Shown: positions 1 through 64,000 of the stretch, piece after piece
Layout of the letters: each line of letters begins with the position of its first letter
How positions within the stretch are numbered: the first letter of the stretch is position 1
Assembly: GCA_964603065.1 (NCBI GenBank)
Contig: CAZRTL010000004.1
Location: 9,686 to 73,685 of the forward strand
Reading direction: 5' to 3'
Length of the DNA stretch: 64,000 nt
From: Candidatus Woesearchaeota archaeon
GTDB lineage: Archaea > Nanobdellota > Nanobdellia > SCGC-AAA011-G17 > PNOQ01
Position numbers and translations under genes: made by a program
Notes under the pieces: generated by a model
What the model was told of the DNA's origin: nothing
The model's input: the letters and a program-made list of their open reading frames with translations, nothing else
Database searches by the model: none

Positions 1-130
1 TCTTTTCGGAATAGTATTTGTGTTAATAGGTCTTAAGACATTATTTTGGAGACACTGTTGTCACTAAATAACTTCTTTTTTATTTTTTAGTATATAAGTT
101 TTTATAAATTGGAGTACTTTTTAATTCTAA

Positions 131-1960
131 ATGAAAGACTTATTTCCTTTTGAATCTTACAGAAAAGGCCAAGATTCTTTTATTAAAGTTGTAAATACTG
201 CTTTGGCGTATAAAAAAGATGTTTTGGCAAATGTTCCTACTGGAGTTGGGAAAACTGCTGCTACATTGGCCCCTACTTTAAAATATGCTATAGAGAACGA
301 TAAGACTGTTATTTTTTTAACTTCAAAGCATACTCACCATAAAATTGCTGTGGAGACCTTAAGAGAGATAAAAGAAAAACATAATGTTCAATTTCAGGTT
401 GCGGATTTTATTGGAAAGATTTGGATGTGTCCTCGTGAGGATATTGGAAGCTTGAATTCTAATGAATTTAGAGTTTTTTGTAAAAATGCTGTTGAAAATA
501 AAGAGTGTGACCACTATAAGAATTATTATGATAAGTCGAAGATATTTGTTAATCAAGGTTTAAAGCAAGATCTTAAAGACAATATTTATCATGTTGAGGA
601 GCTAGTTAATAGGTGTAGAAATGCCGAAGTTTGTACTTTTGAAGCTGCAGCAGATGTTGGGAAGAAAGCCAAAGTGATTATTGTTGACTATTTTCATATT
701 TTGAACCCTTCAACTAGGAAGGCTTTTTTGAAAAAGATAAATAAAGAGTTGGAAAACTGTATTTTAATTTGGGATGAGGCCCATAATCTGCCTTCTCGAG
801 CTAGAGATTTAATGTCAGATAATATTAGTACTTTCAGTTTAGATTCTGCAATTAAGGAAGCGGGTAGATTCAATCAAGAATTGGAACCTGAGATTATAGA
901 AATTAGAAATAAATTATTAATATTGAGTGAGAAATTGGGAGTTGAAAAGAGTGAAGTTTTAGTTAGTAAAGATGAATTCAGAGTTTTAAATGAAGCTTTG
1001 ATTGAAAATTTAGCTAAGACTTCTGAAAAAGTGGTTGAGGAGGAGAAGAGAAGTTTTTTGAATTCTTTGGCCGTGTTTTTGTCTTTATGGAAGAATGAGG
1101 ATAGCAGATTTTCAAGAATATTGAAAAGGAGTTTTACAAGGGCTGGAAAGCCCATCATTTCTTTGTTTTACAATTGTTTAGATCCTAGTATTGTTATGGA
1201 AGATATAATAAAAATTGCACATTCTAATATTTTTATGTCAGGAACTTTATATCCGTTAGACATGTATGGGGAAATTTTTGGCTTGGAATTGCCATTAAAA
1301 GTTGAATATGAAAATCCTTTTCCTAAAGAAAATAGATTGGATTTGGTTGTTCCAGCTATAACTACTAAATTTACTTCGAGAGGTAGTGAGATGTATGAAA
1401 GGATAGCCGATAATATAAATGAGTTAGTTGATATTATTAAAGGAAATAAAATATTCTTTTTTCCTAGTTATGATTTGATTAATAAAGTGAAAGATAAAAT
1501 TGAAGCTAAAAACTTATTTATTGAGGAGAGTGGGATGAGTAAGTTAGCCAGAGAAGATATCCTAAATAGGTTTTCTATATTGAAAGAAGAGGGCTGTACT
1601 TTGATAGCTGTGAGTTCTGGAAGTTTTGGAGAGAGTATAGATCTCAAGGGAGATAAACTAAAAGCAGTTGTTATTGTTGGATTGCCATTTGCTAAGAATG
1701 ATTTAGAAAATAAAGAATTAATTAGATATTATGATGAAAAGTTTGGAAAGGGTTTGGATTATGGGTATATTATTCCGGCATTTACAAATGTCTTACAAAA
1801 TGCTGGAAGATGCATTAGAAGTGAAATGGACAAAGGCGTCATTATTTACCTTGATGAGAGGTATGCTTGGAGTAATTATAGGAAATGTTTTCCTGCTTCT
1901 ATTGAATTGAATGGAGCAAGGAGCTATGATGATGTGAAAGAATTCTATTCTAAAATATAG
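131..1960 (+). CDS. xpd: XPD/Rad3-family SF2 DNA helicase with FeS-cluster domain
   Basis: Walker A (VPTGVGKTAA), DEAH box (WDEAHNL), four Cys (WMC, FCK, ECD, EVC) at the FeS-domain position, 609 aa, typical for archaeal XPD. Confidence 0.8.
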   Translation: MKDLFPFESYRKGQDSFIKVVNTALAYKKDVLANVPTGVGKTAATLAPTLKYAIENDKTVIFLTSKHTHHKIAVETLREIKEKHNVQFQVADFIGKIWMCPREDIGSLNSNEFRVFCKNAVENKECDHYKNYYDKSKIFVNQGLKQDLKDNIYHVEELVNRCRNAEVCTFEAAADVGKKAKVIIVDYFHILNPSTRKAFLKKINKELENCILIWDEAHNLPSRARDLMSDNISTFSLDSAIKEAGRFNQELEPEIIEIRNKLLILSEKLGVEKSEVLVSKDEFRVLNEALIENLAKTSEKVVEEEKRSFLNSLAVFLSLWKNEDSRFSRILKRSFTRAGKPIISLFYNCLDPSIVMEDIIKIAHSNIFMSGTLYPLDMYGEIFGLELPLKVEYENPFPKENRLDLVVPAITTKFTSRGSEMYERIADNINELVDIIKGNKIFFFPSYDLINKVKDKIEAKNLFIEESGMSKLAREDILNRFSILKEEGCTLIAVSSGSFGESIDLKGDKLKAVVIVGLPFAKNDLENKELIRYYDEKFGKGLDYGYIIPAFTNVLQNAGRCIRSEMDKGVIIYLDERYAWSNYRKCFPASIELNGARSYDDVKEFYSKI

Positions 1961-2006
1961 TTTTTTCTGCTATAATCCTTTTAAGTTGGATTAATTTACC
2001 AAAAAT

Positions 2007-2450
2007 ATGGAAAGAGGCCATTTTAATGAAAGTCATTTTGATATCAAACCTAGGAATGATTTATTAGCGAAGTGCAAAAAATGCGGCAATAAGGCTCCGG
2101 CTAAAGATTTTAAGATAGATGATGATCTTGGAGTTATGGTTTGTAGTAACTGTTTTCAGAGCACCAGTTTTAAAAAAGTAAAAAAAGAGATAAAAACTGT
2201 TGAGGAAAAAGAGGTGATTAAAGAGAAACCTAGGTCTATGGTTATCTATGATGAGGAGGATGTTTTTAGAGAGAATAGAAAAGAGAGAGTTGTTAAATCT
2301 AAAGTTCAAGATGATAGACTAAAGTTTATTTGTGATAAATGTGGTTTTGGGTTTAAATATAATCCAATAAAAATGTGGCCACGTGGATGCCCAGCTTGTG
2401 GTAGAAAAATAAGAGATATCAAAGAGGGTAGTTCAATTATGAAGCTTTAA
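2007..2450 (+). CDS. hypothetical double zinc-ribbon protein
   Basis: Two CxxC...CxxC pairs (CKKCGN..CSNC; CDKCG..CPACG); lysine-rich linker. Confidence 0.4.
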   Translation: MERGHFNESHFDIKPRNDLLAKCKKCGNKAPAKDFKIDDDLGVMVCSNCFQSTSFKKVKKEIKTVEEKEVIKEKPRSMVIYDEEDVFRENRKERVVKSKVQDDRLKFICDKCGFGFKYNPIKMWPRGCPACGRKIRDIKEGSSIMKL

Positions 2451-2916
2451 CTCTTTTTAGAATTTTTTTTAAATAATTAAATAATTCTGTATGTGATTTC
2501 ATTAAGTCTTTGTACATTTTGTATAACAATTCAACTCTTAGGATATATCTTTCTTTAAGTTGTTTTTTATCGTTAGGCATTGTTAATCCATTATGAATTA
2601 AGTCTGCCATTTTTAGGATTGCTCCTTCTTTGTCCGTTATTATAAATTTCCCATCTTCTTTTTTTGTTACCTGATTAACCAGATTTGCTACTCGTTCTCC
2701 AAAATGTTCTTCTACTTCTTCTAATTCTATTGAAGAGTCTTCAACTACATCGTGTAAAATTGCTGCTATTAAGATGTCATTATCTTTTACGTTAAATGTC
2801 CTTAGAATTCCCATAACTGCTAATGGATGAACTATGAATGGTGATCCGGTAAGTTCTCTTATTTGCCCTTCGTGTGCTTTTACAGCCATTTCGAAGGCTT
2901 TGTGAAATCTATCCAT
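2437..2916 (-). CDS. HD-domain phosphohydrolase
   Basis: H..HD motif (ILHDVVEDS) and a downstream conserved Asp, 159 aa. Confidence 0.6.
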   Translation of the reverse strand: MDRFHKAFEMAVKAHEGQIRELTGSPFIVHPLAVMGILRTFNVKDNDILIAAILHDVVEDSSIELEEVEEHFGERVANLVNQVTKKEDGKFIITDKEGAILKMADLIHNGLTMPNDKKQLKERYILRVELLYKMYKDLMKSHTELFNYLKKILKRVKAS

Positions 2917-3030
2917 AGAGTAATTAGAGTGTTAAAAAATATAAAAGGTTAACTGAGAATTATTGTCATTTTGTAGTAGTACATAAAGAAAAAGTTTATA
3001 AATCACGATTATTGGGTAAATCAAGAGAAA

Positions 3031-3564
3031 ATGGAAGATTTAATGTTGTATTCAACATCGGGATATCCTATTCAAGTGATCGGTGCGGGATATGATGGCC
3101 TAGTAGCTAGAGTTTCTATGGATCATGTTGCTAAGGTTTTCTTTAATAACAGGAGGGGCAAAAGAAGTTCAAAAGATTCTGCCAGGTGGGAATTTGATAT
3201 TGCGGAAAAACTATTTGGAAATGGGATTTCTGTTCCTGAACCCTTAGGAGTTTTTTTGTTCAGTGAACTAACTAAAAACATTCTTCATGATAATGATCCT
3301 TTTAAAGGGAATTTTAGAAGAAAGCTTCCCGAAAACCCAGCGGGGTATATCATGCACCACATTCCTGGGGCTGTAGACTTATGTAAAGTAAATTTTGCTT
3401 CAACTGAAGAAAAAAAGAGTTATTATGCATTATATGAAGAGGAAATTGAAAAAGCTAGAGAATTAGGTTTTGTTCCAAATGATTGTGGTCCTAGCAATAT
3501 GATTTATCAACAGGACGAAGGAAAAGTTTATTTAATTGATTTCGCTGCTTGGCTAATTAGTTGA
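3031..3564 (+). CDS. small atypical protein-kinase-like protein (Bud32/RIO/KdkA-like fold)
   Basis: Gly-rich loop GAGYDGLVARV, Lys in AKVF, catalytic-loop-like PNDCGPSNM, DFG-like LIDFAA. Confidence 0.4.
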   Translation: MEDLMLYSTSGYPIQVIGAGYDGLVARVSMDHVAKVFFNNRRGKRSSKDSARWEFDIAEKLFGNGISVPEPLGVFLFSELTKNILHDNDPFKGNFRRKLPENPAGYIMHHIPGAVDLCKVNFASTEEKKSYYALYEEEIEKARELGFVPNDCGPSNMIYQQDEGKVYLIDFAAWLIS

Positions 3565-3577
3565 TTTTTTAAAAAAA

Positions 3578-4975
3578 TCATGATAATTTGATATGTCTTA
3601 ATCTTACAGAGGGCCCACCCATTAAAACGGGGATGCCTTGCATAGGCTCGCCTTTCCCACAAGTTCCGGCGAAAAATTGTAGATTATTGGCAACTAAATC
3701 TATAGAAGACCATAATTTAGGAGTTGTTAATTCTAAAGCTGGACTTTTAACGGGCTTTGTTATTTCGCCATTTTCTATTAGGTAAGCTTCATTACCTACA
3801 TATTTTTGCTGATATCTTTTGTCATCAATGTTCCATTCCATAAAATTTTTGATATAAACTCCTTTTTTTGTTTCTTTGATTAATTCTTCTTCTGAAATTT
3901 TTCCAGGTTTTAAATAGGTATTTGCCATTCTAACCATTGGTTCTACAGAATAATGATTTGCACGAGCTGAACCGTTACTTTTTAGATTCATACTTCTTGC
4001 GGATTGTCTATCATGCAGAAATTCATTTATTTTTCCATTTTTGAATAAAACTCTTTCTTTAGCTTGTACTCCCTCGTCATCATATAAATAAAAACCATAA
4101 CTTCCTTCTAAAGTTGGGTCATCCACTATGGTTACTTCTTTAGATCCTATGTCAGAGTTTAACATTTCTTGAGTTACAAATGATTCTCCGGCTTGTGCTG
4201 CTTCTCTTCCAAAAATTCTATCTGCTTCTGTGGGATGACCGCATGCTTCGTGTACAGCGATTCCTGTAACTTCTGGAGCTACTACAACATCAACTTCATC
4301 TTTTGGAGCTGAGACTCCTTTTAACATATTGTCTCTTAAAGCTTTAACTTCCTTTTGTATTTCTGACATCAAGTTCCAATTTTTTAGAGCTTCATAGCCT
4401 GTTGTAGATCCTTTTTGTAAATATCTTTGAATTGATTGATTTTTTTCTATTAATGTTAAGAAGTAAAAGAAATTAACTCTTGGAATTTCTGAAGAAATTT
4501 GTGAACCCTCTGTATTTACATAGTATTTTTCTAATAAATTATCTGATAATGAAATATATTTGTGTTCTGCATCTATTCCTTTATCTATTTCAGTTAGAAA
4601 TTTAAATTTGTCTTCATGAGAAAAGTCTTGTATATTTTGTTTTTGTTTTACTTTGAAAGATTTTTTTACCGGTTTGCTTTCTGAGAAATCTATTTTTTCT
4701 GAAATTTTCGCCCCTTTTTGTGTTAATTTTAGTGATTTTTCTAATTGCTCTTTTAATTTTTCTTTTTTTAAATCATTTATAGAAACAAAACCCATATTAT
4801 TTTTTATTAGAAATCTTACCCCGATTCCTGCAGACTGGTCAAAACCAGTTACTTCAGGATTTGAATCTTTTAATATTAATCCCGTGGACGAATTAGTTTC
4901 TAGTCTTGCCTCTGCGTAATCTACTTCTTTTTTTCGTAGAAATTCAATTGAAAAATCAGCTAAGTCTTTGTACAT
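3578..4975 (-). CDS. tldD: TldD/PmbA-family metalloprotease
   Basis: HEACGH motif (GIAVHEACGHPTEADR), 465 aa. Confidence 0.8.
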   Translation of the reverse strand: MYKDLADFSIEFLRKKEVDYAEARLETNSSTGLILKDSNPEVTGFDQSAGIGVRFLIKNNMGFVSINDLKKEKLKEQLEKSLKLTQKGAKISEKIDFSESKPVKKSFKVKQKQNIQDFSHEDKFKFLTEIDKGIDAEHKYISLSDNLLEKYYVNTEGSQISSEIPRVNFFYFLTLIEKNQSIQRYLQKGSTTGYEALKNWNLMSEIQKEVKALRDNMLKGVSAPKDEVDVVVAPEVTGIAVHEACGHPTEADRIFGREAAQAGESFVTQEMLNSDIGSKEVTIVDDPTLEGSYGFYLYDDEGVQAKERVLFKNGKINEFLHDRQSARSMNLKSNGSARANHYSVEPMVRMANTYLKPGKISEEELIKETKKGVYIKNFMEWNIDDKRYQQKYVGNEAYLIENGEITKPVKSPALELTTPKLWSSIDLVANNLQFFAGTCGKGEPMQGIPVLMGGPSVRLRHIKLS

Positions 4976-4998
4976 GTATATTTTGAAACTTAGGTTGT

Positions 4999-5781
4999 TT
5001 ATATAGATTTCTGAATAACATAATAAAATTCGTTTTGAGTTTTTACTATTCTAAATTTGTATTTTAGTCTATTCAATAGTTTTTCAAACCATCCCCTTCT
5101 AGGATATTTCATCATTTTGTTAGATATTGTTTTTGTTGAGAACGAAGCCACTATAAATTTTGATTTTATTGATTTTAGTAATTCTTCTGAGAACTTATGT
5201 CCCTTTTTTACTTCTAATGGATCTATTACTTTGAATAAAAAAGCTATATCTGTTTTTGGTAAACCTTCTATGTTTTCTTTATTTATGGCTTTTAGTATTG
5301 CTTTCCCTTTTATATTTTTCATTTTGAAGTATTTATTTATGAAATTTACATCTTCTTCATCTATTTCTAAAGCAGTATAGCTAGGATCGCATTCTAGGAA
5401 AGGATAAGAAATTGGATTTATTCCAGAACCTAAATCTAAAATTGATTTTGGTTTATCTGTAATTAGAAAAATTCTGTGATATAGGGTGTTGTACGCCTTC
5501 ATCCTTTCTTTTGTTGATAGGTTTGTTTCTAATATTTTTCTGTGTAATTCTATTGAATTGGGATTATCTTTTAGTTCTTCTAATAATGTATCTCGCTTTT
5601 TTTTCTTTTTTACTTGAAAAGAACCATAGATTCTATGTAAACGTGCTTTGACTCCTTTTATTATTTCTTTGTCTTTTGCTTTAGGTTTTTTCTTTAGAAA
5701 ATTATTTATTTCTTGATCTATTATCTCATCAGATAAGGAAGCATATTTCTTTGATTTTATTTTATTTATTAGGGAATTCAT
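4999..5781 (-). CDS. SAM-dependent methyltransferase, FmrO/Rmt-like (16S rRNA m7G methyltransferase family) candidate
   Basis: ILDLGSGINPISYPF resembles the LD(I/L)xCGxNPL SAM motif of the Rmt/ArmA/Sgm family; N-terminal STKER-like helix; 260 aa. Confidence 0.45.
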   Translation of the reverse strand: MNSLINKIKSKKYASLSDEIIDQEINNFLKKKPKAKDKEIIKGVKARLHRIYGSFQVKKKKKRDTLLEELKDNPNSIELHRKILETNLSTKERMKAYNTLYHRIFLITDKPKSILDLGSGINPISYPFLECDPSYTALEIDEEDVNFINKYFKMKNIKGKAILKAINKENIEGLPKTDIAFLFKVIDPLEVKKGHKFSEELLKSIKSKFIVASFSTKTISNKMMKYPRRGWFEKLLNRLKYKFRIVKTQNEFYYVIQKSI

Positions 5782-7169
5782 TTCTTCGTAATTATGTAGC
5801 CTTCTTTAGAATCTTTTATTTCATAACCTTTAGAACTAATTTCGTCTCTTAATTTGTCTGATTCTTCCCAATCTTTGTCTTCTCTTGCTTTTAATCTTTT
5901 TTCTGCTAAACCTTTAATTTCTTTTGGGATTTTTTCTTCTTTGATATTTTTTAAATCTAAACCTAGGACTTCATCAAATTTGTAAAGTAATTCTAATTTT
6001 TCTTTAGAGCCTAATTCTTTATCCCTTAGGACATTCCATAAAACAGAAACGGCTTGAGGAGTATTTAGATCATCATTCAAACCAGATAAAAATTCCTTTT
6101 CATAAGTATTTTTTGTTTTGTTTGAATCTTTTTTTGTTTTTAATTCTAATATTATATTTTTTAATCTGTCATAAGCATTTTTTGCAGAATCTAAAACTTC
6201 TAATGAAAAAGCTAATTTTTTCCTATAATGTGTTAGTAAAGTTAAATATCTAAAATCTAAAGGAGAATAACCTTTTTCTCCTAAATCAGATATTGTGTAA
6301 ACATTTCCTTCAGACTTCGACATCTTTCCTTCTTTAAGAGTTAGCCACCTTAGGTGTAACCAATATTTTACCCAAGGTCTTTTTTTAGTAGCAGCTTCTG
6401 TTTGAGCTATTTCATTTGTATGATGGATTGGGATGTGTTCTTCTCCACCAGTGTGAATATCAAATTGTTCTCCTAAATATTTGGTTGACATTGCGGAACA
6501 TTCGATATGCCAGCCCGGAAACCCTCGGCCCCACGGTGAATCCCATTGCATAATATGGTTGGGCTGGTTTGTAATCCATAAAGCAAAATCTGAAGAATTT
6601 TTTCTTTCTGGGTCTCTTTCAACACGTGCCCCTTGTTTTAATTCTTCTAAATTTAAATTTCCTAGTTTAGTATAGTCTTTTGCTTTTGAAGTATCAAATA
6701 TAAGTCCAATTTTGGTTTTGTATGTGTAACCATTTTTTTCTATTTTTTTGATCATATCTATCATATCTTTAATATGTTCTGTTGCTTTTGCCCATTTTGT
6801 TGGTTCTAAAATATTTAATTTTTTTAAATCTTCAAAGAAAATATCTTCGTATTTTTTTGAGAGTTTTAATAATGATTCAGAAGTTAGAGGCAATTTTTCT
6901 CTTTTTAGAGCTTTCATCATCTTATCTTCACCTTCGTCTGCATCTGAAGTTAAGTGGCCTACATCTGTTATGTTGATTACATTTTTTACTTTTAGTTTGT
7001 TAAATAATAAGGTTCTTTTTAGAATATCTGTAAATATATACATACGCATGTTCCCGATGTGTTGATTCCAATAAGTAGTTGGACCACAAGAATAAGAAGT
7101 AGCAGTCCCTTTTTTTATTGGTTTGAACTCTTCCTTTTTTCTAGTTAGAGTATTATATAGTTTAAGCAT
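5778..7169 (-). CDS. cysS: cysteinyl-tRNA synthetase
   Basis: HIGN (HIGH) and KMSKS motifs, 463 aa; 4-bp overlap with the downstream gene. Confidence 0.9.
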   Translation of the reverse strand: MLKLYNTLTRKKEEFKPIKKGTATSYSCGPTTYWNQHIGNMRMYIFTDILKRTLLFNKLKVKNVINITDVGHLTSDADEGEDKMMKALKREKLPLTSESLLKLSKKYEDIFFEDLKKLNILEPTKWAKATEHIKDMIDMIKKIEKNGYTYKTKIGLIFDTSKAKDYTKLGNLNLEELKQGARVERDPERKNSSDFALWITNQPNHIMQWDSPWGRGFPGWHIECSAMSTKYLGEQFDIHTGGEEHIPIHHTNEIAQTEAATKKRPWVKYWLHLRWLTLKEGKMSKSEGNVYTISDLGEKGYSPLDFRYLTLLTHYRKKLAFSLEVLDSAKNAYDRLKNIILELKTKKDSNKTKNTYEKEFLSGLNDDLNTPQAVSVLWNVLRDKELGSKEKLELLYKFDEVLGLDLKNIKEEKIPKEIKGLAEKRLKAREDKDWEESDKLRDEISSKGYEIKDSKEGYIITKK

Positions 7170-7212
7170 AAGTTTTGTTTTGTTTTTTGATTTATATAGG
7201 TTATTGTTTGTT

Positions 7213-7255
7213 ATCTTGACAGCTTGCCATGTACGGCAAAAGGACTTATAAATGA
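7213..7255 (+). promoter_or_regulatory. conserved upstream motif (ATCTTGACAGCTTGCCAT...) + TATA box, copy 1
   Basis: One of five near-identical modules; TATA CTTATAAATG 19 bp before the ATG at 7274. Confidence 0.5.
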
Positions 7256-7273
7256 GATTTCCATTTTTTATTT

Positions 7274-7693
7274 ATGAAAAATAGATACTATGTAGATACT
7301 TCTATTTGGAGAGATTATTACGAGAATAGGTCTGACAAATTTAGGCCCTTGGGGGAATGGGCACTGGCTTTTTTTAATAATTCCTTAGAAAATGGAGATT
7401 TTATTCTTTATTCTGAGTTTGTTCTTTTAGAACTTGGAATTAAATATGATAGTGAGGAAATTGAAAAAATCTTGGAGATAGTGAATAGAAGAAATTTATT
7501 AGTTAAAGTAGAGATTACGGGGCAGCAAAGAAAAGAGGCCGCAATTCTCTGTAAGAAAAGGAAAGTTGCATTTGGAGATGCATTGCATATTATTTTAGCT
7601 AGAGATAACAACGCAATTATTATCACTAGAGATAAACATTTTTTAGAACTTGAAGATATATCTGAAATTAGAAAGCCGGAGAATTTAATCTAA
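7274..7693 (+). CDS. PIN-domain (VapC-like) ribonuclease
   Basis: N-terminal YYVDTSIW (PIN Asp), C-terminal ITRDKHF, 139 aa. Confidence 0.65.
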   Translation: MKNRYYVDTSIWRDYYENRSDKFRPLGEWALAFFNNSLENGDFILYSEFVLLELGIKYDSEEIEKILEIVNRRNLLVKVEITGQQRKEAAILCKKRKVAFGDALHIILARDNNAIIITRDKHFLELEDISEIRKPENLI

Positions 7694-7745
7694 TTTTATG
7701 CCAAATTTTTTGATGTATTTTTTCCCTACTTTTTCTCTAAGTTCT

Positions 7746-8036
7746 CTATCTTCTTTTAGAGTTGTGTTTGTTTTGGGTTTTCCAAAGTATTTTATTAGTT
7801 GATGTATTTGTTTTTGTTTGCTTAATTGTTTTTTTTTTTATGTTGTAACTGGTCTTTATCTTAGCTTTACCAAAGTATTTTTTTAGCTCATAAAGTGCTC
7901 TTTCTTTTTTTATTTCTTTTATTTTATCTCTGATAGCTTCTCTTATAAATTCTGTTTTTGTAGAATAATCTGATTTCATGGCTTGATCTATTTCTTTGGC
8001 CAAATTAGTTTCTACTTTAATTGTTATAGATTCCAT
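7746..8036 (-). CDS. ribbon-helix-helix (CopG/RHH) protein; C-terminal tail of doubtful validity
   Basis: N-terminal ITIKVETNLAKEIDQAMK...FIREAIRDKI is RHH-like; the last ~40 codons are low-complexity K/T-rich and overlap a poly-T/duplicated segment. Confidence 0.45.
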   Translation of the reverse strand: MESITIKVETNLAKEIDQAMKSDYSTKTEFIREAIRDKIKEIKKERALYELKKYFGKAKIKTSYNIKKKTIKQTKTNTSTNKILWKTQNKHNSKRR

Positions 8037-8121
8037 AGTAAGACTAAGTAAGACTAAGTAATATATAAAGTTTATGGTTTTTTAAGGAAAGTTTTAAATA
8101 ACTAAATCAAAAATCAATAGT

Positions 8122-9477
8122 ATGAAATATAAGACTCATAATTGCGGCGAACTAACTAAAAAAGAAGTTGGTAAGAATGTTATTTTATCTGGTTTTGTAG
8201 AATCAATTAGAAAGCACGGTAAGATTGGTTTTATTAATTTGAAGGATAGATATGGAATTACTCAAATTTTTTTAAGTAAAGAGTTTAATGAAGAATTATT
8301 GAAGTTAACTAGAGAGTCTGTTGTTAGAGTTGAAGGTGAAGTTAAGAAAAGACCTGATGCTAATAAAAAATTAAAAACGGGAGATATTGAAGTTTCTGCA
8401 AATAAATTTGAAATTTTAACTTTAGCTCCAGAATTGCCTTTAGAATTAAATGAAGATATTGAAAGTACTGAAGAAACTAGATTAAAATATAGATACTTAG
8501 ATTTGAGAAAACCTAAGATGCAGGATAATTTAGTTGTTAGGCATAAAATAATTAAAGCTATTAGAGATTTTTTGGATAAGGAGGATTTTTTAGATGTTGA
8601 AACTCCTTTACTAGCTAAGTCTACTCCAGAAGGAGCTAGAGATTATTTAGTTCCAAGTAGATTAGACAAGGGAAAGTTTTTTGCTTTACCACAAAGTCCG
8701 CAATTATTTAAACAGTTATTGATGATTGCTGGAATCGATAAATATTTTCAGATTGCTAAATGTATGAGAGATGAGGATTTGAGAGCAGATAGACAGCCGG
8801 AATTTACCCAATTAGATTTAGAGATGAGTTTTGTTGAGGAAGAAGATGTTTATGGTTTATTTGAGAAGATGTTAAAGTTTGTTTTCAAAGAAGTTTTGAA
8901 TGAAAATTTGAAAATTCCTTTTGAAAGAATTACTTACGAAGAATCTATGAAAAAATATAAATCAGATAAGCCCGATTTAAGAAAAAAAGGAGAAAAATTC
9001 AAGTTTGCTTGGGTGACTGAATTTCCATTATTTGAATGGAGTGAAGAGCAAAAGAGACATGTTTCTTGCCACCACCCGTTTACAGGAATACACCCAGAGG
9101 ATATCGATAAATTAGGTAAAACTCATGATATTAGAAGTAGAAGTTACGATTTAGTTATGAATGGTTGGGAGCTAGGTAGTGGAAGTGTAAGAATTCACGA
9201 TGGAAAATTACAAAGTGAAGTTTTCAAAGCTTTGAAGTTAGAGGAAAAAGATGCTAAAGAGAGATTTGGTTTCTTTTTAGACGCATTAAAGTTTGCTCCC
9301 CCTCATGCCGGCTTTGCAATAGGATTGGACCGGATGATAGCTTTGATTACTGAAAGTGAATCTATTAGAGAAGTTATTGCATTTCCAAAAAATAAAGATG
9401 CGAAAGATCTTATGTTGGATGCTCCAAGCAAAGTTGATAAAAAACAATTAGATGATTTAGGGATAAAGACAAAATGA
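8122..9477 (+). CDS. aspS: aspartyl-tRNA synthetase, archaeal type
   Basis: Class IIb motifs: FALPQSPQLFKQ, GxGxDR (AIGLDRM), N-terminal OB fold; 451 aa. Confidence 0.9.
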   Translation: MKYKTHNCGELTKKEVGKNVILSGFVESIRKHGKIGFINLKDRYGITQIFLSKEFNEELLKLTRESVVRVEGEVKKRPDANKKLKTGDIEVSANKFEILTLAPELPLELNEDIESTEETRLKYRYLDLRKPKMQDNLVVRHKIIKAIRDFLDKEDFLDVETPLLAKSTPEGARDYLVPSRLDKGKFFALPQSPQLFKQLLMIAGIDKYFQIAKCMRDEDLRADRQPEFTQLDLEMSFVEEEDVYGLFEKMLKFVFKEVLNENLKIPFERITYEESMKKYKSDKPDLRKKGEKFKFAWVTEFPLFEWSEEQKRHVSCHHPFTGIHPEDIDKLGKTHDIRSRSYDLVMNGWELGSGSVRIHDGKLQSEVFKALKLEEKDAKERFGFFLDALKFAPPHAGFAIGLDRMIALITESESIREVIAFPKNKDAKDLMLDAPSKVDKKQLDDLGIKTK

Positions 9478-10754
9478 AATTCATGCCAATAGAAGAAGCA
9501 TTAAAGAAAAAATCTGGAAAAGTAGCTATTCGGGGTTGGATTTATAGAATAAGGAAAATGAAAGATAAGAGTTTTATTGTTATGAGAGATTCTTCTGATA
9601 TTATTCAGTGTGTTTTGAAAACTCCTAAATTAGTTAAGGATGCTGATGATTTACTTATTGAAAGTTCTTTAGAGTTAGAGGGTACTTTGAATAAAGATAA
9701 GAGATCTCCCGGTGGTTATGAATTAAACATTTCTAAAATGAATATTATTCACAAGGCAGATGATTTCCCAATTGGTAAAGATCAAAGTCCTGAATTTTTA
9801 TTAGATCAAAGACATCTGTACATAAGAAGTAGAAAAATGACTGCAATTATGAAAATTAGAAGTACTGTTACTGGTGCTTTACATGAATATTTTAGAGGTA
9901 AAGATTTTTATGAATTTCAGAGTCCGATTATAATTCCTGGTGGAGCTGAAGAAGGGCCCACTATGTTTGAAATTAAATATTTTGATAGGCAAATGTTTTT
10001 GGCTCAAACTTGGCAATTGTATGCTGAAGCGGCAATGTTTGGTTTGGAGAAAATTTATTGTATTGCTCCTTCTTTCAGAGCGGAAAAGTCAAAAACTAGT
10101 AGACACTTAACTGAATACTGGCATACTGAAATGGAAGTTGCCTGGTGTGATTTAAGTCAACTAATGGATTATGCTGAAGAAATGGTCAAATTTGTTTTGG
10201 GTAAAGTTTTGAAGAAAAATAAAAAAGAGTTAGAACTTTTAGGTAGAGATGTTAAGAAATTAGAGCCTTCTCTAAAGAAAAAGTTTCCAAGAATTACTTA
10301 TGATGAGGCTCTAAAGAAATTGGAAAAAAACGGTATGAAGGTTGCTTGGGGTAAAGACTTGCGTACTTTGGAAGAAGAAAAACTAATGGAACTATATGAT
10401 ACTGTTGTTTTTGTAACTCACTATCCTAAAGAAGCTATGGCTTTTTACAAACCTAAGGACCCAAAAAATCCTAAAGTGTCCTTATGTTTTGATGCTCTAG
10501 GTCCTGAAGGGGTTGGAGAGTTGATTGGTGGAAGTGAGAGAGATACAAATATTAAAGAGTTAGTTGGTTCTTTAGAAAAATTAAATGAAAATATTGAAGA
10601 TTATAAATACTATTTAGATACAAGAAAATATGGTAGTGTCCCTCATGCTGGTTTTGGCTTAGGAACTGAAAGATTAATTAGATGGATATGTGGTTTGGAT
10701 TCAATAAAAGATGCCATAGGTTTTCCAAGAACAATACAGAGAACACAGCCTTAA
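9474..10754 (+). CDS. asnS: asparaginyl-tRNA synthetase
   Basis: Class IIb; N-terminal IRGWIYRIRK...FIVMRDSSDIIQCV; GLGTERL motif 3; ATGA overlap with aspS. Confidence 0.85.
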   Translation: MKFMPIEEALKKKSGKVAIRGWIYRIRKMKDKSFIVMRDSSDIIQCVLKTPKLVKDADDLLIESSLELEGTLNKDKRSPGGYELNISKMNIIHKADDFPIGKDQSPEFLLDQRHLYIRSRKMTAIMKIRSTVTGALHEYFRGKDFYEFQSPIIIPGGAEEGPTMFEIKYFDRQMFLAQTWQLYAEAAMFGLEKIYCIAPSFRAEKSKTSRHLTEYWHTEMEVAWCDLSQLMDYAEEMVKFVLGKVLKKNKKELELLGRDVKKLEPSLKKKFPRITYDEALKKLEKNGMKVAWGKDLRTLEEEKLMELYDTVVFVTHYPKEAMAFYKPKDPKNPKVSLCFDALGPEGVGELIGGSERDTNIKELVGSLEKLNENIEDYKYYLDTRKYGSVPHAGFGLGTERLIRWICGLDSIKDAIGFPRTIQRTQP

Positions 10755-11878
10755 ATTAATTCAAAAATCTGATTTATTATTCCAATTATAAAAACTAATA
10801 TTAATAAAAATCCTATCAAATGTTTTTTTCCTAGTTTGAATTCGGGTTGTCTTTCTCCATATTTTCTTGCACGCCAGAACATTAAAACTATTAAAATTCC
10901 ATCTATCCCTCCAGCAAAAGCTCCAGTTATTCCGATGACTTTAATAAAACTTTTTGCCCCAATTAAAAATATGATTAAAGGTATAAAGACCGTTAGGGCC
11001 CAGGATAAAAAAGGTTTTATTTTATAATCATACATATAAATTTGTTTCATTGCTAATCCAAGAGTTAGAAAAGAAGTGAACATTGCAAAGATAGCAAATA
11101 AATTTCCAAAGATCAAAATGGAGGGTCCTAGTAAGTTTCCTAAGCCAATTGTAGCTACTTCCGTTGTATTAATTCCTGTTGTTCCAACAACTGCAAAGGC
11201 AAATATCAAATAAAATAGTATTGGGATTATTGACCCTATTAAAATAGATTTTTTTAATTGTTTTCTGTCCCTGCAAAGACATTCTTTCATTTCTGGAATT
11301 GCTGCTGCGCCTACAAAGGCAAATAAGATGACTCCATAAGGAATTAAAATATTTTTTAGGTTGAACGTTGCCAGATTAGCTAGGTTAAATTTTCCAGAGA
11401 ATATTGAGAAGATTGAAATTGCTAAGACTAAGATCAAGATTATGGTTGAAAAAACTAATTCATATTTTACTATTGTTTTTAATCCTAAATAAACTAGGAT
11501 TGCTGATATCACAAAAAATATAAGTGAAAATATAAGAGGGGTGAATCCAAAAATTGCTGATAGTGATTCTCCTTCTCCAATCAGATATGCTACTAAAGCT
11601 CCATAAATTCCTGCAAACATGGAGAATAACATTATTCGTTTCCCCCATTTTCCCAAATATTTTTCTGCATATCCTGGAATCTGATGGTTTCCAGGAGTTC
11701 TTAGTATTACTTCTCCAAAAAATAAATTAAGGAATAGTATGGCAGATCCTAAAATTAAAATGGTTAGTAATCCCGTTAGAAAACCTGCCTTTGCTATAAC
11801 ATAGGGGATACCTAGGACGCCTGCACCAATTACAGTACCACATAGAAGCGCTGAAGCCCTGAAAACACCTTTATCCAT
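10751..11878 (-). CDS. polytopic membrane transporter, amino-acid-permease-like
   Basis: About 11 hydrophobic segments, 375 aa, no soluble domain. Confidence 0.45.
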   Translation of the reverse strand: MDKGVFRASALLCGTVIGAGVLGIPYVIAKAGFLTGLLTILILGSAILFLNLFFGEVILRTPGNHQIPGYAEKYLGKWGKRIMLFSMFAGIYGALVAYLIGEGESLSAIFGFTPLIFSLIFFVISAILVYLGLKTIVKYELVFSTIILILVLAISIFSIFSGKFNLANLATFNLKNILIPYGVILFAFVGAAAIPEMKECLCRDRKQLKKSILIGSIIPILFYLIFAFAVVGTTGINTTEVATIGLGNLLGPSILIFGNLFAIFAMFTSFLTLGLAMKQIYMYDYKIKPFLSWALTVFIPLIIFLIGAKSFIKVIGITGAFAGGIDGILIVLMFWRARKYGERQPEFKLGKKHLIGFLLILVFIIGIINQIFELI

Positions 11879-11915
11879 AGTATAACTTTTAGAATTTTTA
11901 TTTAAATAGTTTTTG

Positions 11916-12350
11916 TTAAATTATTTTCAATTTTTTAAACAATCTTTCCCATGCGGGTTCTAATTTTAAATGTTTTATCTCCTCTTGGGTGTACCATTCC
12001 ATAGATTTTGATTCATGGTTCCTTTTTACTTCTCCGGAATATTCTATTTCATATACATACCAATGATGGATATTTATCCCGTAAGAACACTCTCCAAAAT
12101 GATGTATATCTTCGATTAGTAATTTTGAGTTTTTTACATCTAGGTTACATTCTTCCTTAACTTCTCTTGTTAGGGATTGTTCTGGAGTTTCCCCTTTATC
12201 TACATGACCAGCTATGCAAGCGAATCCGAATGGCGGTTTCTTTCTATCCATTAACAAAAATTTGCCATCCTTCTTTATTATGGCTCCAACTGAAAAGTGC
12301 ATATCCCCTTTTTCAGTTTTTTTAATCTCTAATTCTGTCATTTTAACCAT
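11916..12350 (-). CDS. NUDIX hydrolase
   Basis: Nudix box GHVDKGETPEQSLTREVKEECNL. Confidence 0.8.
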   Translation of the reverse strand: MVKMTELEIKKTEKGDMHFSVGAIIKKDGKFLLMDRKKPPFGFACIAGHVDKGETPEQSLTREVKEECNLDVKNSKLLIEDIHHFGECSYGINIHHWYVYEIEYSGEVKRNHESKSMEWYTQEEIKHLKLEPAWERLFKKLKII

Positions 12351-14920
12351 ATCTTTCTAACTTCTAAAACAGCAACACCTACTAAGGAAACTGCTAAGAT
12401 TCTTATCCAGTCCATTAAGGCTAATCCAGTTAGATGGAACAAACCAGAAATTGGAGTGTAAATTAATAGTAAATGTAAAATTACTGATAATAAAACTGCC
12501 CCAATCAAATATTTGTTCGTTAAAAATCCTAGCTGGAATATGTTTTTCTTTTCAGATCTACAGGAAAACGCTAAAAATAATTCAAAAAATATTAATGTTG
12601 TTAATGCAATTGTTCTCGATTTATCTAAGTCTGATGTTGAAAAGTATTCTAAAGAGAATAATCCTAAAACAATTATTGTTGAAATTATAGTGGTTAGAAT
12701 AATAAATCCTCTTGTTCCCGCTAAAATAGTTTCTTTTGGAGATCTAGGTTTTCTTTTCATAATTCCATTTTCGGCTGGGTCCATTCCCAAAGCTAAAGCA
12801 GGTAATCCATCTGTAACTAAATTAATCCATAAAATTTGTAAAGGTAATAAAGGAAGAGGGAATGAAAATAATAAAGAGAAGAATATTACGGAGATCTCCC
12901 CTAAGTTAGCAGATAATAGAAATTTAACGAACTTTTTGATATTATCATAAATAGATCTCCCATATTTTACAGCCTTTACTATGGTTGAAAAATGATCGTC
13001 CATTAGAACCATATCTGAAGCTTCCTTTGAAACATCGGTTCCAGTAATGCCCATTGCAACTCCAACGTTGGCTTTTTTTAGAGCGGGAGCATCGTTAATT
13101 CCATCTCCAGTCATAGCTACAATGTGTTTATCTTGTTGTAGTGCGTGAAGAATTTTTACTTTATGTTCTGGGTTAACTCGGGCAAAGATTGAAGTTTGTT
13201 TTGCTGCGTTTTGTATTGCTTCATCTGACATTCTATCTAGTTGAACTCCAGTTATGACTTCAGATTTAATTCCTATTTGTTCTCCAATAGCTTGAGCTGT
13301 AAGAGCATTGTCTCCAGTTATCATGACTACTCTCATTCCTGCTTTTTTGGCTATTCTTATTGATTTAGCCACAGATTCACGGGGAGGATCTATCATTCCG
13401 ATTAAACCTAAGAAAATTAAATCTTTCATAGAACCATCTTCAGAATATGCAAAGGCCAGAACTCTTAGTGCGGAAGAAGCCATCTGGTTGTTCATTTCTA
13501 TGATTTTTTCTCTATCCTTATCTGTTAGTGGTCTTACTCTTGTTCCTGTGTTTATTTGTTTACACATCTTAAGAACTATTTCTGGAGCACCTTTCACGTG
13601 AGAATTTTTTGTTTTTCCTTTTTCATCTAAAGTGGCCATATATTTTTTAGAAGAATCAAAAGGAATTTCTTCTAGTCTTTTGAAGTCTGTTTTTATTTTT
13701 CCTTTTAGAGAAACTATTTTTAGAGCCAGTTCAGTAGGCATTCCCTGTTTTTCTTTTGGATCTGCATTATTACATAAATAGGCAGTTTCTAAGAGTTTGT
13801 GTATTTTTTGAGGGTTGTAAGGTTGGCCTCTTTCGGTAAATATTCCTGATGATGAATATCCTGAACCTGTAATGCTGATTAAAGAGTTATTTGCATATAT
13901 TGCTTTGGCAGTCATTTCGCCAGAAGTCATTGTTCCGGTTTTATCGGCACATATGACTGTTGTTGAACCTAGTGTTTCGACGGCTCCTAATTTTCTTATT
14001 AAAGCTTTATTTTTTACTAAACGCTTTACTCCTATGGCTAGAGAGATAGTTACTACAGCTGGCAGGCCTTCCGGAATTGCTGCCACAGCTAAACTTATAG
14101 AAGTCATTAAAGATTCAACTAGAGTTAATTTTTTTAGTAATCCAAGTAAGAAAACAACTATAATTACTCCCAAAGTTATGAATCCTAATTTTTTTCCGAA
14201 TTTTCCAAGTTTTCTTTGTAAAGGTGTAGTTTGTTCTTCAATAGTATGTAATGATTCTGCGATTTTTCCAAATTCGGTTTTATTTCCGGTTCCGGTTACA
14301 ATTGCTTTTCCTCTCCCGTAAGCAATTGCAGTTCCGGCAAAAACCATATTTATTTGATCGGCTAAAACTGAATCTTGTTTAATAGGATCTATGAATTTGT
14401 CTTTTGGTACTGATTCTCCAGTTAGAACTGCTTCGTTTACTCTTAGACTTGTAGATTCTATTATTCTGGCATCTGCAGGAATTTTATCTCCAGTTTCAAG
14501 AATTAGTATATCTCCTGGAACTAATTTGTTAGCTTCAATTTGTTTTATATGTCCGTTTCTTAGAACTTTGGCATGTGGAGCTGCCATTTTTTTTAGTAAT
14601 GCTAGGGCTTTTTCGGCTTTGTATTCTTGAGTAAATCCTAGAGCTGCGTTTATTATTACTATTGCAAGAATTACATAAGCGTCTAGAAAATGTTGTATTG
14701 CTAAGGAAATAATTATTGCTGCTAATAATATGTATACTAAAGGATTAATGAATTGTTGAATTAATATTTTTAGAGGTGAAAGCTTTTTTTCGTGTGTTAT
14801 TTCGTTTAAGCCGTATTTTTTTTGTCTTAGATCTACTTTTAGTTGTTTAAGCCCTATTTTTTCATCTACTTGTAATTTTTTTAGAACATCCTCTTTTGAT
14901 AGTTTATAGAACTCTGACAT
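12338..14920 (-). CDS. P-type cation-transporting ATPase (type II, Ca2+/cation)
   Basis: DKTGTMT phosphorylation site, TGES-like, MTGDGINDAPALKKA hinge motif, about 10 TM; 860 aa. Confidence 0.9.
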   Translation of the reverse strand: MSEFYKLSKEDVLKKLQVDEKIGLKQLKVDLRQKKYGLNEITHEKKLSPLKILIQQFINPLVYILLAAIIISLAIQHFLDAYVILAIVIINAALGFTQEYKAEKALALLKKMAAPHAKVLRNGHIKQIEANKLVPGDILILETGDKIPADARIIESTSLRVNEAVLTGESVPKDKFIDPIKQDSVLADQINMVFAGTAIAYGRGKAIVTGTGNKTEFGKIAESLHTIEEQTTPLQRKLGKFGKKLGFITLGVIIVVFLLGLLKKLTLVESLMTSISLAVAAIPEGLPAVVTISLAIGVKRLVKNKALIRKLGAVETLGSTTVICADKTGTMTSGEMTAKAIYANNSLISITGSGYSSSGIFTERGQPYNPQKIHKLLETAYLCNNADPKEKQGMPTELALKIVSLKGKIKTDFKRLEEIPFDSSKKYMATLDEKGKTKNSHVKGAPEIVLKMCKQINTGTRVRPLTDKDREKIIEMNNQMASSALRVLAFAYSEDGSMKDLIFLGLIGMIDPPRESVAKSIRIAKKAGMRVVMITGDNALTAQAIGEQIGIKSEVITGVQLDRMSDEAIQNAAKQTSIFARVNPEHKVKILHALQQDKHIVAMTGDGINDAPALKKANVGVAMGITGTDVSKEASDMVLMDDHFSTIVKAVKYGRSIYDNIKKFVKFLLSANLGEISVIFFSLLFSFPLPLLPLQILWINLVTDGLPALALGMDPAENGIMKRKPRSPKETILAGTRGFIILTTIISTIIVLGLFSLEYFSTSDLDKSRTIALTTLIFFELFLAFSCRSEKKNIFQLGFLTNKYLIGAVLLSVILHLLLIYTPISGLFHLTGLALMDWIRILAVSLVGVAVLEVRKIWLK

Positions 14921-14995
14921 GGTGTGATTTAATTACTATATGTTTAAATTTGTTTTGGTTGAAAGGAGAAGAAAGGGGTTTTATCCCCGTTTCTA

Positions 14996-15187
14996 TTATT
15001 CTTCTAGTCTCCTCTCCGCACCGTCCCTTAGGTAACGGATATCTGCTAGCCATACTTTTCTTTCATATTTGGAGCCAGGCTCGTCTGTATAGGGTTCACT
15101 ATCGGCTTGGCTGATTTTTCTTTCGAGTTTGTCTAGTTCTCTTACAAGTGTTTTTTGGAGTTGTCTTCGTTGATATTCGTCCGTCAT
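14996..15187 (-). CDS. small charged hypothetical protein in a GC-elevated island
   Basis: 63 aa; codon usage GC-richer than its neighbours; directly downstream of the PHPT1-like gene on the same strand. Confidence 0.35.
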   Translation of the reverse strand: MTDEYQRRQLQKTLVRELDKLERKISQADSEPYTDEPGSKYERKVWLADIRYLRDGAERRLEE

Positions 15188-15210
15188 TTTTTATTCCCCT
15201 TTGTTGGTTT

Positions 15211-15561
15211 TTAGTATCCTTTCCCCATTTGTACTAGTACTTCTTTTCCTAGGTCGGATGCATATTCTTTTAGTATCTTTTCTACTGTTTCTTGGTCTGC
15301 TTTGCCGTAGTCTCCGCTGTATCCGTATGCGTGGATTGAATCTTCCGTAACTTTGATTCTTCCTCCGCCCGAAACACTTTCTAGGTGGAATCCTATTGGT
15401 AATTTTCGCGGGTATTGATGTACAATATGCCTATGCCATTCTACTCCTGGCTGACCGACCAAGACCGTTCTTTCGTCTTTTCCATCCGTTACTTCAGCAA
15501 GGACAAACTTATATGTTCCTTCTGCTGGTAGGACCACTTGTTCCAAATCTTTTAGTTCCAT
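15211..15561 (-). CDS. PHPT1/Janus (Ocnus) family phosphohistidine phosphatase homolog
   Basis: Aligns along its whole length with the human 14-kDa phosphohistidine phosphatase: GTYKFVLAEV vs GVFKYVLIRV; VEWHRHI vs AEYHADI (catalytic His); SGGGRIKV...IHAYGYSGDYG vs LGGGRISH...IHVYGYSMAYG; C-terminal GKGY vs NDGY. Strong Shine-Dalgarno GGAGGT upstream. Confidence 0.7.
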   Translation of the reverse strand: MELKDLEQVVLPAEGTYKFVLAEVTDGKDERTVLVGQPGVEWHRHIVHQYPRKLPIGFHLESVSGGGRIKVTEDSIHAYGYSGDYGKADQETVEKILKEYASDLGKEVLVQMGKGY

Positions 15562-15695
15562 TTTCGTTTACCTCCTTCAGTTGCGTCATTGCGTCGTGCT
15601 CAGGTTTTTGAGCATTAAATGTGTAAATAAATATTTGTTGTGGATATTTCTACAACAATAGAAACATTTATAATTAAGAAAAATTTTAGAAAAGT

Positions 15696-16418
15696 ATGCA
15701 ATTTGAAGAGATTAGAGAAACTTTGAAGAAAATAGGATTGGGACATAATGAATCTAAAATATATTTGACTTTGTTGAGATTTGGCCCTAGTATGGCCGGA
15801 AGAATTGCTAAAGAAGCAAATATTGATAGAAGTGCTTGTTATGATTCTTTGAAGGCTTTATTGAAAAAGGGTTTAATTAGTTATGCTATAGAGGCCAATA
15901 GGAAAAAATTTGCCGTTAATGATCCACAGAGATTGAAAGATTATTTGAAAGAGAAAGAAGAGCTTGTTGATGATATATTGCCGAATTTGAGTTCTTGGTT
16001 TTCTAGTAAGGGTGAAAAATCCCAGGTTTTGATGTATAAAGGTTATAAGGGATTGAAATCTGTTTTTGAAGATATTTTAAAAGAGGCTAAAGAAAATTTA
16101 GTTATAGATTCTTCTGGAGCGTTTATGCAGAGGATGCCTTATTATGCTCCACATTTTATTAGAGGTTTAGAAAAGAAGAAAATTAAAGTTAGACATATTG
16201 TTAGAAGGAAAACAAATACTAATCCTAGTAAAACTACTAGCTTAAGATATTTTTCAAGAAATATTAAAGAAACTACAATAACCACTAATATTTACAATAA
16301 TAAAGTTGCTATGATTATATGGTCGGATGTTCCTGAGGCAGTTGTGATAGAAAATAAAGGAGCGGCAGAGGCTTATAGAGATTATTTTGAAATGTTGTGG
16401 AAACAGGCCAAGAAATAA
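15696..16418 (+). CDS. TrmB-family transcriptional regulator
   Basis: N-terminal wHTH LGHNESKIYLTLLRFGPSMAGRIAKEANIDRSACYDSLKALLKKGLI typical of TrmB; 240 aa. Confidence 0.75.
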   Translation: MQFEEIRETLKKIGLGHNESKIYLTLLRFGPSMAGRIAKEANIDRSACYDSLKALLKKGLISYAIEANRKKFAVNDPQRLKDYLKEKEELVDDILPNLSSWFSSKGEKSQVLMYKGYKGLKSVFEDILKEAKENLVIDSSGAFMQRMPYYAPHFIRGLEKKKIKVRHIVRRKTNTNPSKTTSLRYFSRNIKETTITTNIYNNKVAMIIWSDVPEAVVIENKGAAEAYRDYFEMLWKQAKK

Positions 16419-16473
16419 TAAAATAACAAAAGGGTGCGCGAGCCGCGACAAATACTCCAATTCCCGACCCTTT

Positions 16474-16514
16474 ATCTTGTCAGCTTGCCACGCACACGGA
16501 CAGAATTTATAAAT
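16474..16514 (+). promoter_or_regulatory. conserved upstream motif + TATA box, copy 2
   Basis: ATCTTGTCAGCTTGCCACGCACACGGACAGAATTTATAAAT; ATG at 16535. Confidence 0.5.
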
Positions 16515-16534
16515 TAATTTTGTTATATTAAGTT

Positions 16535-17287
16535 ATGAAAATTAATGAAGATCTTGCTGAAGCATTTGGAATTCATGCTGGAGATGGATATTTAAGAGTT
16601 AAAGAAAGAAACAGAGGCGAGATAGATATTAGTGGAAATATTGAAGAAAAAGGATATTATGATGACCACGTAGTTCCTTTGTTTAATAAAATATTTAATT
16701 TAGATATGGGAGGAAGATATTTTTCTAGAGGTACTTATGGGTTTGTTAATTGTCAAAAGGAAGTTAGAAACGTTTTTCTTGAAGCAGGTTTCCCTTCTGG
16801 TAAAAAATCGCAAATTGTAAAAACCCCAGATTGTATTTTGAATAGTGGAGATGAAAAAATATACTCTAAATTTTTAAGGGGATATTTTGATACTGATGGT
16901 TGTTTATATTTTTGTAACAAAAAGGGAGGGGGAAAATATTGTGATTTCAAGAAAAAGTTTCATTATTATCCTCTTTTATCAGTATCTAGTGTATCGAAAA
17001 GATTAATTGAGGATGTGGTGTTTATTCTTAATAGAATTGGATTGCCTCACTATACTTATGATTATCAACCAAAAAATAAAAGAGATAATCATAAATGGGT
17101 TATAACTATTGCTGGAAAAAGTAGACTAGAGAAATGGATGAAATTAATAGGCACTAAAAATCCAGTAAAGCTCAGTAGATATTTAGTTTGGAAAAAGTTT
17201 GGATTTTGTCCTCCACATACTACTTTAAAGCAAAGGGAAGATTTTTTAAATGATAAAGCAGATATCAATTTACTATATTCAGCTTAA
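16535..17287 (+). CDS. free-standing double-motif LAGLIDADG endonuclease-family protein
   Basis: Motif 1 LAEAFGIHAGDGYL, motif 2 FLRGYFDTDGCL; 250 aa. Confidence 0.75.
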   Translation: MKINEDLAEAFGIHAGDGYLRVKERNRGEIDISGNIEEKGYYDDHVVPLFNKIFNLDMGGRYFSRGTYGFVNCQKEVRNVFLEAGFPSGKKSQIVKTPDCILNSGDEKIYSKFLRGYFDTDGCLYFCNKKGGGKYCDFKKKFHYYPLLSVSSVSKRLIEDVVFILNRIGLPHYTYDYQPKNKRDNHKWVITIAGKSRLEKWMKLIGTKNPVKLSRYLVWKKFGFCPPHTTLKQREDFLNDKADINLLYSA

Positions 17288-17354
17288 TGGGAGCCGAATG
17301 GTGGAGTTTAAGTACAAACCAACTGTGAAACCGTATTTCGACATTAGGTTGTTT

Positions 17355-17428
17355 GGGCCTGTAGTTTAATCTGGATAAAATTCTCGGTTTCGGCCCGAAG
17401 GATCCCGGTTCAAATCCGGGCGGGCCCG
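17355..17428 (+). tRNA. tRNA-Arg (anticodon TCG)
   Basis: Acceptor GGGCCTG/CGGGCCC, anticodon stem TCGG/CCGA with loop TTTCGGC, T-arm CCCGG-TTCAAAT-CCGGG, 74 nt, no encoded CCA. Confidence 0.7.
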
Positions 17429-17442
17429 TTTTATTTTGAAAG

Positions 17443-18114
17443 ATGCACGAATTAGTTAGAGCGTATAAGGAGGAATTTAAGAAAAGTTCTGATAGTGAGT
17501 TTGCTAAAGGCGCTCAGAGATATATGAAGAGTGAGATGCCTTATTATGGAATAAGGAGTCCTATAAAGAAAAAAATTGATTCTAGATTAAGAAAGAAATT
17601 TGAATTGAAGAGTTATGACGAATGGTATTCTGTAATAAATGAATTGTGGGATGCTCAGTATAGGGAAGAGAGATATGCTGCCATGACTGTTTTAAGTCAA
17701 TATAAAGAATATCATACTTTGAAAATAATTCCTTTGATTGAACATATTATAGTTACGGGAGCTTGGTGGGATTTTATTGATGGAATTGCTCCTAGAACTG
17801 TTGGAGACTTATTAAAGAAATATCCTAAAGAAATGGAAAAAGTTTTGAGGAGTTGGAATAACTCAGAACATATGTGGCTTAGGAGAGCTTCAATATTAGT
17901 ACAATTAAAATTTAAAGGTGAGACTGATGAAAAACTATTGTATTCATTTATTAAAAATAGGATGCATGAAAAAGAGTTTTTTATTAGAAAGGCTATTGGT
18001 TGGGCATTGAGAGAATATTCTAAGACAAATCCTGAATCTGTTAAGAAATTTATTTCTGAGAATAAAGATAATTTATCAAATTTGAGTATTAGAGAAGGTA
18101 GTAAGTATGTTTAA
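17443..18114 (+). CDS. DNA alkylation repair protein (AlkC/AlkD-like HEAT-repeat glycosylase family)
   Basis: N-terminus MHELVRAYKEEFKKSSDSEFAKGAQRYMKSEMPYYGIRSP is typical of the DNA_alkylation family; 223 aa. Confidence 0.65.
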   Translation: MHELVRAYKEEFKKSSDSEFAKGAQRYMKSEMPYYGIRSPIKKKIDSRLRKKFELKSYDEWYSVINELWDAQYREERYAAMTVLSQYKEYHTLKIIPLIEHIIVTGAWWDFIDGIAPRTVGDLLKKYPKEMEKVLRSWNNSEHMWLRRASILVQLKFKGETDEKLLYSFIKNRMHEKEFFIRKAIGWALREYSKTNPESVKKFISENKDNLSNLSIREGSKYV

Positions 18115-19130
18115 TTAGATAGTCTTTCCTTAGTTTCAAAGTAATTTCTTCTGCTAATGAAATAGTCCATAAAATTCTCTGTTTCAGATGGGAATATCTT
18201 CTTTGGAACTGTTTGTGGTTCTAATTGATCATTAACAGAAACAAAAGTGAATCTGCATATGTTTGAAGTATAAACTGGTTTTCTAGTACTTGGATCTAAT
18301 TTCTCCACTCCTACTTGGACATTCAAAGATTTTTCACCAATATGAGTTACCATTGAAGTAAATTTAACTATATCTCCTAGAGAAAGAGGTTTATTAAAAT
18401 CCACTCTGTCAACACAAACAGGAAGAGGAGCAGTTTTTACATAAGGCATCGCAGTTTGCCAGGCTGACTCATATGCTAATCTTACTACCCTGCCTCCAAA
18501 AACAATATTATGAAGATTCTTGTCTTGGGGGAACATTTGAGGTGTGTTTATTATAGCAGTATCTTCCATTCTTGTAAACTGTTCTGGAGACTTTTGATAA
18601 CTTAGTATTAATCTGGCCATGTGATCTTGTTCTTCTGAAGTCAACTTTTCCTGAAACGGTTTGCACTTTCTTCTTTCTTTTATTGCGGCCATTCTAGCAA
18701 GTGCAGGTTCTAAAATTTCTGGATTAGGATCTTGTAATTTAGGAAGAGATTTTTTTTCTTTTAGGTCATTCGTAAGCCCCACAAAATATAAATATCCTGA
18801 TACTACTTTTTCTCCTTCTCCGGTAAATAACTCGATTTCCGTTTCCATGGAATACTTCCCGACTCCATTAACGGTTGAAATAAAATGTAGATCTTCATTT
18901 CCAGGTATTTGTTTCATTAAATCTAATCTATCCATTGAAACTGTGACTACCCTCATTTCATCTTCGCCAGAAATTTTTAGATATTCTGTAGCATTAGTAC
19001 CACAAAGTAAATCAATATCTTCTAATACTAATCCAAGTCTTAGAAATCCATTTGTATCTACGTATTGTTCTCTTAAAATTTCATCAGTACTAAAGTTTAG
19101 AAGTTTTTCTAGTTTTTTGTGGGTTCCCAT
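18111..19130 (-). CDS. hypothetical protein, possibly double hot-dog acyl-CoA thioesterase-like
   Basis: 339 aa; two internally similar halves; weak resemblance only. Confidence 0.3.
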   Translation of the reverse strand: MGTHKKLEKLLNFSTDEILREQYVDTNGFLRLGLVLEDIDLLCGTNATEYLKISGEDEMRVVTVSMDRLDLMKQIPGNEDLHFISTVNGVGKYSMETEIELFTGEGEKVVSGYLYFVGLTNDLKEKKSLPKLQDPNPEILEPALARMAAIKERRKCKPFQEKLTSEEQDHMARLILSYQKSPEQFTRMEDTAIINTPQMFPQDKNLHNIVFGGRVVRLAYESAWQTAMPYVKTAPLPVCVDRVDFNKPLSLGDIVKFTSMVTHIGEKSLNVQVGVEKLDPSTRKPVYTSNICRFTFVSVNDQLEPQTVPKKIFPSETENFMDYFISRRNYFETKERLSN

Positions 19131-19217
19131 CCTAATTTGAAGATAATAGGTGTTGTTTTAAGCTTTTCGAATGAAGGAAACAAAAAGTTTTAAAAGTTAG
19201 TTTAATTCAATGAGATT

Positions 19218-20666
19218 ATGAAAAAACAGAGTTTAGAAGGAATTACGGTTAAAAAGTCTGAGAATTTTTCTGAGTGGTACACTCAAGTTATTCAGAAAGC
19301 AGAAATAGTTGATTTGAGACTTGGAGTTAAAGGATTTATTATAGTTAGACCGTGGGGAGCTTTAGCTATGGAAAAAATGTTTCGCCTTTATGAAGATGAA
19401 CTACAAAGAAAGGGCCATAGTCCTGTAATAATGCCTTCTGTTATTCCAGAATCAAATTTGAAGAAAGAATCTAGTCATGTTGAAGGTTTTACACCGGAGG
19501 TATTTTGGTTGGATGGAGACAAAGATGAAGAAAGACTTGCTTTGAGACCTACAAGTGAAACTGTTTTTACACCTATGTTTGACTATTGGGTTAGAAGTCA
19601 TAGAGATTTGCCTTTAAAATTATATCAGAAAGGTTCGGTTTTTAGATATGATACTAAAGCAACTAGGCCTTTGATTAGAGGTAGAGAGTTTAATTGGATA
19701 GAGGCACATGATGCTTTTTCAACTAGAGAAGAGGCAGAAGCTCAAGTTCAAGAAGATATTCAAATGACTGAGAATATTATGCATCAAAAATTTGGAGTTC
19801 CTTTTTTAGCTATGAAAAGACCGCAGTGGGATAAATTTGCGGGAGCAGAATATACTATTGGATCCGATGTTATTATGCCCGATGGAAAATTAATACAGCA
19901 GCCTTCTACTCATTACATGGGGCAGATATTTTCTAGAGCATTTGGATCTAAATTTATTGATAAACATGATAAGGAAGAGTATTTGTATACTACAGCTTAT
20001 GGTCCTGCAATTTCTAGAATTTTAGTTTCTATTATTTGCATGCATGGGGATGATAAAGGATTAGTTTTACCATATTGCATTTCGCCATTAAACGTGGTTG
20101 TAGTTCCCATATACAAGAAAAACAACAAGGATAAGGTTTTGAAGTATGTAAAAAGTATTGAAAAAAAACTAACTGGAGTTAAATATAAAGTTGATGATCG
20201 AGAAGAATACAGTCCTGGATGGAAATTTAATGAATGGGAATTAAAAGGTGTTCCGTTTAGGCTAGAAATTGGAGAGAAAGAGGCGAAGAGCAAAAAATTA
20301 TCTTTATTTATTAGAGACACAGGAGAAAAAATAAGTATTTCGTTAAGTGAATTGAAAAATCTGAATAAGATGGGTAAGGAATTTGATGAGAGATTATTGA
20401 AGAAAGCCGATAGTTTTATGAGGGGTAAAATTGTTGATTGTAAAACAAAAGTTGAAATTAAAAAAGCTATGTCAGATGGAAAAATAGCTCGTGTTCATTG
20501 GTGTTCTTTAGATGGAAATGGAGTTGAATGTGCCGAAGCAATAGAAAAAGATTTTTTAGCAGAAGTTAGGGGCACTATGGCTAACAAGAGAGAGAAATCG
20601 AAAGGCAATTGTGTAATGTGTAAGAAACCGGCTAGTGAAATGGTTTATGTTGCTAAAAGTTATTAA
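19218..20666 (+). CDS. proS: prolyl-tRNA synthetase, archaeal/eukaryotic type
   Basis: Class IIa motifs, FRYDTKATRPLIRGREF, C-terminal Zn-binding Cys cluster; 482 aa. Confidence 0.9.
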   Translation: MKKQSLEGITVKKSENFSEWYTQVIQKAEIVDLRLGVKGFIIVRPWGALAMEKMFRLYEDELQRKGHSPVIMPSVIPESNLKKESSHVEGFTPEVFWLDGDKDEERLALRPTSETVFTPMFDYWVRSHRDLPLKLYQKGSVFRYDTKATRPLIRGREFNWIEAHDAFSTREEAEAQVQEDIQMTENIMHQKFGVPFLAMKRPQWDKFAGAEYTIGSDVIMPDGKLIQQPSTHYMGQIFSRAFGSKFIDKHDKEEYLYTTAYGPAISRILVSIICMHGDDKGLVLPYCISPLNVVVVPIYKKNNKDKVLKYVKSIEKKLTGVKYKVDDREEYSPGWKFNEWELKGVPFRLEIGEKEAKSKKLSLFIRDTGEKISISLSELKNLNKMGKEFDERLLKKADSFMRGKIVDCKTKVEIKKAMSDGKIARVHWCSLDGNGVECAEAIEKDFLAEVRGTMANKREKSKGNCVMCKKPASEMVYVAKSY

Positions 20667-20758
20667 TAACCTATCTAATAAAAAAATTTATTTTAGAGTA
20701 AATCTTATATACTTCTTGACACTATTTAATTGTTAACTAAAAGAGAAGGCTATATTCA

Positions 20759-21121
20759 ATGAAAAAGTCATATCAAGTTTATATTTTAATTGGAATTGTT
20801 CTAATCTTATTTATAATGCTGTTAATCACACGACCCATTATATTTAATTCACCAAATAATGGGGAAACTTGGATAGATAAAGATGGAAATATATGTCAAG
20901 CATCTCAAAATGATGCCAAACTATCCCCCGAAATTCAAAAAAGTGGAGCGAGTGGAACATGTCAATGTAGTACAAATGATCAAGGAGAAGAAATATGTTG
21001 TAAATGTAGTGTGGGGGGTTGTCCAGGTTGTTCTCCTTCCGGATCTTCCTGTCAATGCGAAGGGGGAGATTCCATTATACCTTTAGATACAACTTGGTCA
21101 AATATAAAAAATCTATTCTGA
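20759..21121 (+). CDS. small secreted/membrane-anchored Cys-rich protein
   Basis: N-terminal TM or signal (ILIGIVLILFIMLLI), 14 Cys in a 60-aa C-terminal region; immediately upstream of the protease gene. Confidence 0.5.
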   Translation: MKKSYQVYILIGIVLILFIMLLITRPIIFNSPNNGETWIDKDGNICQASQNDAKLSPEIQKSGASGTCQCSTNDQGEEICCKCSVGGCPGCSPSGSSCQCEGGDSIIPLDTTWSNIKNLF

Positions 21122-21125
21122 CAAA

Positions 21126-22925
21126 ATGAAAAAAATAATTTTTCTAATATTGTTCCTTGTTATCATTTCAAGCTGCATGATACAGGAAAAATCTCCACCC
21201 TCATTTAAAAAAATTTCGGAAATAGCTTCTGAAGAATATTGGGATTCTGGCTTTACTTATGATTTTCCTTACTCTTTTGATTGGTCTTATAGACATAATG
21301 ACAATTATATAACCGATCGGGACGAACAACATTCTAATAATTGTTGGTCTTACTCTACAGTTGCCGCTGTAGAATCTCATATGTTACTTACGGGGAGGGG
21401 AGAGTATGATTTTTCAGAACTAGGACTTATGTGGGAATGCCAAGAAAGGGTAGACTGTTATCTAATAAACTATATGGGTTGCAACGGCGGATCTGCGCGC
21501 CATGCAATTGGGATACTGGGGACTATTGCATATGAGGAAAGCTCTAATTGTTACCCAAATTCAGATCTAGAAAACCCTGGTTATCCTCATAATAGTTGTT
21601 CTTGTCCAAATTGTGTAGATCAAACTGATGATAATTCCAGTAATGACCCCTATAGTTGTAGCGCATATAATTTAGGAATCGGCTCAGGAATGAAACAAAA
21701 CATAATTATAACACAGGAAATGGTAAAATATCATTTGCTTTCAAGGGGTCCACTCACAGCCTCTTTCGCTCCAGGACCATATGGTGGAATTCATAATATG
21801 TTAATTTATGGTTACAGTGGAAATAATTGGATTGTTAAAGATAGCGCCTATAATAATTATCAAGATCGTCCTATGTCGGATACATTGTATAATATAGCCT
21901 GGCCAGAGAGCGGCTATTCTGAATTTTGCCAAAATGATGATGGTGATGCTTTTTGTTGGTGGGGAATAAGTTCAATGGTTGAATATCATGATCCGTTTGA
22001 AATATTTGGCTTACCTAGTAGCTGTGATGGGAAAGGATGTAGCAGAAATGAACCAGATTTTAATGATTATGTTGCTTGTGAAATAGATTCATCGGAAAAT
22101 TCTAATGGTGGGTGTGCACCCGAATTTGCCTGTGGTGATGGAGTTTGTCAGGGTTGGGAGTCATGCAGAACTGGTCCGCCGAATGGAGGGTGTTTTAACG
22201 ACTGCTACATACCTGGATATGGGGGCAGAAGTGATGCCTGTTGCGGGAACGGAATCTTCGAAGAGGTGGAAGATTGTTCAAACTGTCCACAGGACGTCCC
22301 AGGAGGCTGTCCCGAATGTTCTGATAGAATAGATAACGATGGAGATGGATTTGTTGATTACCAAGGTTATGTGTTTTCAGAATCAGATCAAGATTGTGAA
22401 AATTTTGAAGATGATTCAGAATCTACGGAAGAATGTATTTGTGGAGACAATAACTTGTGTGGCGACGAAATATGTGAATTAACTCAAGAAAGTAATGTGA
22501 TATGCTATGATGCTCTAGCACAAGATAAAAAATGTTATGGTCCATTTAGTTCATCTGATGATAGCTATTGGGATAAAGGAGCATGGATGGATAATAAATG
22601 TTATCCCTTGGTTGGAACAACTACTAGGGATTGCGAAAATTGTGAGAATTGGATTCCTAATTGGGATGATTGTAAAACTTGTCCTGCAGTTGACGGTATA
22701 AATCCGGAAGATTATTTGGAAAGAGTGTATGTGACAGAAACAGAATGTAGGCAAAAAAGATATTCGGATAATCAATGGGTAAATATTCCATTTGAAACAT
22801 ATCCTAGACAGTTTCCAAAAACAAAAGACATTCATTTCGAAGAACAGTCACCTGGAGAATCACTGAAAAGTTCTATTTGGAATAAACTTAAGTGTGCGTT
22901 GCTAACTTGTTCAGAGGATAGCTAG
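21126..22925 (+). CDS. secreted papain-like (C1-family) cysteine protease with Cys-rich, Ca-binding-like C-terminal extension
   Basis: Signal/lipobox (IISSCM), catalytic Cys NCWSYSTVAAVES, His HNMLIYGY, Asn/Trp downstream, DNDGDGFVD thrombospondin/dockerin-like motif; 599 aa. Confidence 0.75.
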   Translation: MKKIIFLILFLVIISSCMIQEKSPPSFKKISEIASEEYWDSGFTYDFPYSFDWSYRHNDNYITDRDEQHSNNCWSYSTVAAVESHMLLTGRGEYDFSELGLMWECQERVDCYLINYMGCNGGSARHAIGILGTIAYEESSNCYPNSDLENPGYPHNSCSCPNCVDQTDDNSSNDPYSCSAYNLGIGSGMKQNIIITQEMVKYHLLSRGPLTASFAPGPYGGIHNMLIYGYSGNNWIVKDSAYNNYQDRPMSDTLYNIAWPESGYSEFCQNDDGDAFCWWGISSMVEYHDPFEIFGLPSSCDGKGCSRNEPDFNDYVACEIDSSENSNGGCAPEFACGDGVCQGWESCRTGPPNGGCFNDCYIPGYGGRSDACCGNGIFEEVEDCSNCPQDVPGGCPECSDRIDNDGDGFVDYQGYVFSESDQDCENFEDDSESTEECICGDNNLCGDEICELTQESNVICYDALAQDKKCYGPFSSSDDSYWDKGAWMDNKCYPLVGTTTRDCENCENWIPNWDDCKTCPAVDGINPEDYLERVYVTETECRQKRYSDNQWVNIPFETYPRQFPKTKDIHFEEQSPGESLKSSIWNKLKCALLTCSEDS

Positions 22926-23287
22926 TATCCTATCAATAAAGAAGCCCAATCTTTCTTAGTTTTTCTGTTTTTAATTAAATAATTATGTAGTCTTTTTGAA
23001 GGAGAAGAAGAAATTGAATTTTTTATTTCTGGAAAAGGAATGGCTGGAAAAATAACTTCTTTGTCAATCTTTTTAACTATTTTTTTTTGAGGTTTTCTGA
23101 ATTTAGAATCGTGAAAAACCAGAATTATATTTTTTTTATTCAGAACCTCTTCCACTCCAATATTATTTGGTTCGTTTAATTTTCTAATTTTATTTATTTC
23201 TTTATTTTTTAGAGGGGTAGGACTATGTAACCCTTTAATAAACCTTAATTTTAAGATCTGAATAAATTTATTAATTGCCAATACCAT
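22922..23287 (-). CDS. hypothetical protein
   Basis: 121-aa ORF between protease and transglutaminase-like genes; lysine-rich; coding status uncertain. Confidence 0.25.
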   Translation of the reverse strand: MVLAINKFIQILKLRFIKGLHSPTPLKNKEINKIRKLNEPNNIGVEEVLNKKNIILVFHDSKFRKPQKKIVKKIDKEVIFPAIPFPEIKNSISSSPSKRLHNYLIKNRKTKKDWASLLIGY

Positions 23288-25155
23288 GGTAAATTATTAA
23301 TTATGATTCTTTGGGAGTACTCTTGAGTATAAATATTTCCATATTCATCTTCATATTCAATTGAAATTTGTATTCTTTCTGAGTTGAGTCCTTTAGAGTT
23401 TGCAGTTAGTGTAAAAGATTTGGTTCCTTGTAATTCTGGAAATTCTACTGGTTGAAATCTATTAATTTTTAGAATAATATTTTTTAATGGGGTTGGGGAA
23501 TTGATTTCTATAGGGATTTTTATTTCTTCATTATAATTTATTTGATTAATATCTATTTGTGAAATTTCAATTTTAGGTTTTTCGATTATACTTAGAATAA
23601 CATTTCTTCTAACTTCTATTTCTGAATTTTTTAGTATTGCTTTTATTGGTTTGTTTAAGTTGGCAAAAGTAAATATGAATTCTTTCTCTGAATTCGCCGG
23701 CATATCAAAATTTTGACAATCTTCATTTAAACATAAACTTAAACCATTTATATTATTGTTAAAGGTTCTGACTAAACAATTCACTTCAGCCTCTTCGAAA
23801 GAATAAAAGTAAGTTTTTTTAGGGTTACAATTAAGAACTATTTGGTTAGAGTATGAATCCTCCTCATCAATTTCTAAAGAATCCACTATTTCTTGGGCTG
23901 CTTCTAGTGTTACTGATTCACCTCCTAAGAAAAAAGTTACTACTGTTGATTCTCTGGACCCATATAGATCAATAAATTCTATTGTTGTTGTGTAAGTATA
24001 TCCTTCTTGTGCTTCTTTCGGAAGTTTAAATATCCAGAATGTTTCTTTTTCTCCCCTTGGTTTCAATGCTATTAATTTTTGATTGTTTTCTATTTCTCCC
24101 GGAGCTTTTGTTAATATTATTGAATTCGATAAATAAGCATCATAAGGATTATTAACTTTTATTCTTACGGGAACATAGCTCCCTGGAGCAACATTATCTT
24201 TTAAGACAACTATGGAAGTTTCAAAGGGAGATATTATTTTGTTTCCCTGATTAGTTATTGTTGCGACGGTTGATATTTCTTGAGATGTATCTATGTTAAG
24301 CTGACCCGAAGATTCCCATTCGTATAGGATGGAAGTTTCTATGTCCTCCGATTTTTGGAGTGCTATGTGAGTTGGATCTATCCATCCTAATTGTCCATAA
24401 GTAACATCATAAGGCACCCATCCATATTCTGGGAAGTAGACTTCTGCCCATCCGTGATTTCCAAATTTGTCTCCTAAATTAGTGTAGGCCATTCCTGAAA
24501 TGAATCTAGCTGGAATTCCTATTGACCGAGTCATAGAAATAAATAAGGAACTTATTTCATCACATACCCCATATTCATTTTCTAAAACCCAAGAAGATTT
24601 TTGTGAAGCTTTTTCTGTAAGTGTAGTTAAATTGTATTCTATATTATCGTTTATCCACATTCCTATTTTGTGTACTGCCATATAAGCATTATCTTCAGAC
24701 TGAATAATCTCTGATGTTTTTGAGATTATTTCTGGAGTTATATCTATTTTTTCTTCTGATTGTAAATATTTATTATAATCTGAGGATAAATCTGAATAGG
24801 GAAAACTGATTTCTGGAACTTGATATAATTTGTTTGTTGTTTCAATCTGTTTGTTAAATCCAAATGAATAATCAGTTGACTGTTGCTCCCATATATATGT
24901 TATGAAGCCATCTGAAGTTATTTGGGAATTGGGAGAAGAATATTCTTCTGAGGATAAAATTTCTTGTATGTTATCATTTATTGGATTTAAAAAAACAGTG
25001 GCCATTAACTCATTTAAACTCCCAGATCCGACTAGGGAAACTTGAGAATCTAAAGAGAAATCAATTTGTAAAGTTTGGTAAATATTATAATTATCTTGAG
25101 CAAGAACTAAATTAAATGATAGGAATATTAATATTAACAAAAATATTTTTTTCAT
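23251..25155 (-). CDS. secreted transglutaminase-like (Cys-His-Asp) domain protein
   Basis: Signal peptide; core YGVCDEISSLFISMTRSIGIPARFISG...GNHGWAEVYFPEYGWVPYDVT (Cys, His, Asp triad); 634 aa. Confidence 0.7.
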   Translation of the reverse strand: MKKIFLLILIFLSFNLVLAQDNYNIYQTLQIDFSLDSQVSLVGSGSLNELMATVFLNPINDNIQEILSSEEYSSPNSQITSDGFITYIWEQQSTDYSFGFNKQIETTNKLYQVPEISFPYSDLSSDYNKYLQSEEKIDITPEIISKTSEIIQSEDNAYMAVHKIGMWINDNIEYNLTTLTEKASQKSSWVLENEYGVCDEISSLFISMTRSIGIPARFISGMAYTNLGDKFGNHGWAEVYFPEYGWVPYDVTYGQLGWIDPTHIALQKSEDIETSILYEWESSGQLNIDTSQEISTVATITNQGNKIISPFETSIVVLKDNVAPGSYVPVRIKVNNPYDAYLSNSIILTKAPGEIENNQKLIALKPRGEKETFWIFKLPKEAQEGYTYTTTIEFIDLYGSRESTVVTFFLGGESVTLEAAQEIVDSLEIDEEDSYSNQIVLNCNPKKTYFYSFEEAEVNCLVRTFNNNINGLSLCLNEDCQNFDMPANSEKEFIFTFANLNKPIKAILKNSEIEVRRNVILSIIEKPKIEISQIDINQINYNEEIKIPIEINSPTPLKNIILKINRFQPVEFPELQGTKSFTLTANSKGLNSERIQISIEYEDEYGNIYTQEYSQRIIINNLPWYWQLINLFRS

Positions 25156-26183
25156 TTTAAATATTCTTTGAACTTTTTTATGAATTCCTCAAATTGATTT
25201 ATATTTATTGAAGCTCCACAGGCATTTTCGTGTCCCCCACCGAATCCATCTAGTTCTTCGAGGGCTTTTGTTAAGGGGTCTCGGATGTTTATACCCTGAC
25301 TTCTTAGGCTCATCATGATTCTATCTTCTTTTTTTCTAACACTTATTATTATTTTCGTAGGATGTTTATAAATTAAATAGTTTGAAATTGTACTTATATG
25401 GGAATTCTTGGATTTTGGAAGTTCTATTATGAATAACTTATCTTTCGAGGGTTTTTGTTTCTCAACATACTTCATCATTTTATCGTAATCAGATAACAAA
25501 ACTCCTACTTCTCTAAGGATAAATTTTGATCTTGATGTTTTTCCTTCAATTAATTCATAAGGATCATCTATTTTTAGAAGTAAGTTTGCTATTCTATGTA
25601 CTTTTGATGTGGACGTTTTTAATGAAAGGGAAAATATATTAATTATTTCTCCTAGCTTTGAATCAAAAATCGCCTCAGGGGGAGTTTTTAATTTACTTGG
25701 CAGGATATCTGGATATTTTTTTGAGAATTCTTTTGCAAATTCTGGCAGATACCAATCTGCTATGCTTCCCAAGGTTCCTAAAAACAGTTCTTTTTCTTCT
25801 GTTATTTTGTACGCCATGTATGTAGTAGGTACTGTTTTATTTGATTTTAACATAGGATTAAAATATTTCACATTCTTTCTTTTTATTGGACTGTGGTGAT
25901 CTAGCCATATAATAGGAGCATCACATCTATCTATAAACTCTTGAGAAACTATTGGCACATCTAGAATGAAAATTACATCAGGATTATATTCCTCTACTTT
26001 ATGGTGCAAATTTACATCTAGGACAGAAGTTGTTTTTAGAACTGCGCCTTTTCCTTTGTCTATATATTTTTTTAGTATTAGGTATGAGCAGAGTCCATCC
26101 GGATCATCATCAAAGAAAAATAGAGGATTCTTTGCTTCTTTTAGATATTTTCTAAATTCTTTGATTTGTGTTTGAGTTAACAT
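25152..26183 (-). CDS. DHH/DHHA1-family phosphoesterase (NrnA/RecJ-like)
   Basis: DDDPDG, ILDVP, WLDHH motifs and DHHA1 GGGHENACGASI; 343 aa. Confidence 0.7.
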   Translation of the reverse strand: MLTQTQIKEFRKYLKEAKNPLFFFDDDPDGLCSYLILKKYIDKGKGAVLKTTSVLDVNLHHKVEEYNPDVIFILDVPIVSQEFIDRCDAPIIWLDHHSPIKRKNVKYFNPMLKSNKTVPTTYMAYKITEEKELFLGTLGSIADWYLPEFAKEFSKKYPDILPSKLKTPPEAIFDSKLGEIINIFSLSLKTSTSKVHRIANLLLKIDDPYELIEGKTSRSKFILREVGVLLSDYDKMMKYVEKQKPSKDKLFIIELPKSKNSHISTISNYLIYKHPTKIIISVRKKEDRIMMSLRSQGINIRDPLTKALEELDGFGGGHENACGASININQFEEFIKKFKEYLK

Positions 26184-26214
26184 AAATTTAATTTAAGAGA
26201 AGGATTTATAAGTT

Positions 26215-26778
26215 TTACTTAGAACGGCCCTTGTTTGCTCTTCTACTTGGTCTTATTTTTTCGGCTCCCTTTCCTTTTTTGTATAATCCTCTAGATTTTT
26301 TGGCTGCTGAAGTCAAACCATGTGTTACTCTTTTTTTATTGGCACCCTTTCCTAACATATTTAATTTTTTGTTAGATTTAATTTGTGGATGTTCTGGATC
26401 AATCATTATTATTTCAAACCAATAATGTTTTCCGTCTTTTCCCACTTTATATGAATTTAAAACTTCTAAATTTTTATAGAATTTTTGAGCTCTTTGTTCT
26501 GCTACCCATTGATATGACATTCCTACAATCTTTTTCCTTCTTGCAGCTTTTGAACGTCTTCCTTTTTTTATTTGTTCTCTTTTTCTTCCACCACGTATTA
26601 CTCTTACTCTAACTGTTATGAAACCTTGTTTTGCTTTATACCCGATAGATCTAGCTGATGCTAGGTTTGTAGGTTTATCTATTCTTAAAATAGCTGGGTC
26701 TCTTCTCCACTCTATTAATCTATCTCTTAATAAAGATTTTTCTGGAGATTTCCATAAGCTTCTTAATGACTTGTACAT
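26215..26778 (-). CDS. rpl15e: ribosomal protein L15e
   Basis: MYKSLRSLWKSPEK N-terminus and a very basic 187-aa protein characteristic of L15e. Confidence 0.85.
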   Translation of the reverse strand: MYKSLRSLWKSPEKSLLRDRLIEWRRDPAILRIDKPTNLASARSIGYKAKQGFITVRVRVIRGGRKREQIKKGRRSKAARRKKIVGMSYQWVAEQRAQKFYKNLEVLNSYKVGKDGKHYWFEIIMIDPEHPQIKSNKKLNMLGKGANKKRVTHGLTSAAKKSRGLYKKGKGAEKIRPSRRANKGRSK

Positions 26779-26876
26779 AATAAGAAATTGTGGAGATGGT
26801 TGGTTTATAAATGTTTCTAATGTATATTGTCAAGTACATAAATTAAGTATTTAAATAAAGTAAAACTCCTAATTAC

Positions 26877-28070
26877 ATGGGGGAGAGTGGATATAGTCAA
26901 AGAGATGCTACAAAATTTAATTTTGCTAATCTAGATTTAAACAGTTTGGATTTTTCTGGAAATAGTCCACCAGCAGTTTTTGTCGGTAGATTTGGTTATC
27001 CAAAGGTAAATGTGGGTGTTTTGAGTCCTACCCAGAAAGATGAACACTCCTTCTTGATGGATAACCCTAAAGAATGGGTTAAGAGGGGATTTAAAGATCA
27101 TGAAATTTTGAAATTAAGAGCTCAGCTAGTTAATGCTAGATTTCAGAGTCAAGTGAAAAATTTTGATAATAGATTAACAGATTTATCACAGGAAGTTGGA
27201 ATGGCACATAAACCTGTGGATATGGAAGTTTTCTTGAAAAATAAACCAAGAAATGTTTTGAAAATGGAAAATGTTGCTAAGCCATTGAGTAATAATGCTA
27301 ATGTTAAGAATATAAAATTACAAGAAAATCCAAAAATAAAAACTTCTGTAGATAAAGTAGTATCTGATGGAGATATGAAATCTGTTGACGGGATTTACAA
27401 ATTATACAATAAAGGATTTGATGATAATTTTTTATCTAAAGTTTTAAGCATAGGTTTACTTGGAAAAACTAAAAATAGAAAGTTAGTTCCTACGAGATGG
27501 TCAGTTACGGCAACCTATAGCACATTAGGTAATGAAATACTGAAAGATGTTAGATATAATGAATCTACTGAAAATCAATTATATTTTGAAAGTTATCTTG
27601 GTAATAATTATTTAGTCATGTTTTTTCCTGGAGTTTGGAGTTTTGAGCTATTTGAAATGCCGGTCCCGATGCGAGTTAATCCCTGGAGTAAACATGGAAA
27701 TTTTTATGCCACAGATTATGAAGGTTTTTTTGGTAGAAAATATTATGTTGAGGAAACTGCTGGAGGTTATGCCGCTGCAAGGTTTCCAATAATAGAGAAA
27801 TTAAAAAAATTGAGAAAGCAGGGAAGTGTTTTAGTTTTAAGATTTATTACTCATGAAGATAAGTATCCTTTGGGTAGTTGGGTCTGCGCTGAAGCAAGTA
27901 GAAAATCAATTGAAAGTACACCAATAAACTTTGAAGATAAAGAAACTATGCTGGAATATGCTAAGTTATTAATTAAGAAAAAATTTAATTTTGATATTGA
28001 GAAATTATTGAAAATTAGTAAAATTTTAAATGAAGAAAGAACTCAGATGAGAATGTCTGAGTTTATATAG
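26877..28070 (+). CDS. hypothetical protein
   Basis: 397 aa; no motif recognised. Confidence 0.4.
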   Translation: MGESGYSQRDATKFNFANLDLNSLDFSGNSPPAVFVGRFGYPKVNVGVLSPTQKDEHSFLMDNPKEWVKRGFKDHEILKLRAQLVNARFQSQVKNFDNRLTDLSQEVGMAHKPVDMEVFLKNKPRNVLKMENVAKPLSNNANVKNIKLQENPKIKTSVDKVVSDGDMKSVDGIYKLYNKGFDDNFLSKVLSIGLLGKTKNRKLVPTRWSVTATYSTLGNEILKDVRYNESTENQLYFESYLGNNYLVMFFPGVWSFELFEMPVPMRVNPWSKHGNFYATDYEGFFGRKYYVEETAGGYAAARFPIIEKLKKLRKQGSVLVLRFITHEDKYPLGSWVCAEASRKSIESTPINFEDKETMLEYAKLLIKKKFNFDIEKLLKISKILNEERTQMRMSEFI

Positions 28071-29265
28071 CGACCCATAAAATATTTCTTCCTTTTTTTC
28101 CAAATCTCGCTGTTTTATTATTTTTTTCTAAATTCCCTAAATGCTCTCGGATAGAAGAATTCCCATAATTTAGTATTTCAACTAGTTCCGCTGTTGTTTT
28201 TGGACTATTACTAAGAATTCTTAGGATCTTATCTCTAGTTGCTCCATCTTTTTCTTTTATTAATCCTCTTTGTTTTCTTTTGATTAGTATTCTAAAATTT
28301 TTTGTTTTGTGGGCAAAATTGCATAGAGGGAATGCTATTTCTAATTTCTCTATATCTTTGGCTAAATTCAAATAACTTTCTGAAGAGATTAAAAATCGAT
28401 ATGAATCAAAGACTCCGTATCTATATTTCTTTTTTATTGGCATACAGCTATAACTACATTTTATTGCTATTTCCCCTACATCTTTTATTAATCTATAATT
28501 TTTTGAATATATTTCTATTACTTCTCCAATGTTCCCATCATCAATTACAAAAGAAACTAATCCTGCTAATAGAAAGTTTTTTGGAAGGGATTTTATATTA
28601 TTAGGAATATATGCATCAAAGGTATTGGTATTTGGTAAATTAAAGTAATAGTTATAAAATTTTGTAATTATTTTTGGGATATACAACTTCCCCAATTTGA
28701 ATTCATTTTCACTATACTTAAAATCTCCGAAAATATTATTTAGTTTTGATAAAAAATTGTTTAATCCTTCGTTATTCATTTGTCTATATGAAGAATTTGT
28801 TTTCTTATCTCCAATATGCCCATCTCCGCAAAAGTGAAATATTACAGAAATTAATTCCGGAGTTAGATATATAGGCAATTTTGGGTTGTATATTCTGCTT
28901 GATCCAGATATTGCATTATAATATTTTATGTTTCTCTCAATTTCTTTCATTAATTTATTATTTCTGGTTTTACTTCTTGTGATTAATTTGGATATCTCTA
29001 TTAATACCCACAATGGGATTGTTCTAGCTTTCTTTTGATTGTTTGGTCCAGAATATCCTTTTTTCCAGTAAAAAAACATTCCCCTTGAATACTTTCTTTT
29101 TAGATTATACTTTCTACTTTGATTGTTAAGATAGTTTATTGCTTTATTTTCACTTTGGAATTGATTAATAAATCGTGCAAGTAAATTATATCTGAACTTC
29201 TCTTTTAATTTAATGTATGTTTCGATCGGAGGAAAATCCCAAATATGGATTTCTTTATATTTCAT
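28063..29265 (-). CDS. LAGLIDADG endonuclease-family protein with C-terminal winged HTH
   Basis: Motif 1 FHFCGDGHIGD, motif 2 LLAGLVSFVIDDGNIG; C-terminal ArsR-like wHTH (KILRILSNSPKTTAELVEILNYGNSSIREHLGNLEK); 400 aa. Confidence 0.65.
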   Translation of the reverse strand: MKYKEIHIWDFPPIETYIKLKEKFRYNLLARFINQFQSENKAINYLNNQSRKYNLKRKYSRGMFFYWKKGYSGPNNQKKARTIPLWVLIEISKLITRSKTRNNKLMKEIERNIKYYNAISGSSRIYNPKLPIYLTPELISVIFHFCGDGHIGDKKTNSSYRQMNNEGLNNFLSKLNNIFGDFKYSENEFKLGKLYIPKIITKFYNYYFNLPNTNTFDAYIPNNIKSLPKNFLLAGLVSFVIDDGNIGEVIEIYSKNYRLIKDVGEIAIKCSYSCMPIKKKYRYGVFDSYRFLISSESYLNLAKDIEKLEIAFPLCNFAHKTKNFRILIKRKQRGLIKEKDGATRDKILRILSNSPKTTAELVEILNYGNSSIREHLGNLEKNNKTARFGKKGRNILWVAI

Positions 29266-29285
29266 ACCCTAATATTGATTTTTTT

Positions 29286-29326
29286 GTTTAAATAGTCTGT
29301 GTCCGTGTATGGCAAGCTGACAAGAT
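29286..29326 (-). promoter_or_regulatory. conserved upstream motif + TATA box, copy 3 (minus strand)
   Basis: Reverse complement reads ATCTTGTCAGCTTGCCATACACGGACACAGACTATTTAAAC; minus-strand start codon at 29265. Confidence 0.5.
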
Positions 29327-29371
29327 AAATTAATGAACAGGAAAAGTAAACAAAAGAGGTTGGCAAGTTAT

Positions 29372-29713
29372 TTATAGATATTTTAGAAATTTGTTGTTTT
29401 CATCTACTAAAATATTTTTGGGTTCTATTTCTTCATCTGTTATTTCGAACCCCATAATTATGATTTCTTCATCTTTTTTTATTAAATGGGCGGAGGCACC
29501 ATTCATACAGATTACTCCTGAGTTCCTTTCTCCAAGAATTACATAGGTTTCTAATCTATTTCCGGAAGTATTGGATACAACCAAAACTTTTTCTCCTTCT
29601 TTGAAACCGGCTTTTTCTACCAATTCTTGATCTATTGTTATTGAACCTATATAATCTAAATTCGCCTCTGTTACGGTGGCTTTATGTATTTTTGATCTGA
29701 GTATGGATCTCAT
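29372..29713 (-). CDS. panD: aspartate 1-decarboxylase, pyruvoyl-dependent (PanD)
   Basis: MRSILRSKIHKATVTEANLDYIGSITID with the Gly24-Ser25 self-cleavage site and the family's conserved C-terminal region; 113 aa. Confidence 0.85.
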   Translation of the reverse strand: MRSILRSKIHKATVTEANLDYIGSITIDQELVEKAGFKEGEKVLVVSNTSGNRLETYVILGERNSGVICMNGASAHLIKKDEEIIIMGFEITDEEIEPKNILVDENNKFLKYL

Positions 29714-29785
29714 ATGTTGTTAAAAAATTTTAGTATTTATAAAACTTAACAAAACTTTTAAAAAAGAGTTTAATTTCATTCTATC

Positions 29786-30349
29786 ATGGTTTTAATAACG
29801 GCTGTTGAAATTATCAAATTGGCAGTGACTGCTATAGTTTTAGGAATAATTTTTATGGGTTTATTTCAGAAGAAACCCAGAACAGTTTATGATATGATGC
29901 ACAAAAAAGTTTTCAAGTGGGAAAACCTTTGGTTTGCTGTTTTGGTAGCTGCTCCTGCTGTTGTTTTTCACGAATTGGCCCATAAATTTGTAGCTATGGG
30001 TTTTGGGTACTCGGCAAGTTTTGAAATTTTTTATTTGGGCCTAGGATTAGGTTTGGTTTTAAGACTTATTAATTCGCCTTTTTTAATTATTGCTCCAGGT
30101 TATGTTACAATTCCACCAGAAGTTGCTATTAATCCTTTAGCCTATAAGATGATTGCTTTTGCTGGACCTTTATTTAATTTGGCCTTATGGGGATTTGCTT
30201 TTTTTATGATAAAAACTAGAAAACATAAAATGAGTCATGGAGCTTTGAGTTTTTGGTTAATGACTAGAAATATTAACTTGATATTATTCATATTCAATAT
30301 GATTCCATTTGGGCCCTTAGATGGAGCTAAGGTTTTCTTTGGACCTTAG
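29786..30349 (+). CDS. small membrane metalloprotease, M50/site-2-protease-like
   Basis: HExxH inside a TM helix (VFHELAHKFV), about 5 TM, C-terminal LDGAKV (S2P-like Asp motif); 187 aa. Confidence 0.5.
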   Translation: MVLITAVEIIKLAVTAIVLGIIFMGLFQKKPRTVYDMMHKKVFKWENLWFAVLVAAPAVVFHELAHKFVAMGFGYSASFEIFYLGLGLGLVLRLINSPFLIIAPGYVTIPPEVAINPLAYKMIAFAGPLFNLALWGFAFFMIKTRKHKMSHGALSFWLMTRNINLILFIFNMIPFGPLDGAKVFFGP

Positions 30350-30839
30350 TTTTTATTTCATTTAGTGCTCTTAGAAGTTCATTATCATCTTCAGGTAGAA
30401 TTACTTTATCTTCAATTATTCCTATTGGAACATATTGTCTCACGGGAATATAAACTATTTCATATTTTTTAAAATCCAATTTTTCCTCTTTTAGAATATT
30501 TGGTTTATAATCTGGTTCGTCGGGAAACATTGCATCTTCAACATGTACAATCAAGGAGTCTTGGAAATGCCCGTAACCGGCCCCTTTGCTTTTTCTAGAA
30601 AATCTCGTCCATGGCCAGTATTGAAAATCATTTATTAATTCTTCTGGAAAATTATGATTTAATATTTTGAAAGCTGTTTCTTTCCCTATATGGGTGCATA
30701 AATATCTTGAGTCAAATAGTTTTTGGGTTTCTCTTAAGAAATCACCGGCATAAGGTCTTACGTAAGTTTCCATTCCCTTCTGAGTAAATAGATTTGAAAA
30801 TAGAGTCTCATCTAAATCTAACATTAAAATTTTATTCAT
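30327..30839 (-). CDS. HAD-superfamily phosphatase, NIF/FCP1-like
   Basis: LMLDLDETLF DxDx(T/V) motif at the N-terminus; 170 aa. Confidence 0.55.
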   Translation of the reverse strand: MNKILMLDLDETLFSNLFTQKGMETYVRPYAGDFLRETQKLFDSRYLCTHIGKETAFKILNHNFPEELINDFQYWPWTRFSRKSKGAGYGHFQDSLIVHVEDAMFPDEPDYKPNILKEEKLDFKKYEIVYIPVRQYVPIGIIEDKVILPEDDNELLRALNEIKTKVQRKP

Positions 30840-30841
30840 TA

Positions 30842-31378
30842 TTATGCAGTTGCTTCTGCAACTGTAGAATGCTCTTCAGGTATTTCTTCTAGAATTGAGA
30901 GTTCTTTTTTTAATTCTCTAATTATTTTTTTATTGTCAATTTCTTTTAGGACTTTTTCACATTCTGGGCATCTGAAACTATTTTCTAAAGCATTATCAAA
31001 TTTTACTCTTAGGCACTTTGTTGAACATGTATAAAATATGCTCGAATCTTCTCTTTCAAGTCTCTTTTTTAAGTTGAAAATACGACTTTCTTTCATTCTT
31101 TTTACTGTTGCCTTAGCTTCTGGATGATTAAATGTCCAGTAATATATGTACCATCCTTTTTTCTTGTCTTTTTTTCTTATAAATGTGATTAAATTATTCT
31201 CTTGAAGTCTATAAAGCATGTTTCTAATAGCATTTATTGGCACTTCTAGGGCTTCAGCAATTAGAAATTCTGATACATTTTCACCTTGAGAAAGAATATA
31301 TCTGACTACATCTACTGTCTCTTCTCCAGTTAATTGAGATACAAGTGTGTTTATTTCTTTTTCTGTCAGATCGGTCAT
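30842..31378 (-). CDS. tfe: transcription factor E (TFE/TFIIE-alpha homolog)
   Basis: N-terminal winged helix plus Zn ribbon CSTKC...CPEC; 178 aa. Confidence 0.8.
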   Translation of the reverse strand: MTDLTEKEINTLVSQLTGEETVDVVRYILSQGENVSEFLIAEALEVPINAIRNMLYRLQENNLITFIRKKDKKKGWYIYYWTFNHPEAKATVKRMKESRIFNLKKRLEREDSSIFYTCSTKCLRVKFDNALENSFRCPECEKVLKEIDNKKIIRELKKELSILEEIPEEHSTVAEATA

Positions 31379-31513
31379 TTTTCACCTTTATTAATTCTGG
31401 TTGTAGTATATTTAAAAATTTTGCCATTTATAAACTTTACTATTTCTTAGTAGTAAAGAAGGTTTATATAATGTTAAAATCAAATTTTAATAACTTTCGG
31501 AGGTGGTATTTAA

Positions 31514-31963
31514 ATGCCATTATTTAAGAAAAAAGAGAAAAATTTTGATTCTGAAGTTCCTGAATTCAAACCATTGCCCCTTGATAAACCAAAAATGGGG
31601 ATGGCTGATACGCCTAAATTACCTAATTATGATAATGAATTTGGGACCATTAAGAAAGAAGTTGGTATGCCAAAACCTATGCCTATGCCAAAAGTAAGCA
31701 TTCCTGAAAGGAGAAAACCTGAAACTGTTGGAAGTCCTTCTATGTCAGGAGATAAACCAATTTTTGTTAAAATAGATAATTATAGGGATGCTATGGAAAA
31801 TATAACAACTATTAAGGAATTATGTAATGAGGCCGATAGTTTGTTAGATAGTATCCATAAAATTAGAAATGAAGAAGACAGAGAATTGGAAAAATGGCAC
31901 AGAGATTTAGATAAGGTTAAAGATAGACTTTTGAATGTAGATAAAAAACTGTTTGAAATGTGA
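31514..31963 (+). CDS. hypothetical protein (Pro/Lys-rich N-terminus, coiled-coil C-terminus)
   Basis: 149 aa ORF. Confidence 0.35.
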   Translation: MPLFKKKEKNFDSEVPEFKPLPLDKPKMGMADTPKLPNYDNEFGTIKKEVGMPKPMPMPKVSIPERRKPETVGSPSMSGDKPIFVKIDNYRDAMENITTIKELCNEADSLLDSIHKIRNEEDRELEKWHRDLDKVKDRLLNVDKKLFEM

Positions 31964-31969
31964 TATTAA

Positions 31970-32374
31970 ATGGCTAAAAAGCGGGCTAAAAAAACAACTA
32001 GAACTCATCACAAAAAAGAGGATGATAGTGTTACTTATGTGAAAGTAGATTCTCCTCACCCTTTGAGAAAAGATGTTCTAGAAACTGCTATTGAATCTGC
32101 TGAGCTATTAAAAAAATGGGAAAGTTACCATAAATTAAAAGAGGAAAAAGCAGAGATTTATAAAAAATTAGTTGGTGTTATGAAGAAAATTGATAAAGAA
32201 ATTACTTCTTTGAAAAGACATATCCCAAAGATGGATGAAGTAGATGTAAAAGAAGAAAAACCAATTAAAGTTAAAGAATCTATAGAAAGTCCAGTAGTTA
32301 AAAAAAGCCATGAGTCGGAATTAGATCGAGAAATTGATGAAATTCATTCTAGATTAAACAAATTAAAAATATAA
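31970..32374 (+). CDS. hypothetical charged coiled-coil protein
   Basis: 134 aa ORF immediately after the previous one. Confidence 0.35.
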   Translation: MAKKRAKKTTRTHHKKEDDSVTYVKVDSPHPLRKDVLETAIESAELLKKWESYHKLKEEKAEIYKKLVGVMKKIDKEITSLKRHIPKMDEVDVKEEKPIKVKESIESPVVKKSHESELDREIDEIHSRLNKLKI

Positions 32375-32386
32375 TTATTTTTTCTT

Positions 32387-32650
32387 TTATTCTCTAAAAG
32401 ATAATATTTGGAATCCGAAATTAGATATATCCTTATCTGATCCAACTTCTAGTTCTTTTGTGTTTAATACGTTAGAAATTTCCTTTTCTACTATTCTTCC
32501 AGTATAATCCTCTTTTTCAGGGTCCCATTCCCTTAATATTAGTAAATCTCCTGGTTTAGCTTCAAAATCTGCTAATCTTACATCTGATTTTTTAGTCCCG
32601 CTCACTACTTGTTCAAATCGTTCTGGCCAAAGCTTTTTTTCGATTTTCAT
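32387..32650 (-). CDS. ASCH/PUA-like small protein (DUF3850-like)
   Basis: KIEKKLWPERFEQVVSGTKKSDVRLADFEAKPGDLLILREWD fits the DUF3850 pattern; 87 aa. Confidence 0.5.
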   Translation of the reverse strand: MKIEKKLWPERFEQVVSGTKKSDVRLADFEAKPGDLLILREWDPEKEDYTGRIVEKEISNVLNTKELEVGSDKDISNFGFQILSFRE

Positions 32651-32760
32651 AAAGTTATTTTGATTTTTGAGTTTATATGAATTTTGTAGGTTAATTCTAT
32701 AAGTTTGATTAGTTATATTATAGGCAAAAATTTTTAAATTGGAGATCTTTTTATATCTGT

Positions 32761-34482
32761 ATGGATTTAAAGAAGAAATATATAGAATTTTTTAAAAGTA
32801 AAGATCATAAGGAGATCAGAAATAGTTCTTTGGTTCCAGAAAATGATCCTACTGTTTTATTCACTACGGCTGGAATGCATCCTTTAGTTCCTTTTTTGCT
32901 TGGAGAAAAACATCCCTCTGGAAAAAAATTGGTTAATATTCAGAGATGTTTGAGAACTGGGGATATAGAAGAAGTGGGGGATGATACTCATTTAACGTTT
33001 TTTGAAATGTTGGGAAATTGGTCTTTGGGAGATTACGAGCGGGAAGATGCAATTAAGTTTACTTATGAGTTTTTTACAAAAGAATTAGGTTTAGATAAAG
33101 ATAAATTAGCTATTTCTGTTTTTAAAGGAGATAAAGATGTTCTTAAAGATGAAGAAAGTTATAATGTTTGGTTAGATTTGGGAGTTCCTAAGGAAAGAAT
33201 TGTTTTTTTAAATAGAAAAGAGAATTTTTGGGAACCTGCTGGGAAAACTGGCCCGTGTGGTCCCGATACAGAAATGTTCTATTATGTTGGTAGAAAGGCG
33301 CCTAAGAAATTTGATGTTAAGGATGAAAAATGGGTTGAAATTGGAAATGATGTTTTTATTGAGTATAACAAAGATGAAAAAGGCAAGTATAAAGAGTTAA
33401 AACAAAAGAATGTTGATTTCGGTGGAGGATATGAGAGATTATATTATATTCTAGAAGGTAAGAAAAATGTTTACGAATGTAGTTTATTTTTTCCAATTAT
33501 TGAAAAAATCAAAGAGTTATCTAAAAATAAAGATGAAAAAGCTTTAAGAAAAGTTGCTGACCATTTAAGAGCTTCAGTTTTTTTATTGATGGACGGTATT
33601 GTTCCTGCAAATGTTGATCAAGGTTATGTTTTGAGAAGGTTAATTAGAACTAGTGTTAGATATGGAAGAATTCTAGGAATAAATGATAATTTTTGTAAGG
33701 AGATTGGGAAGGTTGTTATTGATATTAATAAGAAAGGTTATCCTTTGTTAAAAGATAAGAAAGATTTGATTTTGGAAGAGTTAGATAAGGAAGAAACTAA
33801 ATTTAAACAAACTTTGGAAAAAGGTCTTAGAAGATTTGAAAAATTTAGTAAAGATAAAAAATTGAATGGAAAGGAATCCTTTTTGTTGTTCCAATCATTT
33901 GGATTTCCCATAGAAATGACTTTAGAATTAGCCAAAGAGAAAAAAGTTAAGGTTGATGTTAAAGGTTATAATGAAGAATTAAAGAGGCATCAAGAACTAA
34001 GTAGAACTGCTACAAAAGGTAAATTTGGAAGTGGTTTGGCAGATACTTCTACTGAAACAACTAAATTACACACTGCTTGTCATTTGTTACATTCTGCTTT
34101 GCAGGAAGTTCTAGGAGAAAAGGTGGAGCAAAGAGGTTCTAATATTAATGCCGAAAGATTAAGATTTGATTTTAGTTTTGATAGAAGATTAGAAGATGAT
34201 GAGTTGAAAAGAGTTGAAGATTTAGTTAATAAAAAAATAAAAGAAAGTATTGATATTGTAAAAAATGAAATGAGTGTTCAGGAAGCAAAAAAGAGGGGTG
34301 CCGAAGGTGCCTTTGAGCATAAGTATGGCGAGAAAGTTTTTGTTTATTTTGTTGGGAACTTTTCAAAAGAAATTTGTTCTGGTCCTCATGTTAAAAATAC
34401 TAAAGAGTTAGGTAAATTTAAAATTATTCAGCAAAAATCTGTTGGTTCTGGAGTTAGAAGAATAAAAGCCATTTTAGAATAA
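32761..34482 (+). CDS. alaS: alanyl-tRNA synthetase, short form (catalytic + editing, no C-Ala domain)
   Basis: N-terminal AlaRS catalytic signature (FTTAGMHP, RCLRTGDIE, GNWSFGDY-like), editing HxxxH (HTACHLLH) and CxxxH (CSGPH), ends GVRRIKA; only 573 aa. Confidence 0.85.
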   Translation: MDLKKKYIEFFKSKDHKEIRNSSLVPENDPTVLFTTAGMHPLVPFLLGEKHPSGKKLVNIQRCLRTGDIEEVGDDTHLTFFEMLGNWSLGDYEREDAIKFTYEFFTKELGLDKDKLAISVFKGDKDVLKDEESYNVWLDLGVPKERIVFLNRKENFWEPAGKTGPCGPDTEMFYYVGRKAPKKFDVKDEKWVEIGNDVFIEYNKDEKGKYKELKQKNVDFGGGYERLYYILEGKKNVYECSLFFPIIEKIKELSKNKDEKALRKVADHLRASVFLLMDGIVPANVDQGYVLRRLIRTSVRYGRILGINDNFCKEIGKVVIDINKKGYPLLKDKKDLILEELDKEETKFKQTLEKGLRRFEKFSKDKKLNGKESFLLFQSFGFPIEMTLELAKEKKVKVDVKGYNEELKRHQELSRTATKGKFGSGLADTSTETTKLHTACHLLHSALQEVLGEKVEQRGSNINAERLRFDFSFDRRLEDDELKRVEDLVNKKIKESIDIVKNEMSVQEAKKRGAEGAFEHKYGEKVFVYFVGNFSKEICSGPHVKNTKELGKFKIIQQKSVGSGVRRIKAILE

Positions 34483-34493
34483 GAAAAAAAAGA

Positions 34494-35516
34494 TTATTTC
34501 CAAAACATAAGATTGGAAATAACTCTTTCTAAAAAGTTTTTAAACTTTGTGTTGGTTGGTTCTCTTACAAAATCTCCTGTTAGATCTTCTAAAGAATCAC
34601 TATTATATTCTACTCCGGCAGCAGTTGCTTCTTGCATAAGTGCTTTTCCTGCAAAAATTCCAAAATTGTTTGTCATTACAGAGTCTGATGCTGCTTCATA
34701 ATCTGGAGCGGTTCTTGTTTCATGCATATATTCTACTGGGATTGCTCTTTCCTCATAGTACTCTCGAACATTCCTTCTTTCATAGAATAAATTTATATGA
34801 GACCCACCGGTTTTTCTCGCAATCGTTTTCCACTGGTTCATTCCCTCTTGGTTCATTCCAGATCCTGATGCTGTATAGATTCTAATGTTTTTATCTTGTG
34901 CATCATCTATAGCATCTTTCCAATTATACTTATGATAATTTGGTTCTGGCTCATTCCCATAATAATTTTGATTTGGATAATTTCTTGCTGGAGCATCTCC
35001 AACTAAAATTATTATTTTATGAGCTGAACTTCTCCAGTTCATATGATTAATTGCTTCATCTAGGCCAGCTTCAACAGCTTCTTCATAATCTCCTCCACCA
35101 TAAGATTCGATACTTTTAATAAATTTAACCGCATCTTTTGTGTTTCTTGTTAGAGGTGTTTCTCTAGTTAGATAGCTGTGTTCATATGGTTCGTAATCTC
35201 TATAGGTGACTACTCCCACTCTTACGTCAGGTCTAGGGTAACCAGAGTTTACTTTTCCTACTATGTTTCTTAATTCTTCTTTTACTGTTCTTATTTCGTC
35301 ATGCATAGATCCTGTTGAATCTATTACAAAAACTATATCTAATTGTATTTGTTCCGATGGAACATAGTTTGGCCCCACTTCTGAACAAGATATTTCAGTT
35401 GTGGATTGCATAAATTCACATGGCAGGTCGTAATCTCTTTGTCTCTCATCGTATGCCAGTGTGAATGTTGAAAGTAATATCAATCCAACGAAAATCATGC
35501 TTAATATTTTTTTCAT
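34494..35516 (-). CDS. secreted von Willebrand factor A (vWA) domain protein
   Basis: Signal peptide; MIDAS DxSxS (DIVFVIDSTGSM); 340 aa. Confidence 0.75.
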   Translation of the reverse strand: MKKILSMIFVGLILLSTFTLAYDERQRDYDLPCEFMQSTTEISCSEVGPNYVPSEQIQLDIVFVIDSTGSMHDEIRTVKEELRNIVGKVNSGYPRPDVRVGVVTYRDYEPYEHSYLTRETPLTRNTKDAVKFIKSIESYGGGDYEEAVEAGLDEAINHMNWRSSAHKIIILVGDAPARNYPNQNYYGNEPEPNYHKYNWKDAIDDAQDKNIRIYTASGSGMNQEGMNQWKTIARKTGGSHINLFYERRNVREYYEERAIPVEYMHETRTAPDYEAASDSVMTNNFGIFAGKALMQEATAAGVEYNSDSLEDLTGDFVREPTNTKFKNFLERVISNLMFWK

Positions 35517-35612
35517 TTTATTTGAACCTCCTTAAAGTTCTAAGAACTAGTAAGATAGAATTATATTTAAACGTCGTTTAGGCTTTAAGTTGATTTGAAG
35601 TAAAAGTAGAAA

Positions 35613-36209
35613 TTATTTTTTTCTTAGAAGTGACAATAATAAAAGTATCAGAATTACAAATAAAGAACCCATTAGGAAAACTAGAGCATAGTTTGGATCT
35701 ACAGCTTGGGTTGCTACTTCTACTGCCAAATCTGTAGCTTGATCTTTTCCGGGGAGAGCTTTACCTGCTACTTCTGTTTGTGCCTCAGATAGGGAGCTTA
35801 CAGTTTTTGTAGCGAATGTTCTAGTATTCTGCCATAAGTAAATTATGCCGGATCCAACTAAACTTAACAGAGTAACTGGAAGAAGATTTTTTAATTTTGA
35901 TAAGTTATTTTCAGAAGAATCCGGTGCGATTATAATATATTTTTTTGCTAGTTTGTACACTAACATTTCTTTTCCTTTTTTACTCCAGAAAAATTCTTTT
36001 GCTTCTATTAATTTAGCTTTTTTTAATTGCTGAATATTATAATGTATTGTTGGAAGAGGCACTTTTAGTTCTTTTGCTATGTCTGATTCTGTAGATTCTT
36101 TATGTTCTGCTAGATATGAGATTATTTTTTGAGCAGTTTTGTTTGACATGGCATCTGCTACTGCTTTTGAATCTTTCATTGAGAGTAGCATAAATGTTTC
36201 GTCTTTCAT
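35613..36209 (-). CDS. ArsR-type wHTH regulator with C-terminal membrane anchor
   Basis: HTH LPTIHYNIQQLKKAKLIE; C-terminal TM LVFLMGSLFVILILLLLSLL; 198 aa. Confidence 0.55.
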   Translation of the reverse strand: MKDETFMLLSMKDSKAVADAMSNKTAQKIISYLAEHKESTESDIAKELKVPLPTIHYNIQQLKKAKLIEAKEFFWSKKGKEMLVYKLAKKYIIIAPDSSENNLSKLKNLLPVTLLSLVGSGIIYLWQNTRTFATKTVSSLSEAQTEVAGKALPGKDQATDLAVEVATQAVDPNYALVFLMGSLFVILILLLLSLLRKK

Positions 36210-36269
36210 TTTATTTTAAAGGTAGAAGTTAATTTATAAAGGTTATTTTGGGTTTGAATCTGATTGAAG

Positions 36270-38876
36270 CTATTCTATTTGTATCCCTGGTTTTAATGGC
36301 ATAGCTTTTGGATTGTTTTTTTCTATTTCAATTGGAATTCCCAGTTCTTCAGTAATTAAATCTTTATTTTTCATCAAAGTTTCAATCTCTGTTTTTTGAT
36401 CTAACAATACTTTTGGAATTTTTGATTCATTTTTTAATAAAGAAGGAACTATTTTAGAAATATCTTTAGCGTGTTTTTTATCCATGACTTTGTCCATTAT
36501 CTTTTTCAAGTCGTGAGTTTTTTCCATTTCTTTTTTCAAATTTTTAATTAGATTATACTTCCATTCTTCAGCTACTGAAACTGTAGCTTTTTTAGGTTCT
36601 ATCTTAATAAAATCAAAAATTCTTTTTATATCTCTTATTGTATTTTCAATTAGATCTTGTTGTGCGTCAATTTCTGGGTCTATTTTAGATTCCTCAAAAG
36701 TTGGCCATTCTTGTAACATTACAAATTCTTTATTTCCTAATTTAAACCATAACTCTTCTGCTAAGTGGGGCATAAAAGGACTAATTAACTTAGACAAAAC
36801 TTCTATTGATTCTTTTGTTATTTCATTCTTTGATAAAAAGTTAATATATTCTGATAATAATATTGTTGACATGTTGAATTGCATATTTTCAATTGTTTCA
36901 GTAATTTCTTTGGTTGTTTTATTTTGAATGTTATCTAATTCTGGATAAGATTTTTTTATGAATTGTTTTTCGGTTAAAGGCAAAATTTTATTTGTTAATC
37001 TAAATGCTCCTTCAATTCCTTTGTCTGTCCAGTCTTTATCCTTATCTGGAGCCGATAATGAATATAGAAAAAACCTTGCTGTATCTATCCCGTATTTTTC
37101 TGCTATTGGTTCTTGATTTACAATGTTTCCTAGAGATTTTGACATTTTGTGTCCATCTCTATTTAACATTCCTTGATTGAATAATTTTTGAGCTGGCTCG
37201 TCAAAACTTAATAACTTTAAATCTCTTAGAACTTTTGTTATGAACCTACAATAGATTAAGTGAAGTGTTGCGTGTTCTTTTCCCCCTATGTATAAATCTA
37301 TTGGCATCCAGCGATTTACTTTTTCCTTTGAGAACATTTCATCGAAATTATGGGAGTCTATAAATCTTAGGAAGTACCATGAAGAGTCCATAAATGTGTC
37401 CATTGTATCTGTTTCTCTTTTTGCTTTTGCACCACACTTTGAACATAAAGCATTTTTATATTCTTCAGATGTTTCTAGAGGGTTTCCTCCTTTTGTGAAA
37501 GTTACGTCTTCTGGTAATTTTACAGGCAGGTTCTCTTCTTTCTCTGGAACCAGACCACAGGATTCACAATTTAACATTGGGATAGGTGTTCCCCAGTATC
37601 TTTGTCTTGATAATAACCAGTCTCTTAATCTATATTGAATTGTTTTTTTACCTAATTTTTGTTCTTCTAGATATTTTGTTATTTTTTTTATTGCGTCTCT
37701 GTTTTTTAAATCGTTAAAATCATTTGAATTAATTAGGATTCCATCTTCTATGTATGCCTTTTCTAAAAGTTCAGGTAATTCTTTATCTTTAGGTTTAATT
37801 ACAGTTTTGATATCTATATCGAATTTTTTTGCGAATTCGAAATCTCTTTGATCATGAGCTGGTACGGCCATTACTGCTCCGCCACCATAATCTGCAACTA
37901 CGAAGTTTCCTATATAGATTGGAACCTCTTCTTTTGTTAATGGATTAATTGCATATTTTCCGATAAACATTCCTTCTTTTTCTACGCTTTCAGAAATTCT
38001 TTCAAATTTGTCTTGAGTTGATACTTTTTTTATGAATTTTTTTGTTTCTTCTTCATATTTAGTTCCTTTAATTAACTCTAAAACTTTTGGATGTTCAGGG
38101 GCAAATACCATAAAAGTAACCCCATGAATTGTATCTGCTCTTGTTGTAAATATTGGAATCTCTTCGTTTGTATCTTTAAATTTGAAATTTATTGTTGTAC
38201 CTTCAGATTCTCCTATCCAGGTTTTTTGCATCTGTTTGATGTTTTCTGGCCAATCTAATTTTTCTAAATCTTTTAGTAATTCTTTTGTGTAAGCCGTGGT
38301 TTTGAAGAACCACTGGTTTAGTTCTTTTAGTATAACCTCTGTTTTACTGTGTCTCCAACAACAACCATTTACAACCTGTTCATTTGCTAATACAGTGTTA
38401 CACTCTGAACACCAATTTACTGGGGCCGTTTTTTTGTAGGCCAATCCTTTTTCAAACATTTTTAGGAAAAGCCATTGATTCCATTTGTAATATTCTGGAT
38501 CATGAGAGTAAATCATTCTGGACCAATCATAACTTATTCCTAATTCCTTAAGTTGTCTAATATAATTTGTTATTGCTTTATCTGTGTAAATTTTTGGGTG
38601 AGTATTGTCTTTCATTGCCGCATTTTCTGCCGGCAATCCAAAAGAATCAAATCCTGATGGATGTAAGACATTAAAACCTTTCATTTTTTTATATCTAGCT
38701 ATTACATCCGTAATTGTGTAGTTTACAGCATGGCCCATATGGAGGCCATAAGCCGATGGATAAGAATACATCCCTAGGCAATAAAATTTTGGCTTCTTTG
38801 AAGTTTCTTCTGTTAAGAAGATTTCTGATTTTTCCCAGGCCAATTGCCACTTTTTCTCAATCTTATGGTAATTCAT
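36270..38876 (-). CDS. leuS: leucyl-tRNA synthetase, archaeal type
   Basis: HMGH (HIGH variant), KMSKS, CP1 editing insertion; 868 aa. Confidence 0.9.
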   Translation of the reverse strand: MNYHKIEKKWQLAWEKSEIFLTEETSKKPKFYCLGMYSYPSAYGLHMGHAVNYTITDVIARYKKMKGFNVLHPSGFDSFGLPAENAAMKDNTHPKIYTDKAITNYIRQLKELGISYDWSRMIYSHDPEYYKWNQWLFLKMFEKGLAYKKTAPVNWCSECNTVLANEQVVNGCCWRHSKTEVILKELNQWFFKTTAYTKELLKDLEKLDWPENIKQMQKTWIGESEGTTINFKFKDTNEEIPIFTTRADTIHGVTFMVFAPEHPKVLELIKGTKYEEETKKFIKKVSTQDKFERISESVEKEGMFIGKYAINPLTKEEVPIYIGNFVVADYGGGAVMAVPAHDQRDFEFAKKFDIDIKTVIKPKDKELPELLEKAYIEDGILINSNDFNDLKNRDAIKKITKYLEEQKLGKKTIQYRLRDWLLSRQRYWGTPIPMLNCESCGLVPEKEENLPVKLPEDVTFTKGGNPLETSEEYKNALCSKCGAKAKRETDTMDTFMDSSWYFLRFIDSHNFDEMFSKEKVNRWMPIDLYIGGKEHATLHLIYCRFITKVLRDLKLLSFDEPAQKLFNQGMLNRDGHKMSKSLGNIVNQEPIAEKYGIDTARFFLYSLSAPDKDKDWTDKGIEGAFRLTNKILPLTEKQFIKKSYPELDNIQNKTTKEITETIENMQFNMSTILLSEYINFLSKNEITKESIEVLSKLISPFMPHLAEELWFKLGNKEFVMLQEWPTFEESKIDPEIDAQQDLIENTIRDIKRIFDFIKIEPKKATVSVAEEWKYNLIKNLKKEMEKTHDLKKIMDKVMDKKHAKDISKIVPSLLKNESKIPKVLLDQKTEIETLMKNKDLITEELGIPIEIEKNNPKAMPLKPGIQIE

Positions 38877-38911
38877 AGAGGTTTGGTAATTTAGAGAATT
38901 TAAATAAGTTT

Positions 38912-39130
38912 TTATTTAACTCTTAAATTGCGAGCTTTTTCGGATAGGCGGAATATACCCTCTTGTTGCTCTTTCACTTTTTTTGCGTTTTCCAATCCCT
39001 GCCTTATTAGTTCTTCTAAATCATTTTTTGTTAATGGTTTTTGTGGAACTTCTTTAGGTTTGTAACTTTCTAAATTTTTAGATTTATAAATTCCTATGTA
39101 ATTTAAAGCTCTTTTAATGTAATCTATCAT
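38912..39130 (-). CDS. hypothetical small protein
   Basis: 72 aa ORF, 4-bp overlap with the upstream ORF. Confidence 0.3.
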   Translation of the reverse strand: MIDYIKRALNYIGIYKSKNLESYKPKEVPQKPLTKNDLEELIRQGLENAKKVKEQQEGIFRLSEKARNLRVK

Positions 39131-39447
39131 TTGTATCTCCTTTTGTATTCTTCTGGGGGTATTTGGAATAACGGCTCATATTCTTCACGAACTTTTTTGG
39201 CTATTTCTTCTCCTTCCTCCAATAAATATCTTAAACCTAATATTCTATCGTCTAATCCTTCTAAATCTTGACGTCTTGTAAAATCAGATAAAAACTTATC
39301 CAGAGTTAATTTGAGTGTCTTTCTGAATCTTCTTTTATCATCATAGAGAACTTTTAATTTTACGGATTTTTCATCTATAAAAGTGACTTCGTAAAAACCG
39401 CCTTTGTGATGTTTGTATATACCTAGCTCTATTTTATCTTTAAACAT
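39127..39447 (-). CDS. hypothetical protein
   Basis: 106 aa ORF. Confidence 0.3.
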   Translation of the reverse strand: MFKDKIELGIYKHHKGGFYEVTFIDEKSVKLKVLYDDKRRFRKTLKLTLDKFLSDFTRRQDLEGLDDRILGLRYLLEEGEEIAKKVREEYEPLFQIPPEEYKRRYK

Positions 39448-39530
39448 AAAAGGAATACAAGTTATTAATTTAAATAGATTTTGGTTTAAAAGAAAGAAAA
39501 AGAATTATTTTCAAGGAGTAAATTAGTTGT

Positions 39531-39571
39531 ATCTTGTCAGCTTGCCACGCACGCAGGTAGAGTTTATAAAT
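39531..39571 (+). promoter_or_regulatory. conserved upstream motif + TATA box, copy 4
   Basis: ATCTTGTCAGCTTGCCACGCACGCAGGTAGAGTTTATAAAT; ATG at 39592. Confidence 0.5.
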
Positions 39572-39591
39572 AAAAAACTATATTTTAAGGT

Positions 39592-40437
39592 ATGGAAATG
39601 GATGTTGAAAGCACTTCTAAATTAATAAGGGGTAAGAAGGAAATTTGTGTTTTTTATAATGATAAAATTTTTGAAGAAGTTATGTCTAATTTGAATCCAA
39701 AAGAAATTATGGGAATTTCTAGAAGATCTGTTTATTATTGGAAGCAAAAAGAGAGACCTATTCCAGTTTCTCATTTAGTCAGTATTTGTAAAAATAATAA
39801 TATTGAAAAAATTAATCTTGTGTCTTTATCTACCAATAGCGGAAATAAAATTAATTTACCTGAAAGCAATAATTTATCTTTATATCATTTTTTGGGATTA
39901 TTATTGGGAGACGGATGTCTTTGTATAAGTAAAGAAAGAGAATTGAAGAGACAAAGCTACACAGTTAGAATTGCTGTTAATAGCAAAAATAGAATAAATC
40001 AAATTTCTAGATTAATGGAGTCTCTTTTTGGAATTAAACCTAGTTGTCATAAATGTAAAGGGTGCTATGAAGTTTGTATTTACTCTAAGGCTTTGTTATT
40101 TTTCTTGAATACATATTATGAAATCCCCATTGGTGAAAAATATCCACTTATGAAGGTTCCTTTGAGAATAAAAAATGATTTTGATAGTATAAGATATTTT
40201 CTAAGAGGATTAATGGATAGCGATGGAAATCAATATATCTATAGGGGGAGATTGTGTTTTCAATTGAGACAAAAATCTGGAGAATTTCTTAGTGAAGTCT
40301 ATAACTTATTTCATAAAATTGGTATGAATATAAATGGGCCCTATTTTGATAAAGCTAATAATTCTTGGGTGATTTGGTGTAGTAAAAAAAACATTGTAGA
40401 TAAATTTATAAATGAAATAGATGCTCTTAAAATTTAG
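39592..40437 (+). CDS. LAGLIDADG endonuclease-family protein with N-terminal HTH
   Basis: Motif 1 LYHFLGLLLGDGCL, motif 2 FLRGLMDSDGNQ; N-terminal HTH-like segment (EIMGISRRSVYYWKQK); 281 aa. Confidence 0.7.
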   Translation: MEMDVESTSKLIRGKKEICVFYNDKIFEEVMSNLNPKEIMGISRRSVYYWKQKERPIPVSHLVSICKNNNIEKINLVSLSTNSGNKINLPESNNLSLYHFLGLLLGDGCLCISKERELKRQSYTVRIAVNSKNRINQISRLMESLFGIKPSCHKCKGCYEVCIYSKALLFFLNTYYEIPIGEKYPLMKVPLRIKNDFDSIRYFLRGLMDSDGNQYIYRGRLCFQLRQKSGEFLSEVYNLFHKIGMNINGPYFDKANNSWVIWCSKKNIVDKFINEIDALKI

Positions 40438-40438
40438 T

Positions 40439-40560
40439 GGACTGGTAGCTCAGCTTGGATAGAGCACTAAAGAAGTTTTGCGCGAGTATGCTTCTGTGTA
40501 GGCCTTCTAAACCAAGTTGAAGAAAGCTAGGGGTCGAGGGTTCAAATCCCTTCCAGTCCG
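40439..40560 (+). tRNA. tRNA-like gene interrupted by a ~48-nt insertion (intron-containing tRNA or pseudo-tRNA); anticodon unresolved
   Basis: Perfect 7-bp acceptor stem GGACTGG/CCAGTCC; canonical D-arm TAGCTCAGCTTGGATAGAGCA; T-arm GAGGG-TTCAAAT-CCCTT; ~48 extra nt between them. No single-intron model gives a canonical anticodon loop. It starts 2 nt after the stop codon of the LAGLIDADG gene. Confidence 0.5.
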
Positions 40561-40566
40561 CTTTTT

Positions 40567-41088
40567 TTAAAAATCAAAATTAACAAGTAATTTGTATTCT
40601 AATTCTCTGTCTTGATCTAGATTTAATTTGTATTGTGCACGAGTCCCTCTGATATTTCTTGTTAATTCAAAATTTAGATCGCTTAGTCTTGAAGATCCAT
40701 CGTAACCTAAATCTAATATGGCTTCCGTACTTAGTTTAAATTGTCCCGGTAAATTTGCATTTAAAGCATTTCTAAGGATTATTCCATCCCGATCTAAGCC
40801 ATATACATCTGTTTTAATATTAGAATCAAAATAAGGTGGGCCAAATTGTGTATTCGGAGAATATTTTTTGAGGGATTTTTCCAATTCAGCCAAAGTATTA
40901 TCCCGAGGTTTTTCTTTGGCAGAAAGATTTAAGGAGCTTCCATCAAACATTTCAACCAATCTTCTGTTTTCCTCTTGTTTTAGCTGTTTTTTAACATAAT
41001 TTATATCTATGTCTTGAGAAGTGAATTGGAGCACAGCTAGTAATATTATTGATGCTTTTTTTCCAATATTTTTCCATAGTGTCATTTT
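40567..41088 (-). CDS. secreted hypothetical protein
   Basis: Probable start at MTLWKNIGKKASIILLAVLQF (signal peptide); the longer ORF in the track runs into tRNA-Cys, so the internal start is preferred. Confidence 0.4.
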   Translation of the reverse strand, partial: KMTLWKNIGKKASIILLAVLQFTSQDIDINYVKKQLKQEENRRLVEMFDGSSLNLSAKEKPRDNTLAELEKSLKKYSPNTQFGPPYFDSNIKTDVYGLDRDGIILRNALNANLPGQFKLSTEAILDLGYDGSSRLSDLNFELTRNIRGTRAQYKLNLDQDRELEYKLLVNFDF

Positions 41089-41178
41089 TACTACCAATGA
41101 TTGGTAACTTTTACTTATAAATGTACTGTTTGTATAAGAAAGATATTTAAAGTTTAAATTACATCTTATTTCACAAGT

Positions 41179-41249
41179 GCGCACGTGGCCAAGCGGTAAG
41201 GCAAGAGGCTGCAACCCTCTGATCCCCGGTTCGATTCCGGGCGTGCGCT
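41179..41249 (+). tRNA. tRNA-Cys (anticodon GCA)
   Basis: Acceptor GCGCACG/CGTGCGC, discriminator U73, anticodon stem AGAGG/CCTCT with loop CTGCAAC, T-arm CCCGG-TTCGATT-CCGGG; 71 nt. Confidence 0.8.
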
Positions 41250-41252
41250 TTT

Positions 41253-41624
41253 TTAATGAATATAACCTTTTATTCTATATTCTTCATATAATAACATATA
41301 ATGGTATGCTTGGGCCACCCAGTATAATTTATCTCCCTCTGTAGAATGAATTGTAAATTCCGATCCCATATTCAGACTACACTCTGCAACTATCTTTTCC
41401 AGCTCATTGACTTTTTGTTGTCTTCTTACTGTTAAATCAACTTTTTTAACCCAATCTTCTTTAATATTTTTAGTTAAGAAATCATAAACATTTTGGGGAG
41501 TAAATTTCTTTCCATCCCTAAGTTCGGCTATAAATGGGTTTATTCCTTCTCGTTTCATACGTCTCGATTTAGAATTTTCTTTTCTTATCGCTCTTGCTTC
41601 AGATGTTCTTTTTTTAGTAGCCAA
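41253..41624 (-). CDS. hypothetical basic protein
   Basis: 123 aa ORF abutting tRNA-Cys. Confidence 0.35.
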   Translation of the reverse strand: MATKKRTSEARAIRKENSKSRRMKREGINPFIAELRDGKKFTPQNVYDFLTKNIKEDWVKKVDLTVRRQQKVNELEKIVAECSLNMGSEFTIHSTEGDKLYWVAQAYHYMLLYEEYRIKGYIH

Positions 41625-41696
41625 TATATAAGGGTAAATCTGATTTAATTAATAAGAATTGTTGTTATATAAATATAATAAGAAAAAAGAAAGAAA

Positions 41697-43415
41697 TTAT
41701 CTTCTTTTCCTAAATAATAGGACTAAGAAGTATATTGCTACGATTACTAAGACGATATCTCCTAGTATCCAAAAGACTGTTGTCCAAGTACCCTCTTCTA
41801 AACCAAGACCTGCCCATCCTGTTGGTAGGAATACCATATTTTGTTCTTCTTGATTTTCTTGAGTAGTGTCTACTATTACTTCTTCTTCAAGCACTTCAGT
41901 AGCAACACAACCCGAAAGAGTTATTGATTCAACATAGTTCTTTTGTTCATCTAAATCATCGTAGTATAGTGTAAAAGTCAGTGTATAGTCTTGATTTTCC
42001 ATGTCCGCAGGTATATCTGCAGTTAGGTAAACAGTATTGTCATCATCACTATCATCATATTTGTCCAGTTCAAATGTTTCTGAATATATATCGATTCCTA
42101 ATGCTGAATTGTACATTCTAACTTTTACTGCATCATCATTTCTTCTTCCAACATTTTTGACATCTAATTCTGCTGTGAATGTTCCTTCACAACTTAGTGT
42201 AATTGGAGTGATTATGATTTCGTCTATGATAACTTTGTGATCTGGTCTATCAATATCTACTACTTCAACTTCTTCGATACATTGTTCATCTTCATTATCA
42301 TCTTCGTATGCAATAACATGAACTTCATAATCTCCATCGTCTAAATCATCATCTAGATCAAGTTCAAATTGGAAAGATTCTTTCTTATCTTCATCTATGT
42401 CGATTCGATCACTTTCTTCTGATTCAATTTTTCTTGTTTTACCTTCTTCAGTAATCCATACTTCGACAATAACATCGTCTATATCATCATTTCCACGATT
42501 TTCAACTTCTACGTCAACAATTATTGTGTCTCCTGGAGAATATTCATCATCGTCTAGATCAAAATCTTCTATTCTAAGATCTCCAACGTCACAAAGATCA
42601 TCTTCACCTAGTATGTTAACATCCTCCTTTACCTTAACATCATGATGAGTTGCTTCGTCATCTGTTTTGTAGGCTTTAACGTAAAGATCATAGTTGTCAT
42701 TTGGATCTAAATTTTCATGAAGATCTAAATCAATTGTAAATGTTTCATCTTGTCCATCATCTATTGTTTGATCACTAGATGATTCTTCAAAAGCTACTAC
42801 TTGTTTAAGATCTGAATTATATAACCATACTTCTAACATAACATTAGTTGTTAGATCTTCGTTTCCAGTATTTTCAACATCTATATTTAATTCTATTGTT
42901 CTCCCAGCTCTCATTTGATCTGGAATATCATCATATGAATCTGTATCTACAATCTCAAGGTATCCTGCTTGACCGGTATATTGGTCAACAAAAACTGTTG
43001 CAGTTATAACTGCTGTAGTTATATCTTGGTTTATTGTATCATTATATAGTGCTGTAAATGTAGCAGTATATTGTCCCATCATTGTGCTTAATGAAGGAAC
43101 TGTCATTGTTACGTTTACATCTTCTGATTCATCCGGTATTAATGTAAAGTTGTTCGGACTAAAAATTGTGGACCCCTCAAAACTTTTATTTCCTATAAAT
43201 TCGTTTGAGTAACTGAATAATCCTGAATCCAGTGTAATCTCTGTTGCATTTTCTGGACCTGGATTTGTTATTGTTAATGTTGTTTCAACACTTGAATCTT
43301 GGTTTGCATCTCCAAAATCTACAGAAACTGGGTCAAAAGCCAGTTCTGCGCTTACAAATGCTGCTAATAACATTAAAAATATACCTAAAAATGATATTTT
43401 TTTATTCATTGTCAA
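41697..43415 (-). CDS. acidic cell-surface protein with CARDB-like repeats and C-terminal LPTG-TM-RKRR anchor
   Basis: Signal peptide; repeated ...N.GN.D...V.L.V motifs (CARDB-like) in D/E-rich spacers; C-terminus FLPTGWAGLGLEEGTWTTVFWILGDIVLVIVAIYFLVLLFRKRR. Confidence 0.65.
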   Translation of the reverse strand: MTMNKKISFLGIFLMLLAAFVSAELAFDPVSVDFGDANQDSSVETTLTITNPGPENATEITLDSGLFSYSNEFIGNKSFEGSTIFSPNNFTLIPDESEDVNVTMTVPSLSTMMGQYTATFTALYNDTINQDITTAVITATVFVDQYTGQAGYLEIVDTDSYDDIPDQMRAGRTIELNIDVENTGNEDLTTNVMLEVWLYNSDLKQVVAFEESSSDQTIDDGQDETFTIDLDLHENLDPNDNYDLYVKAYKTDDEATHHDVKVKEDVNILGEDDLCDVGDLRIEDFDLDDDEYSPGDTIIVDVEVENRGNDDIDDVIVEVWITEEGKTRKIESEESDRIDIDEDKKESFQFELDLDDDLDDGDYEVHVIAYEDDNEDEQCIEEVEVVDIDRPDHKVIIDEIIITPITLSCEGTFTAELDVKNVGRRNDDAVKVRMYNSALGIDIYSETFELDKYDDSDDDNTVYLTADIPADMENQDYTLTFTLYYDDLDEQKNYVESITLSGCVATEVLEEEVIVDTTQENQEEQNMVFLPTGWAGLGLEEGTWTTVFWILGDIVLVIVAIYFLVLLFRKRR

Positions 43416-43446
43416 ATAACCCCCATGGTATTGATATTTGTTATGA

Positions 43447-44046
43447 TTGTGGAGTTGTGAATCGCTTATAAAGGTTTCTATGGCAAATTTTATAAGTTCG
43501 TTTTCTGAGAATATTGCTATGATTAGGTACTATTATAATCTTATAATTAGATTATTAATTATTTTAATTGTTACTATAAATTATCCTCTGTTTTATGTTA
43601 TTTTGAGTCCCATTACTGTATATTTGAGTTATTTTATACTTGGATTATTTTATGATGTTTTGTTAATTGGAAGTAGTATTGGGATAAATGGTGCAGGGTT
43701 TAGGTTTATTGAGGCTTGTGTTGCTCCTGCTGCCTACTATTTATTGTTTATTTTAATTATTGGATTGAAGGATTTAGACTGGAAAAAAGGTTTGAAAATG
43801 TTCTTTTTGGGCAGTTTATTGATTTTAGGAATGAATTTGTTAAGAATTATTATACTAATTGTTTTAGATGTTGAGTTTGGGAAAGATTATTTTGATGCTG
43901 TCCATCTGATATTTTGGAACTTTGTCTCCGGAGTTTACATAGCTTTAGTTTGGATTTTTTTGGTTAAAAAGTTCAAAGTCAGTAAAATTCCGTATTATTC
44001 TGATTTGAAATATTTCTATAAAAAGAGTTTTCTTAGAAAGAAGTAA
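43447..44046 (+). CDS. polytopic membrane protein, exosortase/archaeosortase-like candidate
   Basis: About 6 TM; Cys in IEACVAPAAY and Arg in MNLLRIII, resembling the Cys/Arg signature helices of the exosortase family; divergent from the surface-protein gene; true start probably internal. Confidence 0.4.
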   Translation: MWSCESLIKVSMANFISSFSENIAMIRYYYNLIIRLLIILIVTINYPLFYVILSPITVYLSYFILGLFYDVLLIGSSIGINGAGFRFIEACVAPAAYYLLFILIIGLKDLDWKKGLKMFFLGSLLILGMNLLRIIILIVLDVEFGKDYFDAVHLIFWNFVSGVYIALVWIFLVKKFKVSKIPYYSDLKYFYKKSFLRKK

Positions 44047-44485
44047 ACCCAAAGTAAATAGATGAAACTATTAGGGCAGCTACAAAAACGCCCAAGGCTA
44101 TTGTTAGTATTGCTTTTATTCTGTTTATTTTGAATAACCAAGCGGCTAAAGCTCCTGTATATGCTCCAGTTAATGGAAAAGGGATAGCTACGAATAAAAA
44201 TAAGGTGGGCAATTCCCATTTCGTTCCGATTTTATGTTCTATTTTTTTTCTCGCCCTATTTACCCATTTATTAAAAAAATATCTATAGGGTTTTATTTTG
44301 TAAAATTGATGATGTAATGTATCTAGAAATATCAAAAATATTGGAACTATCAATATATTTGCTAAAATAGAAAAAATGAACGCCGTTGGAAAACTTATTC
44401 CAGTTTGTAGAGCATAAGGTAGGCCACCTCTAACTTCGGAGATAGGAAGCATACTAAGAATTATTGAGTTTAATAGATTGTTCAT
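44033..44485 (-). CDS. small membrane protein (small multidrug-export/COG2426-like)
   Basis: PISEVRGGLPYAL motif and 4 TM; 150 aa. Confidence 0.4.
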   Translation of the reverse strand: MNNLLNSIILSMLPISEVRGGLPYALQTGISFPTAFIFSILANILIVPIFLIFLDTLHHQFYKIKPYRYFFNKWVNRARKKIEHKIGTKWELPTLFLFVAIPFPLTGAYTGALAAWLFKINRIKAILTIALGVFVAALIVSSIYFGFTSF

Positions 44486-44511
44486 AAAATTGGATAATAT
44501 TTAAAGTTTAT

Positions 44512-45216
44512 TTAAGTTTTGTTATTAAGAATTTGTGTAATCAATTGTTTTTGTCCACTTAAAAAATTCCAATCTGGATTATTTGAAAAATTCTCTTCAA
44601 AGTTGGGTATTTTCATCTTTAAAACTTCTTTTGCATAAAGATTTGTATAACCGTGCCGTATTTCCTTAAATTGAAAAGGCAATTTATGCTTAAATATATT
44701 CAAAAAACTATCATCTTCTACTTCAATTTCTACAAATAAACCTAGATTATTAACAGAGTCGATACAAATCTTACAATTCTCATTTTCTGCAGACCATCTA
44801 GTTTTTTTGATTTTTATTTTCTCAATAAATTTAAGTTTTTGAAAAAGCTCTTTAAGTTTATTACTATCTATTTTGTTTGGTAAATCCATATTATGATTAA
44901 TATTTGCAATATTGAACAAATGAGCTAAATCTTTTTTAGAAATGGGTAAATTATATTCTTTTTCCAATACAAACCAGGGATTTGGTTTTTTTTCCGGTAT
45001 AAGAAATAAAGCTTTGTAAGCAACCTCTTTATCATTTCTTATTCTTAATACATGATTTAGTTTAAAATAAAAATTATCTTTCAAATCATAATAAGTATCA
45101 TTATCCTGCTTTACACTTTCAAATTTAATATCGAATAATTCTTCAATTATTTTCTTGATATTATAGATACTATGATTTCCTAAGATTCTTACTTTAATTT
45201 CTTTTTCTTCCCCCAT
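44512..45216 (-). CDS. CYTH-domain (CyaB/thiamine-triphosphatase-like) protein candidate
   Basis: N-terminal ExExK (EKEIKVRI); 234 aa; weak. Confidence 0.4.
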   Translation of the reverse strand: MGEEKEIKVRILGNHSIYNIKKIIEELFDIKFESVKQDNDTYYDLKDNFYFKLNHVLRIRNDKEVAYKALFLIPEKKPNPWFVLEKEYNLPISKKDLAHLFNIANINHNMDLPNKIDSNKLKELFQKLKFIEKIKIKKTRWSAENENCKICIDSVNNLGLFVEIEVEDDSFLNIFKHKLPFQFKEIRHGYTNLYAKEVLKMKIPNFEENFSNNPDWNFLSGQKQLITQILNNKT

Positions 45217-45316
45217 ATTGGTAGATTGGTATCCATTTATATAAATCTTCTTGAAATGGGTCTTGTAAATATCTTTGGGACGATAACTTTTTATATCTCA
45301 ATTATAGTTAATCATT

Positions 45317-45562
45317 ATGGACTGGAATTTTGAAAAATATGGGTTTAAGATAATGAAGTGGGATTTTCCTGAAGAGGATATGCCCCATTGTGAAATAGCA
45401 TTACGAATCAATACTGGTTTAAAAAAAATAGATGATGAAACCTACTCATTTTCAGGTTCTCCGCTCCCATGGGATGGAGAATTAGAAATGCTTAAAAATT
45501 TGAAAAAAAGTATTGAGTTGGCAATTAAAGAAATTGAAGATAAAGTGAAGGATTCTAAATGA
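45317..45562 (+). CDS. hypothetical small protein
   Basis: 81 aa ORF. Confidence 0.3.
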   Translation: MDWNFEKYGFKIMKWDFPEEDMPHCEIALRINTGLKKIDDETYSFSGSPLPWDGELEMLKNLKKSIELAIKEIEDKVKDSK

Positions 45563-45651
45563 ATCTTTAAATTTGATTGGGCAATATGGGCAATTATACC
45601 TCTTTTATCGAAAGAGATATATAATAGTCATCTTATCCACTTTAAACAAAA

Positions 45652-46044
45652 ATGAAAGAAATTTTAATGTATGAAAATAGAAAGTCTGGAACTTATATTT
45701 GGGATATTTCTACACCTGAACTTAAAGATCAAGCTTTCTTAAAATTATTTAGAGTCTTAGATGAAGAATGGAACGTTTATTTTGAGTTAAAGGAATTAAA
45801 ACAACCTGAATCTCCTGGAATGAGTAGAGAAGAAGTGGAAGCAATGCCTGAAGGATCAATTCGAGAGAGTGCATTGGAAGCATTATTAAAATATGAAAAA
45901 TCCCTAAAAGAATTTAGATTGTTAGAGGAAGACAGTAAACTATATGAATTGGCTAAAGAAGGAGATGTAAGCAAGGCAAAATTACTTTTAGAATTACATA
46001 GAGATTATGAGTACGAAAAATGGGATACTCATCAGGTCATGTAA
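45652..46044 (+). CDS. hypothetical acidic protein
   Basis: 130 aa ORF; its stop codon overlaps the left 48-bp repeat. Confidence 0.3.
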   Translation: MKEILMYENRKSGTYIWDISTPELKDQAFLKLFRVLDEEWNVYFELKELKQPESPGMSREEVEAMPEGSIRESALEALLKYEKSLKEFRLLEEDSKLYELAKEGDVSKAKLLLELHRDYEYEKWDTHQVM

Positions 46045-46091
46045 AAATATTATTACTTTTTATCTTGAGATCCTTGAAAAATCATTAAATC
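46044..46091. repeat. 48-bp direct repeat, copy A (TTACTTTTTATCTTGAGATCCTTGAAAAATCATTAAATCTTCGGTTGT)
   Basis: 47/48 identical to copy B at 47019..47066; on the minus strand it encodes TTEDLMIFQGSQDKK*, identical to the C-terminus of gene 47019..47864. Confidence 0.85.
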
Positions 46092-46110
46092 TTCGGTTGT
46101 TAATTACTTT

Positions 46111-46947
46111 TTATGGAAAGAAAGTATATTTTGGCATATTTAATATCCTAATGGAATCATAATCTTTTATTATGTCGGAAAAACTATTCGTTAGCTCCAT
46201 TGTGAAATTTTTTAACTGATTTACATCTTTCATCTCTAAGTCAATTTCATAATCCCATTCGGCCAATGTTCTTATTACAGATATTACTCGATTGTTTGAT
46301 CTGCAGAAAGAAAGTAATTTGTCCTCCTTTTGTTTAGATAAATTGCTCAGAAATATTAACAGTTTATAGTGGGATTGATTGATTTTTTCCTGATCTAAGA
46401 TTATGTTATATCCTAGGATAATCTCTTCTTTCTTTAATTTTTTTAATCTTTGTAAAATTGTATCTGGAGAGATTTTAATTTCCTTGGACAATTCTATGGC
46501 ACTTGTCCTAGAGTTTTTTCCTAAAATCGTACATATTTGATTATCTATTTCATCTAGCTCTATGAAATTTTTATAATACTTGTAAGAAATTTTTTTAAAA
46601 CTAGTTCTTTCTTTATCTATTAGATAATCTCTTGGGAAAAATTCTGCATTTAAACTAATCGATATGGTTTTTTTCATAATATATTTATTGAATTTTTCAA
46701 ATAGAGTATTGATTGTTTCTTGCAATTGTACTTGATCTTTTACATATGCAATGAAAGCGATATCGTAATTCCCTTCTAAATTTCCGATCCATGCTATTTT
46801 TGGATGATTTATTAAATATTTTAAGATGGTATTTCTTTTCTGCTCATTTATATTATGCAATTTTAACATAACTTGATAATAAGAATTACCTAATTTAGTG
46901 CTGTTTAAGATTGTTAGAAATTTTCGTATTATCCCCTCCCGTTCCAA
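46111..46947 (-). CDS. Lrp/AsnC-family transcriptional regulator with unusual RAM-HTH-RAM domain order
   Basis: Central HTH_AsnC (IDNQICTILGKNSRTSAIELSKEIKISPDTILQRLKKL) with RAM-like regions on both sides; 278 aa; flanked by the 48-bp repeats. Confidence 0.6.
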   Translation of the reverse strand: MEREGIIRKFLTILNSTKLGNSYYQVMLKLHNINEQKRNTILKYLINHPKIAWIGNLEGNYDIAFIAYVKDQVQLQETINTLFEKFNKYIMKKTISISLNAEFFPRDYLIDKERTSFKKISYKYYKNFIELDEIDNQICTILGKNSRTSAIELSKEIKISPDTILQRLKKLKKEEIILGYNIILDQEKINQSHYKLLIFLSNLSKQKEDKLLSFCRSNNRVISVIRTLAEWDYEIDLEMKDVNQLKNFTMELTNSFSDIIKDYDSIRILNMPKYTFFP

Positions 46948-47018
46948 GGAATTAATTCTATACCTTATAGTTTCTTGTTTTATTCCTGTAGCCTTTGCTA
47001 TTTGGGAATAGATTTAGC

Positions 47019-47066
47019 TTACTTTTTATCTTGAGAACCTTGAAAAATCATTAAATCTTCGGTTGT
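47019..47066. repeat. 48-bp direct repeat, copy B (3' end of gene 47019..47864)
   Basis: See copy A. Confidence 0.85.
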
Positions 47067-47864
47067 AAGTTTTTTCTTTGTTTTTAATTTCTCTTCAACT
47101 TCTCTAGTTTTTTCTTTAAGAACTTTATCTGTTTCTCTTTTGTTCTTTGAAATTATTTCTTCGCCCAATTCTTTAGCATTTTTTAGTTTATTTTTTAACT
47201 GTTCATTAACTTTAGAAAATTTTTCTTTGGATTCTATAAATTTTTTAAAAGCCTCTTCTTGCTCTTTTCTTAATTCATTTATCTTTTTTGTTAACTCGAA
47301 AAATTCAGAATATCCTTTTGCTTCTTTAGATTCATCTCTTATTTTTTTATGATATTCTTCTGCTTTTTGTTTTGTTTTTGTTATTTTATCAGAAAGTTCT
47401 TTTAATTCCTTGAATAATGATTGTACATCTCCTGCATCTTGGAGTTGTTTTTTAAATTGATTAATTTGCCTCATGATTGTCTTTTCTTTTTCAAAAGACA
47501 CCCCTTCTGTTTCTATCGTAAACTCTAATTTTTCAATTTTCTTTATTATTCCAGATGGATCGAAGTTAATCTTCTTTTCCTTTAGAATTTTTTGTTTTTC
47601 TTTGTTTAGTTCTTGAAACTTTTTAATTAATCCCTGGACTTCTTTGTTATATTTGTCTCTTTCTGTTTTTAATTTCTGAATATTTTCACTTGATTTATCT
47701 TTTTTTGTTTTTAAAGATTTAATTTTGTTAATTAGACTAGAAATATCTTTTTTCAAGTTCTCCTTTTTAGAAAACCAGTTTTCTTTCTGGATATTTAATT
47801 CGTTCAAACTTTTTTTTAGTTGAATTATTTCTTCTTTAAGTTTCGTTGATTGTTTTTTGTCCAT
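47019..47864 (-). CDS. K/E-rich coiled-coil protein
   Basis: 281 aa, heptad-rich; last 16 codons lie in repeat B. Confidence 0.4.
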   Translation of the reverse strand: MDKKQSTKLKEEIIQLKKSLNELNIQKENWFSKKENLKKDISSLINKIKSLKTKKDKSSENIQKLKTERDKYNKEVQGLIKKFQELNKEKQKILKEKKINFDPSGIIKKIEKLEFTIETEGVSFEKEKTIMRQINQFKKQLQDAGDVQSLFKELKELSDKITKTKQKAEEYHKKIRDESKEAKGYSEFFELTKKINELRKEQEEAFKKFIESKEKFSKVNEQLKNKLKNAKELGEEIISKNKRETDKVLKEKTREVEEKLKTKKKLTTEDLMIFQGSQDKK

Positions 47865-47909
47865 TAAGCATCACTCAATAAAAAATATAAAAAAAGAAAA
47901 AGGAAAAAT

Positions 47910-48206
47910 TTAACCGAAAAGAGCTCCTAGTCCAGCAGCTGCTTGACCTTCATCTTTCTTTTCTTCTTCTTTCTTTTCTTCCTTCTTTTCTTCAGATGGT
48001 GTACTTTCTGAAGATGGAGCGGCACTTACAACAGCGGCTTCTTTGATTGCTTTTTCTATATCGACACCATCTAAAGCAGCAACTAATGCTTTAACTTTGG
48101 TATCATCTACTTTTGCGCCAGCTGCATCCATGACTTTTTTTAATTTTTCTTCATTGATTTCACTACCTGATTTGTGAAGGAGTAATGCTGCATATATGAG
48201 TTCCAT
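47910..48206 (-). CDS. rpl12: ribosomal stalk protein P1 (L12e)
   Basis: MELIYAALLLH... and acidic EEKKEE...GLGALFG tail. Confidence 0.85.
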   Translation of the reverse strand: MELIYAALLLHKSGSEINEEKLKKVMDAAGAKVDDTKVKALVAALDGVDIEKAIKEAAVVSAAPSSESTPSEEKKEEKKEEEKKDEGQAAAGLGALFG

Positions 48207-48224
48207 TTTAATACCTCCAATGAA

Positions 48225-49130
48225 TTATGATTCATTTGCCTCCTGTGTGTTGTTTTCTTCTTTATTCTCTTCTGCCTTTGTTTCTTCTGTTGTCTCTTCT
48301 TTTTGTTCCTCTGTTGTCTCTTCTTGTTTTTCTACTGGTTTCTCTTCAGTAGATTCTTCAGGTACTTTTGTTGATAAAGCCAAAGCTTCACGCTCCGCCT
48401 TTTGAAGTAATATTTCAGTAGTTTCCTGAGTAGGATATGATATGAACACAGCTAAATTTAGTGCTTCTCTAGCCATATTTTGTAAATTTTCTATATATTC
48501 TTCTTCTCTTACAGATAATACATCCGATCTGAATATTTGTCCATCTTGGTATATTGCTTTTAGATTTAGCCCAATTTGTATTGGTTCTATTCCAAATTTA
48601 TCCAGAACTCCAGTTTGTTTTTCTGTCAGTGTATCTCCTTCTTTTGCAATCACTGTTTCTTTTTGAACAACTATCTTACCATCTTCAACTGCAGCAATTA
48701 TCCCTGCTTGTCCAAGTTCTCCTATAATCGGTCCTGGTGTGAAAGCAGTTGGCCCCGCAGGTATAACTAAATCCTTAGGAGCTATTTGTCCTGGCTTAGC
48801 TGCCATATTGGTTTTATTTTGATCAAGAGTTTTTGCTATTTTGAAAGCGTCTTCTTCTGTGACTAATAAAGCAGGAATACATTTTTCTAAATCTTTTTCT
48901 AATTCTTCTATTCCTTTTTTATTTTCTTTTATTTTTTCTAGAGCTAATTTAATTAGAGATTTTTTAGTAACTGTTATTTGTAATTTATCTTTTAGTTTTG
49001 ATTTAATTTTTTGAAATTGTGCAGAAGGCAAACTAGTTAGATCAACTATTCCTATATTTTTGGAATTCTTGATTAGATTAATTATTCTTGCAAGTTCTTT
49101 TTTCTTTGCTTCTGATACGTGAGCTTTCAT
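48225..49130 (-). CDS. rpl10: ribosomal protein P0 (L10)
   Basis: L10 core plus acidic C-terminal tail; follows L1 in a conserved operon. Confidence 0.85.
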   Translation of the reverse strand: MKAHVSEAKKKELARIINLIKNSKNIGIVDLTSLPSAQFQKIKSKLKDKLQITVTKKSLIKLALEKIKENKKGIEELEKDLEKCIPALLVTEEDAFKIAKTLDQNKTNMAAKPGQIAPKDLVIPAGPTAFTPGPIIGELGQAGIIAAVEDGKIVVQKETVIAKEGDTLTEKQTGVLDKFGIEPIQIGLNLKAIYQDGQIFRSDVLSVREEEYIENLQNMAREALNLAVFISYPTQETTEILLQKAEREALALSTKVPEESTEEKPVEKQEETTEEQKEETTEETKAEENKEENNTQEANES

Positions 49131-49867
49131 TTCTTAACCTCTTTAGGTTCTTTTTTTTTAGGTTCTGTCTTTTTCTTTACTTTTACTTTTTTTTCATGAA
49201 CTATTGGCCCTTTATCGGTTATTTCAACAGAAGGGCTCATTGTGAATTTGATAAATACAGATTTTATATTATCTTTTTCTCTTGGTAATGCATGTAATAA
49301 AGTATTATAGGCAAAATGGATATTTTCGACTATATCTTCTTCTGTCATATCTTCTGATCCTACCGAGGATTTAACTAAAAGTTGATCTTTCATTACAAAT
49401 CTTACTGTAGATTCTATTTTCTTTTTTATTGGTTCCAAAGTTGGGATTACTGGGGGAACAATACAACCTGCTTTCGGGTTTGGCATCTTTCCTTTTGGTC
49501 CAAAAACCTTACCAAACGCTGTGGCTATTTCTCCCATTAAATTTGCTTGTGCTACAAAATAGTCGAATTCTATAGCTAACTTTTTTGTTGCTTTTTTGTC
49601 TTTTGAATATTTTTGAAAATCTTCTTTTAGAATTACTTTATCAAAAATTTTAGCTTTTGTTTCTAACTCTTTGTCAACTAAAGCACAAATTTTTGGTTTT
49701 TTTTGTTTTTCTTTAGGTAATTGTAAGAATAAATCTACTTTTTGTTCTGAATTTTTTGGATTTAATTGTTTAAGATTTACGATTAAGTCAATCGATTGAT
49801 TAAACTTCCTTTTTTTAGAAATCCCACGTAATTTTTTTGTTGATTCTAATATAACTTTTTTATCCAT
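49127..49867 (-). CDS. rpl1: ribosomal protein L1
   Basis: FGKVFGPKGKMPNPKAGCIVPP signature; 246 aa. Confidence 0.9.
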   Translation of the reverse strand: MDKKVILESTKKLRGISKKRKFNQSIDLIVNLKQLNPKNSEQKVDLFLQLPKEKQKKPKICALVDKELETKAKIFDKVILKEDFQKYSKDKKATKKLAIEFDYFVAQANLMGEIATAFGKVFGPKGKMPNPKAGCIVPPVIPTLEPIKKKIESTVRFVMKDQLLVKSSVGSEDMTEEDIVENIHFAYNTLLHALPREKDNIKSVFIKFTMSPSVEITDKGPIVHEKKVKVKKKTEPKKKEPKEVKK

Positions 49868-49981
49868 ATTTCCCTCCTACTAAACGTAGTACTAATGGGT
49901 TATTAGTTGGTTTTTTGAGGCATTTATAAAGATTTTGGTTGATAGGAAATAATATAAAATTGACCACTTCCTCAATTAATT

Positions 49982-50236
49982 ATGGTTGATAATCCCAAAT
50001 GTTTATTTCCTGAACGGGAGGTTTGTTTGAGCACAAAAATAATTCCTATTGTTCTTTCTTTTGGGAGGGGGGCCATTTCTAGTTGTTTTGATCCTTTTTA
50101 TTTGAAAAAATTAAACCAAGATATAAATCATGGGAAAGATAATGTTATTGAACTTCTTTGTGACACTGCAGGATTAGTCGGCTATGCTTCTGGTTTTGGA
50201 ACAATAATTTACTCGATTACTCAATTGTTAGGATAA
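49982..50236 (+). CDS. hypothetical small protein
   Basis: 84 aa ORF. Confidence 0.25.
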   Translation: MVDNPKCLFPEREVCLSTKIIPIVLSFGRGAISSCFDPFYLKKLNQDINHGKDNVIELLCDTAGLVGYASGFGTIIYSITQLLG

Positions 50237-50295
50237 GGATTGATTGTGATTTAATCTATATATAATTTGGGCTCCAGATCTATTGGCATAAAGTT

Positions 50296-50814
50296 TTATT
50301 CAATTAAATATACATATAAAGTTTCGAATGGAATTTTTTCTTTGTCTAATTCTTTAAATTTGTAGTTTAATTTTTTTAGATTGTTATCTACTTCAGGGGT
50401 TAGAGACGAAAAAACTATTAGAATTTTTCCTTTTTCACTTAAATGAGGTTTAGCCTGTTCTAAAAATTTAACTAGAATTTCATTACCTTTTTTTCCTCCT
50501 GTGGTAGATAATTGAGAATCTTTTGGTTCTCGAGGTTCTTCAGGTAGATAAGGAGGATTAAATATAATGAGATCAAATTTTTCTTTTATATTTTCAAATA
50601 ATTTAGATTGTATTGCTTCTATTCCTAATTTTTTTACATGCTCAACACATTTTGGATTTATGTCTGCGGCCAAAACTTCAGCGCCTAGCGCATGTGCTTC
50701 CAGGGCTTGAATTCCAGAGCCAGTACCCATATCTAAAACTTTCATTTTACTTTTGATAATATTTTTTAATTGCTTTTTTAGAAGAAAGGAATCTTCGGCT
50801 GGTTCGTAAATCAT
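50296..50814 (-). CDS. HemK/Mtq2-family N5-glutamine (release factor) methyltransferase-like
   Basis: SAM motif LDMGTGSGI, catalytic NPPY (IIFNPPYLP); 172 aa. Confidence 0.6.
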   Translation of the reverse strand: MIYEPAEDSFLLKKQLKNIIKSKMKVLDMGTGSGIQALEAHALGAEVLAADINPKCVEHVKKLGIEAIQSKLFENIKEKFDLIIFNPPYLPEEPREPKDSQLSTTGGKKGNEILVKFLEQAKPHLSEKGKILIVFSSLTPEVDNNLKKLNYKFKELDKEKIPFETLYVYLIE

Positions 50815-51266
50815 TTTAAAGCTTTGAAATACTCTTCAACTCTTTCCAGAATATTACTTAGATAGAAATTTTTTATTCTTTTCTCAAAAATTTCATGTAG
50901 TTCTTCAAACTCAGTTATTCTGTAATCTGTTTTGACATTTTCAATTAAATGTAGGTCTTTTAATCTCTTTAATTGTCTCCTTACATTAGAGGAGGCAACT
51001 CCTTTCAAAGGGAGATTATATTTTTTTCTATTGGCTATTACTTTATCCCTAACTTCTTCAGAATTCATTAATATTTTATCTTTTTTATTAATCATTAAAA
51101 CTTGAAAAACATCTACAATGATATCCCTAGAATCTCCCGGTTGTAGTAATCCAACTGATAAACATAATTTTCTTGTTAAATCTCTTTTAGAAGCCGTATA
51201 AGGTTTTTCATATCTCCTCAAGGTTATTTCGGATAAAGGTATATCTCTTGAAATTGTTTTAGGCAT
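50811..51266 (-). CDS. hypothetical wHTH protein
   Basis: 151 aa; 4-bp overlap with the methyltransferase gene. Confidence 0.35.
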   Translation of the reverse strand: MPKTISRDIPLSEITLRRYEKPYTASKRDLTRKLCLSVGLLQPGDSRDIIVDVFQVLMINKKDKILMNSEEVRDKVIANRKKYNLPLKGVASSNVRRQLKRLKDLHLIENVKTDYRITEFEELHEIFEKRIKNFYLSNILERVEEYFKALK

Positions 51267-51359
51267 AATTAAGAAATATTTATAATTGTTTAAATAGTTT
51301 TGGTTTTGCTGATAATAAAAAAGTTTATATAGTAATTTATCTACTGTAAAGTAGAAAAA

Positions 51360-51731
51360 ATGGTAAGACCTCCAAAACTTCCTAGGACTAAAAAAGAATT
51401 AAAACAATTGGGTATACCTTATAATATTTATAAGAGCGTTATAATGGAGAATAAGGGATATGATATTCCTTATGATGATGAAATGGCTCTTGATGAAAGA
51501 GATGGAGATATACTTATGAATGTTTATGCTCCTGGAAGTCCGAACGTAAAAATAACGCAAAGTATAAGCGGTAGAACATTGGATATTTTAATTGAGGGGG
51601 CATCTCTTGAAGGAGGAAAAGGAATTTTTGTTACAACTCCCTTACATCCGGATGTTGATGGTTCTGAAAAAGAATTTGAAATTAAAAAGTTAGAAGATGC
51701 TATTATTGTAGTCATGCCCAAAAAAAACTAA
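51360..51731 (+). CDS. small heat-shock protein (Hsp20/alpha-crystallin) candidate
   Basis: DILMNVYAPGSPNVKITQSISGRTLDILIEG...IIVVMPKK resembles the alpha-crystallin domain pattern. Confidence 0.5.
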   Translation: MVRPPKLPRTKKELKQLGIPYNIYKSVIMENKGYDIPYDDEMALDERDGDILMNVYAPGSPNVKITQSISGRTLDILIEGASLEGGKGIFVTTPLHPDVDGSEKEFEIKKLEDAIIVVMPKKN

Positions 51732-51765
51732 ATATTTATATATCAGTTCTCTTTGTTTTAGATAA

Positions 51766-52119
51766 ATGGCAGATTTAATAGCAGTTTTATCTACGGGAAA
51801 GGGCACTTGGGGACATGTGAATGGTTTAATTAGTGGTGAAGAATGGGATAAAATTTATTTATTGACTAATGATTTTGGGAAAGATACTTTTAAGGCAAAT
51901 GATAAAACAGAGTTGATTGTTTTTAATTTTAATGCTAAAGTTGAAGAGTTGGCTAAAGAAATGGAAGAGAAATTGAAAGAGAAGATTTCTGGAGAAGTGG
52001 GGGTTAATTTTATTTCTGGAGCGGGAAAGGAGCATATGGCTTTAGTTAGTGCTTTGATTAAGTTAGGGGTTGGTTTTAGATTAGTTGTTTCTGAGATGGA
52101 TGGTGTTAAGGAGTTATAG
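51766..52119 (+). CDS. hypothetical Rossmann-like protein (weak CARF-like motifs)
   Basis: IAVLSTGKGTW and FISGAGKEHMALVSALI loosely resemble CARF motif-1/motif-2; 117 aa; speculative. Confidence 0.3.
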   Translation: MADLIAVLSTGKGTWGHVNGLISGEEWDKIYLLTNDFGKDTFKANDKTELIVFNFNAKVEELAKEMEEKLKEKISGEVGVNFISGAGKEHMALVSALIKLGVGFRLVVSEMDGVKEL

Positions 52120-52154
52120 TAAGATTTATATCTAACTTAATTCTTCTTTTTCAT

Positions 52155-53198
52155 ATGGGTTTATTTGATGATATTCTACACGATAATGAATCGCTTTTCA
52201 TTAATGAGCAGGCTCTAGATTATGATTATGTTCCTAAAGAAATCCCTCATAGAGAAAATCAGCAGCATTACATTGCAGAAGTGATAAAACCTTTATTTCA
52301 AAGAAAATCTGGAAGAAATTTATTTATTACTGGAGTTCCTGGAATTGGAAAAACAGTTGCTGTTAAACATGTTTTAAGAGAGTTAGAGGAAAAGACGGAT
52401 GATATTTTTACAGTATATATTAATTGCTGGAAGAAAGATACTAGTTATAAAATTTTATTGGATATTTGTGAGCAGCTAAATTACAAGTGGATTCATAATA
52501 AGAGAACAGATGAATTAATGAAAATTGTTTCTGATTTGGTTAATAAAAAATCTGTTGTTGTTGTTTTAGATGAAGTAGATAGGGTTAAGGAGTTAGATAT
52601 TTTGTATAATTTCTCCGAGGATTTTTATAAAAAATGTATTTTAATGATTGCTAATAATGGAGATTGGATTATTAATTTGGATGAAAGAATAAAATCTAGA
52701 CTAAATGTTGATATTTTGGAGTTTAAGTCTTATAATTATAATGAGACTTTTGATATTTTGAAACAAAGAGCAAACTATGCTTTTGTTGAAAATGTTGTTG
52801 ATGAGAAAGTTATTGAATTAACTGCTAGTAAAGCCTTTGAGAATGGTGATGTTAGAACGGGAATATTTTTGTTGAGAGAAAGTGGGAATGTTGCCGAGAT
52901 GAAAGCTTCTAGGAATATCTTGGTTGAGCATTGTGAGAAGGCTATTGAAAAAATGAATAATTTTAAAATTAAAAATGTTGATGAATTTGGTGAAGAGGAA
53001 AAGAAGATTTTAGAGCTAATAAAAGAAAATTCTGGATTAACCATAAAAGAGTTGTTTGATTTGTATTCTGGAGGGGTCTCATATAGGACATTTCATAGGA
53101 AAATAGAAGAATTAGATAAAAATAATATGATTTCTTTGGGGGAATTAAAAGATAAGTCTAAAGTTGTTAATTATAATAAGAAATTGAGTGAGTTCTAG
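52155..53198 (+). CDS. orc1: Orc1/Cdc6 AAA+ replication initiator
   Basis: Walker A GVPGIGKT, Walker B VVVLDEVD, C-terminal winged helix; 347 aa. Confidence 0.85.
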   Translation: MGLFDDILHDNESLFINEQALDYDYVPKEIPHRENQQHYIAEVIKPLFQRKSGRNLFITGVPGIGKTVAVKHVLRELEEKTDDIFTVYINCWKKDTSYKILLDICEQLNYKWIHNKRTDELMKIVSDLVNKKSVVVVLDEVDRVKELDILYNFSEDFYKKCILMIANNGDWIINLDERIKSRLNVDILEFKSYNYNETFDILKQRANYAFVENVVDEKVIELTASKAFENGDVRTGIFLLRESGNVAEMKASRNILVEHCEKAIEKMNNFKIKNVDEFGEEEKKILELIKENSGLTIKELFDLYSGGVSYRTFHRKIEELDKNNMISLGELKDKSKVVNYNKKLSEF

Positions 53199-53232
53199 TA
53201 ATACTTATAAGTTTTCCTCAATTCCCTTTTTC

Positions 53233-53553
53233 ATGGGTAAAAAGCTAACCTTAGGATTAATTGTATTAGGATCTTTTGCCTTGGGTTTTGTTACTAAGGG
53301 AAATATGGAGTTTGGAAAACCTGCCAAAATTGTTAGAAATCCTGGAACTATGTTAACTGGAGCCGAGATAGAAACTCAATTTGGGATTATGAATCGATTG
53401 AATGTTTATTTTTCGGATGGTAATATTTACACTTTAGAATATATTAGAAATAGTCTTCCTGGACAGTTTATTAATCCTTTTGTTGAAGAAAGAAATTATC
53501 CTGAATTTAATACTACAAGACAAGATAATTTGAGGGAGGATTTTTATATTTGA
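53233..53553 (+). CDS. small secreted hypothetical protein
   Basis: Start taken at MGKKLTLGLIVLGSFALGFV (signal peptide); the track ORF starts earlier at 53188. Confidence 0.35.
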   Translation: MGKKLTLGLIVLGSFALGFVTKGNMEFGKPAKIVRNPGTMLTGAEIETQFGIMNRLNVYFSDGNIYTLEYIRNSLPGQFINPFVEERNYPEFNTTRQDNLREDFYI

Positions 53554-53624
53554 GGATAATATATTTTCGATAATATAATTATTTAAAAAAGTTAATTGGT
53601 TTAAACTTATAGGAGGAATAAAAA

Positions 53625-55040
53625 ATGGCTGAAGAAAAAACAAAATCTGGAATATATGTTATTACTGCTGCGCAAGCAGTTCAATCTGAGAGAAATGGAG
53701 AGAGATACTCCGATATAGAAACCTCTGCTCAAGGATCTGAAAGAGGTGCCCCGAATAAGAATTTAATAAAGGGGTTAGAAAGATATTGCAAAGATAATGG
53801 GGCAGAGCTTAATATTATCAGGATGAGTGGGATGAATAATTCTGAAAGAGAATTACATTCTTTCTTTCAAGATAGAGAAGATGTTCATGACCACCATAAT
53901 AAAAAATTGAATAGCAACATTGAAATTTCAAATATGGTTGTTCCTCCTCAAAATGTGGATCCTGCTTCTGGAAGAGATAGGTTTGTTCAGAGGGAATTAA
54001 CTAAGGTTGTTGCACACTCTAAACAGAGATTTAAGGCGATTCCTGCAAGCAATGCTGACTTGCCAAAACTTTTTGTGAGTACTGGTTGTGTTACACACCC
54101 AAACTATCACCCATTAAATCATAGGGGGGATGCTGCTAAGAGAGATCATATGTATGGGGCAGTAGTTGTTGAAGTTATAGATGATAAATTTTATAATGTT
54201 AGAATAATGAGGAGTCAGAAAAATGGAATATTTGCAGACATGGGTCTAAAATATGATGGTGGTAAGAAACCAAGTAAAGCTAAAGTTGAAGCTTTGATTT
54301 TAGGAGATTGGCATGTGGGAGATCATGACCCTACAACAGTGGATGCAAATTATGAGATGATTGATTTTTTTAATCCATCTAGAATTTTTGTTCATGACTT
54401 ATTTAATGCACATAGTGTAAATCCTCATGAAAAAGATAATCTAGCTAGTAGGGTCAGAATGTTTGAAGAAGGAAGACTTTACTTAGAGCAAGAATTCAAA
54501 GAAAACTATGATGAAGTTTGTAGATTAGCAAAGGCTATGGGAAAAAGAGAAGTTAATGTAGTTGCTGCAAATCATCCTTTCTTTGTAGATAGGTACTTAG
54601 AAAGAGGAGAGTTTATGAAAGAACCTTGGAATGCTAGAATTGCTTCCAAACTTGTTGAAGCTGTAATGGATAAGAAAGATCCGGTTGAAGAAGGAATAAG
54701 AATGATGGGAAAAGTTCCTTCTAATGTTAATTTCTTAGGACTTGGGGACGATTATAAGGTCTGGGGGTGGCAATGTGCCAGTCATGGACATATGGGAATG
54801 TCTGGAGCTAGAGGGAGTGTTCGTAGCAGAGAAATAAACCATGGAAAAAGTTTTACTGGACATACTCACACACCCGAAATACTGCGAGACACTTTTATAG
54901 TTGGGACAAGTACTGATTTGAATCTAGATTATACTAAAGGTCAGGGTTCTGCTTGGATGGGTGCAAATGGATTAATTTATGAAGGGGGTTTGGCTCAGTT
55001 GCTTCCAATTATAAAAGGTAAATGGAGAATAAAAAATTAA
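53625..55040 (+). CDS. large hypothetical protein with degenerate calcineurin-like metallophosphoesterase motifs in the C-terminal half
   Basis: GDWHVGDHD, ANHPFF, GHMG, GHTHTP motifs; 471 aa; N-terminal half unrecognised; codon usage slightly GC-richer. Confidence 0.45.
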   Translation: MAEEKTKSGIYVITAAQAVQSERNGERYSDIETSAQGSERGAPNKNLIKGLERYCKDNGAELNIIRMSGMNNSERELHSFFQDREDVHDHHNKKLNSNIEISNMVVPPQNVDPASGRDRFVQRELTKVVAHSKQRFKAIPASNADLPKLFVSTGCVTHPNYHPLNHRGDAAKRDHMYGAVVVEVIDDKFYNVRIMRSQKNGIFADMGLKYDGGKKPSKAKVEALILGDWHVGDHDPTTVDANYEMIDFFNPSRIFVHDLFNAHSVNPHEKDNLASRVRMFEEGRLYLEQEFKENYDEVCRLAKAMGKREVNVVAANHPFFVDRYLERGEFMKEPWNARIASKLVEAVMDKKDPVEEGIRMMGKVPSNVNFLGLGDDYKVWGWQCASHGHMGMSGARGSVRSREINHGKSFTGHTHTPEILRDTFIVGTSTDLNLDYTKGQGSAWMGANGLIYEGGLAQLLPIIKGKWRIKN

Positions 55041-55075
55041 TTTTCTTTTCTTTTTTAATTCTTAAGTAACAAACC

Positions 55076-55118
55076 ATCTTGTCAGCTTGCCACGCACGCG
55101 GATAGGATATTTAAATGG
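55076..55118 (+). promoter_or_regulatory. conserved upstream motif + TATA box, copy 5
   Basis: ATCTTGTCAGCTTGCCACGCACGCGGATAGGATATTTAAAT; first plausible ATG at 55150 preceded by GGTGA. Confidence 0.5.
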
Positions 55119-55149
55119 AATTTGTAATAGGTTGGTTAGAGGTGATAAA

Positions 55150-55278
55150 ATGATACTAAGACCAACAAAATACATGGAATGGGAAGAATTCAAAGTTATG
55201 GATTCTGAGGCTCAATTTTGGAACTCTGTTAATAGTGACTTTATGAGATTTTTTAAGCAAAAAGAGGTGGTAATATGA
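55150..55278 (+). CDS. tiny hypothetical ORF (43 aa)
   Basis: MILRPTKYMEWEEF...; start chosen downstream of the motif. The track ORF at 55087 begins inside the motif and is rejected. Confidence 0.3.
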   Translation: MILRPTKYMEWEEFKVMDSEAQFWNSVNSDFMRFFKQKEVVI

Positions 55279-55373
55279 ATATTTACTCTATGGAAGATCA
55301 GGATGAATTAATTGAAATTGGAGCTATTGATGAATATGATAGTGCCTTGATGGTAGGCTATTTGGGGGCCTAA
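55275..55373 (+). CDS. tiny hypothetical acidic ORF (32 aa)
   Basis: ATGA overlap with the previous ORF; not in the ORF track because of its length. Confidence 0.25.
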   Translation: MNIYSMEDQDELIEIGAIDEYDSALMVGYLGA

Positions 55374-55374
55374 G

Positions 55375-55590
55375 ATGGCTAAGAGAGAAACTTTAGAAAG
55401 TCTAGAGAAATTTCTCAGACTAGAACAACAAATTAGGAGAGTTGGAAAGGAACATCCCTATTCTAATTTGTATCATCAAATTTTGGACGCAATTCCAGAT
55501 TTGACAAAAGAGGCGTACGATTATGGGGCCAGTAAAGAAGAAGTTCAAGGATTATATAGTCAATATTTTGATACAAAAGCAAAAACATAA
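55375..55590 (+). CDS. small hypothetical protein (71 aa)
   Basis: Starts 2 nt after the previous stop. Confidence 0.3.
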   Translation: MAKRETLESLEKFLRLEQQIRRVGKEHPYSNLYHQILDAIPDLTKEAYDYGASKEEVQGLYSQYFDTKAKT

Positions 55591-55623
55591 GTCTTAAAAA
55601 ACTTATTTTTCTTTGTTTTATTT

Positions 55624-56220
55624 ATGAAGATTTTAGCATTTACAGATGTACATGGAAATGATAACATCATAAAGGAAGTTTGTAAATTAGCTAGGTTGAA
55701 AAAACCTGATTTATTAGTTTGTCCAGGGGACTTAACTATATTTGGACAGGATTTGAATGAAGTTTTGTTTAAGTTTAATAAGATTGATATCCCCTTAATA
55801 GTTATTCCTGGAAATCATGAAGAAGGGGAAGATATGAAAAAGATTTGTGATAAATTCAAAAATATTATTTATCTACATCGAGGAATTTTTGAAATTGAAA
55901 ATTATATTTTCTTTGGTTTTGGAGGGGATGGATTTAGCCAAACAAATACAGAATTTGAAAAGATATCAAAAATTATAGGGAAGAAGTTTAAAGGGAAAGA
56001 AATAATTTTGATTACTCATCAGCCACCATATGGGACAAAATTGGATTATTTAGAATATTTTGAACATGTTGGCAACAAATCTTATAGAAAATTTATAGAA
56101 GAATTTAAACCGATTTTAGCTTTATCTGGACACTTGCATGAGAATTTTGGTGAGATGGATAATCTTGGAACAACAATTTTGATTAATCCGGGCCCATTGG
56201 GAAAGATGATTAAAATTTAA
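55624..56220 (+). CDS. metallophosphoesterase (YfcE/MJ0936-like)
   Basis: FTDVHGN, CPGDLTIFG, PGNHE, GHLHE motifs; 198 aa. Confidence 0.7.
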   Translation: MKILAFTDVHGNDNIIKEVCKLARLKKPDLLVCPGDLTIFGQDLNEVLFKFNKIDIPLIVIPGNHEEGEDMKKICDKFKNIIYLHRGIFEIENYIFFGFGGDGFSQTNTEFEKISKIIGKKFKGKEIILITHQPPYGTKLDYLEYFEHVGNKSYRKFIEEFKPILALSGHLHENFGEMDNLGTTILINPGPLGKMIKI

Positions 56221-57139
56221 GTACTCTATCTTCATAATTTTCTTTTGCCAACAAAATTGCTTTTGATTCTTTGTGAGTATCAATAACTTTATAATTAATT
56301 AGTTTGGCAATTTTTTCTGCGAACCCCAAACAATCTTCATAAGATGGCACATTTTCTAAATTTAGTCTTTCTCTAGATTCGCCTACCCAAGAATAAGATT
56401 TAATTTCTACGAATTTTGGATTTGCTTTTTTTATTAGTTTAGCATAATCAGATTCATTACACATATTTAATTCTTTTACTGCTGTTATTCTAATCACTGT
56501 TCTGGTTTTTAGTCTTGATAATATTTCTAGAGATTTGTTAAAACGTTCCCAGTAATCTTTTAGCATAGGATTATCTATTTTTTTGTATAGTTCCTTTGTT
56601 GGAGCATCTAAAGATAAATACATTTGAGTAGGTAATTCTTTTAGATTTTCTAAAGCTTCTGGAAACATACCATTGGTAACTAAAAAAGATGTAAATTTTT
56701 GTTTATGTAACTCTTTTAATAATTCGTTTAATTTTGGATAAATTGTCGGTTCTCCAGTTAGAGAAATTGCAAAATGTTTCGGTTTGAATGATTCTTCTAA
56801 CAATTTTTTATCTGATTTTTTAGTTCCACCAAATCCCGCTAATAATAATTTTTGTTCTTCTAAAGATTTTTTTATTATTTCTTTTGGTTCATCTAGTTCT
56901 TCCATTGTTTCTGCAGTATAAAGATCTAGAGAACGCCAACAAAATTGGCACCTATTTGGACACACCATTGTGGGAGTCATTTGTACACATTGATGTGTGT
57001 TAATTCCGTAAAATTTTTGTTTGTAGCAGACTCCTTCGTTTCTTAATGCTTTTTTTGTCCAGTCGCAAATTTTTACAGAACTATGTTTTCCAGTGAATCT
57101 ATATCCTTGTTTTTCCAACTGTTTTTTTCCAGCGCTCAT
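56210..57139 (-). CDS. taw1: radical-SAM tRNA 4-demethylwyosine synthase (Taw1/TYW1)
   Basis: CPNRCQFCW CxxxCxxC cluster; upstream YGINTHQCVQMTP and second Cys cluster typical of TYW1; 309 aa. Confidence 0.75.
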   Translation of the reverse strand: MSAGKKQLEKQGYRFTGKHSSVKICDWTKKALRNEGVCYKQKFYGINTHQCVQMTPTMVCPNRCQFCWRSLDLYTAETMEELDEPKEIIKKSLEEQKLLLAGFGGTKKSDKKLLEESFKPKHFAISLTGEPTIYPKLNELLKELHKQKFTSFLVTNGMFPEALENLKELPTQMYLSLDAPTKELYKKIDNPMLKDYWERFNKSLEILSRLKTRTVIRITAVKELNMCNESDYAKLIKKANPKFVEIKSYSWVGESRERLNLENVPSYEDCLGFAEKIAKLINYKVIDTHKESKAILLAKENYEDRVLKF

Positions 57140-57903
57140 TTTGTATATTGTCTTACTAATCTTTCGGTTCTATTTTTTATTTTTTCTGCCACTTCCAAAG
57201 GGACTTTTTCTTTAGCCGCCTGATATGAAAAATGAGTATTTAATATGTTGGTATTTTTTAAATTTATATTGGGCCCATATTCTTTTAATAATTGACCTAC
57301 GGTTGTTTGCCATACCTTTGATTCTAATTTAGTAAATAGTCCATTTTTCTCAAAAATTATATCTCCACTAAAGAAATAATCTTGTCTTGGGGGAACTCCC
57401 CAATATTTTCCGTTGACTAAGGCAGGTTTTTCAAAAATAAATCCTTTTTCATAAGGTTTTATTTTTCTATCAAATGAAATTTTTTCTCCACCAAATGTAA
57501 ATGCTTCTTGGGAACTTCTTGGTTTTGTGGACCTGTATCCTTTCAAACTACCTTGAAGGGTACAAAAATCAATATACCCTTCTTTTTCATAAACAAATGA
57601 GTTTACTTCAACTCCTTCCAGATAATTAGTTGCCCAGAATAAGTTAATCTTTCCCTCCTTGAAAGCATTTATTGCTTCCCGTGGCAGTTTACCTTTGAAT
57701 AAATCTTTCCTTAATAATTCACCTAGTTGATTTTTTTCTATTACTACAACCATGTCTATGTCTGATTTTTCTGTTACTGAATAATTCTGACCGAATCCCA
57801 TTGATCCGCCTAGCATTATCCCTTGGACACAATTCTCTAGCGATTTGGAGATTCTTCTGGATATTTCAAGTCTTTTTTCGGTTTCTTTTTTGGAGGCTGT
57901 CAT
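57136..57903 (-). CDS. nucleotidyltransferase-fold (Pol-beta superfamily) protein
   Basis: GGSMGFGQ...SDIDMVVV = GS-x(n)-DxD NTase signature; 255 aa; ATGA overlaps with both neighbours. Confidence 0.5.
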   Translation of the reverse strand: MTASKKETEKRLEISRRISKSLENCVQGIMLGGSMGFGQNYSVTEKSDIDMVVVIEKNQLGELLRKDLFKGKLPREAINAFKEGKINLFWATNYLEGVEVNSFVYEKEGYIDFCTLQGSLKGYRSTKPRSSQEAFTFGGEKISFDRKIKPYEKGFIFEKPALVNGKYWGVPPRQDYFFSGDIIFEKNGLFTKLESKVWQTTVGQLLKEYGPNINLKNTNILNTHFSYQAAKEKVPLEVAEKIKNRTERLVRQYTK

Positions 57904-58643
57904 TTTGCAAATAAATTTTGATAATTCATAAAAATTATTTTTTCCAATTCTTCTTCAGAAATATGTTTTAATTCTGCAATCTTTCTTATTGTTTCTTTTA
58001 TGAAAGAAGGTTCATTTCTTTTTCCTTCGTAAGGAGATAAAAGTGGTGCGTCTGTTTCGGTTAAAATGGATTTTAATTGTATTCTTTTAGCTAATTTTCT
58101 GAAAGTTTTACTCTTAACTATCGTAGCTGGAATTGAAAATAAATATCCAAGTTCTTCTGCTTCTTTGGTTAATTCGGCATTTCCACAAAAACAATGTAAA
58201 ATTACTTTCTTTGCTTCATTTTCTTTTAAGAAATCGATTGTTTCTTTTTCTGCTTTCCAGGAATGGATTATTATGGGTATATCTAAATTTTTTGATAGAT
58301 TAATTAATTTTTTAAAAACTTTTTTTTGTTTTTCTAAATCCTTCCCATATTTTAAATCAAGTCCGATTTCTCCTATTGCTACTGGATTATTTTTCTCTAT
58401 GAATTCTAAGGTTTCGTTTATTTTTTCTTCGGACATTGATTCTGCTTCGGTTGGATATAATCCAAAAGCGGGTTTAACAATATCATATTTTTTTGATAAT
58501 TCTAAAACTTTTTTGTTTTTTTCTAGATTGGTACCGTTAGAAATTATAACCTTAACATTATTTTTTTTAGCTCTTTCTATAACTTCATCTCTATCTTTAT
58601 CAAATTCTTCAAAATCCAAATGGCAATGTACATCCACTATCAT
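57900..58643 (-). CDS. tatD: TatD-family metal-dependent hydrolase/DNase
   Basis: IVDVHCHLDF N-terminus and conserved His/Glu/Asp ladder; 247 aa. Confidence 0.8.
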   Translation of the reverse strand: MIVDVHCHLDFEEFDKDRDEVIERAKKNNVKVIISNGTNLEKNKKVLELSKKYDIVKPAFGLYPTEAESMSEEKINETLEFIEKNNPVAIGEIGLDLKYGKDLEKQKKVFKKLINLSKNLDIPIIIHSWKAEKETIDFLKENEAKKVILHCFCGNAELTKEAEELGYLFSIPATIVKSKTFRKLAKRIQLKSILTETDAPLLSPYEGKRNEPSFIKETIRKIAELKHISEEELEKIIFMNYQNLFAK

Positions 58644-58674
58644 TTTAATTTAGAGAATAAATTGGCTTTATAAA

Positions 58675-59880
58675 TTATATGAAAGGAGAAATTAAAAGAT
58701 TGAATAGCTGTGGTAAAATTAATAGTACCAATAATAATATTAGAATTATATTTGTAAATTTCCAAATTTTCTTGGTTATCATTTCATTTTTAGTTAAATG
58801 CAATATTGCTAGATAGAACATTTTTCCACCATCGAGAATTCCTAATGGTAGAAGATTAAACATTCCAACCCCGAGATTAATCATAAATAACCATGAGAAC
58901 AACATCGTAATCCATATCATTGTTTTTATAAAAAAAGTTCCATACTTTTCTTCTATTTCTGGATTATAAATTTGCTCTTTTGCGGTCAAAAATACACCTA
59001 AATGGGCTTTTCCAGATTCTTCTGTTGATTCAGTCAAAGTTACATAATAAGTTGAGTTTTCTGTTTGTAAAGAAATTTTTTCATTTGGTGAGTACCTATC
59101 TAGTTCTTGTTTAAATTCGTCCAAACTATTTATTGGAACATCATTTATAGCAACAACTGTTTCATTCATTTTTATTCCTGCTTGTTCTGCGGGTCCCCCC
59201 TCTTTTAGACCTGCTATAACCACCCCTGTTTCTTGTAACATATTTCCAACAACGGGACCCAATACAAAACCAAATATCACTAGAGCTATAATTGCGGTAA
59301 TAAAATTAGCAAATGATCCTGCAGATAAAACGGATAATTGAGCTTTTTTTGGGGCTTTTTCCATCGATTTTTCATCCGGCTCTACAAAAGCAGCAGGTAT
59401 TATGGGAAGTACTATTCCAAATAGGGCAAATCCTGAAGATTTAACTTTTATTTTATTTAGCCTAGCAAATACTCCATGAGAAAATTCGTGAACAGAAGCT
59501 AGAATAAAAATTGTGATTATCCAATGAAAGAATGATAATTTGGGAAGCCCGGGAATCGTTTCGACTCCTGGTAATACTAGACCAACTGGAGAAGGCATAT
59601 CTAAGAATAAAAATTCATATGCGCCCTTGAATAAAAAGAATATAATAAATGCCATTCCTAGGTAACCTATTGTTATGGAGACATAACTCAAAATATTAAG
59701 AGACCTAGGAAACTTGCTAGCCAGTTTATCCATTTTATTTAGGCCCAATTTAGTCCGGTAGATAATCATATAGAGAAATGGGAATGCAATTTTTTGTAAT
59801 TCGGTTCTTTTTTTATTTAGTAGCATAACTACCAATAATATCGAACCAAATATTACTAAAAATAATAAGTCATAATTCAT
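58675..59880 (-). CDS. site-2 protease (M50/RseP-like) with PDZ domain
   Basis: HEFSHGVFA HExxH in a TM helix, PDZ-like GGPAEQAGIKMNETVVAINDV, C-terminal LDGG; 401 aa. Confidence 0.75.
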   Translation of the reverse strand: MNYDLLFLVIFGSILLVVMLLNKKRTELQKIAFPFLYMIIYRTKLGLNKMDKLASKFPRSLNILSYVSITIGYLGMAFIIFFLFKGAYEFLFLDMPSPVGLVLPGVETIPGLPKLSFFHWIITIFILASVHEFSHGVFARLNKIKVKSSGFALFGIVLPIIPAAFVEPDEKSMEKAPKKAQLSVLSAGSFANFITAIIALVIFGFVLGPVVGNMLQETGVVIAGLKEGGPAEQAGIKMNETVVAINDVPINSLDEFKQELDRYSPNEKISLQTENSTYYVTLTESTEESGKAHLGVFLTAKEQIYNPEIEEKYGTFFIKTMIWITMLFSWLFMINLGVGMFNLLPLGILDGGKMFYLAILHLTKNEMITKKIWKFTNIILILLLVLLILPQLFNLLISPFI

Positions 59881-59881
59881 T

Positions 59882-60049
59882 TTATTTTGCTTTTCTCAAA
59901 GGTCTGAAAGCTTTACTGCCACATTTTTTGCAAAGTATCTTTCCTTCTATTACTTTTTGCATAGTCGATCTTCGTTTAGATTTACATTTTTTACAAACAA
60001 AAACATTTGCAAAAAGTCTTCTTTGTGTTTCTGGGAATTTTGTTGCCAT
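59882..60049 (-). CDS. rpl40e: ribosomal protein L40e
   Basis: Not in the ORF track. Translation MATKFPETQRRLFANVFVCKKCKSKRRSTMQKVIEGKILCKKCGSKAFRPLRKAK matches the L40e pattern (MARFPEAEARxF...C.KC...N...A..CRKCG...LRPK); 55 aa. Confidence 0.7.
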   Translation of the reverse strand: MATKFPETQRRLFANVFVCKKCKSKRRSTMQKVIEGKILCKKCGSKAFRPLRKAK

Positions 60050-60050
60050 T

Positions 60051-60446
60051 TTATTTTTGTTTTAAAACTTTCTCCCCCATTATTATCCAATAACTTACCT
60101 GGTCCCCTTCTTTTACTTGCCCTTGTAAATCTTCGGGCACATCTAAATCAAAAGTCTCATAGGTTTTCATATCCATTACGTTTGCTTTACTTCCAGATAC
60201 AGATAATACTTGAGCAGATTCTTTTTCTATTATTGGAACTTCAACTTTATCATGGCCCGGATACAACTTAACTTTTTTTGTTCCATCTGTCAAAGATATT
60301 GCTGCTATTCTTGCTTTTGCATGTCCGTGTTTTCCCGTCCTTGAAATATCAATTGAGGATACTTTACAAGCAACATTATCAAAAATGACATATCCTCCAA
60401 CTTTTAAGCTAGAAGCACCTACCACTTTTTTGTCTGAACCTTCCAT
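60051..60446 (-). CDS. aif5a: translation initiation factor 5A (aIF5A)
   Basis: Hypusination loop SRTGKHGHAKARI; 131 aa. Confidence 0.9.
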   Translation of the reverse strand: MEGSDKKVVGASSLKVGGYVIFDNVACKVSSIDISRTGKHGHAKARIAAISLTDGTKKVKLYPGHDKVEVPIIEKESAQVLSVSGSKANVMDMKTYETFDLDVPEDLQGQVKEGDQVSYWIIMGEKVLKQK

Positions 60447-60487
60447 ACAAGAGAAAGAGAAAAAGGGATGTTTATAAAATTTTTGTT

Positions 60488-60826
60488 TTAAAACTTCTTT
60501 AAGGTTTTTATTAATTTATCCACATCTTCTTTCTTTTTTTTAGTTCTAAGGTGTTTTTTCTTTTCTTCTAGCAATTCTACTACTATTGCTTCTAAATATT
60601 TTATTCTTACTTTTGATTCTCGCAGATCCTTGGATAGTTGTGCTAGGGAAATCCATAGCTGAGCTATTTTTTGATCTTTAGCTAAAACAATATCCTCTTT
60701 GTATTCTGCAGAACCCTTTATTACCTTATCAAGATGCAACTTTAAAGGAGATTTTATATTTTCTCGCCAATTTGCCATGAAAGAGGGAATTGAGGAAAAC
60801 TTATATAGCTTTTTAATATAACTCAA
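60488..60826 (-). CDS. hypothetical coiled-coil protein
   Basis: 112 aa ORF. Confidence 0.3.
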   Translation of the reverse strand: MSYIKKLYKFSSIPSFMANWRENIKSPLKLHLDKVIKGSAEYKEDIVLAKDQKIAQLWISLAQLSKDLRESKVRIKYLEAIVVELLEEKKKHLRTKKKKEDVDKLIKTLKKF

Positions 60827-60873
60827 TTTTATAATTAGTAAACTTTAAATAAAGTATTAGTTCTCGTTTTCCT

Positions 60874-61548
60874 ATGGTTAAGATAAAGAAAGGCGACTTC
60901 ATAGAGTTAGATTACACTGGTAAGTTAGATAATGATAGAATTTTTGATACTAGTGTGAAGGAAGTTGGAGAAAAAGAGGGAATAAATAAATCTAAATATG
61001 AACCCTTAATAATTTGTGTAGGCGAAGGCCAAGTAATCAAAGGTTTGGATAAACAGCTAGAAGGGAGCGAAACTGAAAAAGATTATACTTTCAACATTGG
61101 ATCAGAAGAAGCTTATGGGAAAAAAGATGCTAAATTGATAAGAGTTGTTTCAAGATCATTATTCACAAAACAAAAATTAAACCCCTACCCAGGGATGCAA
61201 ATAAATGCAGAGAATATGATGGGCGTTGTTAGGAGTGTTTCCGGGGGAAGAATTTTTGTAGATTTTAACCATCCTTTGGCTGGAAGAGATTTAATTTTTG
61301 AGGTAAAAATAAAAAGAATTCTTGAAGATGCTAAGGAAAAAGTTGAAAATTTGTTGGGAGCCATGTTAAGGATGGACCCTTCTAAATATAATTTGGAAAT
61401 TGAAGGTAAGAAGCTAAAAATAAAGAGCGAAATTAATCTTCCAGATGTTTTTTTAAATATTATTAAAGAAAAGATTCCTAAATTGATACCAGAAATTAAT
61501 TCTATCGAGTTTATAGAGGAAAAAAGTAAAGCAACTACTTCAGAATAA
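60874..61548 (+). CDS. FKBP-type peptidyl-prolyl cis-trans isomerase (SlyD-like)
   Basis: MVKIKKGDFIELDYTGKLDNDRIFDTS FKBP N-terminus plus IF-domain insertion; 224 aa. Confidence 0.8.
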   Translation: MVKIKKGDFIELDYTGKLDNDRIFDTSVKEVGEKEGINKSKYEPLIICVGEGQVIKGLDKQLEGSETEKDYTFNIGSEEAYGKKDAKLIRVVSRSLFTKQKLNPYPGMQINAENMMGVVRSVSGGRIFVDFNHPLAGRDLIFEVKIKRILEDAKEKVENLLGAMLRMDPSKYNLEIEGKKLKIKSEINLPDVFLNIIKEKIPKLIPEINSIEFIEEKSKATTSE

Positions 61549-61589
61549 TTAACTTTATATATTGATATCATTTCCCCCAAATATCACGA

Positions 61590-62717
61590 TTGAAGGGGTT
61601 TAAGATGGAAAGCTTTATTGAAAATGCAAGGTCTGTTGATTCGATTTCTAGGGCACTGCCCGAAAAATTGAGTAATATTGATGAGGAGTTGGAGTCTTTA
61701 ATTTCTACACAAAAAGCTAAAATAAAAGTTATTGGTGCCGGAGGTGCTGGTAATAATACTATTAATAGAATTTCTGAAGTGGGTATTGCGGGTGCACAAA
61801 CTGTTGCAATCAATACTGATGCTCAAGACTTGTTATATACTAATGCTAATACTAAAATTTTGATTGGAAAAGAGCTTACTCAAGGACTAGGAGCTGGAAG
61901 TGTTCCTCAAGTGGGGGAAGAAGCTGCTAGAGAGAGTGAACATGAAATTAGAGATGCTATGAAAGGAGCAGATATGATTTTTGTTACTTGTGGTCTTGGT
62001 GGTGGAACGGGTACAGGAAGTGCTCCTGTTGTTGCAGATATTGCTAAGAAACTAGGTATACTTACTGTAGGGATTGTTACAATTCCTTTTGAAATGGAAG
62101 GTCAAAGAAGGTATGAAAATGCTATTATTGGTTTAGAAAAATTAGAAAGTATTGTTGATACTTTGATTGTTATTCCAAATGATAAATTATTGGATTTAGC
62201 ACCGGATCTGCCTTTACATACTTCTTTTAAGGTTGCAGATGAGATTTTAACTAACGCTGTAAAAGGTATAGCTGAATTGGTTACAAAAGCAGGTTTAGTT
62301 AACTTGGATTTTGCTGATATTAAGACTGTTATGGGGAAGGGAGGTGCTGCTTCTATTGGTGTTGGCGAATCTGATAGTGAAAATAGAGCGATGGAAGCTG
62401 TTGAACATGCAATAAACAATCCGTTGCTTGATGTTGATATAACTGGAGCGGATGGTGCCCTAATTAACATTGTAGGTGGCTCTGATATGTCTTTGGCGGA
62501 GGCAAAAGGGGTCGTTGAAAGTGTTTCTCAGAGGTTGGATGAAGACGCTAAGATTATTTGGGGAGCGCAAATTTCTGAAGACATGGATAAAACACTTAGA
62601 GTAATGTTAATTGTAACAGGTGTTCAAAGTCCTCAAATATTTGGTCACAAGAATATTCCATCTGATAAGAAAAGAAAAGATATTGAGAATGAGCTTGGAA
62701 TAGAGTTTGTAGATTAA
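61590..62717 (+). CDS. ftsZ: cell division GTPase FtsZ
   Basis: GGGTGTG tubulin signature, T7 loop; 375 aa. Confidence 0.9.
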
Positions 62718-62777
62718 TTTTTTTTATTTAATTAATTTTACATAGGTTTTATTAAATAGTTATAAACCTCTTAAATT

Positions 62778-63077
62778 ATGATATGTCCTAAAAACTTGAG
62801 GGAACTTTTAGTTCGCATAGATCCAAAGATATCGAATGGTGAAGAAAAATATTATATTGATGATGTCAAAAGGGATTTGGTTGAGCATATGGGACATTGT
62901 CCCGAATGTAAACAGAGTTATGTTAAGTATATTATCGAATTGACTTTGAGCGATCTTTATAGGAGCGAAGTTATTCAGGGATCTTGTTGGGGTTCAAGGG
63001 AAACTGCTTTGAAAATCTTAGAAGATAAGTTGGATTATTCTTTATTAAATATCAGGCCTTTTGATAGTGTAAAATGA
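62778..63077 (+). CDS. hypothetical small Cys/His-containing protein
   Basis: 99 aa with a HCPEC motif. Confidence 0.3.
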   Translation: MICPKNLRELLVRIDPKISNGEEKYYIDDVKRDLVEHMGHCPECKQSYVKYIIELTLSDLYRSEVIQGSCWGSRETALKILEDKLDYSLLNIRPFDSVK

Positions 63078-63667
63078 TAAAGGAAGAATTTGAAAAAAAG
63101 AAAAAAATTATTCAGAATAGATTAAAGGAATTTTCTGAAATTGATGAAAAAGACTATTTTTACGAATTATGTTTTTGTTTATTGACTCCTGGCTCGAAAG
63201 CAAGACAAGCAGAGAAGGTTATTGATTTTTTGAAGAAAGAAGATTTTGAAAATAAATCTATTAAATTTGGTGATGAATTAAAAAAAGTTAGATTTCATAA
63301 TAATAAAAGAAGAAATTTAGTTGAAATGAAAGAGAAATATTCTGAAATTTTTAATAAATTGAATGGGGAGAACGATAATTTAAGATTAAGAGAATATTTA
63401 GTTAAAAATGTTCGTGGACTAGGATATAAAGAAGCTAGTCATTTTTTGAGAAATATTGGAAGAAAAAATTTAGTTATTTTGGATAGACATATCCTAAAAA
63501 ATATGGTCACGTCTGGAGCCTTGGATAAAATTCCCCATTCATTGAGTAGGAAAAGTTATTTGGAAATTGAGAGAAAATTCAAGAAATTGGCTAAAGAGAG
63601 TAGTATTTCTGTAGATGAATTAGATTTGTTATTTTGGAGTTTTGAAACAGGCGAAGTTTTTAAGTAG
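63074..63667 (+). CDS. ogg: 8-oxoguanine DNA glycosylase/lyase, archaeal Ogg2-like (HhH-GPD)
   Basis: HhH RGLGYKEASHFLRNIG with catalytic Lys, followed by an Asp (ILDRH); 197 aa. Confidence 0.7.
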   Translation: MIKEEFEKKKKIIQNRLKEFSEIDEKDYFYELCFCLLTPGSKARQAEKVIDFLKKEDFENKSIKFGDELKKVRFHNNKRRNLVEMKEKYSEIFNKLNGENDNLRLREYLVKNVRGLGYKEASHFLRNIGRKNLVILDRHILKNMVTSGALDKIPHSLSRKSYLEIERKFKKLAKESSISVDELDLLFWSFETGEVFK

Positions 63668-63730
63668 AAACCTTTATAAATCTAGTAAAAGCAACATTTT
63701 TAAATTCTTAATTATCAAAGAACCTAGAGA

Positions 63731-63925
63731 ATGGAGCACGAAAAACAAAGTTTCGGATCAAAAGCAAAGAGTTTTTATCTGAAAAATAAGAGAGTATTGA
63801 AAATCACGAGGAAACCTAATAAAGAGGAATTTAAGATAACCTTAAAGGTGGCCGGATTAGGTACTCTTTTAATAGGATTTATTGGTTTCATAATTTACAT
63901 GGTAGGAGCACTAATAACAAAATGA
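63731..63925 (+). CDS. secE: preprotein translocase subunit SecE (Sec61-gamma)
   Basis: Single C-terminal TM GLGTLLIGFIGFIIYMVGALI after a basic N-terminus; followed by the Spt5 start. Confidence 0.7.
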   Translation: MEHEKQSFGSKAKSFYLKNKRVLKITRKPNKEEFKITLKVAGLGTLLIGFIGFIIYMVGALITK

Positions 63926-64000
63926 GCGAAGAAGAAAGAACATATATTTTTGCTTTGAGAACCACTGCAAATAGGGAAGATCAAGTATTAGATTTTGTAG
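63922..64000 (+). CDS. spt5: transcription elongation factor Spt5/NusG, 5' fragment (window edge)
   Basis: MSEEERTYIFALRTTANREDQVLDFV NGN-domain start; conserved SecE-Spt5 synteny. Confidence 0.55.
   Translation, partial: MSEEERTYIFALRTTANREDQVLDFV

What the first reader, a model, noticed from the sequence alone, without database searches (positions are those of the whole stretch)
7213..55118. Five copies of a conserved ~40-45 bp promoter module upstream of nuclease-type and selfish-looking genes
An 18-bp core, ATCTTG(T/A)CAGCTTGCCA(C/T), is followed by RYACRS, a GGAYAGR-like block and a TATA box (TTTATAAAT or TATTTAAA), with identical spacing in every copy. The five copies are at 7213, 16474, 29326..29286 (minus strand), 39531 and 55076. 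Every copy sits 20-35 bp upstream of a start codon. The downstream genes are a PIN/VapC toxin (7274), three divergent LAGLIDADG proteins (16535, 29265 minus, 39592) and a cluster of tiny overlapping ORFs (55150-55590). Sequence upstream of the core is unrelated between copies, so this is a discrete cassette and not a duplicated region. It could be a shared operator or upstream activating site that defines a regulon of nucleases. It could equally be the conserved promoter-bearing end of a family of mobile gene cassettes. Five copies in 64 kb is a very high density for an archaeal genome.
Basis: seen in the sequence. Interest (0 to 1): 0.8.

Follow-up and report, generated by a model that had tools for sequence, protein, structure and literature searches.

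The report
Shared recombination-gene promoter used by nuclease genes
A 41-base promoter module occurs five times in this DPANN (Woesearchaeota) archaeal window; in related genomes the same module drives the recombinase (radA) and Hef repair genes, so a set of homing-endonuclease-type genes appears to be wired into the host's recombination/repair promoter.

Summary
Five exact copies of ATCTTGNCAGCTTGCCA occur where 0.02 are expected. Each lies exactly 15 nt upstream of a TATA box. The start codon follows 20 nt after the TATA in four copies and 33 nt after it in the fifth. That 29-nt TATA-to-ATG distance is the genome's usual leaderless geometry.

The core is a tandem TTGNCA-GC-TTGNCA followed by YRYAC, at about -58 to -40. 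The window holds no degenerate copies, no repeat flanks and no RNA-family match.

The window is from a Woesearchaeota-type archaeon. In related MAGs and metagenome contigs the element, with natural variants and the same 15-nt spacing, sits in front of two host genes. One is the radA operon (8 of 10 lineages). The other is hef (5 of 6).

It also heads at least seven mutually divergent free-standing LAGLIDADG genes (20-28% identity, catalytic acids kept), a PIN gene and a conserved LAGLIDADG+wHTH gene next to nre. One homing-endonuclease gene is nested downstream of the resident radA module. Other such genes are present, absent or decayed between relatives.

Best reading: an upstream binding site for an unidentified factor that defines a recombination/repair regulon joined by selfish nuclease genes. 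The factor, its sign and the inducing signal are inferred. I found no prior description.

The parts
7213..7253 (+). Module copy 1: core ATCTTGACAGCTTGCCA, 15-nt spacer, CTTATAAAT
   Evidence: An orthologous copy in L129 keeps the core, apart from the free N position, while the flanks diverge.
7274..7693 (+). PIN-domain gene; ATG 20 nt after the TATA (predicted leaderless)
   Evidence: Pfam PIN E 2.8e-12. dN/dS against the L129 ortholog is 0.12. The only nearby RHH/CopG gene (7746-8036) is convergent, not an upstream antitoxin.
16474..16514 (+). Module copy 2
16535..17287 (+). Free-standing LAGLIDADG gene (250 aa)
   Evidence: Pfam LAGLIDADG_3 E 8e-11. Both acidic motif residues are kept. In the relative L129 only the 3' remnant survives and the module is gone. 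A similar C-terminal remnant is seen in L040.
17354..17429 (+). tRNA-Arg(TCG) directly downstream of the copy-2 gene
17443..18114 (+). AlkD-like DNA alkylation repair gene starting 14 nt after the tRNA; possibly co-transcribed from copy 2
   Evidence: Pfam DNA_alkylation E 9e-65. Co-transcription is inferred from the 14-nt gap.
29286..29326 (-). Module copy 3
28063..29265 (-). Conserved LAGLIDADG-fold + C-terminal ArsR-type winged-helix protein (400 aa); a host-type gene, not a sporadic homing endonuclease
   Evidence: 101 homolog clusters at 40-68% identity, named by their sources as Woesearchaeota, Nanoarchaeota, Diapherotrites and Hadarchaeota. GDGH and D(E/D)G motifs are invariant. The same 8-nt convergent overlap with nre is seen in L147-152. 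AlphaFold pLDDT 93; Foldseek hits are intein homing endonucleases, I-Tsp061I and WhiA.
39531..39571 (+). Module copy 4
   Evidence: An orthologous copy is present in L124.
39592..40437 (+). LAGLIDADG gene (281 aa)
   Evidence: Pfam LAGLIDADG_3 E 3e-10. The ortholog at the same site in L124 has 71% aa identity and dN/dS 0.19.
40439..40560 (+). Intron-containing tRNA; its own TATA (TTTATAAAT, 40405-40413) lies inside the 3' end of the LAGLIDADG ORF
   Evidence: Rfam tRNA 42.5 bits. Sequence. The TATA-to-5'-end distance fits the genome's 29-30 nt rule.
55076..55116 (+). Module copy 5
55150..55590 (+). Three tandem small ORFs (42, 32 and 71 aa) with Shine-Dalgarno-like sequences; function unknown
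   Evidence: No Pfam or PHROG family match.
26827..26856 (+). Candidate half-module: TTGTCA, 15 nt (beginning AGTAC), TATTTAAAT, then 20 nt to the ATG of nre (26877-28070)
   Evidence: The pattern is expected about 0.9 times per window by chance, so this is only suggestive.

Best explanation
The module is a complete archaeal promoter made of two parts. The first is an ordinary BRE/TATA core that starts transcription at, or within a base or two of, the A of the ATG, giving a leaderless mRNA. The second is a lineage-specific upstream element, (A/T)TC-TTGNCA-GC-TTGNCA-YRYAC, at about -61 to -40.

Most likely mechanism: a sequence-specific protein binds the tandem TTGNCA units immediately upstream of the BRE and helps TFB/TBP to load. 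That makes it an activator site, like other archaeal elements found just upstream of the BRE.

The element is resident at host recombination/repair genes in this Woesearchaeota clade: the radA operon, hef, and probably the LAGLIDADG-wHTH gene paired with nre. Free-standing nuclease genes carry the same element or sit behind it. These include many unrelated LAGLIDADG homing-endonuclease-type genes, a phage-type homing-endonuclease gene and a PIN gene. They would therefore be transcribed together with the recombination machinery that repairs the breaks they make.

Shown here:
- the element, its rigid geometry and its orientation;
- its conservation at orthologous host promoters;
- the gene set it heads;
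- turnover of the nuclease genes between relatives.

Inferred:
- the transcription start;
- the existence and identity of the binding factor;
- activation rather than repression;
- any link to DNA damage.
For: Statistics and geometry:
- Five exact copies against 0.02 expected.
- A fixed 15-nt gap to the TATA in all 25 distinct module copies tabulated (sequences).
- The TATA-to-ATG distance of 29 nt equals the genome-wide mode. Of 73 window genes, 21 have a TATA 8-mer starting 29-30 nt before the start codon.

Selection on the element:
- Flanks are at random identity while the core is at 0.98.
- Orthologous pairs (window/L129, window/L124) keep the core, while neighbouring genes have dS 0.6-1.5.
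- Position 22 (C) is invariant in 25 of 25 modules and position 21 (A) in 23 of 25.

Host genes:
- radA operon with exact core: L021/119/120, L118, L128.
- radA operon with variants: ATCTTGTCAGCTTGTCA, TTCTTGCCAACTTGTCA, TTTGTCAGCTTGACA, TTGACAGGGTTGACA, TTGCCACCTTGTCA.
- One lineage has a different tandem repeat (CGCGACA twice) at the same 15-nt position.
- hef keeps the full core in 2 lineages and only the proximal unit in 3 more, always 15 nt from the TATA.

Co-option by nuclease genes:
- Eight LAGLIDADG proteins at 20-28% identity all sit behind the same core.
- The L021 363-aa gene matches PHROG homing-endonuclease families. It sits inside the radA-operon leader, between the conserved leader pieces.
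- Gain, loss or decay is seen at L015, L129 and L040.

Precedent for an element at this position: the Sulfolobus DNA-damage motif A(N)TTTC at -44 to -39 (PMC5817253). Sta1 activates a radA paralogue (PMC2175319).
Against: - No expression data, no mapped transcription start and no identified binding protein.
- Other repair genes in the window lack the element: the XPD-like gene at 131-1960, and nre has at best a half-site.
- The core carries roughly 30 bits, more than a regulator of a genome of about 1 Mb needs. The window shows no graded series of weaker sites.
- Functions are unknown for the small ORFs and for the L080 protein.
- The other-genome copies with an exact core were found by searching for that core, which inflates its apparent invariance. 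The degenerate radA and hef variants were found independently, through the proteins.
- The distant relatives L146 (hef) and L147 (LAGLIDADG-wHTH) lack the element.
Confidence: 0.55

Rival explanations
1. The module is primarily the promoter-bearing 5' end of mobile nuclease-gene cassettes. Host genes such as radA and hef acquired it secondarily, when a cassette landed upstream of them and its ORF was later deleted.
For: - In L015 the module plus a LAGLIDADG gene occupies a site where the window has an unrelated gene. Homology breaks within about 5 nt of the core's 5' edge and at the next gene's ATG.
- In L129 the module and the gene's 5' part are lost together.
- L040 keeps a module followed by a gene remnant.
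- In L118 and L128 the radA module is followed by a long leader rather than an ATG at +61. That is what deletion of a nested gene such as the one in L021 would leave.
Against: - radA and hef carry the element at orthologous positions in many lineages, with in-place sequence drift.
- In L021 the leader pieces on both sides of the inserted gene match the uninterrupted leaders, so the module predates the insertion.
- There are no inverted or direct terminal repeats and no target duplications.
- Spacers of nuclease-associated modules (0.47 identity) are no more alike than those of orthologous radA promoters (0.56).
- GC content of the module-driven genes is typical of the genome.
Confidence: 0.15
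2. The element is an extended basal-promoter feature that simply makes a strong constitutive promoter. It would be a favoured contact for TFB, TFE or a chromatin protein, with no dedicated regulator or signal.
For: - Rigid 15-nt phasing with the TATA.
- The proximal unit alone persists at hef.
- No candidate regulator was identified.
Against: - Only 5 (perhaps 6) of about 73 promoters in the window have it. The 21 other leaderless promoters with a TATA at the 29-30 nt mode lack it, including those of aminoacyl-tRNA synthetase genes.
- The genes that carry it are heavily biased to DNA transactions.
- One lineage has replaced the repeat with a different sequence at the same place, which suggests co-evolution with a specific reader.
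Confidence: 0.12
3. The core is a DNA target or landing site recognised by the LAGLIDADG enzymes themselves. This would be either a homing site next to which the genes insert, or autoregulation of the kind described for I-TevI.
For: - The conserved stretch of 17-22 bp is long and asymmetric, which is in the size range of LAGLIDADG targets.
- I-TevI represses its own promoter (PMC3384342).
- Nuclease genes repeatedly sit at exactly +61 from the core.
- The conserved LAGLIDADG-wHTH protein is itself behind a module.
Against: - The LAGLIDADG proteins share only 20-28% identity, so they are unlikely to read one identical 17-mer.
- radA, hef and PIN promoters carry the element with no LAGLIDADG gene attached.
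- A homing site would normally be split or altered by the insertion, yet the core is intact.
- The +61 distance is simply the genome's leaderless geometry.
Confidence: 0.08
4. It is a bacterial-type sigma-70 promoter (TTGCCA, 17 nt, TATAAA) carried by genes exchanged with bacteria.
For: The proximal TTGNCA lies 17 nt from TATAAA, resembling -35/-10 spacing. This is read directly from the sequences.
Against: - The window and its relatives encode archaeal machinery: RadA/Rad51-type recombinase, Hef, PolD, Orc1/Cdc6, Nre.
- There is no Shine-Dalgarno sequence or leader in four copies.
- The consensus scan of the copy-2 region does not call the TTGCCA-17-TATAAA pair, because TATAAA ends in A.
- All true copies are in Woesearchaeota-type contigs. 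The matches in bacterial contigs lack the TATA architecture.
Confidence: 0.02

Closest known systems
Sulfolobales DNA-damage-response promoter motif 5'-A(N)TTTC-3' at -44 to -39, upstream of the BRE (PMC5817253; related TFB3 work PMC6101594)
   Same: A short, non-palindromic element immediately upstream of BRE/TATA. It is shared by a set of DNA-transfer and DNA-repair genes and conserved between related species.
   Different: Unrelated sequence. Ours is much longer (a tandem hexamer plus YRYAC, about 22 nt), lies slightly further upstream (-58 to -40), and occurs in a DPANN lineage. It heads radA itself and many homing-endonuclease-type genes. No induction data exist for ours.
Sta1 activation of the radA paralogue sso0777 in Sulfolobus solfataricus (PMC2175319)
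   Same: An activator site at the promoter of a recombinase-family gene. From my own knowledge, Sta1 is also the host factor reported to activate SSV1 viral promoters, so one host factor serves both a repair gene and a selfish element.
   Different: The site is a different sequence (TTATT / CANGNA / TTATT). Sta1 was identified biochemically. Here the factor is unknown and the selfish partners are free-standing nuclease genes, not a virus.
Bacterial LexA/SOS regulon (own knowledge)
   Same: One cis element marks the recombinase gene plus other repair genes. Mobile elements have plugged into it.
   Different: An SOS box is a repressor operator overlapping the promoter. Ours lies upstream of the BRE, a position typical of archaeal activators. 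Archaea have no LexA.
Putative mobile promoters / promoter reuse in prokaryotes (PMC3488235, PMC3575422)
   Same: Near-identical promoter sequence in front of non-homologous genes within one genome.
   Different: Those were defined by long, highly similar upstream stretches taken to be recently propagated. Here only a 17-22 nt core and the TATA are conserved, the rest has diverged, and the element is also fixed at orthologous host genes across species.
Free-standing homing endonuclease genes of T4-like phages (seg/mob genes; PMC2790892)
   Same: Intergenic endonuclease genes with their own promoters and sporadic presence between related genomes.
   Different: Those are GIY-YIG or HNH genes in phage genomes using phage promoters. 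Here they are LAGLIDADG genes in a cellular archaeal chromosome, sharing the promoter element of radA and hef.
WhiA/DUF199: LAGLIDADG fold + C-terminal HTH transcription factor of Gram-positive bacteria (PMC3384342)
   Same: The copy-3 protein has the same two-part architecture. WhiA structures are among its Foldseek hits.
   Different: WhiA has lost the catalytic acidic residues. The archaeal family keeps them invariant. There is no sequence-level relationship, and the HTH is of ArsR type.

Membership tests
Archaeal upstream regulatory element (transcription-factor site adjacent to BRE/TATA) | Fixed position and orientation relative to BRE/TATA | tested here: met
   A 15-nt gap to the TATA in all 25 module copies tabulated, always pointing at the downstream gene.
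Archaeal upstream regulatory element (transcription-factor site adjacent to BRE/TATA) | Conserved at orthologous promoters across species while the flanks diverge | tested here: met
   radA operon in 8 of 10 lineages and hef in 5 of 6, with variants at the N positions. Flanks are at random identity.
Archaeal upstream regulatory element (transcription-factor site adjacent to BRE/TATA) | Shared by functionally related genes (a regulon) | tested here: met
   RadA, Hef, LAGLIDADG, PD-(D/E)XK/HNH-type and PIN genes. Every annotatable product acts on nucleic acids. Some products have no known function.
Archaeal upstream regulatory element (transcription-factor site adjacent to BRE/TATA) | Bound by a specific protein and required for regulated transcription | not testable with these tools
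   Needs EMSA or pull-down, in vitro transcription, or transcriptomes.
Mobile repeat or cassette end (MITE, IS end, integron attC-type site) | Terminal inverted or direct repeats, target-site duplication, or a second conserved end | tested here: not met
   Neither the matrix scan nor the mismatch scans find a second copy in either orientation near any gene. Flanks are unrelated.
Mobile repeat or cassette end (MITE, IS end, integron attC-type site) | Presence/absence between close relatives with breakpoints at the element edge | tested here: inconclusive
   In L015 the break lies within 5 nt of the core, but the window has another gene there, not an empty site. In L129 the deletion removes more than the cassette.
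Free-standing LAGLIDADG homing endonuclease genes | Two LAGLIDADG motifs with the metal-binding acidic residue in each | tested here: met
   All 8 aligned proteins keep D/E in both motifs. Pfam LAGLIDADG_3 is significant for 5 of them. The fold is confirmed for the copy-3 protein.
Free-standing LAGLIDADG homing endonuclease genes | Sporadic distribution, and decay in some genomes | tested here: met
   The copy-2 type is decayed in L129 and L040. L015 carries a lineage-specific insertion. This is not met for the copy-3 family, which is broadly conserved and syntenic with nre. Copy 4 is intact in both genomes compared.
Free-standing LAGLIDADG homing endonuclease genes | Site-specific cleavage of the endonuclease-free allele, and homing | not testable with these tools
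   Requires enzyme assays on empty-site DNA.
VapBC toxin-antitoxin operon (for the PIN gene) | Antitoxin gene immediately upstream in the same operon | tested here: not met
   The module abuts the PIN ATG with no upstream ORF. The RHH gene at 7746-8036 is downstream and convergent.
WhiA-like domesticated LAGLIDADG regulator (for the copy-3 protein) | LAGLIDADG fold tethered to a C-terminal HTH | tested here: met
   AlphaFold pLDDT 93. Foldseek hits to LAGLIDADG enzymes, to WhiA (8dy7_I, 3hyi) and to ArsR/SmtB winged helices. Pfam HTH_5.
WhiA-like domesticated LAGLIDADG regulator (for the copy-3 protein) | Loss of the catalytic acidic residues | tested here: not met
   D148 (at least 90% conserved) and D242 (invariant) are conserved across 28 family members. 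WhiA lacks these residues (PMC3384342).
Bacterial sigma-70 promoter | -35/-10 hexamers in a bacterium, with leader and Shine-Dalgarno sequence | tested here: not met
   Archaeal gene content. The consensus scan does not call the pair. Four copies have no leader.

The most novel reading that the evidence does not exclude
A DPANN (Woesearchaeota) lineage has an SOS-like recombination/repair regulon defined by a tandem TTGNCA element upstream of the BRE. A diverse population of free-standing homing-endonuclease genes has captured that element or nested behind it. Selfish DNA-cutting genes would then be switched on only together with RadA and Hef, the machinery that both repairs their breaks and copies them into new sites. 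I put that extension alone at roughly 0.1.
Probability: 0.3. Interest if true: 0.8.

Novelty: new variant of a known kind. Interest (0 to 1): 0.6.

Why it matters
Almost nothing is known about gene regulation in DPANN archaea, and there is no described regulator of radA outside a few model archaea. This element gives a concrete, sequence-defined handle on both questions:
- a 22-nt probe for pulling down the factor;
- a testable list of co-regulated genes (radA operon, hef, the nre neighbour, and the nuclease genes);
- a natural example of selfish homing-endonuclease genes apparently tying their expression to the host recombinase.

If co-regulation is confirmed, it would show how free-standing endonuclease genes can persist in very small cellular genomes. 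It would also provide a compact regulated promoter for future genetic tools in these organisms.

Tried and rejected
- **Known RNA or repeat.** Rfam at gathering thresholds gives only three tRNAs and nothing at the modules. The flanks are unrelated.
- **tRNA-promoter idea.** tRNAs follow two of the LAGLIDADG genes, but not in most other loci. The intron tRNA has its own TATA inside the ORF's 3' end.
- **Weaker copies in the window.** The matrix scan and the relaxed scans give none. Only one half-site candidate appears, at nre.
- **Viral origin.** The viral-contig scan returned 0 hits. GC content of the module-driven genes is normal.
- **Genome-collection scan.** 112 of the 118 loci were judged chance hits: non-Woesearchaeota contigs lacking the 15-nt/TATA architecture.
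- **Recent propagation of nuclease-associated modules.** Spacer identities do not support it.
- **Sigma-70 reading.** Rejected.
- **Sequence search of PDB.** No hits for the copy-2 or copy-3 proteins. BLASTP between copy-3 and copy-4 proteins gives nothing. The fold had to be obtained by prediction.
- **87-aa RadA-linked protein.** The model has four strands followed by a helix, but only weak Pur-alpha and Sub1 resemblance (E > 0.01), so no assignment was made.
- **Integron or origin-recognition-box ideas.** Considered and dropped. The copies are dispersed among housekeeping genes over 48 kb, always promoter-phased, and do not resemble those consensus sites. This rests on my own knowledge of those consensus sequences.
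- **Literature.** Seven full-text searches found no description of this motif.

Full report

Yes. ATCTTGWCAGCTTGCCAY with up to two mismatches gives five hits, all exact, at 7213+, 16474+, 29326-, 39531+ and 55076+. The chance expectation is 0.02.

Reading the five loci shows one rigid layout:
- a 17-nt core;
- a 15-nt spacer;
- a 9-nt TATA box (TTTATAAAT, CTTATAAAT or TATTTAAAT/C);
- 20 nt to an ATG in four copies, or 33 nt to the first of three small ORFs in the fifth.

Pairwise identity between copies is 0.27 in the 40 nt upstream, where random expectation is 0.29. It is 0.98 in the core, 0.57 in the spacer, 0.78 in the TATA and 0.49 between the TATA and the ATG. This is a discrete module, not a duplicated region.

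A weight matrix built from 19 distinct copies scores the five at 51-61 bits. Nothing else exceeds the shuffle range. TTGNCAGCTTGNCA with one mismatch still finds only these five. Rfam finds only three tRNAs in the window.

**2. What organism, and is the TATA a real promoter?**

Window gene content is archaeal: an Nre protein, archaeal-type aminoacyl-tRNA synthetases, an XPD-like helicase. Relatives also encode RadA, Hef, PolD and Orc1/Cdc6. All genuine matches elsewhere lie in contigs labelled Woesearchaeota or Nanoarchaeota (DPANN).

In the window, 21 of 73 genes have a TATA 8-mer starting exactly 29-30 nt before the start codon. Leaderless transcription from a TATA at about -26 is therefore the norm here. 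The module's TATA-to-ATG distance of 29 nt is that norm.

I therefore infer that transcription starts at the A of the ATG. That places the core at -61 to -45 and the conserved spacer start at -44 to -40.

**3. The element in other genomes**

Six are Woesearchaeota MAG contigs that show the full architecture. The rest are non-Woesearchaeota (almost all bacterial) contigs without the 15-nt/TATA architecture, and I judged them chance hits.

A more specific pattern on metagenome contigs gave 12 loci, 11 of them genuine. The viral collection gave none.

Downstream genes in these loci:
- LAGLIDADG genes: L015, L060, L124, L125, L126, L130.
- The PIN ortholog: L129.
- An uncharacterised 261-aa gene: L080.
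- A full-length Hef helicase-nuclease: L121-123.
- A two-gene operon encoding an 84-88 aa acidic-tailed protein and RadA: L118, L128.
- The same operon preceded by a 363-aa gene: L021/119/120. That gene matches PHROG homing-endonuclease families.

**4. Residency at host genes**

I fetched further radA operons through homologs of the small protein, and further hef loci through Hef homologs. This route does not depend on the motif.

radA operon:
- Eight of ten lineages have the tandem element 15 nt from TTTATAAAT.
- The natural variants are ATCTTGTCAGCTTGTCA, TTCTTGCCAACTTGTCA, TTTGTCAGCTTGACA, TTGACAGGGTTGACA and TTGCCACCTTGTCA.
- One lineage has a different tandem repeat, CGCGACA-CGCGACA, at the same 15-nt position.
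- One further lineage has only a weak match.

hef:
- Two lineages have the full core.
- Three keep only the proximal unit (CTTGTCA or CTTGCCA), again exactly 15 nt from the TATA and with a leaderless ATG.
- A distant complete genome has nothing.

The element is thus TTGNCA-GC-TTGNCA followed by YRYAC. Position 22 (C) is invariant in 25 of 25 modules and position 21 (A) in 23 of 25. It drifts in place at orthologous host promoters, as a binding site under selection would.

**5. Relation to the nuclease genes**

The eight LAGLIDADG proteins are only 20-28% identical to the first sequence of the alignment (window 16535-17287). All keep the acidic residue of both motifs.

Turnover between relatives:
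- In L015 a module plus a 341-aa LAGLIDADG gene lies between the orthologs of window genes 3578-4975 (TldD/PmbA) and 2437-2916 (HD domain).
- The window has a RIO-like gene on the other strand at that place.
- Homology breaks within about 5 nt of the core, and the upstream gene's stop codon lies inside the core. Homology resumes at the ATG of the HD gene.
- In L129, about 80% identical to the window, the copy-2 module and the 5' part of its gene are gone. A 3' remnant, the tRNA-Arg and the AlkD-like gene remain.
- L040 keeps a module followed by a similar remnant.

By contrast, copy 4 and the PIN gene are intact at the same sites in L124 and L129, with dN/dS of 0.19 and 0.12.

In L021 the homing-endonuclease gene sits inside the 5' leader of the radA operon. 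The conserved leader pieces (CCTCCT upstream, AAATGCGAAAGCAAAGGAGG downstream) flank it, and the module lies upstream of both. That gene therefore landed behind a resident module.

Spacers of nuclease-associated modules are no more alike (0.47) than those of orthologous radA promoters (0.56). GC content of the module-driven genes is typical of the genome. I see no sign of a recently propagated cassette family.

**6. Copy 3 is a different kind of gene**

The 400-aa product has 101 homolog clusters at 40-68% identity. Their sources name them as Woesearchaeota, Nanoarchaeota, Diapherotrites and Hadarchaeota. It has invariant GDGH and D(E/D)G motifs. The same 8-nt convergent overlap with nre is seen in a 55%-identical relative.

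Its model (pLDDT 93) matches intein and intron LAGLIDADG endonucleases and WhiA, and has an ArsR-type winged helix at the C-terminus. It looks like a resident gene, possibly repair-linked or regulatory, and not a sporadic homing endonuclease. The distant relative has no module upstream of it.

nre itself has a candidate half-module in the window with the exact geometry. One such match is expected by chance.

**7. Mechanism and rivals**

The best-supported reading is an upstream factor-binding site fused to a standard leaderless core promoter. It defines a recombination/repair regulon that free-standing nuclease genes have joined.

Its position immediately upstream of the BRE favours activation. 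The analogies are the Sulfolobus A(N)TTTC element at -44 to -39 (PMC5817253) and Sta1 at a radA paralogue (PMC2175319). The factor, the sign of regulation and any DNA-damage signal are inference.

Rivals:
- A cassette end that host genes inherited secondarily. This is possible but disfavoured by sections 4 and 5.
- A constitutive extended promoter. This is disfavoured by the narrow, functionally biased gene set and by the swapped repeat in one lineage.
- A target or operator for the LAGLIDADG proteins themselves. This is disfavoured by their divergence and by modules that have no LAGLIDADG gene.
- A sigma-70 promoter.

**8. Known or new?**

Seven full-text searches found no description of this motif or of radA regulation in DPANN. 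In kind it is an archaeal upstream regulatory element, which is a known kind.

What is new:
- the specific element;
- its presence at radA and hef;
- its sharing with many unrelated homing-endonuclease-type genes.

I rate it a new variant of a known kind, with interest 0.6.

**9. Limits**

- Copies with an exact core in other genomes were ascertained by searching for that core.
- No complete-genome census could be run.
- No expression or binding data exist.

Noticed in passing
L118 5824-6078; also L131 10001-10261, L134 10001-10264, L021 (minus strand): An 81-91 aa protein with an acidic C-terminal tail is always encoded immediately upstream of, and overlapping, radA. The family is small (37 clusters, no Pfam match; the few with a source name are labelled Woesearchaeota or Nanoarchaeota). 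The model has four strands followed by a helix (pLDDT 83.5). Resemblance to Pur-alpha and Sub1/PC4 single-strand binders is weak (E > 0.01). It could be a recombination mediator or SSB-like partner of RadA.
   Followed up: partly
radA-operon leaders, about 10-25 nt before the start codon: L021, L118, L128, L131, L134, L135, L138, L141, L142: A conserved AAAAU-SS-GAAA-SS-AA element lies just before the Shine-Dalgarno sequence. Its two S-S pairs covary (GC/GC, GG/CC, CC/GG). It is either a mini-hairpin with a GNRA loop or a small palindromic protein site. An upstream CCUCC box could pair with the Shine-Dalgarno sequence.
   Followed up: partly
L021 minus strand, about +79 to +1170 from the module (the same in L119 and L120): A 363-aa gene with a zinc-ribbon region and a C-terminal nuclease domain (matching PHROG families labelled HNH and homing endonuclease) is nested inside the 5' leader of the radA operon. 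A second copy of the leader hairpin and Shine-Dalgarno sequence precedes it, so both genes keep a ribosome-binding site.
   Followed up: partly
L139 3280-3330 / L140: In a contig labelled Nanoarchaeota, the radA operon has a different tandem repeat (CGCGACA-CGCGACA). It lies at the same 15-nt distance from TTTATAAAT. This suggests the site and its reader co-evolved.
   Followed up: no
window 53625-55040 (+): A 471-aa protein with metallophosphoesterase-like motifs matches PHROG 1745, 'DNA transfer protein', at E 4.8e-80. It has no Pfam hit. This phage-type gene sits in an archaeal chromosome directly upstream of module copy 5.
   Followed up: no
window 40405-40560: A 122-nt intron-containing tRNA starts 1 nt after the LAGLIDADG stop codon (TAG 40435-40437; tRNA from 40439). 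A perfect TTTATAAAT at 40405-40413, inside the ORF's 3' end, is placed to start transcription about 5 nt before the tRNA. ARAGORN misses this tRNA in the window and calls its L124 ortholog 'tRNA-Pyl'.
   Followed up: partly
window 14960-17123 versus L129 10806-11379: A 2.2-kb segment is replaced in the close relative by a 148-aa gene. The window segment holds an Ocnus/Janus-family gene (15211-15561; GC 0.425 against a genome mean of 0.31), a TrmB-family gene and the copy-2 cassette. A GC-rich 40-nt stretch (about 16425-16465) lies just upstream of copy 2.
   Followed up: partly
window 28063-28070 and L147 7202-7209: The LAGLIDADG-wHTH gene and nre overlap convergently by 8 nt at their 3' ends, in two lineages that are 55% identical in the protein. 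This is a conserved gene pair of unknown joint function.
   Followed up: partly
window 7746-8036 (-): An RHH/CopG-family gene lies convergent to the module-driven PIN gene. This is not the usual antitoxin-then-toxin operon order.
   Followed up: no
L068 634-660: In a low-GC contig (0.27) labelled only 'bacterium', the exact core is followed after 2 nt, not 15, by TTTATAAAT. This may be chance or a rearranged module.
   Followed up: no
L131 8846-9844: In one lineage a 332-aa protein with two HTH_24/AsnC-type domains is encoded immediately upstream of the radA module. It is absent at that position in the other lineages.
   Followed up: no

What the first reader, a model, noticed from the sequence alone, without database searches (positions are those of the whole stretch)
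14930..15690. GC-elevated two-gene island encoding a eukaryote-like PHPT1/Janus phosphohistidine phosphatase homolog
The 116-aa protein encoded at 15211..15561 aligns end to end with the animal 14-kDa phosphohistidine phosphatase, including the catalytic His context and the GGGRI...YGYS core. The Janus/PHPT1 family is overwhelmingly eukaryotic. The gene and the 63-aa ORF downstream of it are visibly richer in G+C than the ~30% GC surroundings. The gene also has a strong GGAGGT ribosome-binding site, which is unlike most genes in this window. Together these point to horizontal acquisition, possibly from a eukaryotic or bacterial donor. Protein histidine phosphorylation in a minimal archaeon would be of interest.
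Basis: partly seen in the sequence, partly recalled or inferred. Interest (0 to 1): 0.6.

Follow-up and report, generated by a model that had tools for sequence, protein, structure and literature searches.

The report
Archaeal PHPT1-like phosphatase gene island
A small AT-rich archaeon carries a real relative of the animal phosphohistidine phosphatase PHPT1 on a two-gene stretch of foreign-looking DNA, which probably came from another archaeon rather than a eukaryote and sits under the operator of a conserved regulator that controls nucleotide-metabolism genes in related archaea.

Summary
ORF 15211..15561(-) is a Janus/PHPT1-family protein: Pfam PF05005 E=1.2e-16, AF2 model pLDDT 97, TM 0.8 to human PHPT1, and equivalents of K21, H53, R78 and S94 conserved. 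This gene and the 63-aa ORF 14996..15187(-) form a 648-bp GC-rich segment (0.43 vs 0.31). They have the most atypical synonymous codon use of 67 genes (z -4.5 and -5.0), while both flanking genes and the ribosomal-protein genes are native.

Lateral acquisition is likely, but the nearest relatives (42-53% identity) are rare archaeal sequences, mostly Woesearchaeota MAGs. Animal proteins reach at most 37%.

New here is a 24-bp palindrome, TTGTTGTAG-N6-CTACAACAA (15635-15658), between the gene and a divergent TrmB-family regulator.
- The same palindrome precedes Janus genes in four other archaeal loci.
- It also precedes the regulator's orthologs (68-74% identity) that have no Janus gene nearby.
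- In four of those ortholog loci it heads, or lies beside, operons with NDK, dCTP deaminase, a kinase of the UMP-kinase family (PF00696) or Maf.
- Observed 14 sites against 0.07 expected.

The strong GGAGG site is a trait of this archaeal clade. The 63-aa ORF is an orphan. Phosphatase activity, the substrate (possibly NDK-linked phosphohistidine) and the donor are all inferred.

The parts
15211..15561 (-). Janus/PHPT1-family gene, 116 aa. Predicted phosphohistidine/phosphoramidate phosphatase.
   Evidence: PF05005 E=1.2e-16. AF2 model pLDDT 96.9. Foldseek finds human PHPT1 at TM 0.79-0.81, E=8e-9, and nothing else below E=0.03. K18, H43, R68 and S82 align with PHPT1 K21, H53, R78 and S94.
15570..15575 (-). 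Shine-Dalgarno site GGAGGT, 8 nt upstream of the ATG.
   Evidence: Read from the sequence. GGAGG lies 6-9 nt before the ATG in all 7 aligned genes of this subclade.
15590..15601 (-). Conserved GC-rich motif GAGCACGACGCA in the 5' leader. Function unknown.
   Evidence: The same motif occurs in the leader of the homologs in L012 (GAGCACGACGCA) and L023 (GAGCACAACGC).
15635..15658 (.). 24-bp palindrome TTGTTGTGGATATTTCTACAACAA. Predicted operator of the TrmB-family regulator, shared by the two divergent promoters.
   Evidence: It is the only match in the window. At 2 mismatches or fewer there are 14 sites in 210 kb of window plus related loci, against 0.07 expected. All 14 lie upstream of Janus genes or of operons in the regulator's ortholog loci.
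15621..15634 (-). AT-rich TATA-like element (ATATTTATTTAC) abutting the palindrome. Putative core promoter of the Janus gene.
   Evidence: Read from the sequence. An A(T/C)(A/G)TT(T/G) element directly follows the palindrome in 6 of the 7 aligned subclade loci; L011 reads AGATTT. Inferred; no transcript data.
15667..15676 (+). TATA-like element TTTATAATTA, about 20 nt before the regulator's ATG. Suggests a leaderless transcript.
   Evidence: Read from the sequence. The spacing from the palindrome to the first ATG is 37-38 nt in the window, L019, L020, L025 and L028. Inferred.
14996..15187 (-). Orphan 63-aa ORF, probably co-transcribed with the Janus gene. Charged and probably helical; function unknown.
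   Evidence: It starts 23 nt after the Janus stop, with AGGGG 8 nt before its ATG. Its GC pattern by codon position is coding-like (0.58/0.36/0.34). It shares the rare codon preferences of the Janus gene: CTA, GAC, ATC, ACG. No Pfam, NCBIfam, PHROG or PADLOC family. Its 90% cluster is a singleton. No homolog in any fetched locus.
14970..14994 (-). Terminator-like hairpin GGGG-AUAAAA-CCCC followed by a U/C-rich tract, just after orf63.
   Evidence: RNA fold -10.2 kcal/mol, z = -1.9. Found by the pattern scan. Weak evidence.
14957..15604 (.). Extent of the compositionally atypical segment: orf63, the Janus gene, the SD and the leader.
   Evidence: Maximal-scoring GC segment. The flanking ATPase (z +0.91; its first 300 nt, -0.37) and the regulator gene (z +0.65) are native.
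15696..16418 (+). Divergent TrmB-family regulator, 240 aa: winged HTH, coiled coil and a PLD-like C-terminal domain. Native composition. Predicted to bind the palindrome.
   Evidence: PF01978 E=6.5e-15. PDB TrmB 3qph E=1.3e-6. AF2 model pLDDT 78. Foldseek hits are TrmBL2 5bqt at E=5e-13 over the full length, TrmB at 3e-9, and Zucchini/PLD6 at 4e-5 for the C-terminal domain. More than 100 ortholog clusters at 63-76% identity.

Best explanation
The 116-aa protein belongs to the PHPT1/Janus family. It most likely hydrolyses N-P bonds (phosphohistidine on proteins, phosphoramidate) by the PHPT1 mechanism: His43 acts as a general base on water, with no phospho-enzyme intermediate.

The gene sits on a segment of about 650 bp that also holds its leader, its strong SD and an orphan 63-aa ORF. 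This segment entered the lineage laterally and fairly recently, from another archaeon of unknown identity rather than from a eukaryote.

The segment lies head to head with a native, highly conserved TrmB-family regulator. A 24-bp palindrome sits between the two core promoters. The regulator is predicted to bind this palindrome, controlling both its own gene and the Janus gene.

In other Nanoarchaeota-type (DPANN) archaea the same palindrome precedes Janus genes. In several of the regulator's ortholog loci it also heads, or lies beside, operons that include NDK, dCTP deaminase, an AA_kinase-family (PF00696, UMP-kinase family) gene and Maf. The phosphatase is therefore best read as an accessory member of a nucleotide-pool regulon. 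Its substrate may be phosphohistidine generated by NDK-type phosphotransfer.

Shown here: family, fold, conserved residues, compositional anomaly, conservation of the palindrome and leader, and gene neighbourhoods.
Inferred: enzyme activity, substrate, binding of the regulator to the palindrome, direction and donor of the transfer, and expression of orf63.
For: Family and fold. Conserved K18, H43, GGGR and S82 across 35 homologs. Mechanism of PHPT1: review PMC11277029.

Foreign composition.
- Codon z is -4.46 and -4.97, against +0.65 (regulator), +0.91 (ATPase) and -0.75 to +1.02 (L1, P0 and P1 ribosomal-protein genes). The two genes share the same rare codons.
- The segment has sharp limits.
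- A homolog in another 30%-GC host has native GC3 of 0.17, so the family does not require GC-rich codons.

Archaeal relatives. Best hits are 42-53% identical and come from Woesearchaeota MAGs and metagenomes. Animal proteins reach at most 37%.

Rarity. The closest clusters hold 1-5 sequences. The adjacent regulator has more than 100 clusters at 63-76% identity. Ten contexts of the regulator's orthologs (68-76% identity; DNA available for eight) show no Janus gene.

Operator. There are 14 palindromes at 2 mismatches or fewer, against 0.07 expected.
- 55-87 nt upstream of Janus genes in the window, L008 (three copies), L011, L012 and L013.
- 37-38 nt upstream of the first gene of the regulator's operon in the window, L019, L020, L025 (NDK-TrmB) and L028 (DCD-TrmB).
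- Also before AAA_28/DCD/AA_kinase/TrmB and 149aa/Maf in L026, and BtpA/Maf in L028.

The divergent TrmB-Janus arrangement recurs in L008 and L012.

NDK and PHPT1 act on the same substrates in animals: PMC7461546.
Against: - No enzymology. PHPT1 residues R45 and H102, reported as important, are Val35 and Gln90 here.
- The donor is unidentified. None of eight sampled codon tables fits the two genes clearly better than the host's own.
- No integrase, adjacent tRNA or target-site duplication marks the segment.
- The TrmB-Janus divergon in three lineages, and the similar divergence of the regulator (44%) and Janus (53%) between the window and L008, are also compatible with ancient vertical descent plus many losses.
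- The 'relatives' without a Janus gene are not very close: FtsZ is 64% identical to L025.
- The exhaustive search used 50%-identity representatives and did not list the query itself, so closer relatives could be hidden inside a cluster.
- The palindrome consensus was derived from three of the 14 sites.
- L009, L010, L014 and L023 Janus genes lack the palindrome.
- The phylogeny is unresolved, with bootstrap about 10% for the archaeal/metazoan split.
Confidence: 0.6

Rival explanations
1. The TrmB-Janus divergon is ancestral in these archaea and was inherited vertically. The patchy distribution reflects repeated loss, and the odd composition of the two genes has another cause.
For: The divergent TrmB-palindrome-Janus arrangement occurs in the window, in L008 (Woesearchaeota) and in L012. 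L012 also has ProRS beside the regulator, as the window nearly does. The regulator and Janus have diverged to similar degrees from L008 (44% and 53%). No mobility genes or target duplications are present.
Against: The two genes have the worst codon fit of 67 genes, and they share the same rare synonymous choices. The regulator, 135 bp away, and the ATPase, 76 bp away, are native. Ribosomal-protein genes with strong SD sites use native codons, so this is not an expression effect. A homolog that has long resided in a 30%-GC genome has GC3 of 0.17. orf63 has no counterpart beside any other Janus gene.
Confidence: 0.2
2. The gene was captured directly from a eukaryote, or from a bacterium.
For: All named family members are metazoan. 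A profile built from the archaeal clade hits nematode and insect proteins at E=1e-25 to 1e-38. Pairwise identity to animal proteins is 30-37%.
Against: Archaeal and uncultivated sequences are clearly closer (42-53%). They share clade-specific traits: the C-terminal V.MG.GY tail, Val at the R45 position, Gln at the H102 position, the GGAGG leader and the archaeal regulator's palindrome. No labelled metazoan falls on the window protein's side of the NJ tree, though support is weak. The gene has no intron or eukaryotic features.
Confidence: 0.05
3. The protein is not a protein-histidine phosphatase. One option is that it acts on a small molecule, such as a phosphoramidate or a nucleotide-linked intermediate in nucleotide-pool housekeeping. 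The other is that it is a non-catalytic Janus-fold protein.
For: Other genes preceded by the same palindrome are nucleotide-metabolism enzymes: NDK, dCTP deaminase, Maf and an AA_kinase-family (PF00696) gene. Some family members are fused to NUDIX domains, and a NUDIX gene lies in the same gene string in the window. R45 and H102 are not conserved. PHPT1 itself hydrolyses free phosphoramidate (my own knowledge).
Against: The catalytic His, the GGGR loop, Lys18 and Ser82 are invariant or nearly so across the clade. That argues for a retained PHPT1-type active site. No small-molecule pathway is indicated by adjacent genes in the window.
Confidence: 0.25
4. The GC elevation is a trivial result of amino-acid composition or chance, and orf63 is a spurious ORF.
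For: GC1 is about 0.6 in every homolog, and most homologs are 4-8 GC points above their host locus. orf63 has no homolog anywhere.
Against: Conditioned on the amino-acid sequence, GC3 and synonymous choice remain extreme in both ORFs. The segment score is far above the shuffles. orf63 shows coding-type GC periodicity and the same rare codons as its neighbour. The region has no Rfam match.
Confidence: 0.05

Closest known systems
Human PHPT1, the 14-kDa phosphohistidine phosphatase (PDB 2HW4, 2NMM, 2AI6)
   Same: Same Pfam family (PF05005), same fold (TM about 0.8) and same length class. The catalytic His (H53/H43), K21/K18, the GGGR loop with R78/R68, YGYS with S94/S82, and the C-terminal GY are all conserved.
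   Different: Only 26-27% identical. R45 is Val and H102 is Gln. It lacks the loop at residues 29-37 of the human protein. The host is archaeal, and the gene has an SD-led mRNA under a TrmB-family operator. Activity has not been tested.
Drosophila Janus-A, Janus-B and Ocnus, and nematode PHIP-1
   Same: Same family. These are the named sequences retrieved by the clade profile, at E=1e-22 to 1e-38.
   Different: These are animal proteins, some duplicated or with two domains. Their biology (sex-regulated expression, axon regeneration) has no counterpart here.
Uncultivated archaeal Janus-family genes (Woesearchaeota MAGs JAHFLT01 and JACQSS01; contig CAYJVI010000050; metagenome contigs)
   Same: Closest relatives, at 42-53% identity. 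They share the V.MG.GY tail and the GGAGG leader, and most share the upstream palindrome. Two have the same divergent TrmB-family neighbour.
   Different: Their hosts have 42-49% GC. Copy number differs: three tandem copies in L008 and two loci per MAG. None has orf63 downstream. None is close enough to be the donor.
TrmB, TrmBL1 and TrmBL2 regulators of Thermococcales
   Same: The neighbouring regulator has the TrmB winged HTH (PF01978), the coiled-coil arm and a PLD-like domain. Full-length Foldseek hits are TrmBL2 and TrmB.
   Different: It is 240 aa and has no C-terminal sugar-binding barrel. Its predicted operator, TGTTGTAG-N6-CTACAACA, differs from the Thermococcales TGM motif TATCAC-N5-GTGATA (my own knowledge). 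Its neighbourhoods point to nucleotide metabolism rather than sugar metabolism.
The animal NME/NDPK-PHPT1 histidine kinase/phosphatase pair
   Same: An NDK gene (L025) and PHPT1-family genes are preceded by the same operator in related archaea. In animals, PHPT1 reverses NME1/2-dependent histidine phosphorylation (PMC7461546).
   Different: Here the link comes from regulon membership across different genomes. NDK and Janus have not been seen together in one genome, and no substrate is known.
SixA, the bacterial phosphohistidine phosphatase of phosphorelays
   Same: The proposed activity on phosphohistidine.
   Different: SixA belongs to the unrelated histidine-phosphatase superfamily and uses a phospho-enzyme intermediate (my own knowledge). 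The protein here has no similarity to it.

Membership tests
Janus/Ocnus/PHPT1 family (Pfam PF05005) | Profile-HMM score above the curated gathering threshold over most of the domain | tested here: met
   61.1 bits against a cutoff of 23, E=1.2e-16, profile positions 2-102 of 108.
Janus/Ocnus/PHPT1 family (Pfam PF05005) | PHPT1 alpha/beta fold | tested here: met
   AF2 model pLDDT 96.9. Foldseek against PDB returns the human PHPT1 chains as the top five hits, TM 0.75-0.81, E=8e-9 to 9e-7. The next hit is at E=0.035.
Janus/Ocnus/PHPT1 family (Pfam PF05005) | Catalytic histidine (human H53) in the E-[YW]-H context | tested here: met
   H43 aligns with H53. It is conserved in at least 90% of 35 homologs and is invariant among the 10 closest.
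Janus/Ocnus/PHPT1 family (Pfam PF05005) | Phosphate-binding residues K21, R78 (GGGR loop) and S94 (YGYS) | tested here: met
   K18, G65-G66-G67-R68 and S82 are conserved.
Janus/Ocnus/PHPT1 family (Pfam PF05005) | Accessory residues reported as important in human PHPT1 (R45, H102) | tested here: not met
   The aligned residues are Val35 and Gln90. Gln90 is conserved in the archaeal clade. These residues do not define the family, but their absence lowers confidence in identical kinetics or specificity.
Janus/Ocnus/PHPT1 family (Pfam PF05005) | Phosphohistidine/phosphoramidate phosphatase activity | not testable with these tools
   Requires a recombinant enzyme assay.
TrmB family of archaeal transcription regulators (the neighbouring gene) | N-terminal TrmB winged helix-turn-helix | tested here: met
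   PF01978 E=6.5e-15, residues 10-77. PDB TrmB 3qph E=1.3e-6.
TrmB family of archaeal transcription regulators (the neighbouring gene) | Full-length TrmB/TrmBL2 architecture (HTH, coiled coil, PLD-like domain) | tested here: met
   Foldseek: TrmBL2 5bqt at E=4.8e-13 over about 270 columns; TrmB 3qph at 3.3e-9; Zucchini/PLD6 at 3.9e-5 for the C-terminal domain. TM is only about 0.4 because the domains are oriented differently, and the model's pLDDT is 78.
TrmB family of archaeal transcription regulators (the neighbouring gene) | C-terminal sugar-binding subdomain of TrmB proper | tested here: not met
   The protein is 240 aa against 338 aa for TrmB. The sequence match to TrmB ends at residue 145. 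Overall it resembles the shorter TrmBL2.
TrmB family of archaeal transcription regulators (the neighbouring gene) | Sequence-specific binding to the palindromic operator | not testable with these tools
   Only comparative evidence is available: 14 sites against 0.07 expected, at stereotyped positions.
Horizontally acquired genomic island | Composition and codon use distinct from the host, with sharp boundaries | tested here: met
Horizontally acquired genomic island | Absent from related genomes | tested here: inconclusive
   Ten contexts of the regulator's orthologs (68-76% identity) show no Janus gene. No homolog above 53% identity was found. However, those relatives are distant (FtsZ 64%), synteny is not conserved, and the 50%-representative library may hide closer sequences.
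Horizontally acquired genomic island | Mobility hallmarks (integrase, flanking tRNA, direct repeats) or an identified donor | tested here: not met
   No flanking direct repeats; only a weak 12-nt inverted repeat. The nearest tRNA is 1.8 kb away. No viral homologs. No codon table identifies a donor.

The most novel reading that the evidence does not exclude
DPANN archaea of the Nanoarchaeota, Woesearchaeota and Pacearchaeota type have a nucleotide-pool regulon governed by a short TrmB-family regulator through the operator TGTTGTAG-N6-CTACAACA. Nucleoside diphosphate kinase and PHPT1-family phosphatases are both members. If so, an NDK/PHPT1 histidine-phosphorylation axis like the animal NME-PHPT1 pair operates in archaea and may predate, or have seeded, the eukaryotic one. 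The phosphatase would then travel between lineages as an operator-promoter-leader-gene cassette that connects to the resident regulator on arrival.
Probability: 0.2. Interest if true: 0.8.

Novelty: new member of a known kind. Interest (0 to 1): 0.5.

Why it matters
PHPT1 is the founding protein-histidine phosphatase of animals and is usually discussed as a eukaryotic enzyme. I found no paper that links it to archaea.

A conserved archaeal clade would give a simple prokaryotic system for studying PHPT1-type chemistry. It has an intact active site, its own regulatory cassette, and an operator shared with NDK and other nucleotide-metabolism genes.

It would also yield a testable hypothesis for what non-two-component histidine phosphorylation does in reduced, symbiotic archaea, and a data point on where the eukaryotic NME/PHPT1 pair came from.

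The palindrome-regulator pair is also a ready-made, testable regulon in DPANN archaea, a group with almost no characterised transcription regulation.

If the enzyme proves inactive, or the regulator does not bind, what remains is an ordinary case of a rare accessory gene acquired laterally.

Tried and rejected
- Word-index homolog search with the single protein found only the query itself. This index also missed known 52%-identity relatives, so I did not use it to argue absence.
- NCBIfam, PHROGs and PADLOC gave nothing for either ORF. A weak Pfam hit of orf63 to Plasmid_RAQPRD (E=0.006, below the cutoff) was dismissed.
- A structured-RNA explanation for the GC-rich segment was rejected: no Rfam match at E<=1 on either strand.
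- A viral vector was not supported: no relatives in IMG/VR and no significant BFVD fold match. One distant short-form homolog does sit in a phage-like context.
- Identifying the donor by codon-table likelihood over eight sets of loci was uninformative.
- The NJ phylogeny with 200 bootstraps separates labelled metazoans from the archaeal side, but support is only about 10%. I do not use it to infer direction.
- The search for target-site duplications or flanking repeats found nothing convincing.
- Expression-linked codon bias was rejected, because the L1, P0 and P1 genes with strong SD sites use native codons.
- The AFDB fold library was unavailable.
- The first alignment was too diverse for locus scanning. 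The pattern finally used, [HY]A[YF]GYSx[SDG][YF]G, is narrow, so the counts of prokaryotic loci are lower bounds.
- L005's apparent lack of the ATPase comes from indels in a 99.4%-identical contig, not from a real variant site.
Full report
**1. What is in the sequence**

The minus strand between 14.9 and 15.7 kb carries two short ORFs in tandem.
- A 116-aa ORF at 15211..15561.
- A 63-aa ORF at 14996..15187, starting 23 nt after the first ORF's stop.
- GGAGGT lies at 15570-15575, 8 nt before the first ATG.
- AGGGG lies 8 nt before the second ATG.
- A weak terminator-like hairpin (14970-14994; -10.2 kcal/mol, z -1.9) follows the second ORF.

On the same strand downstream come a P-type ATPase (12338..14920), a NUDIX protein and an amino-acid permease. 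A 240-aa TrmB-family regulator (15696..16418) is transcribed divergently upstream.

Nine metagenome contigs from marine samples carry the same locus at 99.4-100% DNA identity. That makes one population, with no informative variation.

**2. The family assignment is solid**

- The 116-aa protein scores 61 bits against Pfam PF05005 (cutoff 23; E=1.2e-16) over nearly the whole domain.
- The only solved relative by sequence is human PHPT1.
- An AlphaFold2 model built on 35 homologs has pLDDT 96.9.
- Foldseek against the PDB returns the human PHPT1 entries alone (TM 0.75-0.81, E down to 8e-9). The next hit is at E=0.035.
- In the alignment, Lys18, His43, Gly65-Arg68 and Ser82 match PHPT1 Lys21, His53, the GGGR78 loop and Ser94. 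These positions are invariant or nearly so across the homologs.
- PHPT1 is thought to use His53 as a general base on water, with no phospho-enzyme intermediate (PMC11277029). The same chemistry is the default inference here.
- Two residues reported as important in the human enzyme, Arg45 and His102, are Val35 and Gln90. Kinetics or specificity may therefore differ.

**3. The compositional island is real and is not explained by the protein sequence alone**

- The window averages 31% GC. The two ORFs are 42.5% and 42.7%.
- A maximal-segment scan delimits 14957-15604 (648 nt, GC 0.427, score 19.6 against a shuffle maximum of 12.1). This covers orf63, the Janus gene, its SD and about 40 nt of leader.
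- Part of the excess is intrinsic to the family. GC1 is about 0.6 in all homologs, and most homologs sit 4-8 GC points above their host locus.
- After conditioning on the amino-acid sequence, both ORFs still have excess GC3 (z +3.3 and +2.9). Their fit to the window's synonymous usage is the worst of 67 genes (z -4.46 and -4.97; background sd 1.2, minimum -3.3).
- The two ORFs share the same unusual choices: Leu CTA, Asp GAC, Thr ACG and Ile ATC in both, with Val GTC and Tyr TAC marked only in the Janus gene.
- The regulator gene (z +0.65) and the ATPase (z +0.91; its first 300 nt, -0.37) are native.
- The ribosomal-protein genes L1, P0 and P1 also have strong SD sites and use native codons. 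The signal is therefore not an expression-linked bias.
- A homolog living in another 30%-GC genome (L014) has GC3 of 0.17, so long residence would be expected to erase the signal.

I conclude that the two ORFs share a foreign origin and arrived together, relatively recently.

**4. Where the gene came from**

- An exhaustive HMMER search of 1.84 billion cluster representatives found 104 relatives. The best is 52% identical, and 16 have E<1e-10.
- Most of the strongest hits (nearly all of the best 15 and many below them) align end to end and share a C-terminal V.MG.GY tail.
- Pattern scans placed such genes in three MAGs: two Woesearchaeota MAGs (nzgw44, with one locus carrying three tandem copies plus a second locus; NC_groundwater_1391, with two loci), and one 7.8-kb contig binned as Methanosarcinales.
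- Six metagenome contigs also carry such genes.
- The closest clusters are tiny, with 1-5 members on short contigs.
- A profile built from the clade retrieves hundreds of named proteins. All are metazoan (nematodes, insects, vertebrates, sponges, cnidarians), and their pairwise identity to the window protein is at most 37%.
- A neighbour-joining tree puts all 25 labelled metazoans on one side and the window protein with 56 unlabelled or archaeal sequences on the other. Bootstrap support is only about 10%, so the deep history is unresolved.

The immediate donor, however, is much more likely another archaeon than a eukaryote or a bacterium.

No sampled locus has codon usage that identifies the donor. 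No viral relatives were found.

**5. A conserved regulatory cassette**

The 134-bp spacer between the Janus gene and the regulator holds a 24-bp palindrome, TTGTTGTGGATATTTCTACAACAA (15635-15658). AT-rich TATA-like elements flank it on both sides.

Aligning the upstream regions of the homologs shows the same arrangement each time: palindrome, A/T-rich element, a leader of 55-87 nt, and GGAGG 6-9 nt before the ATG. This holds for L008 (all three copies), L011, L012 and L013.
- A GC-rich leader motif, GAGCAC(G/A)ACGC, is shared by the window, L012 and L023.
- The divergent regulator-Janus arrangement recurs in L008 (regulator 44% identical) and L012 (43%). In L012, ProRS also lies next to the regulator, as it nearly does in the window.

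**6. The regulator and its other targets**

- Unlike the Janus gene, the regulator is abundant and very conserved. More than 100 cluster representatives are 63-76% identical, and the named ones come from Nanoarchaeota, Pacearchaeota and 'archaeon' MAGs.
- It is better conserved than FtsZ (72.5% against 64% between the window and L025).
- It has the TrmB winged HTH.
- Its model (pLDDT 78) matches TrmBL2 and TrmB over the full length. The C-terminal domain is PLD-like, and there is no sugar-binding barrel.

I examined ten contexts of its orthologs at 68-76% identity, with DNA available for eight. None has a Janus gene. In seven of the eight loci with DNA the palindrome is present upstream of the regulator's operon; L024 starts too close to the regulator gene to tell. 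In five cases the palindrome sits 37-38 nt before the first ORF: the window, L019, L020, L025 and L028.

What the palindrome precedes:
- L025: NDK then the regulator, as one operon.
- L028: dCTP deaminase (DCD) then the regulator.
- L026: an AAA_28 protein, DCD and an AA_kinase-family (PF00696, the UMP-kinase family) gene, then the regulator.
- L026 and L028: further palindromes precede 149aa/Maf and BtpA/Maf.
- L019: Maf is the called gene on the divergent side, about 135 nt from the palindrome, and a phosphoribosyltransferase follows the regulator.

Across 210 kb of window plus non-redundant loci there are 14 palindromes with 2 mismatches or fewer, against 0.07 expected from shuffles. All 14 are at such positions. 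The consensus was derived from three of them, so eleven are independent.

I infer that this regulator autoregulates, that it controls a nucleotide-metabolism regulon, and that Janus genes are sporadic accessory members of that regulon.

NDK works through a phosphohistidine intermediate. In animals it is the kinase whose substrates PHPT1 dephosphorylates (PMC7461546). That makes NDK-linked phosphohistidine the most attractive substrate hypothesis. It rests only on regulon membership across different genomes.

**7. The 63-aa ORF**

It has coding-type GC periodicity (0.58/0.36/0.34), an SD-like motif, the same odd codons as its neighbour, and a terminator-like hairpin after it rather than before it. 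It has no family hit, no cluster mates and no homolog beside any other Janus gene.

I treat it as a probable small charged protein of unknown role that was co-transferred with the phosphatase gene. The genes downstream of the Janus gene in other loci are unrelated to it and to each other.

**8. Rival readings**

- Vertical inheritance of an ancestral divergon with many losses remains possible (about 0.2). The arrangement recurs in three lineages and there are no mobility hallmarks. This reading does not explain the sharp shift in codon use shared by the two ORFs.
- Direct capture from a eukaryote or a bacterium is unlikely (about 0.05).
- A small-molecule or nucleotide-linked substrate, rather than protein phosphohistidine, is a serious functional alternative (about 0.25), given the regulon and the NUDIX fusions elsewhere in the family.

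**9. Caveats**

- The representative library is clustered at 50% identity and did not return the query itself, so closer relatives could be hidden.
- The pattern used for locus scans is narrow.
- The taxonomy of the window is inferred from marker families and the names of homologs, not from rRNA.
- The 'Methanosarcinales' contig is short and could be mis-binned.
- Nothing about activity, DNA binding or transcription has been measured.

**10. Verdict**

The protein is a new archaeal member of a known enzyme family. The more novel element is the operator-linked cassette and its connection to a predicted nucleotide/NDK regulon in DPANN archaea. That connection is a hypothesis that can be tested directly.

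Noticed in passing
window 20759-22925 (+), peak 21313-22314: This is the highest-scoring GC-rich segment of the window (GC 0.415, score 23.4). It lies inside a 599-aa ORF with no Pfam hit and atypical codon use (z -3.3), preceded by a 120-aa ORF with no Pfam hit. It is a second candidate foreign or unusual gene pair.
   Followed up: partly
L025 3492-4735; L026 256-4735; L028 1301-4735; L019 2261-3625: Orthologs of the TrmB-family regulator sit in palindrome-preceded operons or divergons with NDK, dCTP deaminase, an AA_kinase-family (PF00696) gene, an AAA_28 protein, Maf, BtpA and a phosphoribosyltransferase. This looks like a nucleotide-metabolism regulon in DPANN archaea.
   Followed up: partly
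window 56210-62717 compared with L025 1-8735: The window block Wyosine-synthase/TatD/M50 protease/131 aa/112 aa/FKBP/FtsZ shares its gene order in part with L025: FtsZ, FKBP, the 131-aa protein's homolog and the M50 protease match by sequence, and the wyosine-formation gene by Pfam family only. In L025 the NDK-regulator operon lies inside that block. The regulator gene has therefore moved in one of the two lineages.
   Followed up: partly
L017 1165-6683 (and L016): A short-form (about 100 aa) Janus homolog, 39% identical, lies directly after a tRNA-like sequence in a phage-like context: M15 peptidase, an AAA_33 protein (the kinase class that includes polynucleotide kinase), a LAGLIDADG protein and T4-type RNA ligase 1. 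Viruses may carry one branch of the family.
   Followed up: partly
L008 4154-8325: The Woesearchaeota MAG nzgw44 carries three tandem Janus genes, each with its own palindrome and near-identical leader. Between copies 1 and 2 there is an ORF on the opposite strand (5874-6407) that matches the Pycsar effector family PycTM at E=1e-8.
   Followed up: partly
L027 2904-3254 (-); L028 893-1243 (-): A conserved 116-aa protein family with no Pfam hit is transcribed divergently from palindromes in two loci of the regulator's orthologs. A 116-aa no-Pfam gene is also called in a third such context for which no DNA was available. It is not related to the Janus protein. It may be another regulon member.
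   Followed up: no
window 16535-17287 (+); 39592-40437 (+); 40439-40560 (+): The window has two free-standing LAGLIDADG_3 ORFs. The second ends just before a 122-nt tRNA match from Rfam that ARAGORN does not call, which suggests an intron-containing archaeal tRNA.
   Followed up: no
window 14989-15000 and 15654-15665: A 12-nt imperfect inverted repeat, GTTTCTATTATT / AACAATAGAAAC, brackets the atypical segment. One arm is just after the orf63 stop and the other overlaps the edge of the palindrome. It may be chance.
   Followed up: no
window 8122-10754 (+): Two adjacent class-II Asp/Asn-type tRNA synthetase genes (451 and 426 aa) overlap by 4 nt. Both carry tRNA_anti-codon and tRNA-synt_2 domains.
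   Followed up: no
P0062, P0099 (proteins): Some family members of about 555 aa fuse an NADH-pyrophosphatase-like NUDIX domain to a C-terminal Janus domain. The window also has a NUDIX gene (11916-12350) in the same gene string as the Janus gene.
   Followed up: no
L005 3773-5129: One contig of the same population (99.4% identical) has five indels in the P-type ATPase region that break the ORF. This is either an assembly error or a pseudogenised allele.
   Followed up: partly

What the first reader, a model, noticed from the sequence alone, without database searches (positions are those of the whole stretch)
16535..40437. Three divergent free-standing LAGLIDADG proteins with HTH add-ons, all driven by the same promoter module
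Genes 16535..17287, 28063..29265 (minus strand) and 39592..40437 each carry two LAGLIDADG-type motifs. The protein sequences are otherwise dissimilar. One has a C-terminal ArsR-like winged helix and one has an N-terminal HTH. Archaeal LAGLIDADG endonucleases are normally embedded in rRNA/tRNA introns or inteins. Three stand-alone paralogs under one shared promoter and operator suggests a domesticated or regulated nuclease family. They could be defence nucleases, or LAGLIDADG-derived DNA-binding regulators. A LAGLIDADG protein that is catalytically dead and fused to a winged helix would support the regulator reading.
Basis: partly seen in the sequence, partly recalled or inferred. Interest (0 to 1): 0.65.

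Follow-up and report, generated by a model that had tools for sequence, protein, structure and literature searches.

The report
Conserved stand-alone LAGLIDADG nucleases, shared promoter
A tiny marine archaeon carries three stand-alone relatives of "homing" DNA-cutting enzymes that are as conserved as housekeeping genes, keep their cutting residues, and share an unusually rigid promoter element that in relatives also drives the recombinase RadA and the repair nuclease Hef.

Summary

The interpretation needs correcting. (1) None is catalytically dead: the acidic residue ending each LAGLIDADG helix is invariant or nearly so in all three families. (2) They are not sporadic selfish genes. Each belongs to a uniform-length DPANN family, diverges about as much as neighbouring tRNA synthetases, and keeps fixed neighbours: LAG1 before tRNA-Arg(TCG), LAG3 before an intron-containing tRNA (read as Arg(TCT) in two loci), LAG2 convergent with the repair gene nre. 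(3) The module is not LAGLIDADG-specific. It is a tandem CTTGYCAN repeat, exactly 15 nt, then TATA. The window has five copies. In related genomes it also drives radA, hef and other nuclease-like genes.

Best reading (inferred): host-integrated, probably active endonucleases in a lineage-specific recombination/repair regulon. Main rival: long-persisting free-standing homing endonucleases at tRNA-Arg flanks.

The parts
16474..16514 (+). Promoter module of LAG1: 17-nt box (16474-16490, tandem CTTGTCAG/CTTGCCAC), 15-nt spacer, TATA box TTTATAAAT (16506-16514); ATG 21 nt further on
16535..17287 (+). LAG1, 250 aa, double-motif LAGLIDADG protein (motif 1 GIHAGDG with Asp17; motif 2 GYFDTDG with Asp121) with a conserved C-terminal tail (KNPVKLSRYLxWKKFGFCPP)
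17354..17429 (+). tRNA-Arg(TCG), found directly downstream of LAG1-family genes in all 4 loci with DNA
17443..18114 (+). AlkD-type DNA alkylation repair gene starting 13 nt after tRNA-Arg; same order in L252; possible co-transcription is inferred only
26877..28070 (+). nre (archaeal Nre_N + Nre_C), convergent with LAG2 and overlapping its 3' end by 8 nt; this pairing is kept in 5 of 5 loci
28063..29265 (-). LAG2, 400 aa: conserved N-terminal domain (about residues 1-130), double LAGLIDADG core (Asp148; Asp242-Asp243), C-terminal ArsR-type winged helix (about residues 340-400)
29286..29326 (-). Promoter module of LAG2: box 29326-29310, 15-nt spacer, TATA box TATTTAAAC (29294-29286)
39531..39571 (+). 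Promoter module of LAG3: box 39531-39547, 15-nt spacer, TATA box 39563-39571
39592..40437 (+). LAG3, 281 aa: N-terminal helical unit of about 90 aa (HTH-like, weak evidence) plus double LAGLIDADG core (Asp107, Asp211; RQKS 226-229)
40405..40413 (+). TATA box (TTTATAAAT) inside the last helix of LAG3 (codons Phe-Ile-Asn 272-274), placed to drive the adjacent tRNA
40439..40560 (+). Intron-containing tRNA starting 2 nt after the LAG3 stop codon (read as Arg(TCT) in orthologous loci L243 and L256; anticodon call ambiguous here)
41179..41249 (+). tRNA-Cys(GCA), found near LAG3-family genes in all four loci
7213..7253 (+). Fourth copy of the module (box with one mismatch, 15-nt spacer, TATA box CTTATAAAT 7245-7253)
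7274..7693 (+). PIN-domain (VapC-like) gene driven by the module
55076..55116 (+). Fifth copy of the module (box 55076-55092, 15-nt spacer, TATA box 55108-55116)
55150..55590 (+). Small-ORF cluster (42, 32 and 71 aa) downstream of the fifth module; function unknown

Best explanation
LAG1, LAG2 and LAG3 are three anciently diverged, vertically inherited LAGLIDADG endonuclease paralogues of a Woesearchaeota-type (DPANN) archaeon. They have been kept as host genes with intact metal-binding active sites. In this lineage they are transcribed from a dedicated promoter architecture: a tandem repeat CTTGYCAN-CTTGYCAC placed exactly 15 nt upstream of the TATA box. The same architecture drives radA, hef, a PIN nuclease and further nuclease-like genes in this and related genomes. 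The proposed mechanism is that one trans-acting factor, still unidentified, binds the tandem repeat next to TBP/TFB. Judging by the position of the box, it is more likely an activator. It would switch the whole set on together, so that sequence- or structure-specific LAGLIDADG nucleases are made alongside the recombinase RadA and the fork/flap nuclease-helicase Hef. That would make a recombination/repair-type regulon. Shown: fold, motif conservation, family breadth, synteny, promoter architecture and its downstream genes. Inferred: nuclease activity, co-regulation, the activator, and the repair or recombination role. LAG2 carries two extra DNA-binding-type domains and is locked tail-to-tail with nre, a PCNA-dependent repair factor of unknown biochemistry. 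It is the best candidate for a true repair role.
Against: There are no expression data and no identified binding factor, so co-regulation is inferred from a shared sequence only. radA and hef with the module were seen in related genomes, not in this window, which holds neither gene. The box is absent or diverged upstream of distant orthologues (L245, L247, L253, L255-L257), so the wiring is specific to one subclade and is not intrinsic to the proteins. The basic active-site residues (I-DmoI K43/K130) could not be mapped confidently in LAG1 and LAG2. A decayed LAG1-like remnant behind an intact module (L044) and a nuclease-like ORF lying between the module and radA (L025) show turnover typical of mobile nuclease genes. 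Tight placement at the 5' flank of tRNA genes is also what a homing element would show.
Confidence: 0.5

Rival explanations
1. They are free-standing homing endonuclease genes that persist long-term. LAG1 and LAG3 would home to the 5' flank of tRNA-Arg genes, cutting alleles that lack them, as phage T4 SegB does in its tRNA cluster. They would have acquired the radA-type promoter so that they are expressed when the host recombination machinery needed for homing is induced.
For: Catalytic residues are intact. Two paralogous families sit within 1-76 nt of, or overlapping, the 5' end of two tRNA-Arg isoacceptors in every locus examined. LAG3 carries the tRNA's TATA box inside its own last codons, as an inserted element would need to. 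A decayed LAG1-like copy sits at another locus next to tRNA-Thr (L044). Further LAGLIDADG-like genes (L019, L064) and a nuclease-like ORF between the module and radA (L025) lie behind the same promoter. T4 SegB is a free-standing endonuclease that recognises a conserved tRNA motif (PMC2330249).
Against: No empty site was seen: 4/4, 4/4 and 5/5 loci are occupied, across genomes from 29 to 52% GC. Divergence tracks tRNA-synthetase neighbours. Lengths are uniform, and no pseudogenes were found at the conserved loci. LAG2 is not next to a tRNA, and its family is deep and mostly full length. Classical models predict decay after fixation.
Confidence: 0.28
2. They are DNA-binding regulators built on a LAGLIDADG scaffold, an archaeal counterpart of bacterial WhiA. 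LAG2, through its winged helix, might itself bind the shared box and control the regulon, including its own gene.
Against: WhiA lacks the acidic and basic catalytic residues (PMC3384342), whereas all three families keep the acidic ones. No Pfam WhiA model matches. Many LAG2-family members (about 330 aa) lack the winged helix. LAG2 orthologues in L253 and L257 have the winged helix but no box upstream. LAG1 has no HTH domain.
Confidence: 0.1
3. They are anti-virus or anti-plasmid defence nucleases induced together with a PIN toxin.
For: The promoter is shared with a PIN-domain gene. They are nucleases with long recognition surfaces.
Against: PADLOC finds only weak generic 'HEase' hits and a weak Csa3 winged-helix hit on LAG2. 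There is no defence-island context. Conservation and synteny are those of housekeeping genes, not of patchy, fast-evolving defence genes.
Confidence: 0.05

Closest known systems
Monomeric double-motif LAGLIDADG homing endonucleases (I-DmoI, I-Tsp061I, and the endonuclease domains of archaeal inteins such as TliVMA and PI-PfuI)
   Different: Not inside an intron or intein. They have their own promoter. They are conserved like housekeeping genes with fixed neighbours. They carry extra domains: the N-terminal unit in LAG2 and LAG3, the ArsR winged helix in LAG2, and a conserved C-terminal tail in LAG1.
WhiA/DUF199 (bacterial domesticated LAGLIDADG + HTH transcription factor)
   Different: [quoted passage not shown] The HTH is of ArsR/SmtB winged type, not the WhiA type. 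No sequence-level membership. Archaeal, not Gram-positive bacterial.
Free-standing phage homing endonucleases with intronless homing (T4 SegB in the tRNA cluster; Seg/Mob genes)
   Same: A stand-alone endonuclease gene with its own promoter lodged directly beside tRNA genes.
   Different: SegB is GIY-YIG, phage-borne and polymorphic among related phages. Here the genes are LAGLIDADG, chromosomal, and present at the same site in every genome examined.
Yeast HO endonuclease (domesticated intein-derived LAGLIDADG nuclease with added zinc fingers)
   Same: An active LAGLIDADG nuclease kept for a host function, with an added DNA-binding module and tight transcriptional control.
   Different: HO retains intein remnants and is young and narrowly distributed. 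These proteins have no intein parts and are ancient within DPANN. Their host function is unknown.
Upstream promoter elements of archaeal DNA-damage genes (the hexanucleotide motif in Sulfolobus UV-inducible promoters)
   Same: A short conserved element upstream of the BRE/TATA region shared by a set of genes linked to DNA transfer or repair.
   Different: Different sequence, a different lineage, a longer tandem repeat and a strictly fixed 15-nt spacing. No induction data exist here.

Membership tests
LAGLIDADG endonuclease superfamily (double-motif, monomeric) | [quoted passage not shown] | tested here: met
LAGLIDADG endonuclease superfamily (double-motif, monomeric) | Acidic metal-binding residue at the C-terminal end of each LAGLIDADG helix (I-DmoI D21/E117) | tested here: met
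   LAG1 Asp17 29/29 and Asp121 29/29. LAG2 Asp148 34/35 and position 243 Asp/Glu 35/35. LAG3 Asp107 23/23 and Asp211 23/23. Helix ends in the models coincide with these residues.
LAGLIDADG endonuclease superfamily (double-motif, monomeric) | Conserved basic residues near the active site (I-DmoI K43/K130) | tested here: inconclusive
   LAG3 domain 2 has RQKS (Gln227 invariant, Lys228 at 90% or more), resembling I-DmoI TQKS. The equivalent positions in LAG3 domain 1, LAG1 and LAG2 could not be assigned with confidence.
LAGLIDADG endonuclease superfamily (double-motif, monomeric) | Site-specific, metal-dependent DNA cleavage | not testable with these tools
   Needs recombinant protein and substrates.
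Homing endonuclease genes as mobile elements | Encoded within a self-splicing intron or an intein | tested here: not met
   Each gene has its own TATA box and ATG in an intergenic region. No intein domains were found. LAG3 lies outside the adjacent tRNA, whose intron is only about 48 nt.
Homing endonuclease genes as mobile elements | Presence/absence polymorphism at the insertion site and sporadic distribution | tested here: inconclusive
   All orthologous loci examined are occupied (4/4, 4/4, 5/5), and divergence tracks the neighbours. Only a handful of genomes could be fetched, and one decayed extra copy exists (L044).
WhiA/DUF199 | Sequence membership (Pfam WhiA_N, LAGLIDADG_WhiA, HTH_WhiA) | tested here: not met
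   No WhiA model matched at E<=1. Only structural similarity was found.
WhiA/DUF199 | Loss of the catalytic acidic residues (non-nuclease) | tested here: not met
   The acidic residues are retained and conserved. The WhiA state is taken from PMC3384342.
ArsR/SmtB winged-helix regulators (C-terminus of LAG2 only) | ArsR-type winged helix-turn-helix domain | tested here: met
ArsR/SmtB winged-helix regulators (C-terminus of LAG2 only) | Homodimeric repressor with metal- or ligand-sensing sites that binds an inverted repeat | not tested
   Only the roughly 60-residue winged-helix core is present. The shared box is a direct, not an inverted, repeat.

The most novel reading that the evidence does not exclude
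The tandem CTTGYCAN box set exactly 15 nt from the TATA box defines a previously unrecognised, SOS-like recombination/repair regulon in Woesearchaeota-type DPANN archaea. Domesticated, catalytically active LAGLIDADG endonucleases would be its effector nucleases, made together with RadA and Hef. LAG2 would be the missing catalytic partner of the PCNA-binding repair factor Nre. A variant of this reading is that nuclease genes spread by inserting directly behind copies of this promoter, using it as both landing site and expression signal.
Probability: 0.3. Interest if true: 0.85.

Novelty: new variant of a known kind. Interest (0 to 1): 0.68.

Why it matters
LAGLIDADG enzymes are the textbook selfish nucleases. 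The known host-recruited cases are few: WhiA, which has lost activity; yeast HO; and organellar maturases. Here three separate families appear to have been kept for a very long time in genome-reduced archaea, with their active sites intact and with fixed partners (two tRNA-Arg genes and the repair gene nre). That suggests they do something for the cell.

The shared promoter gives a concrete, testable handle on gene regulation and on a possible DNA-damage or recombination response in DPANN archaea, for which almost nothing is known. It also gives a candidate biochemical partner for Nre, whose activity has resisted analysis. The enzymes would be a new source of long-site nucleases.

Tried and rejected
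- PDB sequence searches with the single proteins gave only marginal hits. Family profiles were needed.
- The whole-collection scans for the 17-nt box returned mostly chance hits in unrelated bacteria, because 16 specified bases are too few for 596 Gb. Only low-GC archaeal loci with the box + 15 nt + TATA layout were kept. Both scans are capped, so the regulon could not be enumerated genome-wide.
- Default ARAGORN missed the intron-containing tRNA after LAG3. With introns allowed it called Pro(AGG) in the window and L249 but Arg(TCT) in L243 and L256. I treat the anticodon in the window as unresolved.
- The bacterial-type promoter/terminator scan was uninformative for this archaeon.
- The G+C-rich stretch 16428-16470 upstream of the LAG1 box has no significant fold (z -1.4) and no Rfam match.
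- The TrmB-family gene beside LAG1 was considered as the factor that binds the box. TrmB-like genes occur near LAG genes in L243, L245 and L252, but they are only 28-32% identical to it, so they are not clear orthologues. This was left open.
- The window's own nre promoter has only a degenerate half-site and was not counted.
- The idea that the box is itself the cleavage site of these enzymes was set aside as unsupported, since every gene would then carry its own target.
- L019 (341 aa) has LAG2-like motifs, but profile comparisons were weak (10% and 26% probability). It is called LAGLIDADG-like only.
Full report
**What is there**

The window is an archaeal contig of about 30% G+C from marine metagenomes. 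Its closest named relatives are Woesearchaeota MAGs.

**Are they dead?**

No. The acidic residue at the end of each LAGLIDADG helix corresponds to I-DmoI D21/E117, which is essential for catalysis and absent from WhiA (PMC3384342). Its conservation is as follows:

| Family | Motif 1 | Motif 2 |
|---|---|---|
| LAG1 | Asp17, 29/29 | Asp121, 29/29 |
| LAG2 | Asp148, 34/35 | position 243, Asp/Glu 35/35 |
| LAG3 | Asp107, 23/23 | Asp211, 23/23 |

The LAG3 family profile aligns to I-DmoI (E 2.8e-8) with Asp107 on Asp21. Its second domain carries RQKS, resembling I-DmoI TQKS. The basic residues could not be placed with confidence in LAG1 and LAG2. Nuclease activity itself is inferred, not shown.

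**Are they selfish or host genes?**

Each protein belongs to a uniform-length family in DPANN archaea:

| Family | 90%-identity clusters found | Typical length | Identity to the window protein |
|---|---|---|---|
| LAG1 | more than 265 | about 245-255 aa | about 50% |
| LAG2 | 101 | about 400 aa, or about 330 aa without the winged helix | 41-68% |
| LAG3 | 31 | about 280-290 aa | 36-70% |

An exhaustive profile search with the LAG2 family finds 156 clusters at 50% identity with E<=1e-30, mostly full length.

Across the same genome pairs, the LAG proteins diverge about as much as their syntenic housekeeping neighbours:

| Comparison | LAG protein | Neighbours |
|---|---|---|
| window vs L252 | LAG1 70% | ProRS 79%, AlkD 76%, AspRS 59% |
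| window vs L249 | LAG3 70% | LeuRS 72% |
| window vs L243 | LAG3 49% | LeuRS 54% |
| window vs L253 / L247 | LAG2 55% | Nre 43-44%, L15e 60% |

Their neighbours are fixed:

- LAG1-family genes are followed directly by tRNA-Arg(TCG) in the window, L252, L245 (single-cell genome AAA011-D5) and L255.
- LAG3-family genes are followed within 1-6 nt by an intron-containing tRNA, with tRNA-Cys nearby, in the window, L249, L243 and L256. The last of these is a 42.5% G+C genome. The tRNA is read as Arg(TCT) in L243 and L256.
- The TATA box for that tRNA lies inside the codons for a conserved Phe-Ile-Asn in the last helix of LAG3.
- LAG2-family genes are convergent with nre in all five loci examined, including a 52% G+C MAG labelled Hadarchaeota. 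Their 3' ends overlap in four of the five.

NreA is a PCNA-dependent DNA-damage repair factor with no known biochemical activity (PMC4929162). By profile comparison, LAG1 and LAG3 are clear paralogues (98% probability, E 2e-14). LAG2 and LAG3 are more distant relatives that share the N-terminal segment (86%). LAG1 and LAG2 are not detectably related beyond the fold.

**The promoter**

The shared element is real, but it is neither limited to three copies nor specific to LAGLIDADG genes. ATCTTGTCAGCTTGCCA occurs five times in the window against 0.14 expected. The two extra copies precede a PIN-domain gene and a small-ORF cluster.

The same element was recovered from other low-GC archaeal contigs. 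It is also kept, with small changes, upstream of orthologues of LAG1 (L252), LAG3 (L249, and a half-box in L243) and LAG2 (L258). These variants show its true structure:

- a tandem direct repeat CTTGYCAN-CTTGYCAC;
- then a spacer of exactly 15 nt, often beginning GCACG;
- then TTTATAAAT;
- with the ATG 20-40 nt further on.

All 14 instances, from at least six genomes, have the 15-nt spacer. The relaxed tandem pattern occurs nowhere else in 229 kb of archaeal sequence.

The genes directly downstream of the module are:

- the three LAG genes and their orthologues;
- a further LAGLIDADG_3 protein (L064);
- a LAGLIDADG-like protein (L019);
- a decayed LAG1-like remnant (L044);
- a PIN nuclease;
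- an uncharacterised 261-aa protein (L084);
- a zinc-ribbon ORF that by eye carries a PD-(D/E)xK-like motif, followed by a small gene and radA (L025);
- the same small gene followed by radA (L122; Rad51 5e-89);
- hef (L223; DEAD helicase + ERCC4).

In L258, nre itself carries the proximal half-box at the same spacing. Distant orthologues have ordinary promoters without the box. The wiring therefore belongs to one subclade.

**Interpretation**

The data best fit host-retained, probably active LAGLIDADG endonucleases that this lineage has placed under one dedicated promoter, together with recombination and repair genes. The box lies upstream of the TATA box at a rigid distance. That placement suits an activator contacting TBP/TFB better than a repressor's operator. 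Both the factor and the inducing condition are unknown.

The main rival is that LAG1 and LAG3 are long-persisting free-standing homing endonucleases targeting tRNA-Arg 5' flanks, as T4 SegB does in its tRNA cluster (PMC2330249). The tRNA adjacency, the embedded tRNA promoter, the decayed copy in L044 and the ORF lying between the module and radA in L025 all favour this. Against it stand the universal occupancy of the loci I could fetch, divergence like that of tRNA synthetases, and the absence of pseudogenes at the conserved loci. I could not survey enough genomes to settle the point.

The WhiA-like 'dead regulator' reading and a defence role are not supported.

**Novelty**

Stand-alone LAGLIDADG ORFs are annotated routinely in DPANN MAGs as 'LAGLIDADG family homing endonuclease' or 'ArsR family regulator'. 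Full-text searches found no description of these families' conservation, their tRNA-Arg and nre linkage, or the promoter module. I rate it a new variant of a known kind: a LAGLIDADG scaffold retained by the host with the active site kept, plus a new lineage-specific cis-regulatory element.

Noticed in passing
L122 5825-6079; L025 3619-3885 (minus strand): A conserved small protein of 84-88 aa (56% identical between the two genomes, no Pfam hit) sits immediately upstream of radA and overlaps its start in both genomes. In L122 it is the first gene behind the promoter module. It may be an unrecognised RadA partner or a single-strand-binding factor.
   Followed up: partly
L025 3886-4977 (minus strand): A 363-aa ORF with several CxxC zinc-ribbon motifs and a C-terminal ELDIF...FEYQGRQH stretch (PD-(D/E)xK-like by eye; only a weak DUF2726 hit). 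It lies between the promoter module and the small gene + radA, whereas in L122 the module directly precedes the small gene. It looks like a nuclease gene inserted behind the promoter.
   Followed up: partly
L044 2091-2310: An intact promoter module is followed only by a C-terminal remnant of a LAG1-like gene (45% identity to LAG1 residues 186-238), next to tRNA-Thr on the opposite strand. This is a decayed extra copy, evidence that some copies turn over.
   Followed up: partly
window 40439-40560: This tRNA carries an intron of about 48 nt. Default ARAGORN misses it and Rfam finds it (42.5 bits). With introns allowed, ARAGORN calls Pro(AGG) here but Arg(TCT) for the orthologous tRNA in L243 and L256. 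The intron may sit at a non-canonical position.
   Followed up: partly
window 7274-7693 and 7746-8036: The module-driven PIN (VapC-like) gene has a ribbon-helix-helix (CopG/VapB-like) gene downstream on the opposite strand. This convergent layout is unusual for a toxin-antitoxin pair, which is normally co-transcribed.
   Followed up: no
window 17429-17443; L252 10892-10903: The AlkD-type alkylation repair gene starts 11-13 nt after the 3' end of tRNA-Arg(TCG), with a T-run between them. This leaves no room for its own promoter, which suggests read-through or tRNA-punctuated processing of a LAG1-tRNA-AlkD transcript.
   Followed up: no
L258 6398-6460 (minus strand); window 26810-26876: In L258 the nre promoter has the proximal half-box GCTTGCCA, then 15 nt, then TTTATAAAT. 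The window's nre promoter has only a degenerate ATTGTCA at that spacing. The same short palindrome faces the divergent L15e gene.
   Followed up: partly
window 53625-55040 and 55624-56220: The fifth module and its small ORFs are flanked by a 471-aa ORF with no Pfam hit (by eye it has metallophosphoesterase-like GDxH / GHTH motifs) and by a 198-aa ORF that also looks like a metallophosphoesterase by eye (not scanned). The downstream one could belong to the same transcription unit.
   Followed up: no
window 16428-16470: A G+C-rich stretch lies between the TrmB-like gene and the LAG1 box in an otherwise 30% G+C genome. It has no significant fold (z -1.4) and no Rfam match.
   Followed up: yes
window 17147-17254 (LAG1 residues about 205-240): The LAG1 family has a strongly conserved C-terminal tail beyond the LAGLIDADG core (IGxKNPVKLSRYLxWKKFGFCPPxTTLxQRE). 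No family matches it. It could be an extra DNA-binding or partner-binding element.
   Followed up: no
L257 2967-3797: A radical-SAM gene flanks the LAG2-nre pair in the Hadarchaeota-labelled MAG. This recalls the reported adjacency of nre with SplB-like radical-SAM genes in other archaea (PMC4929162).
   Followed up: no
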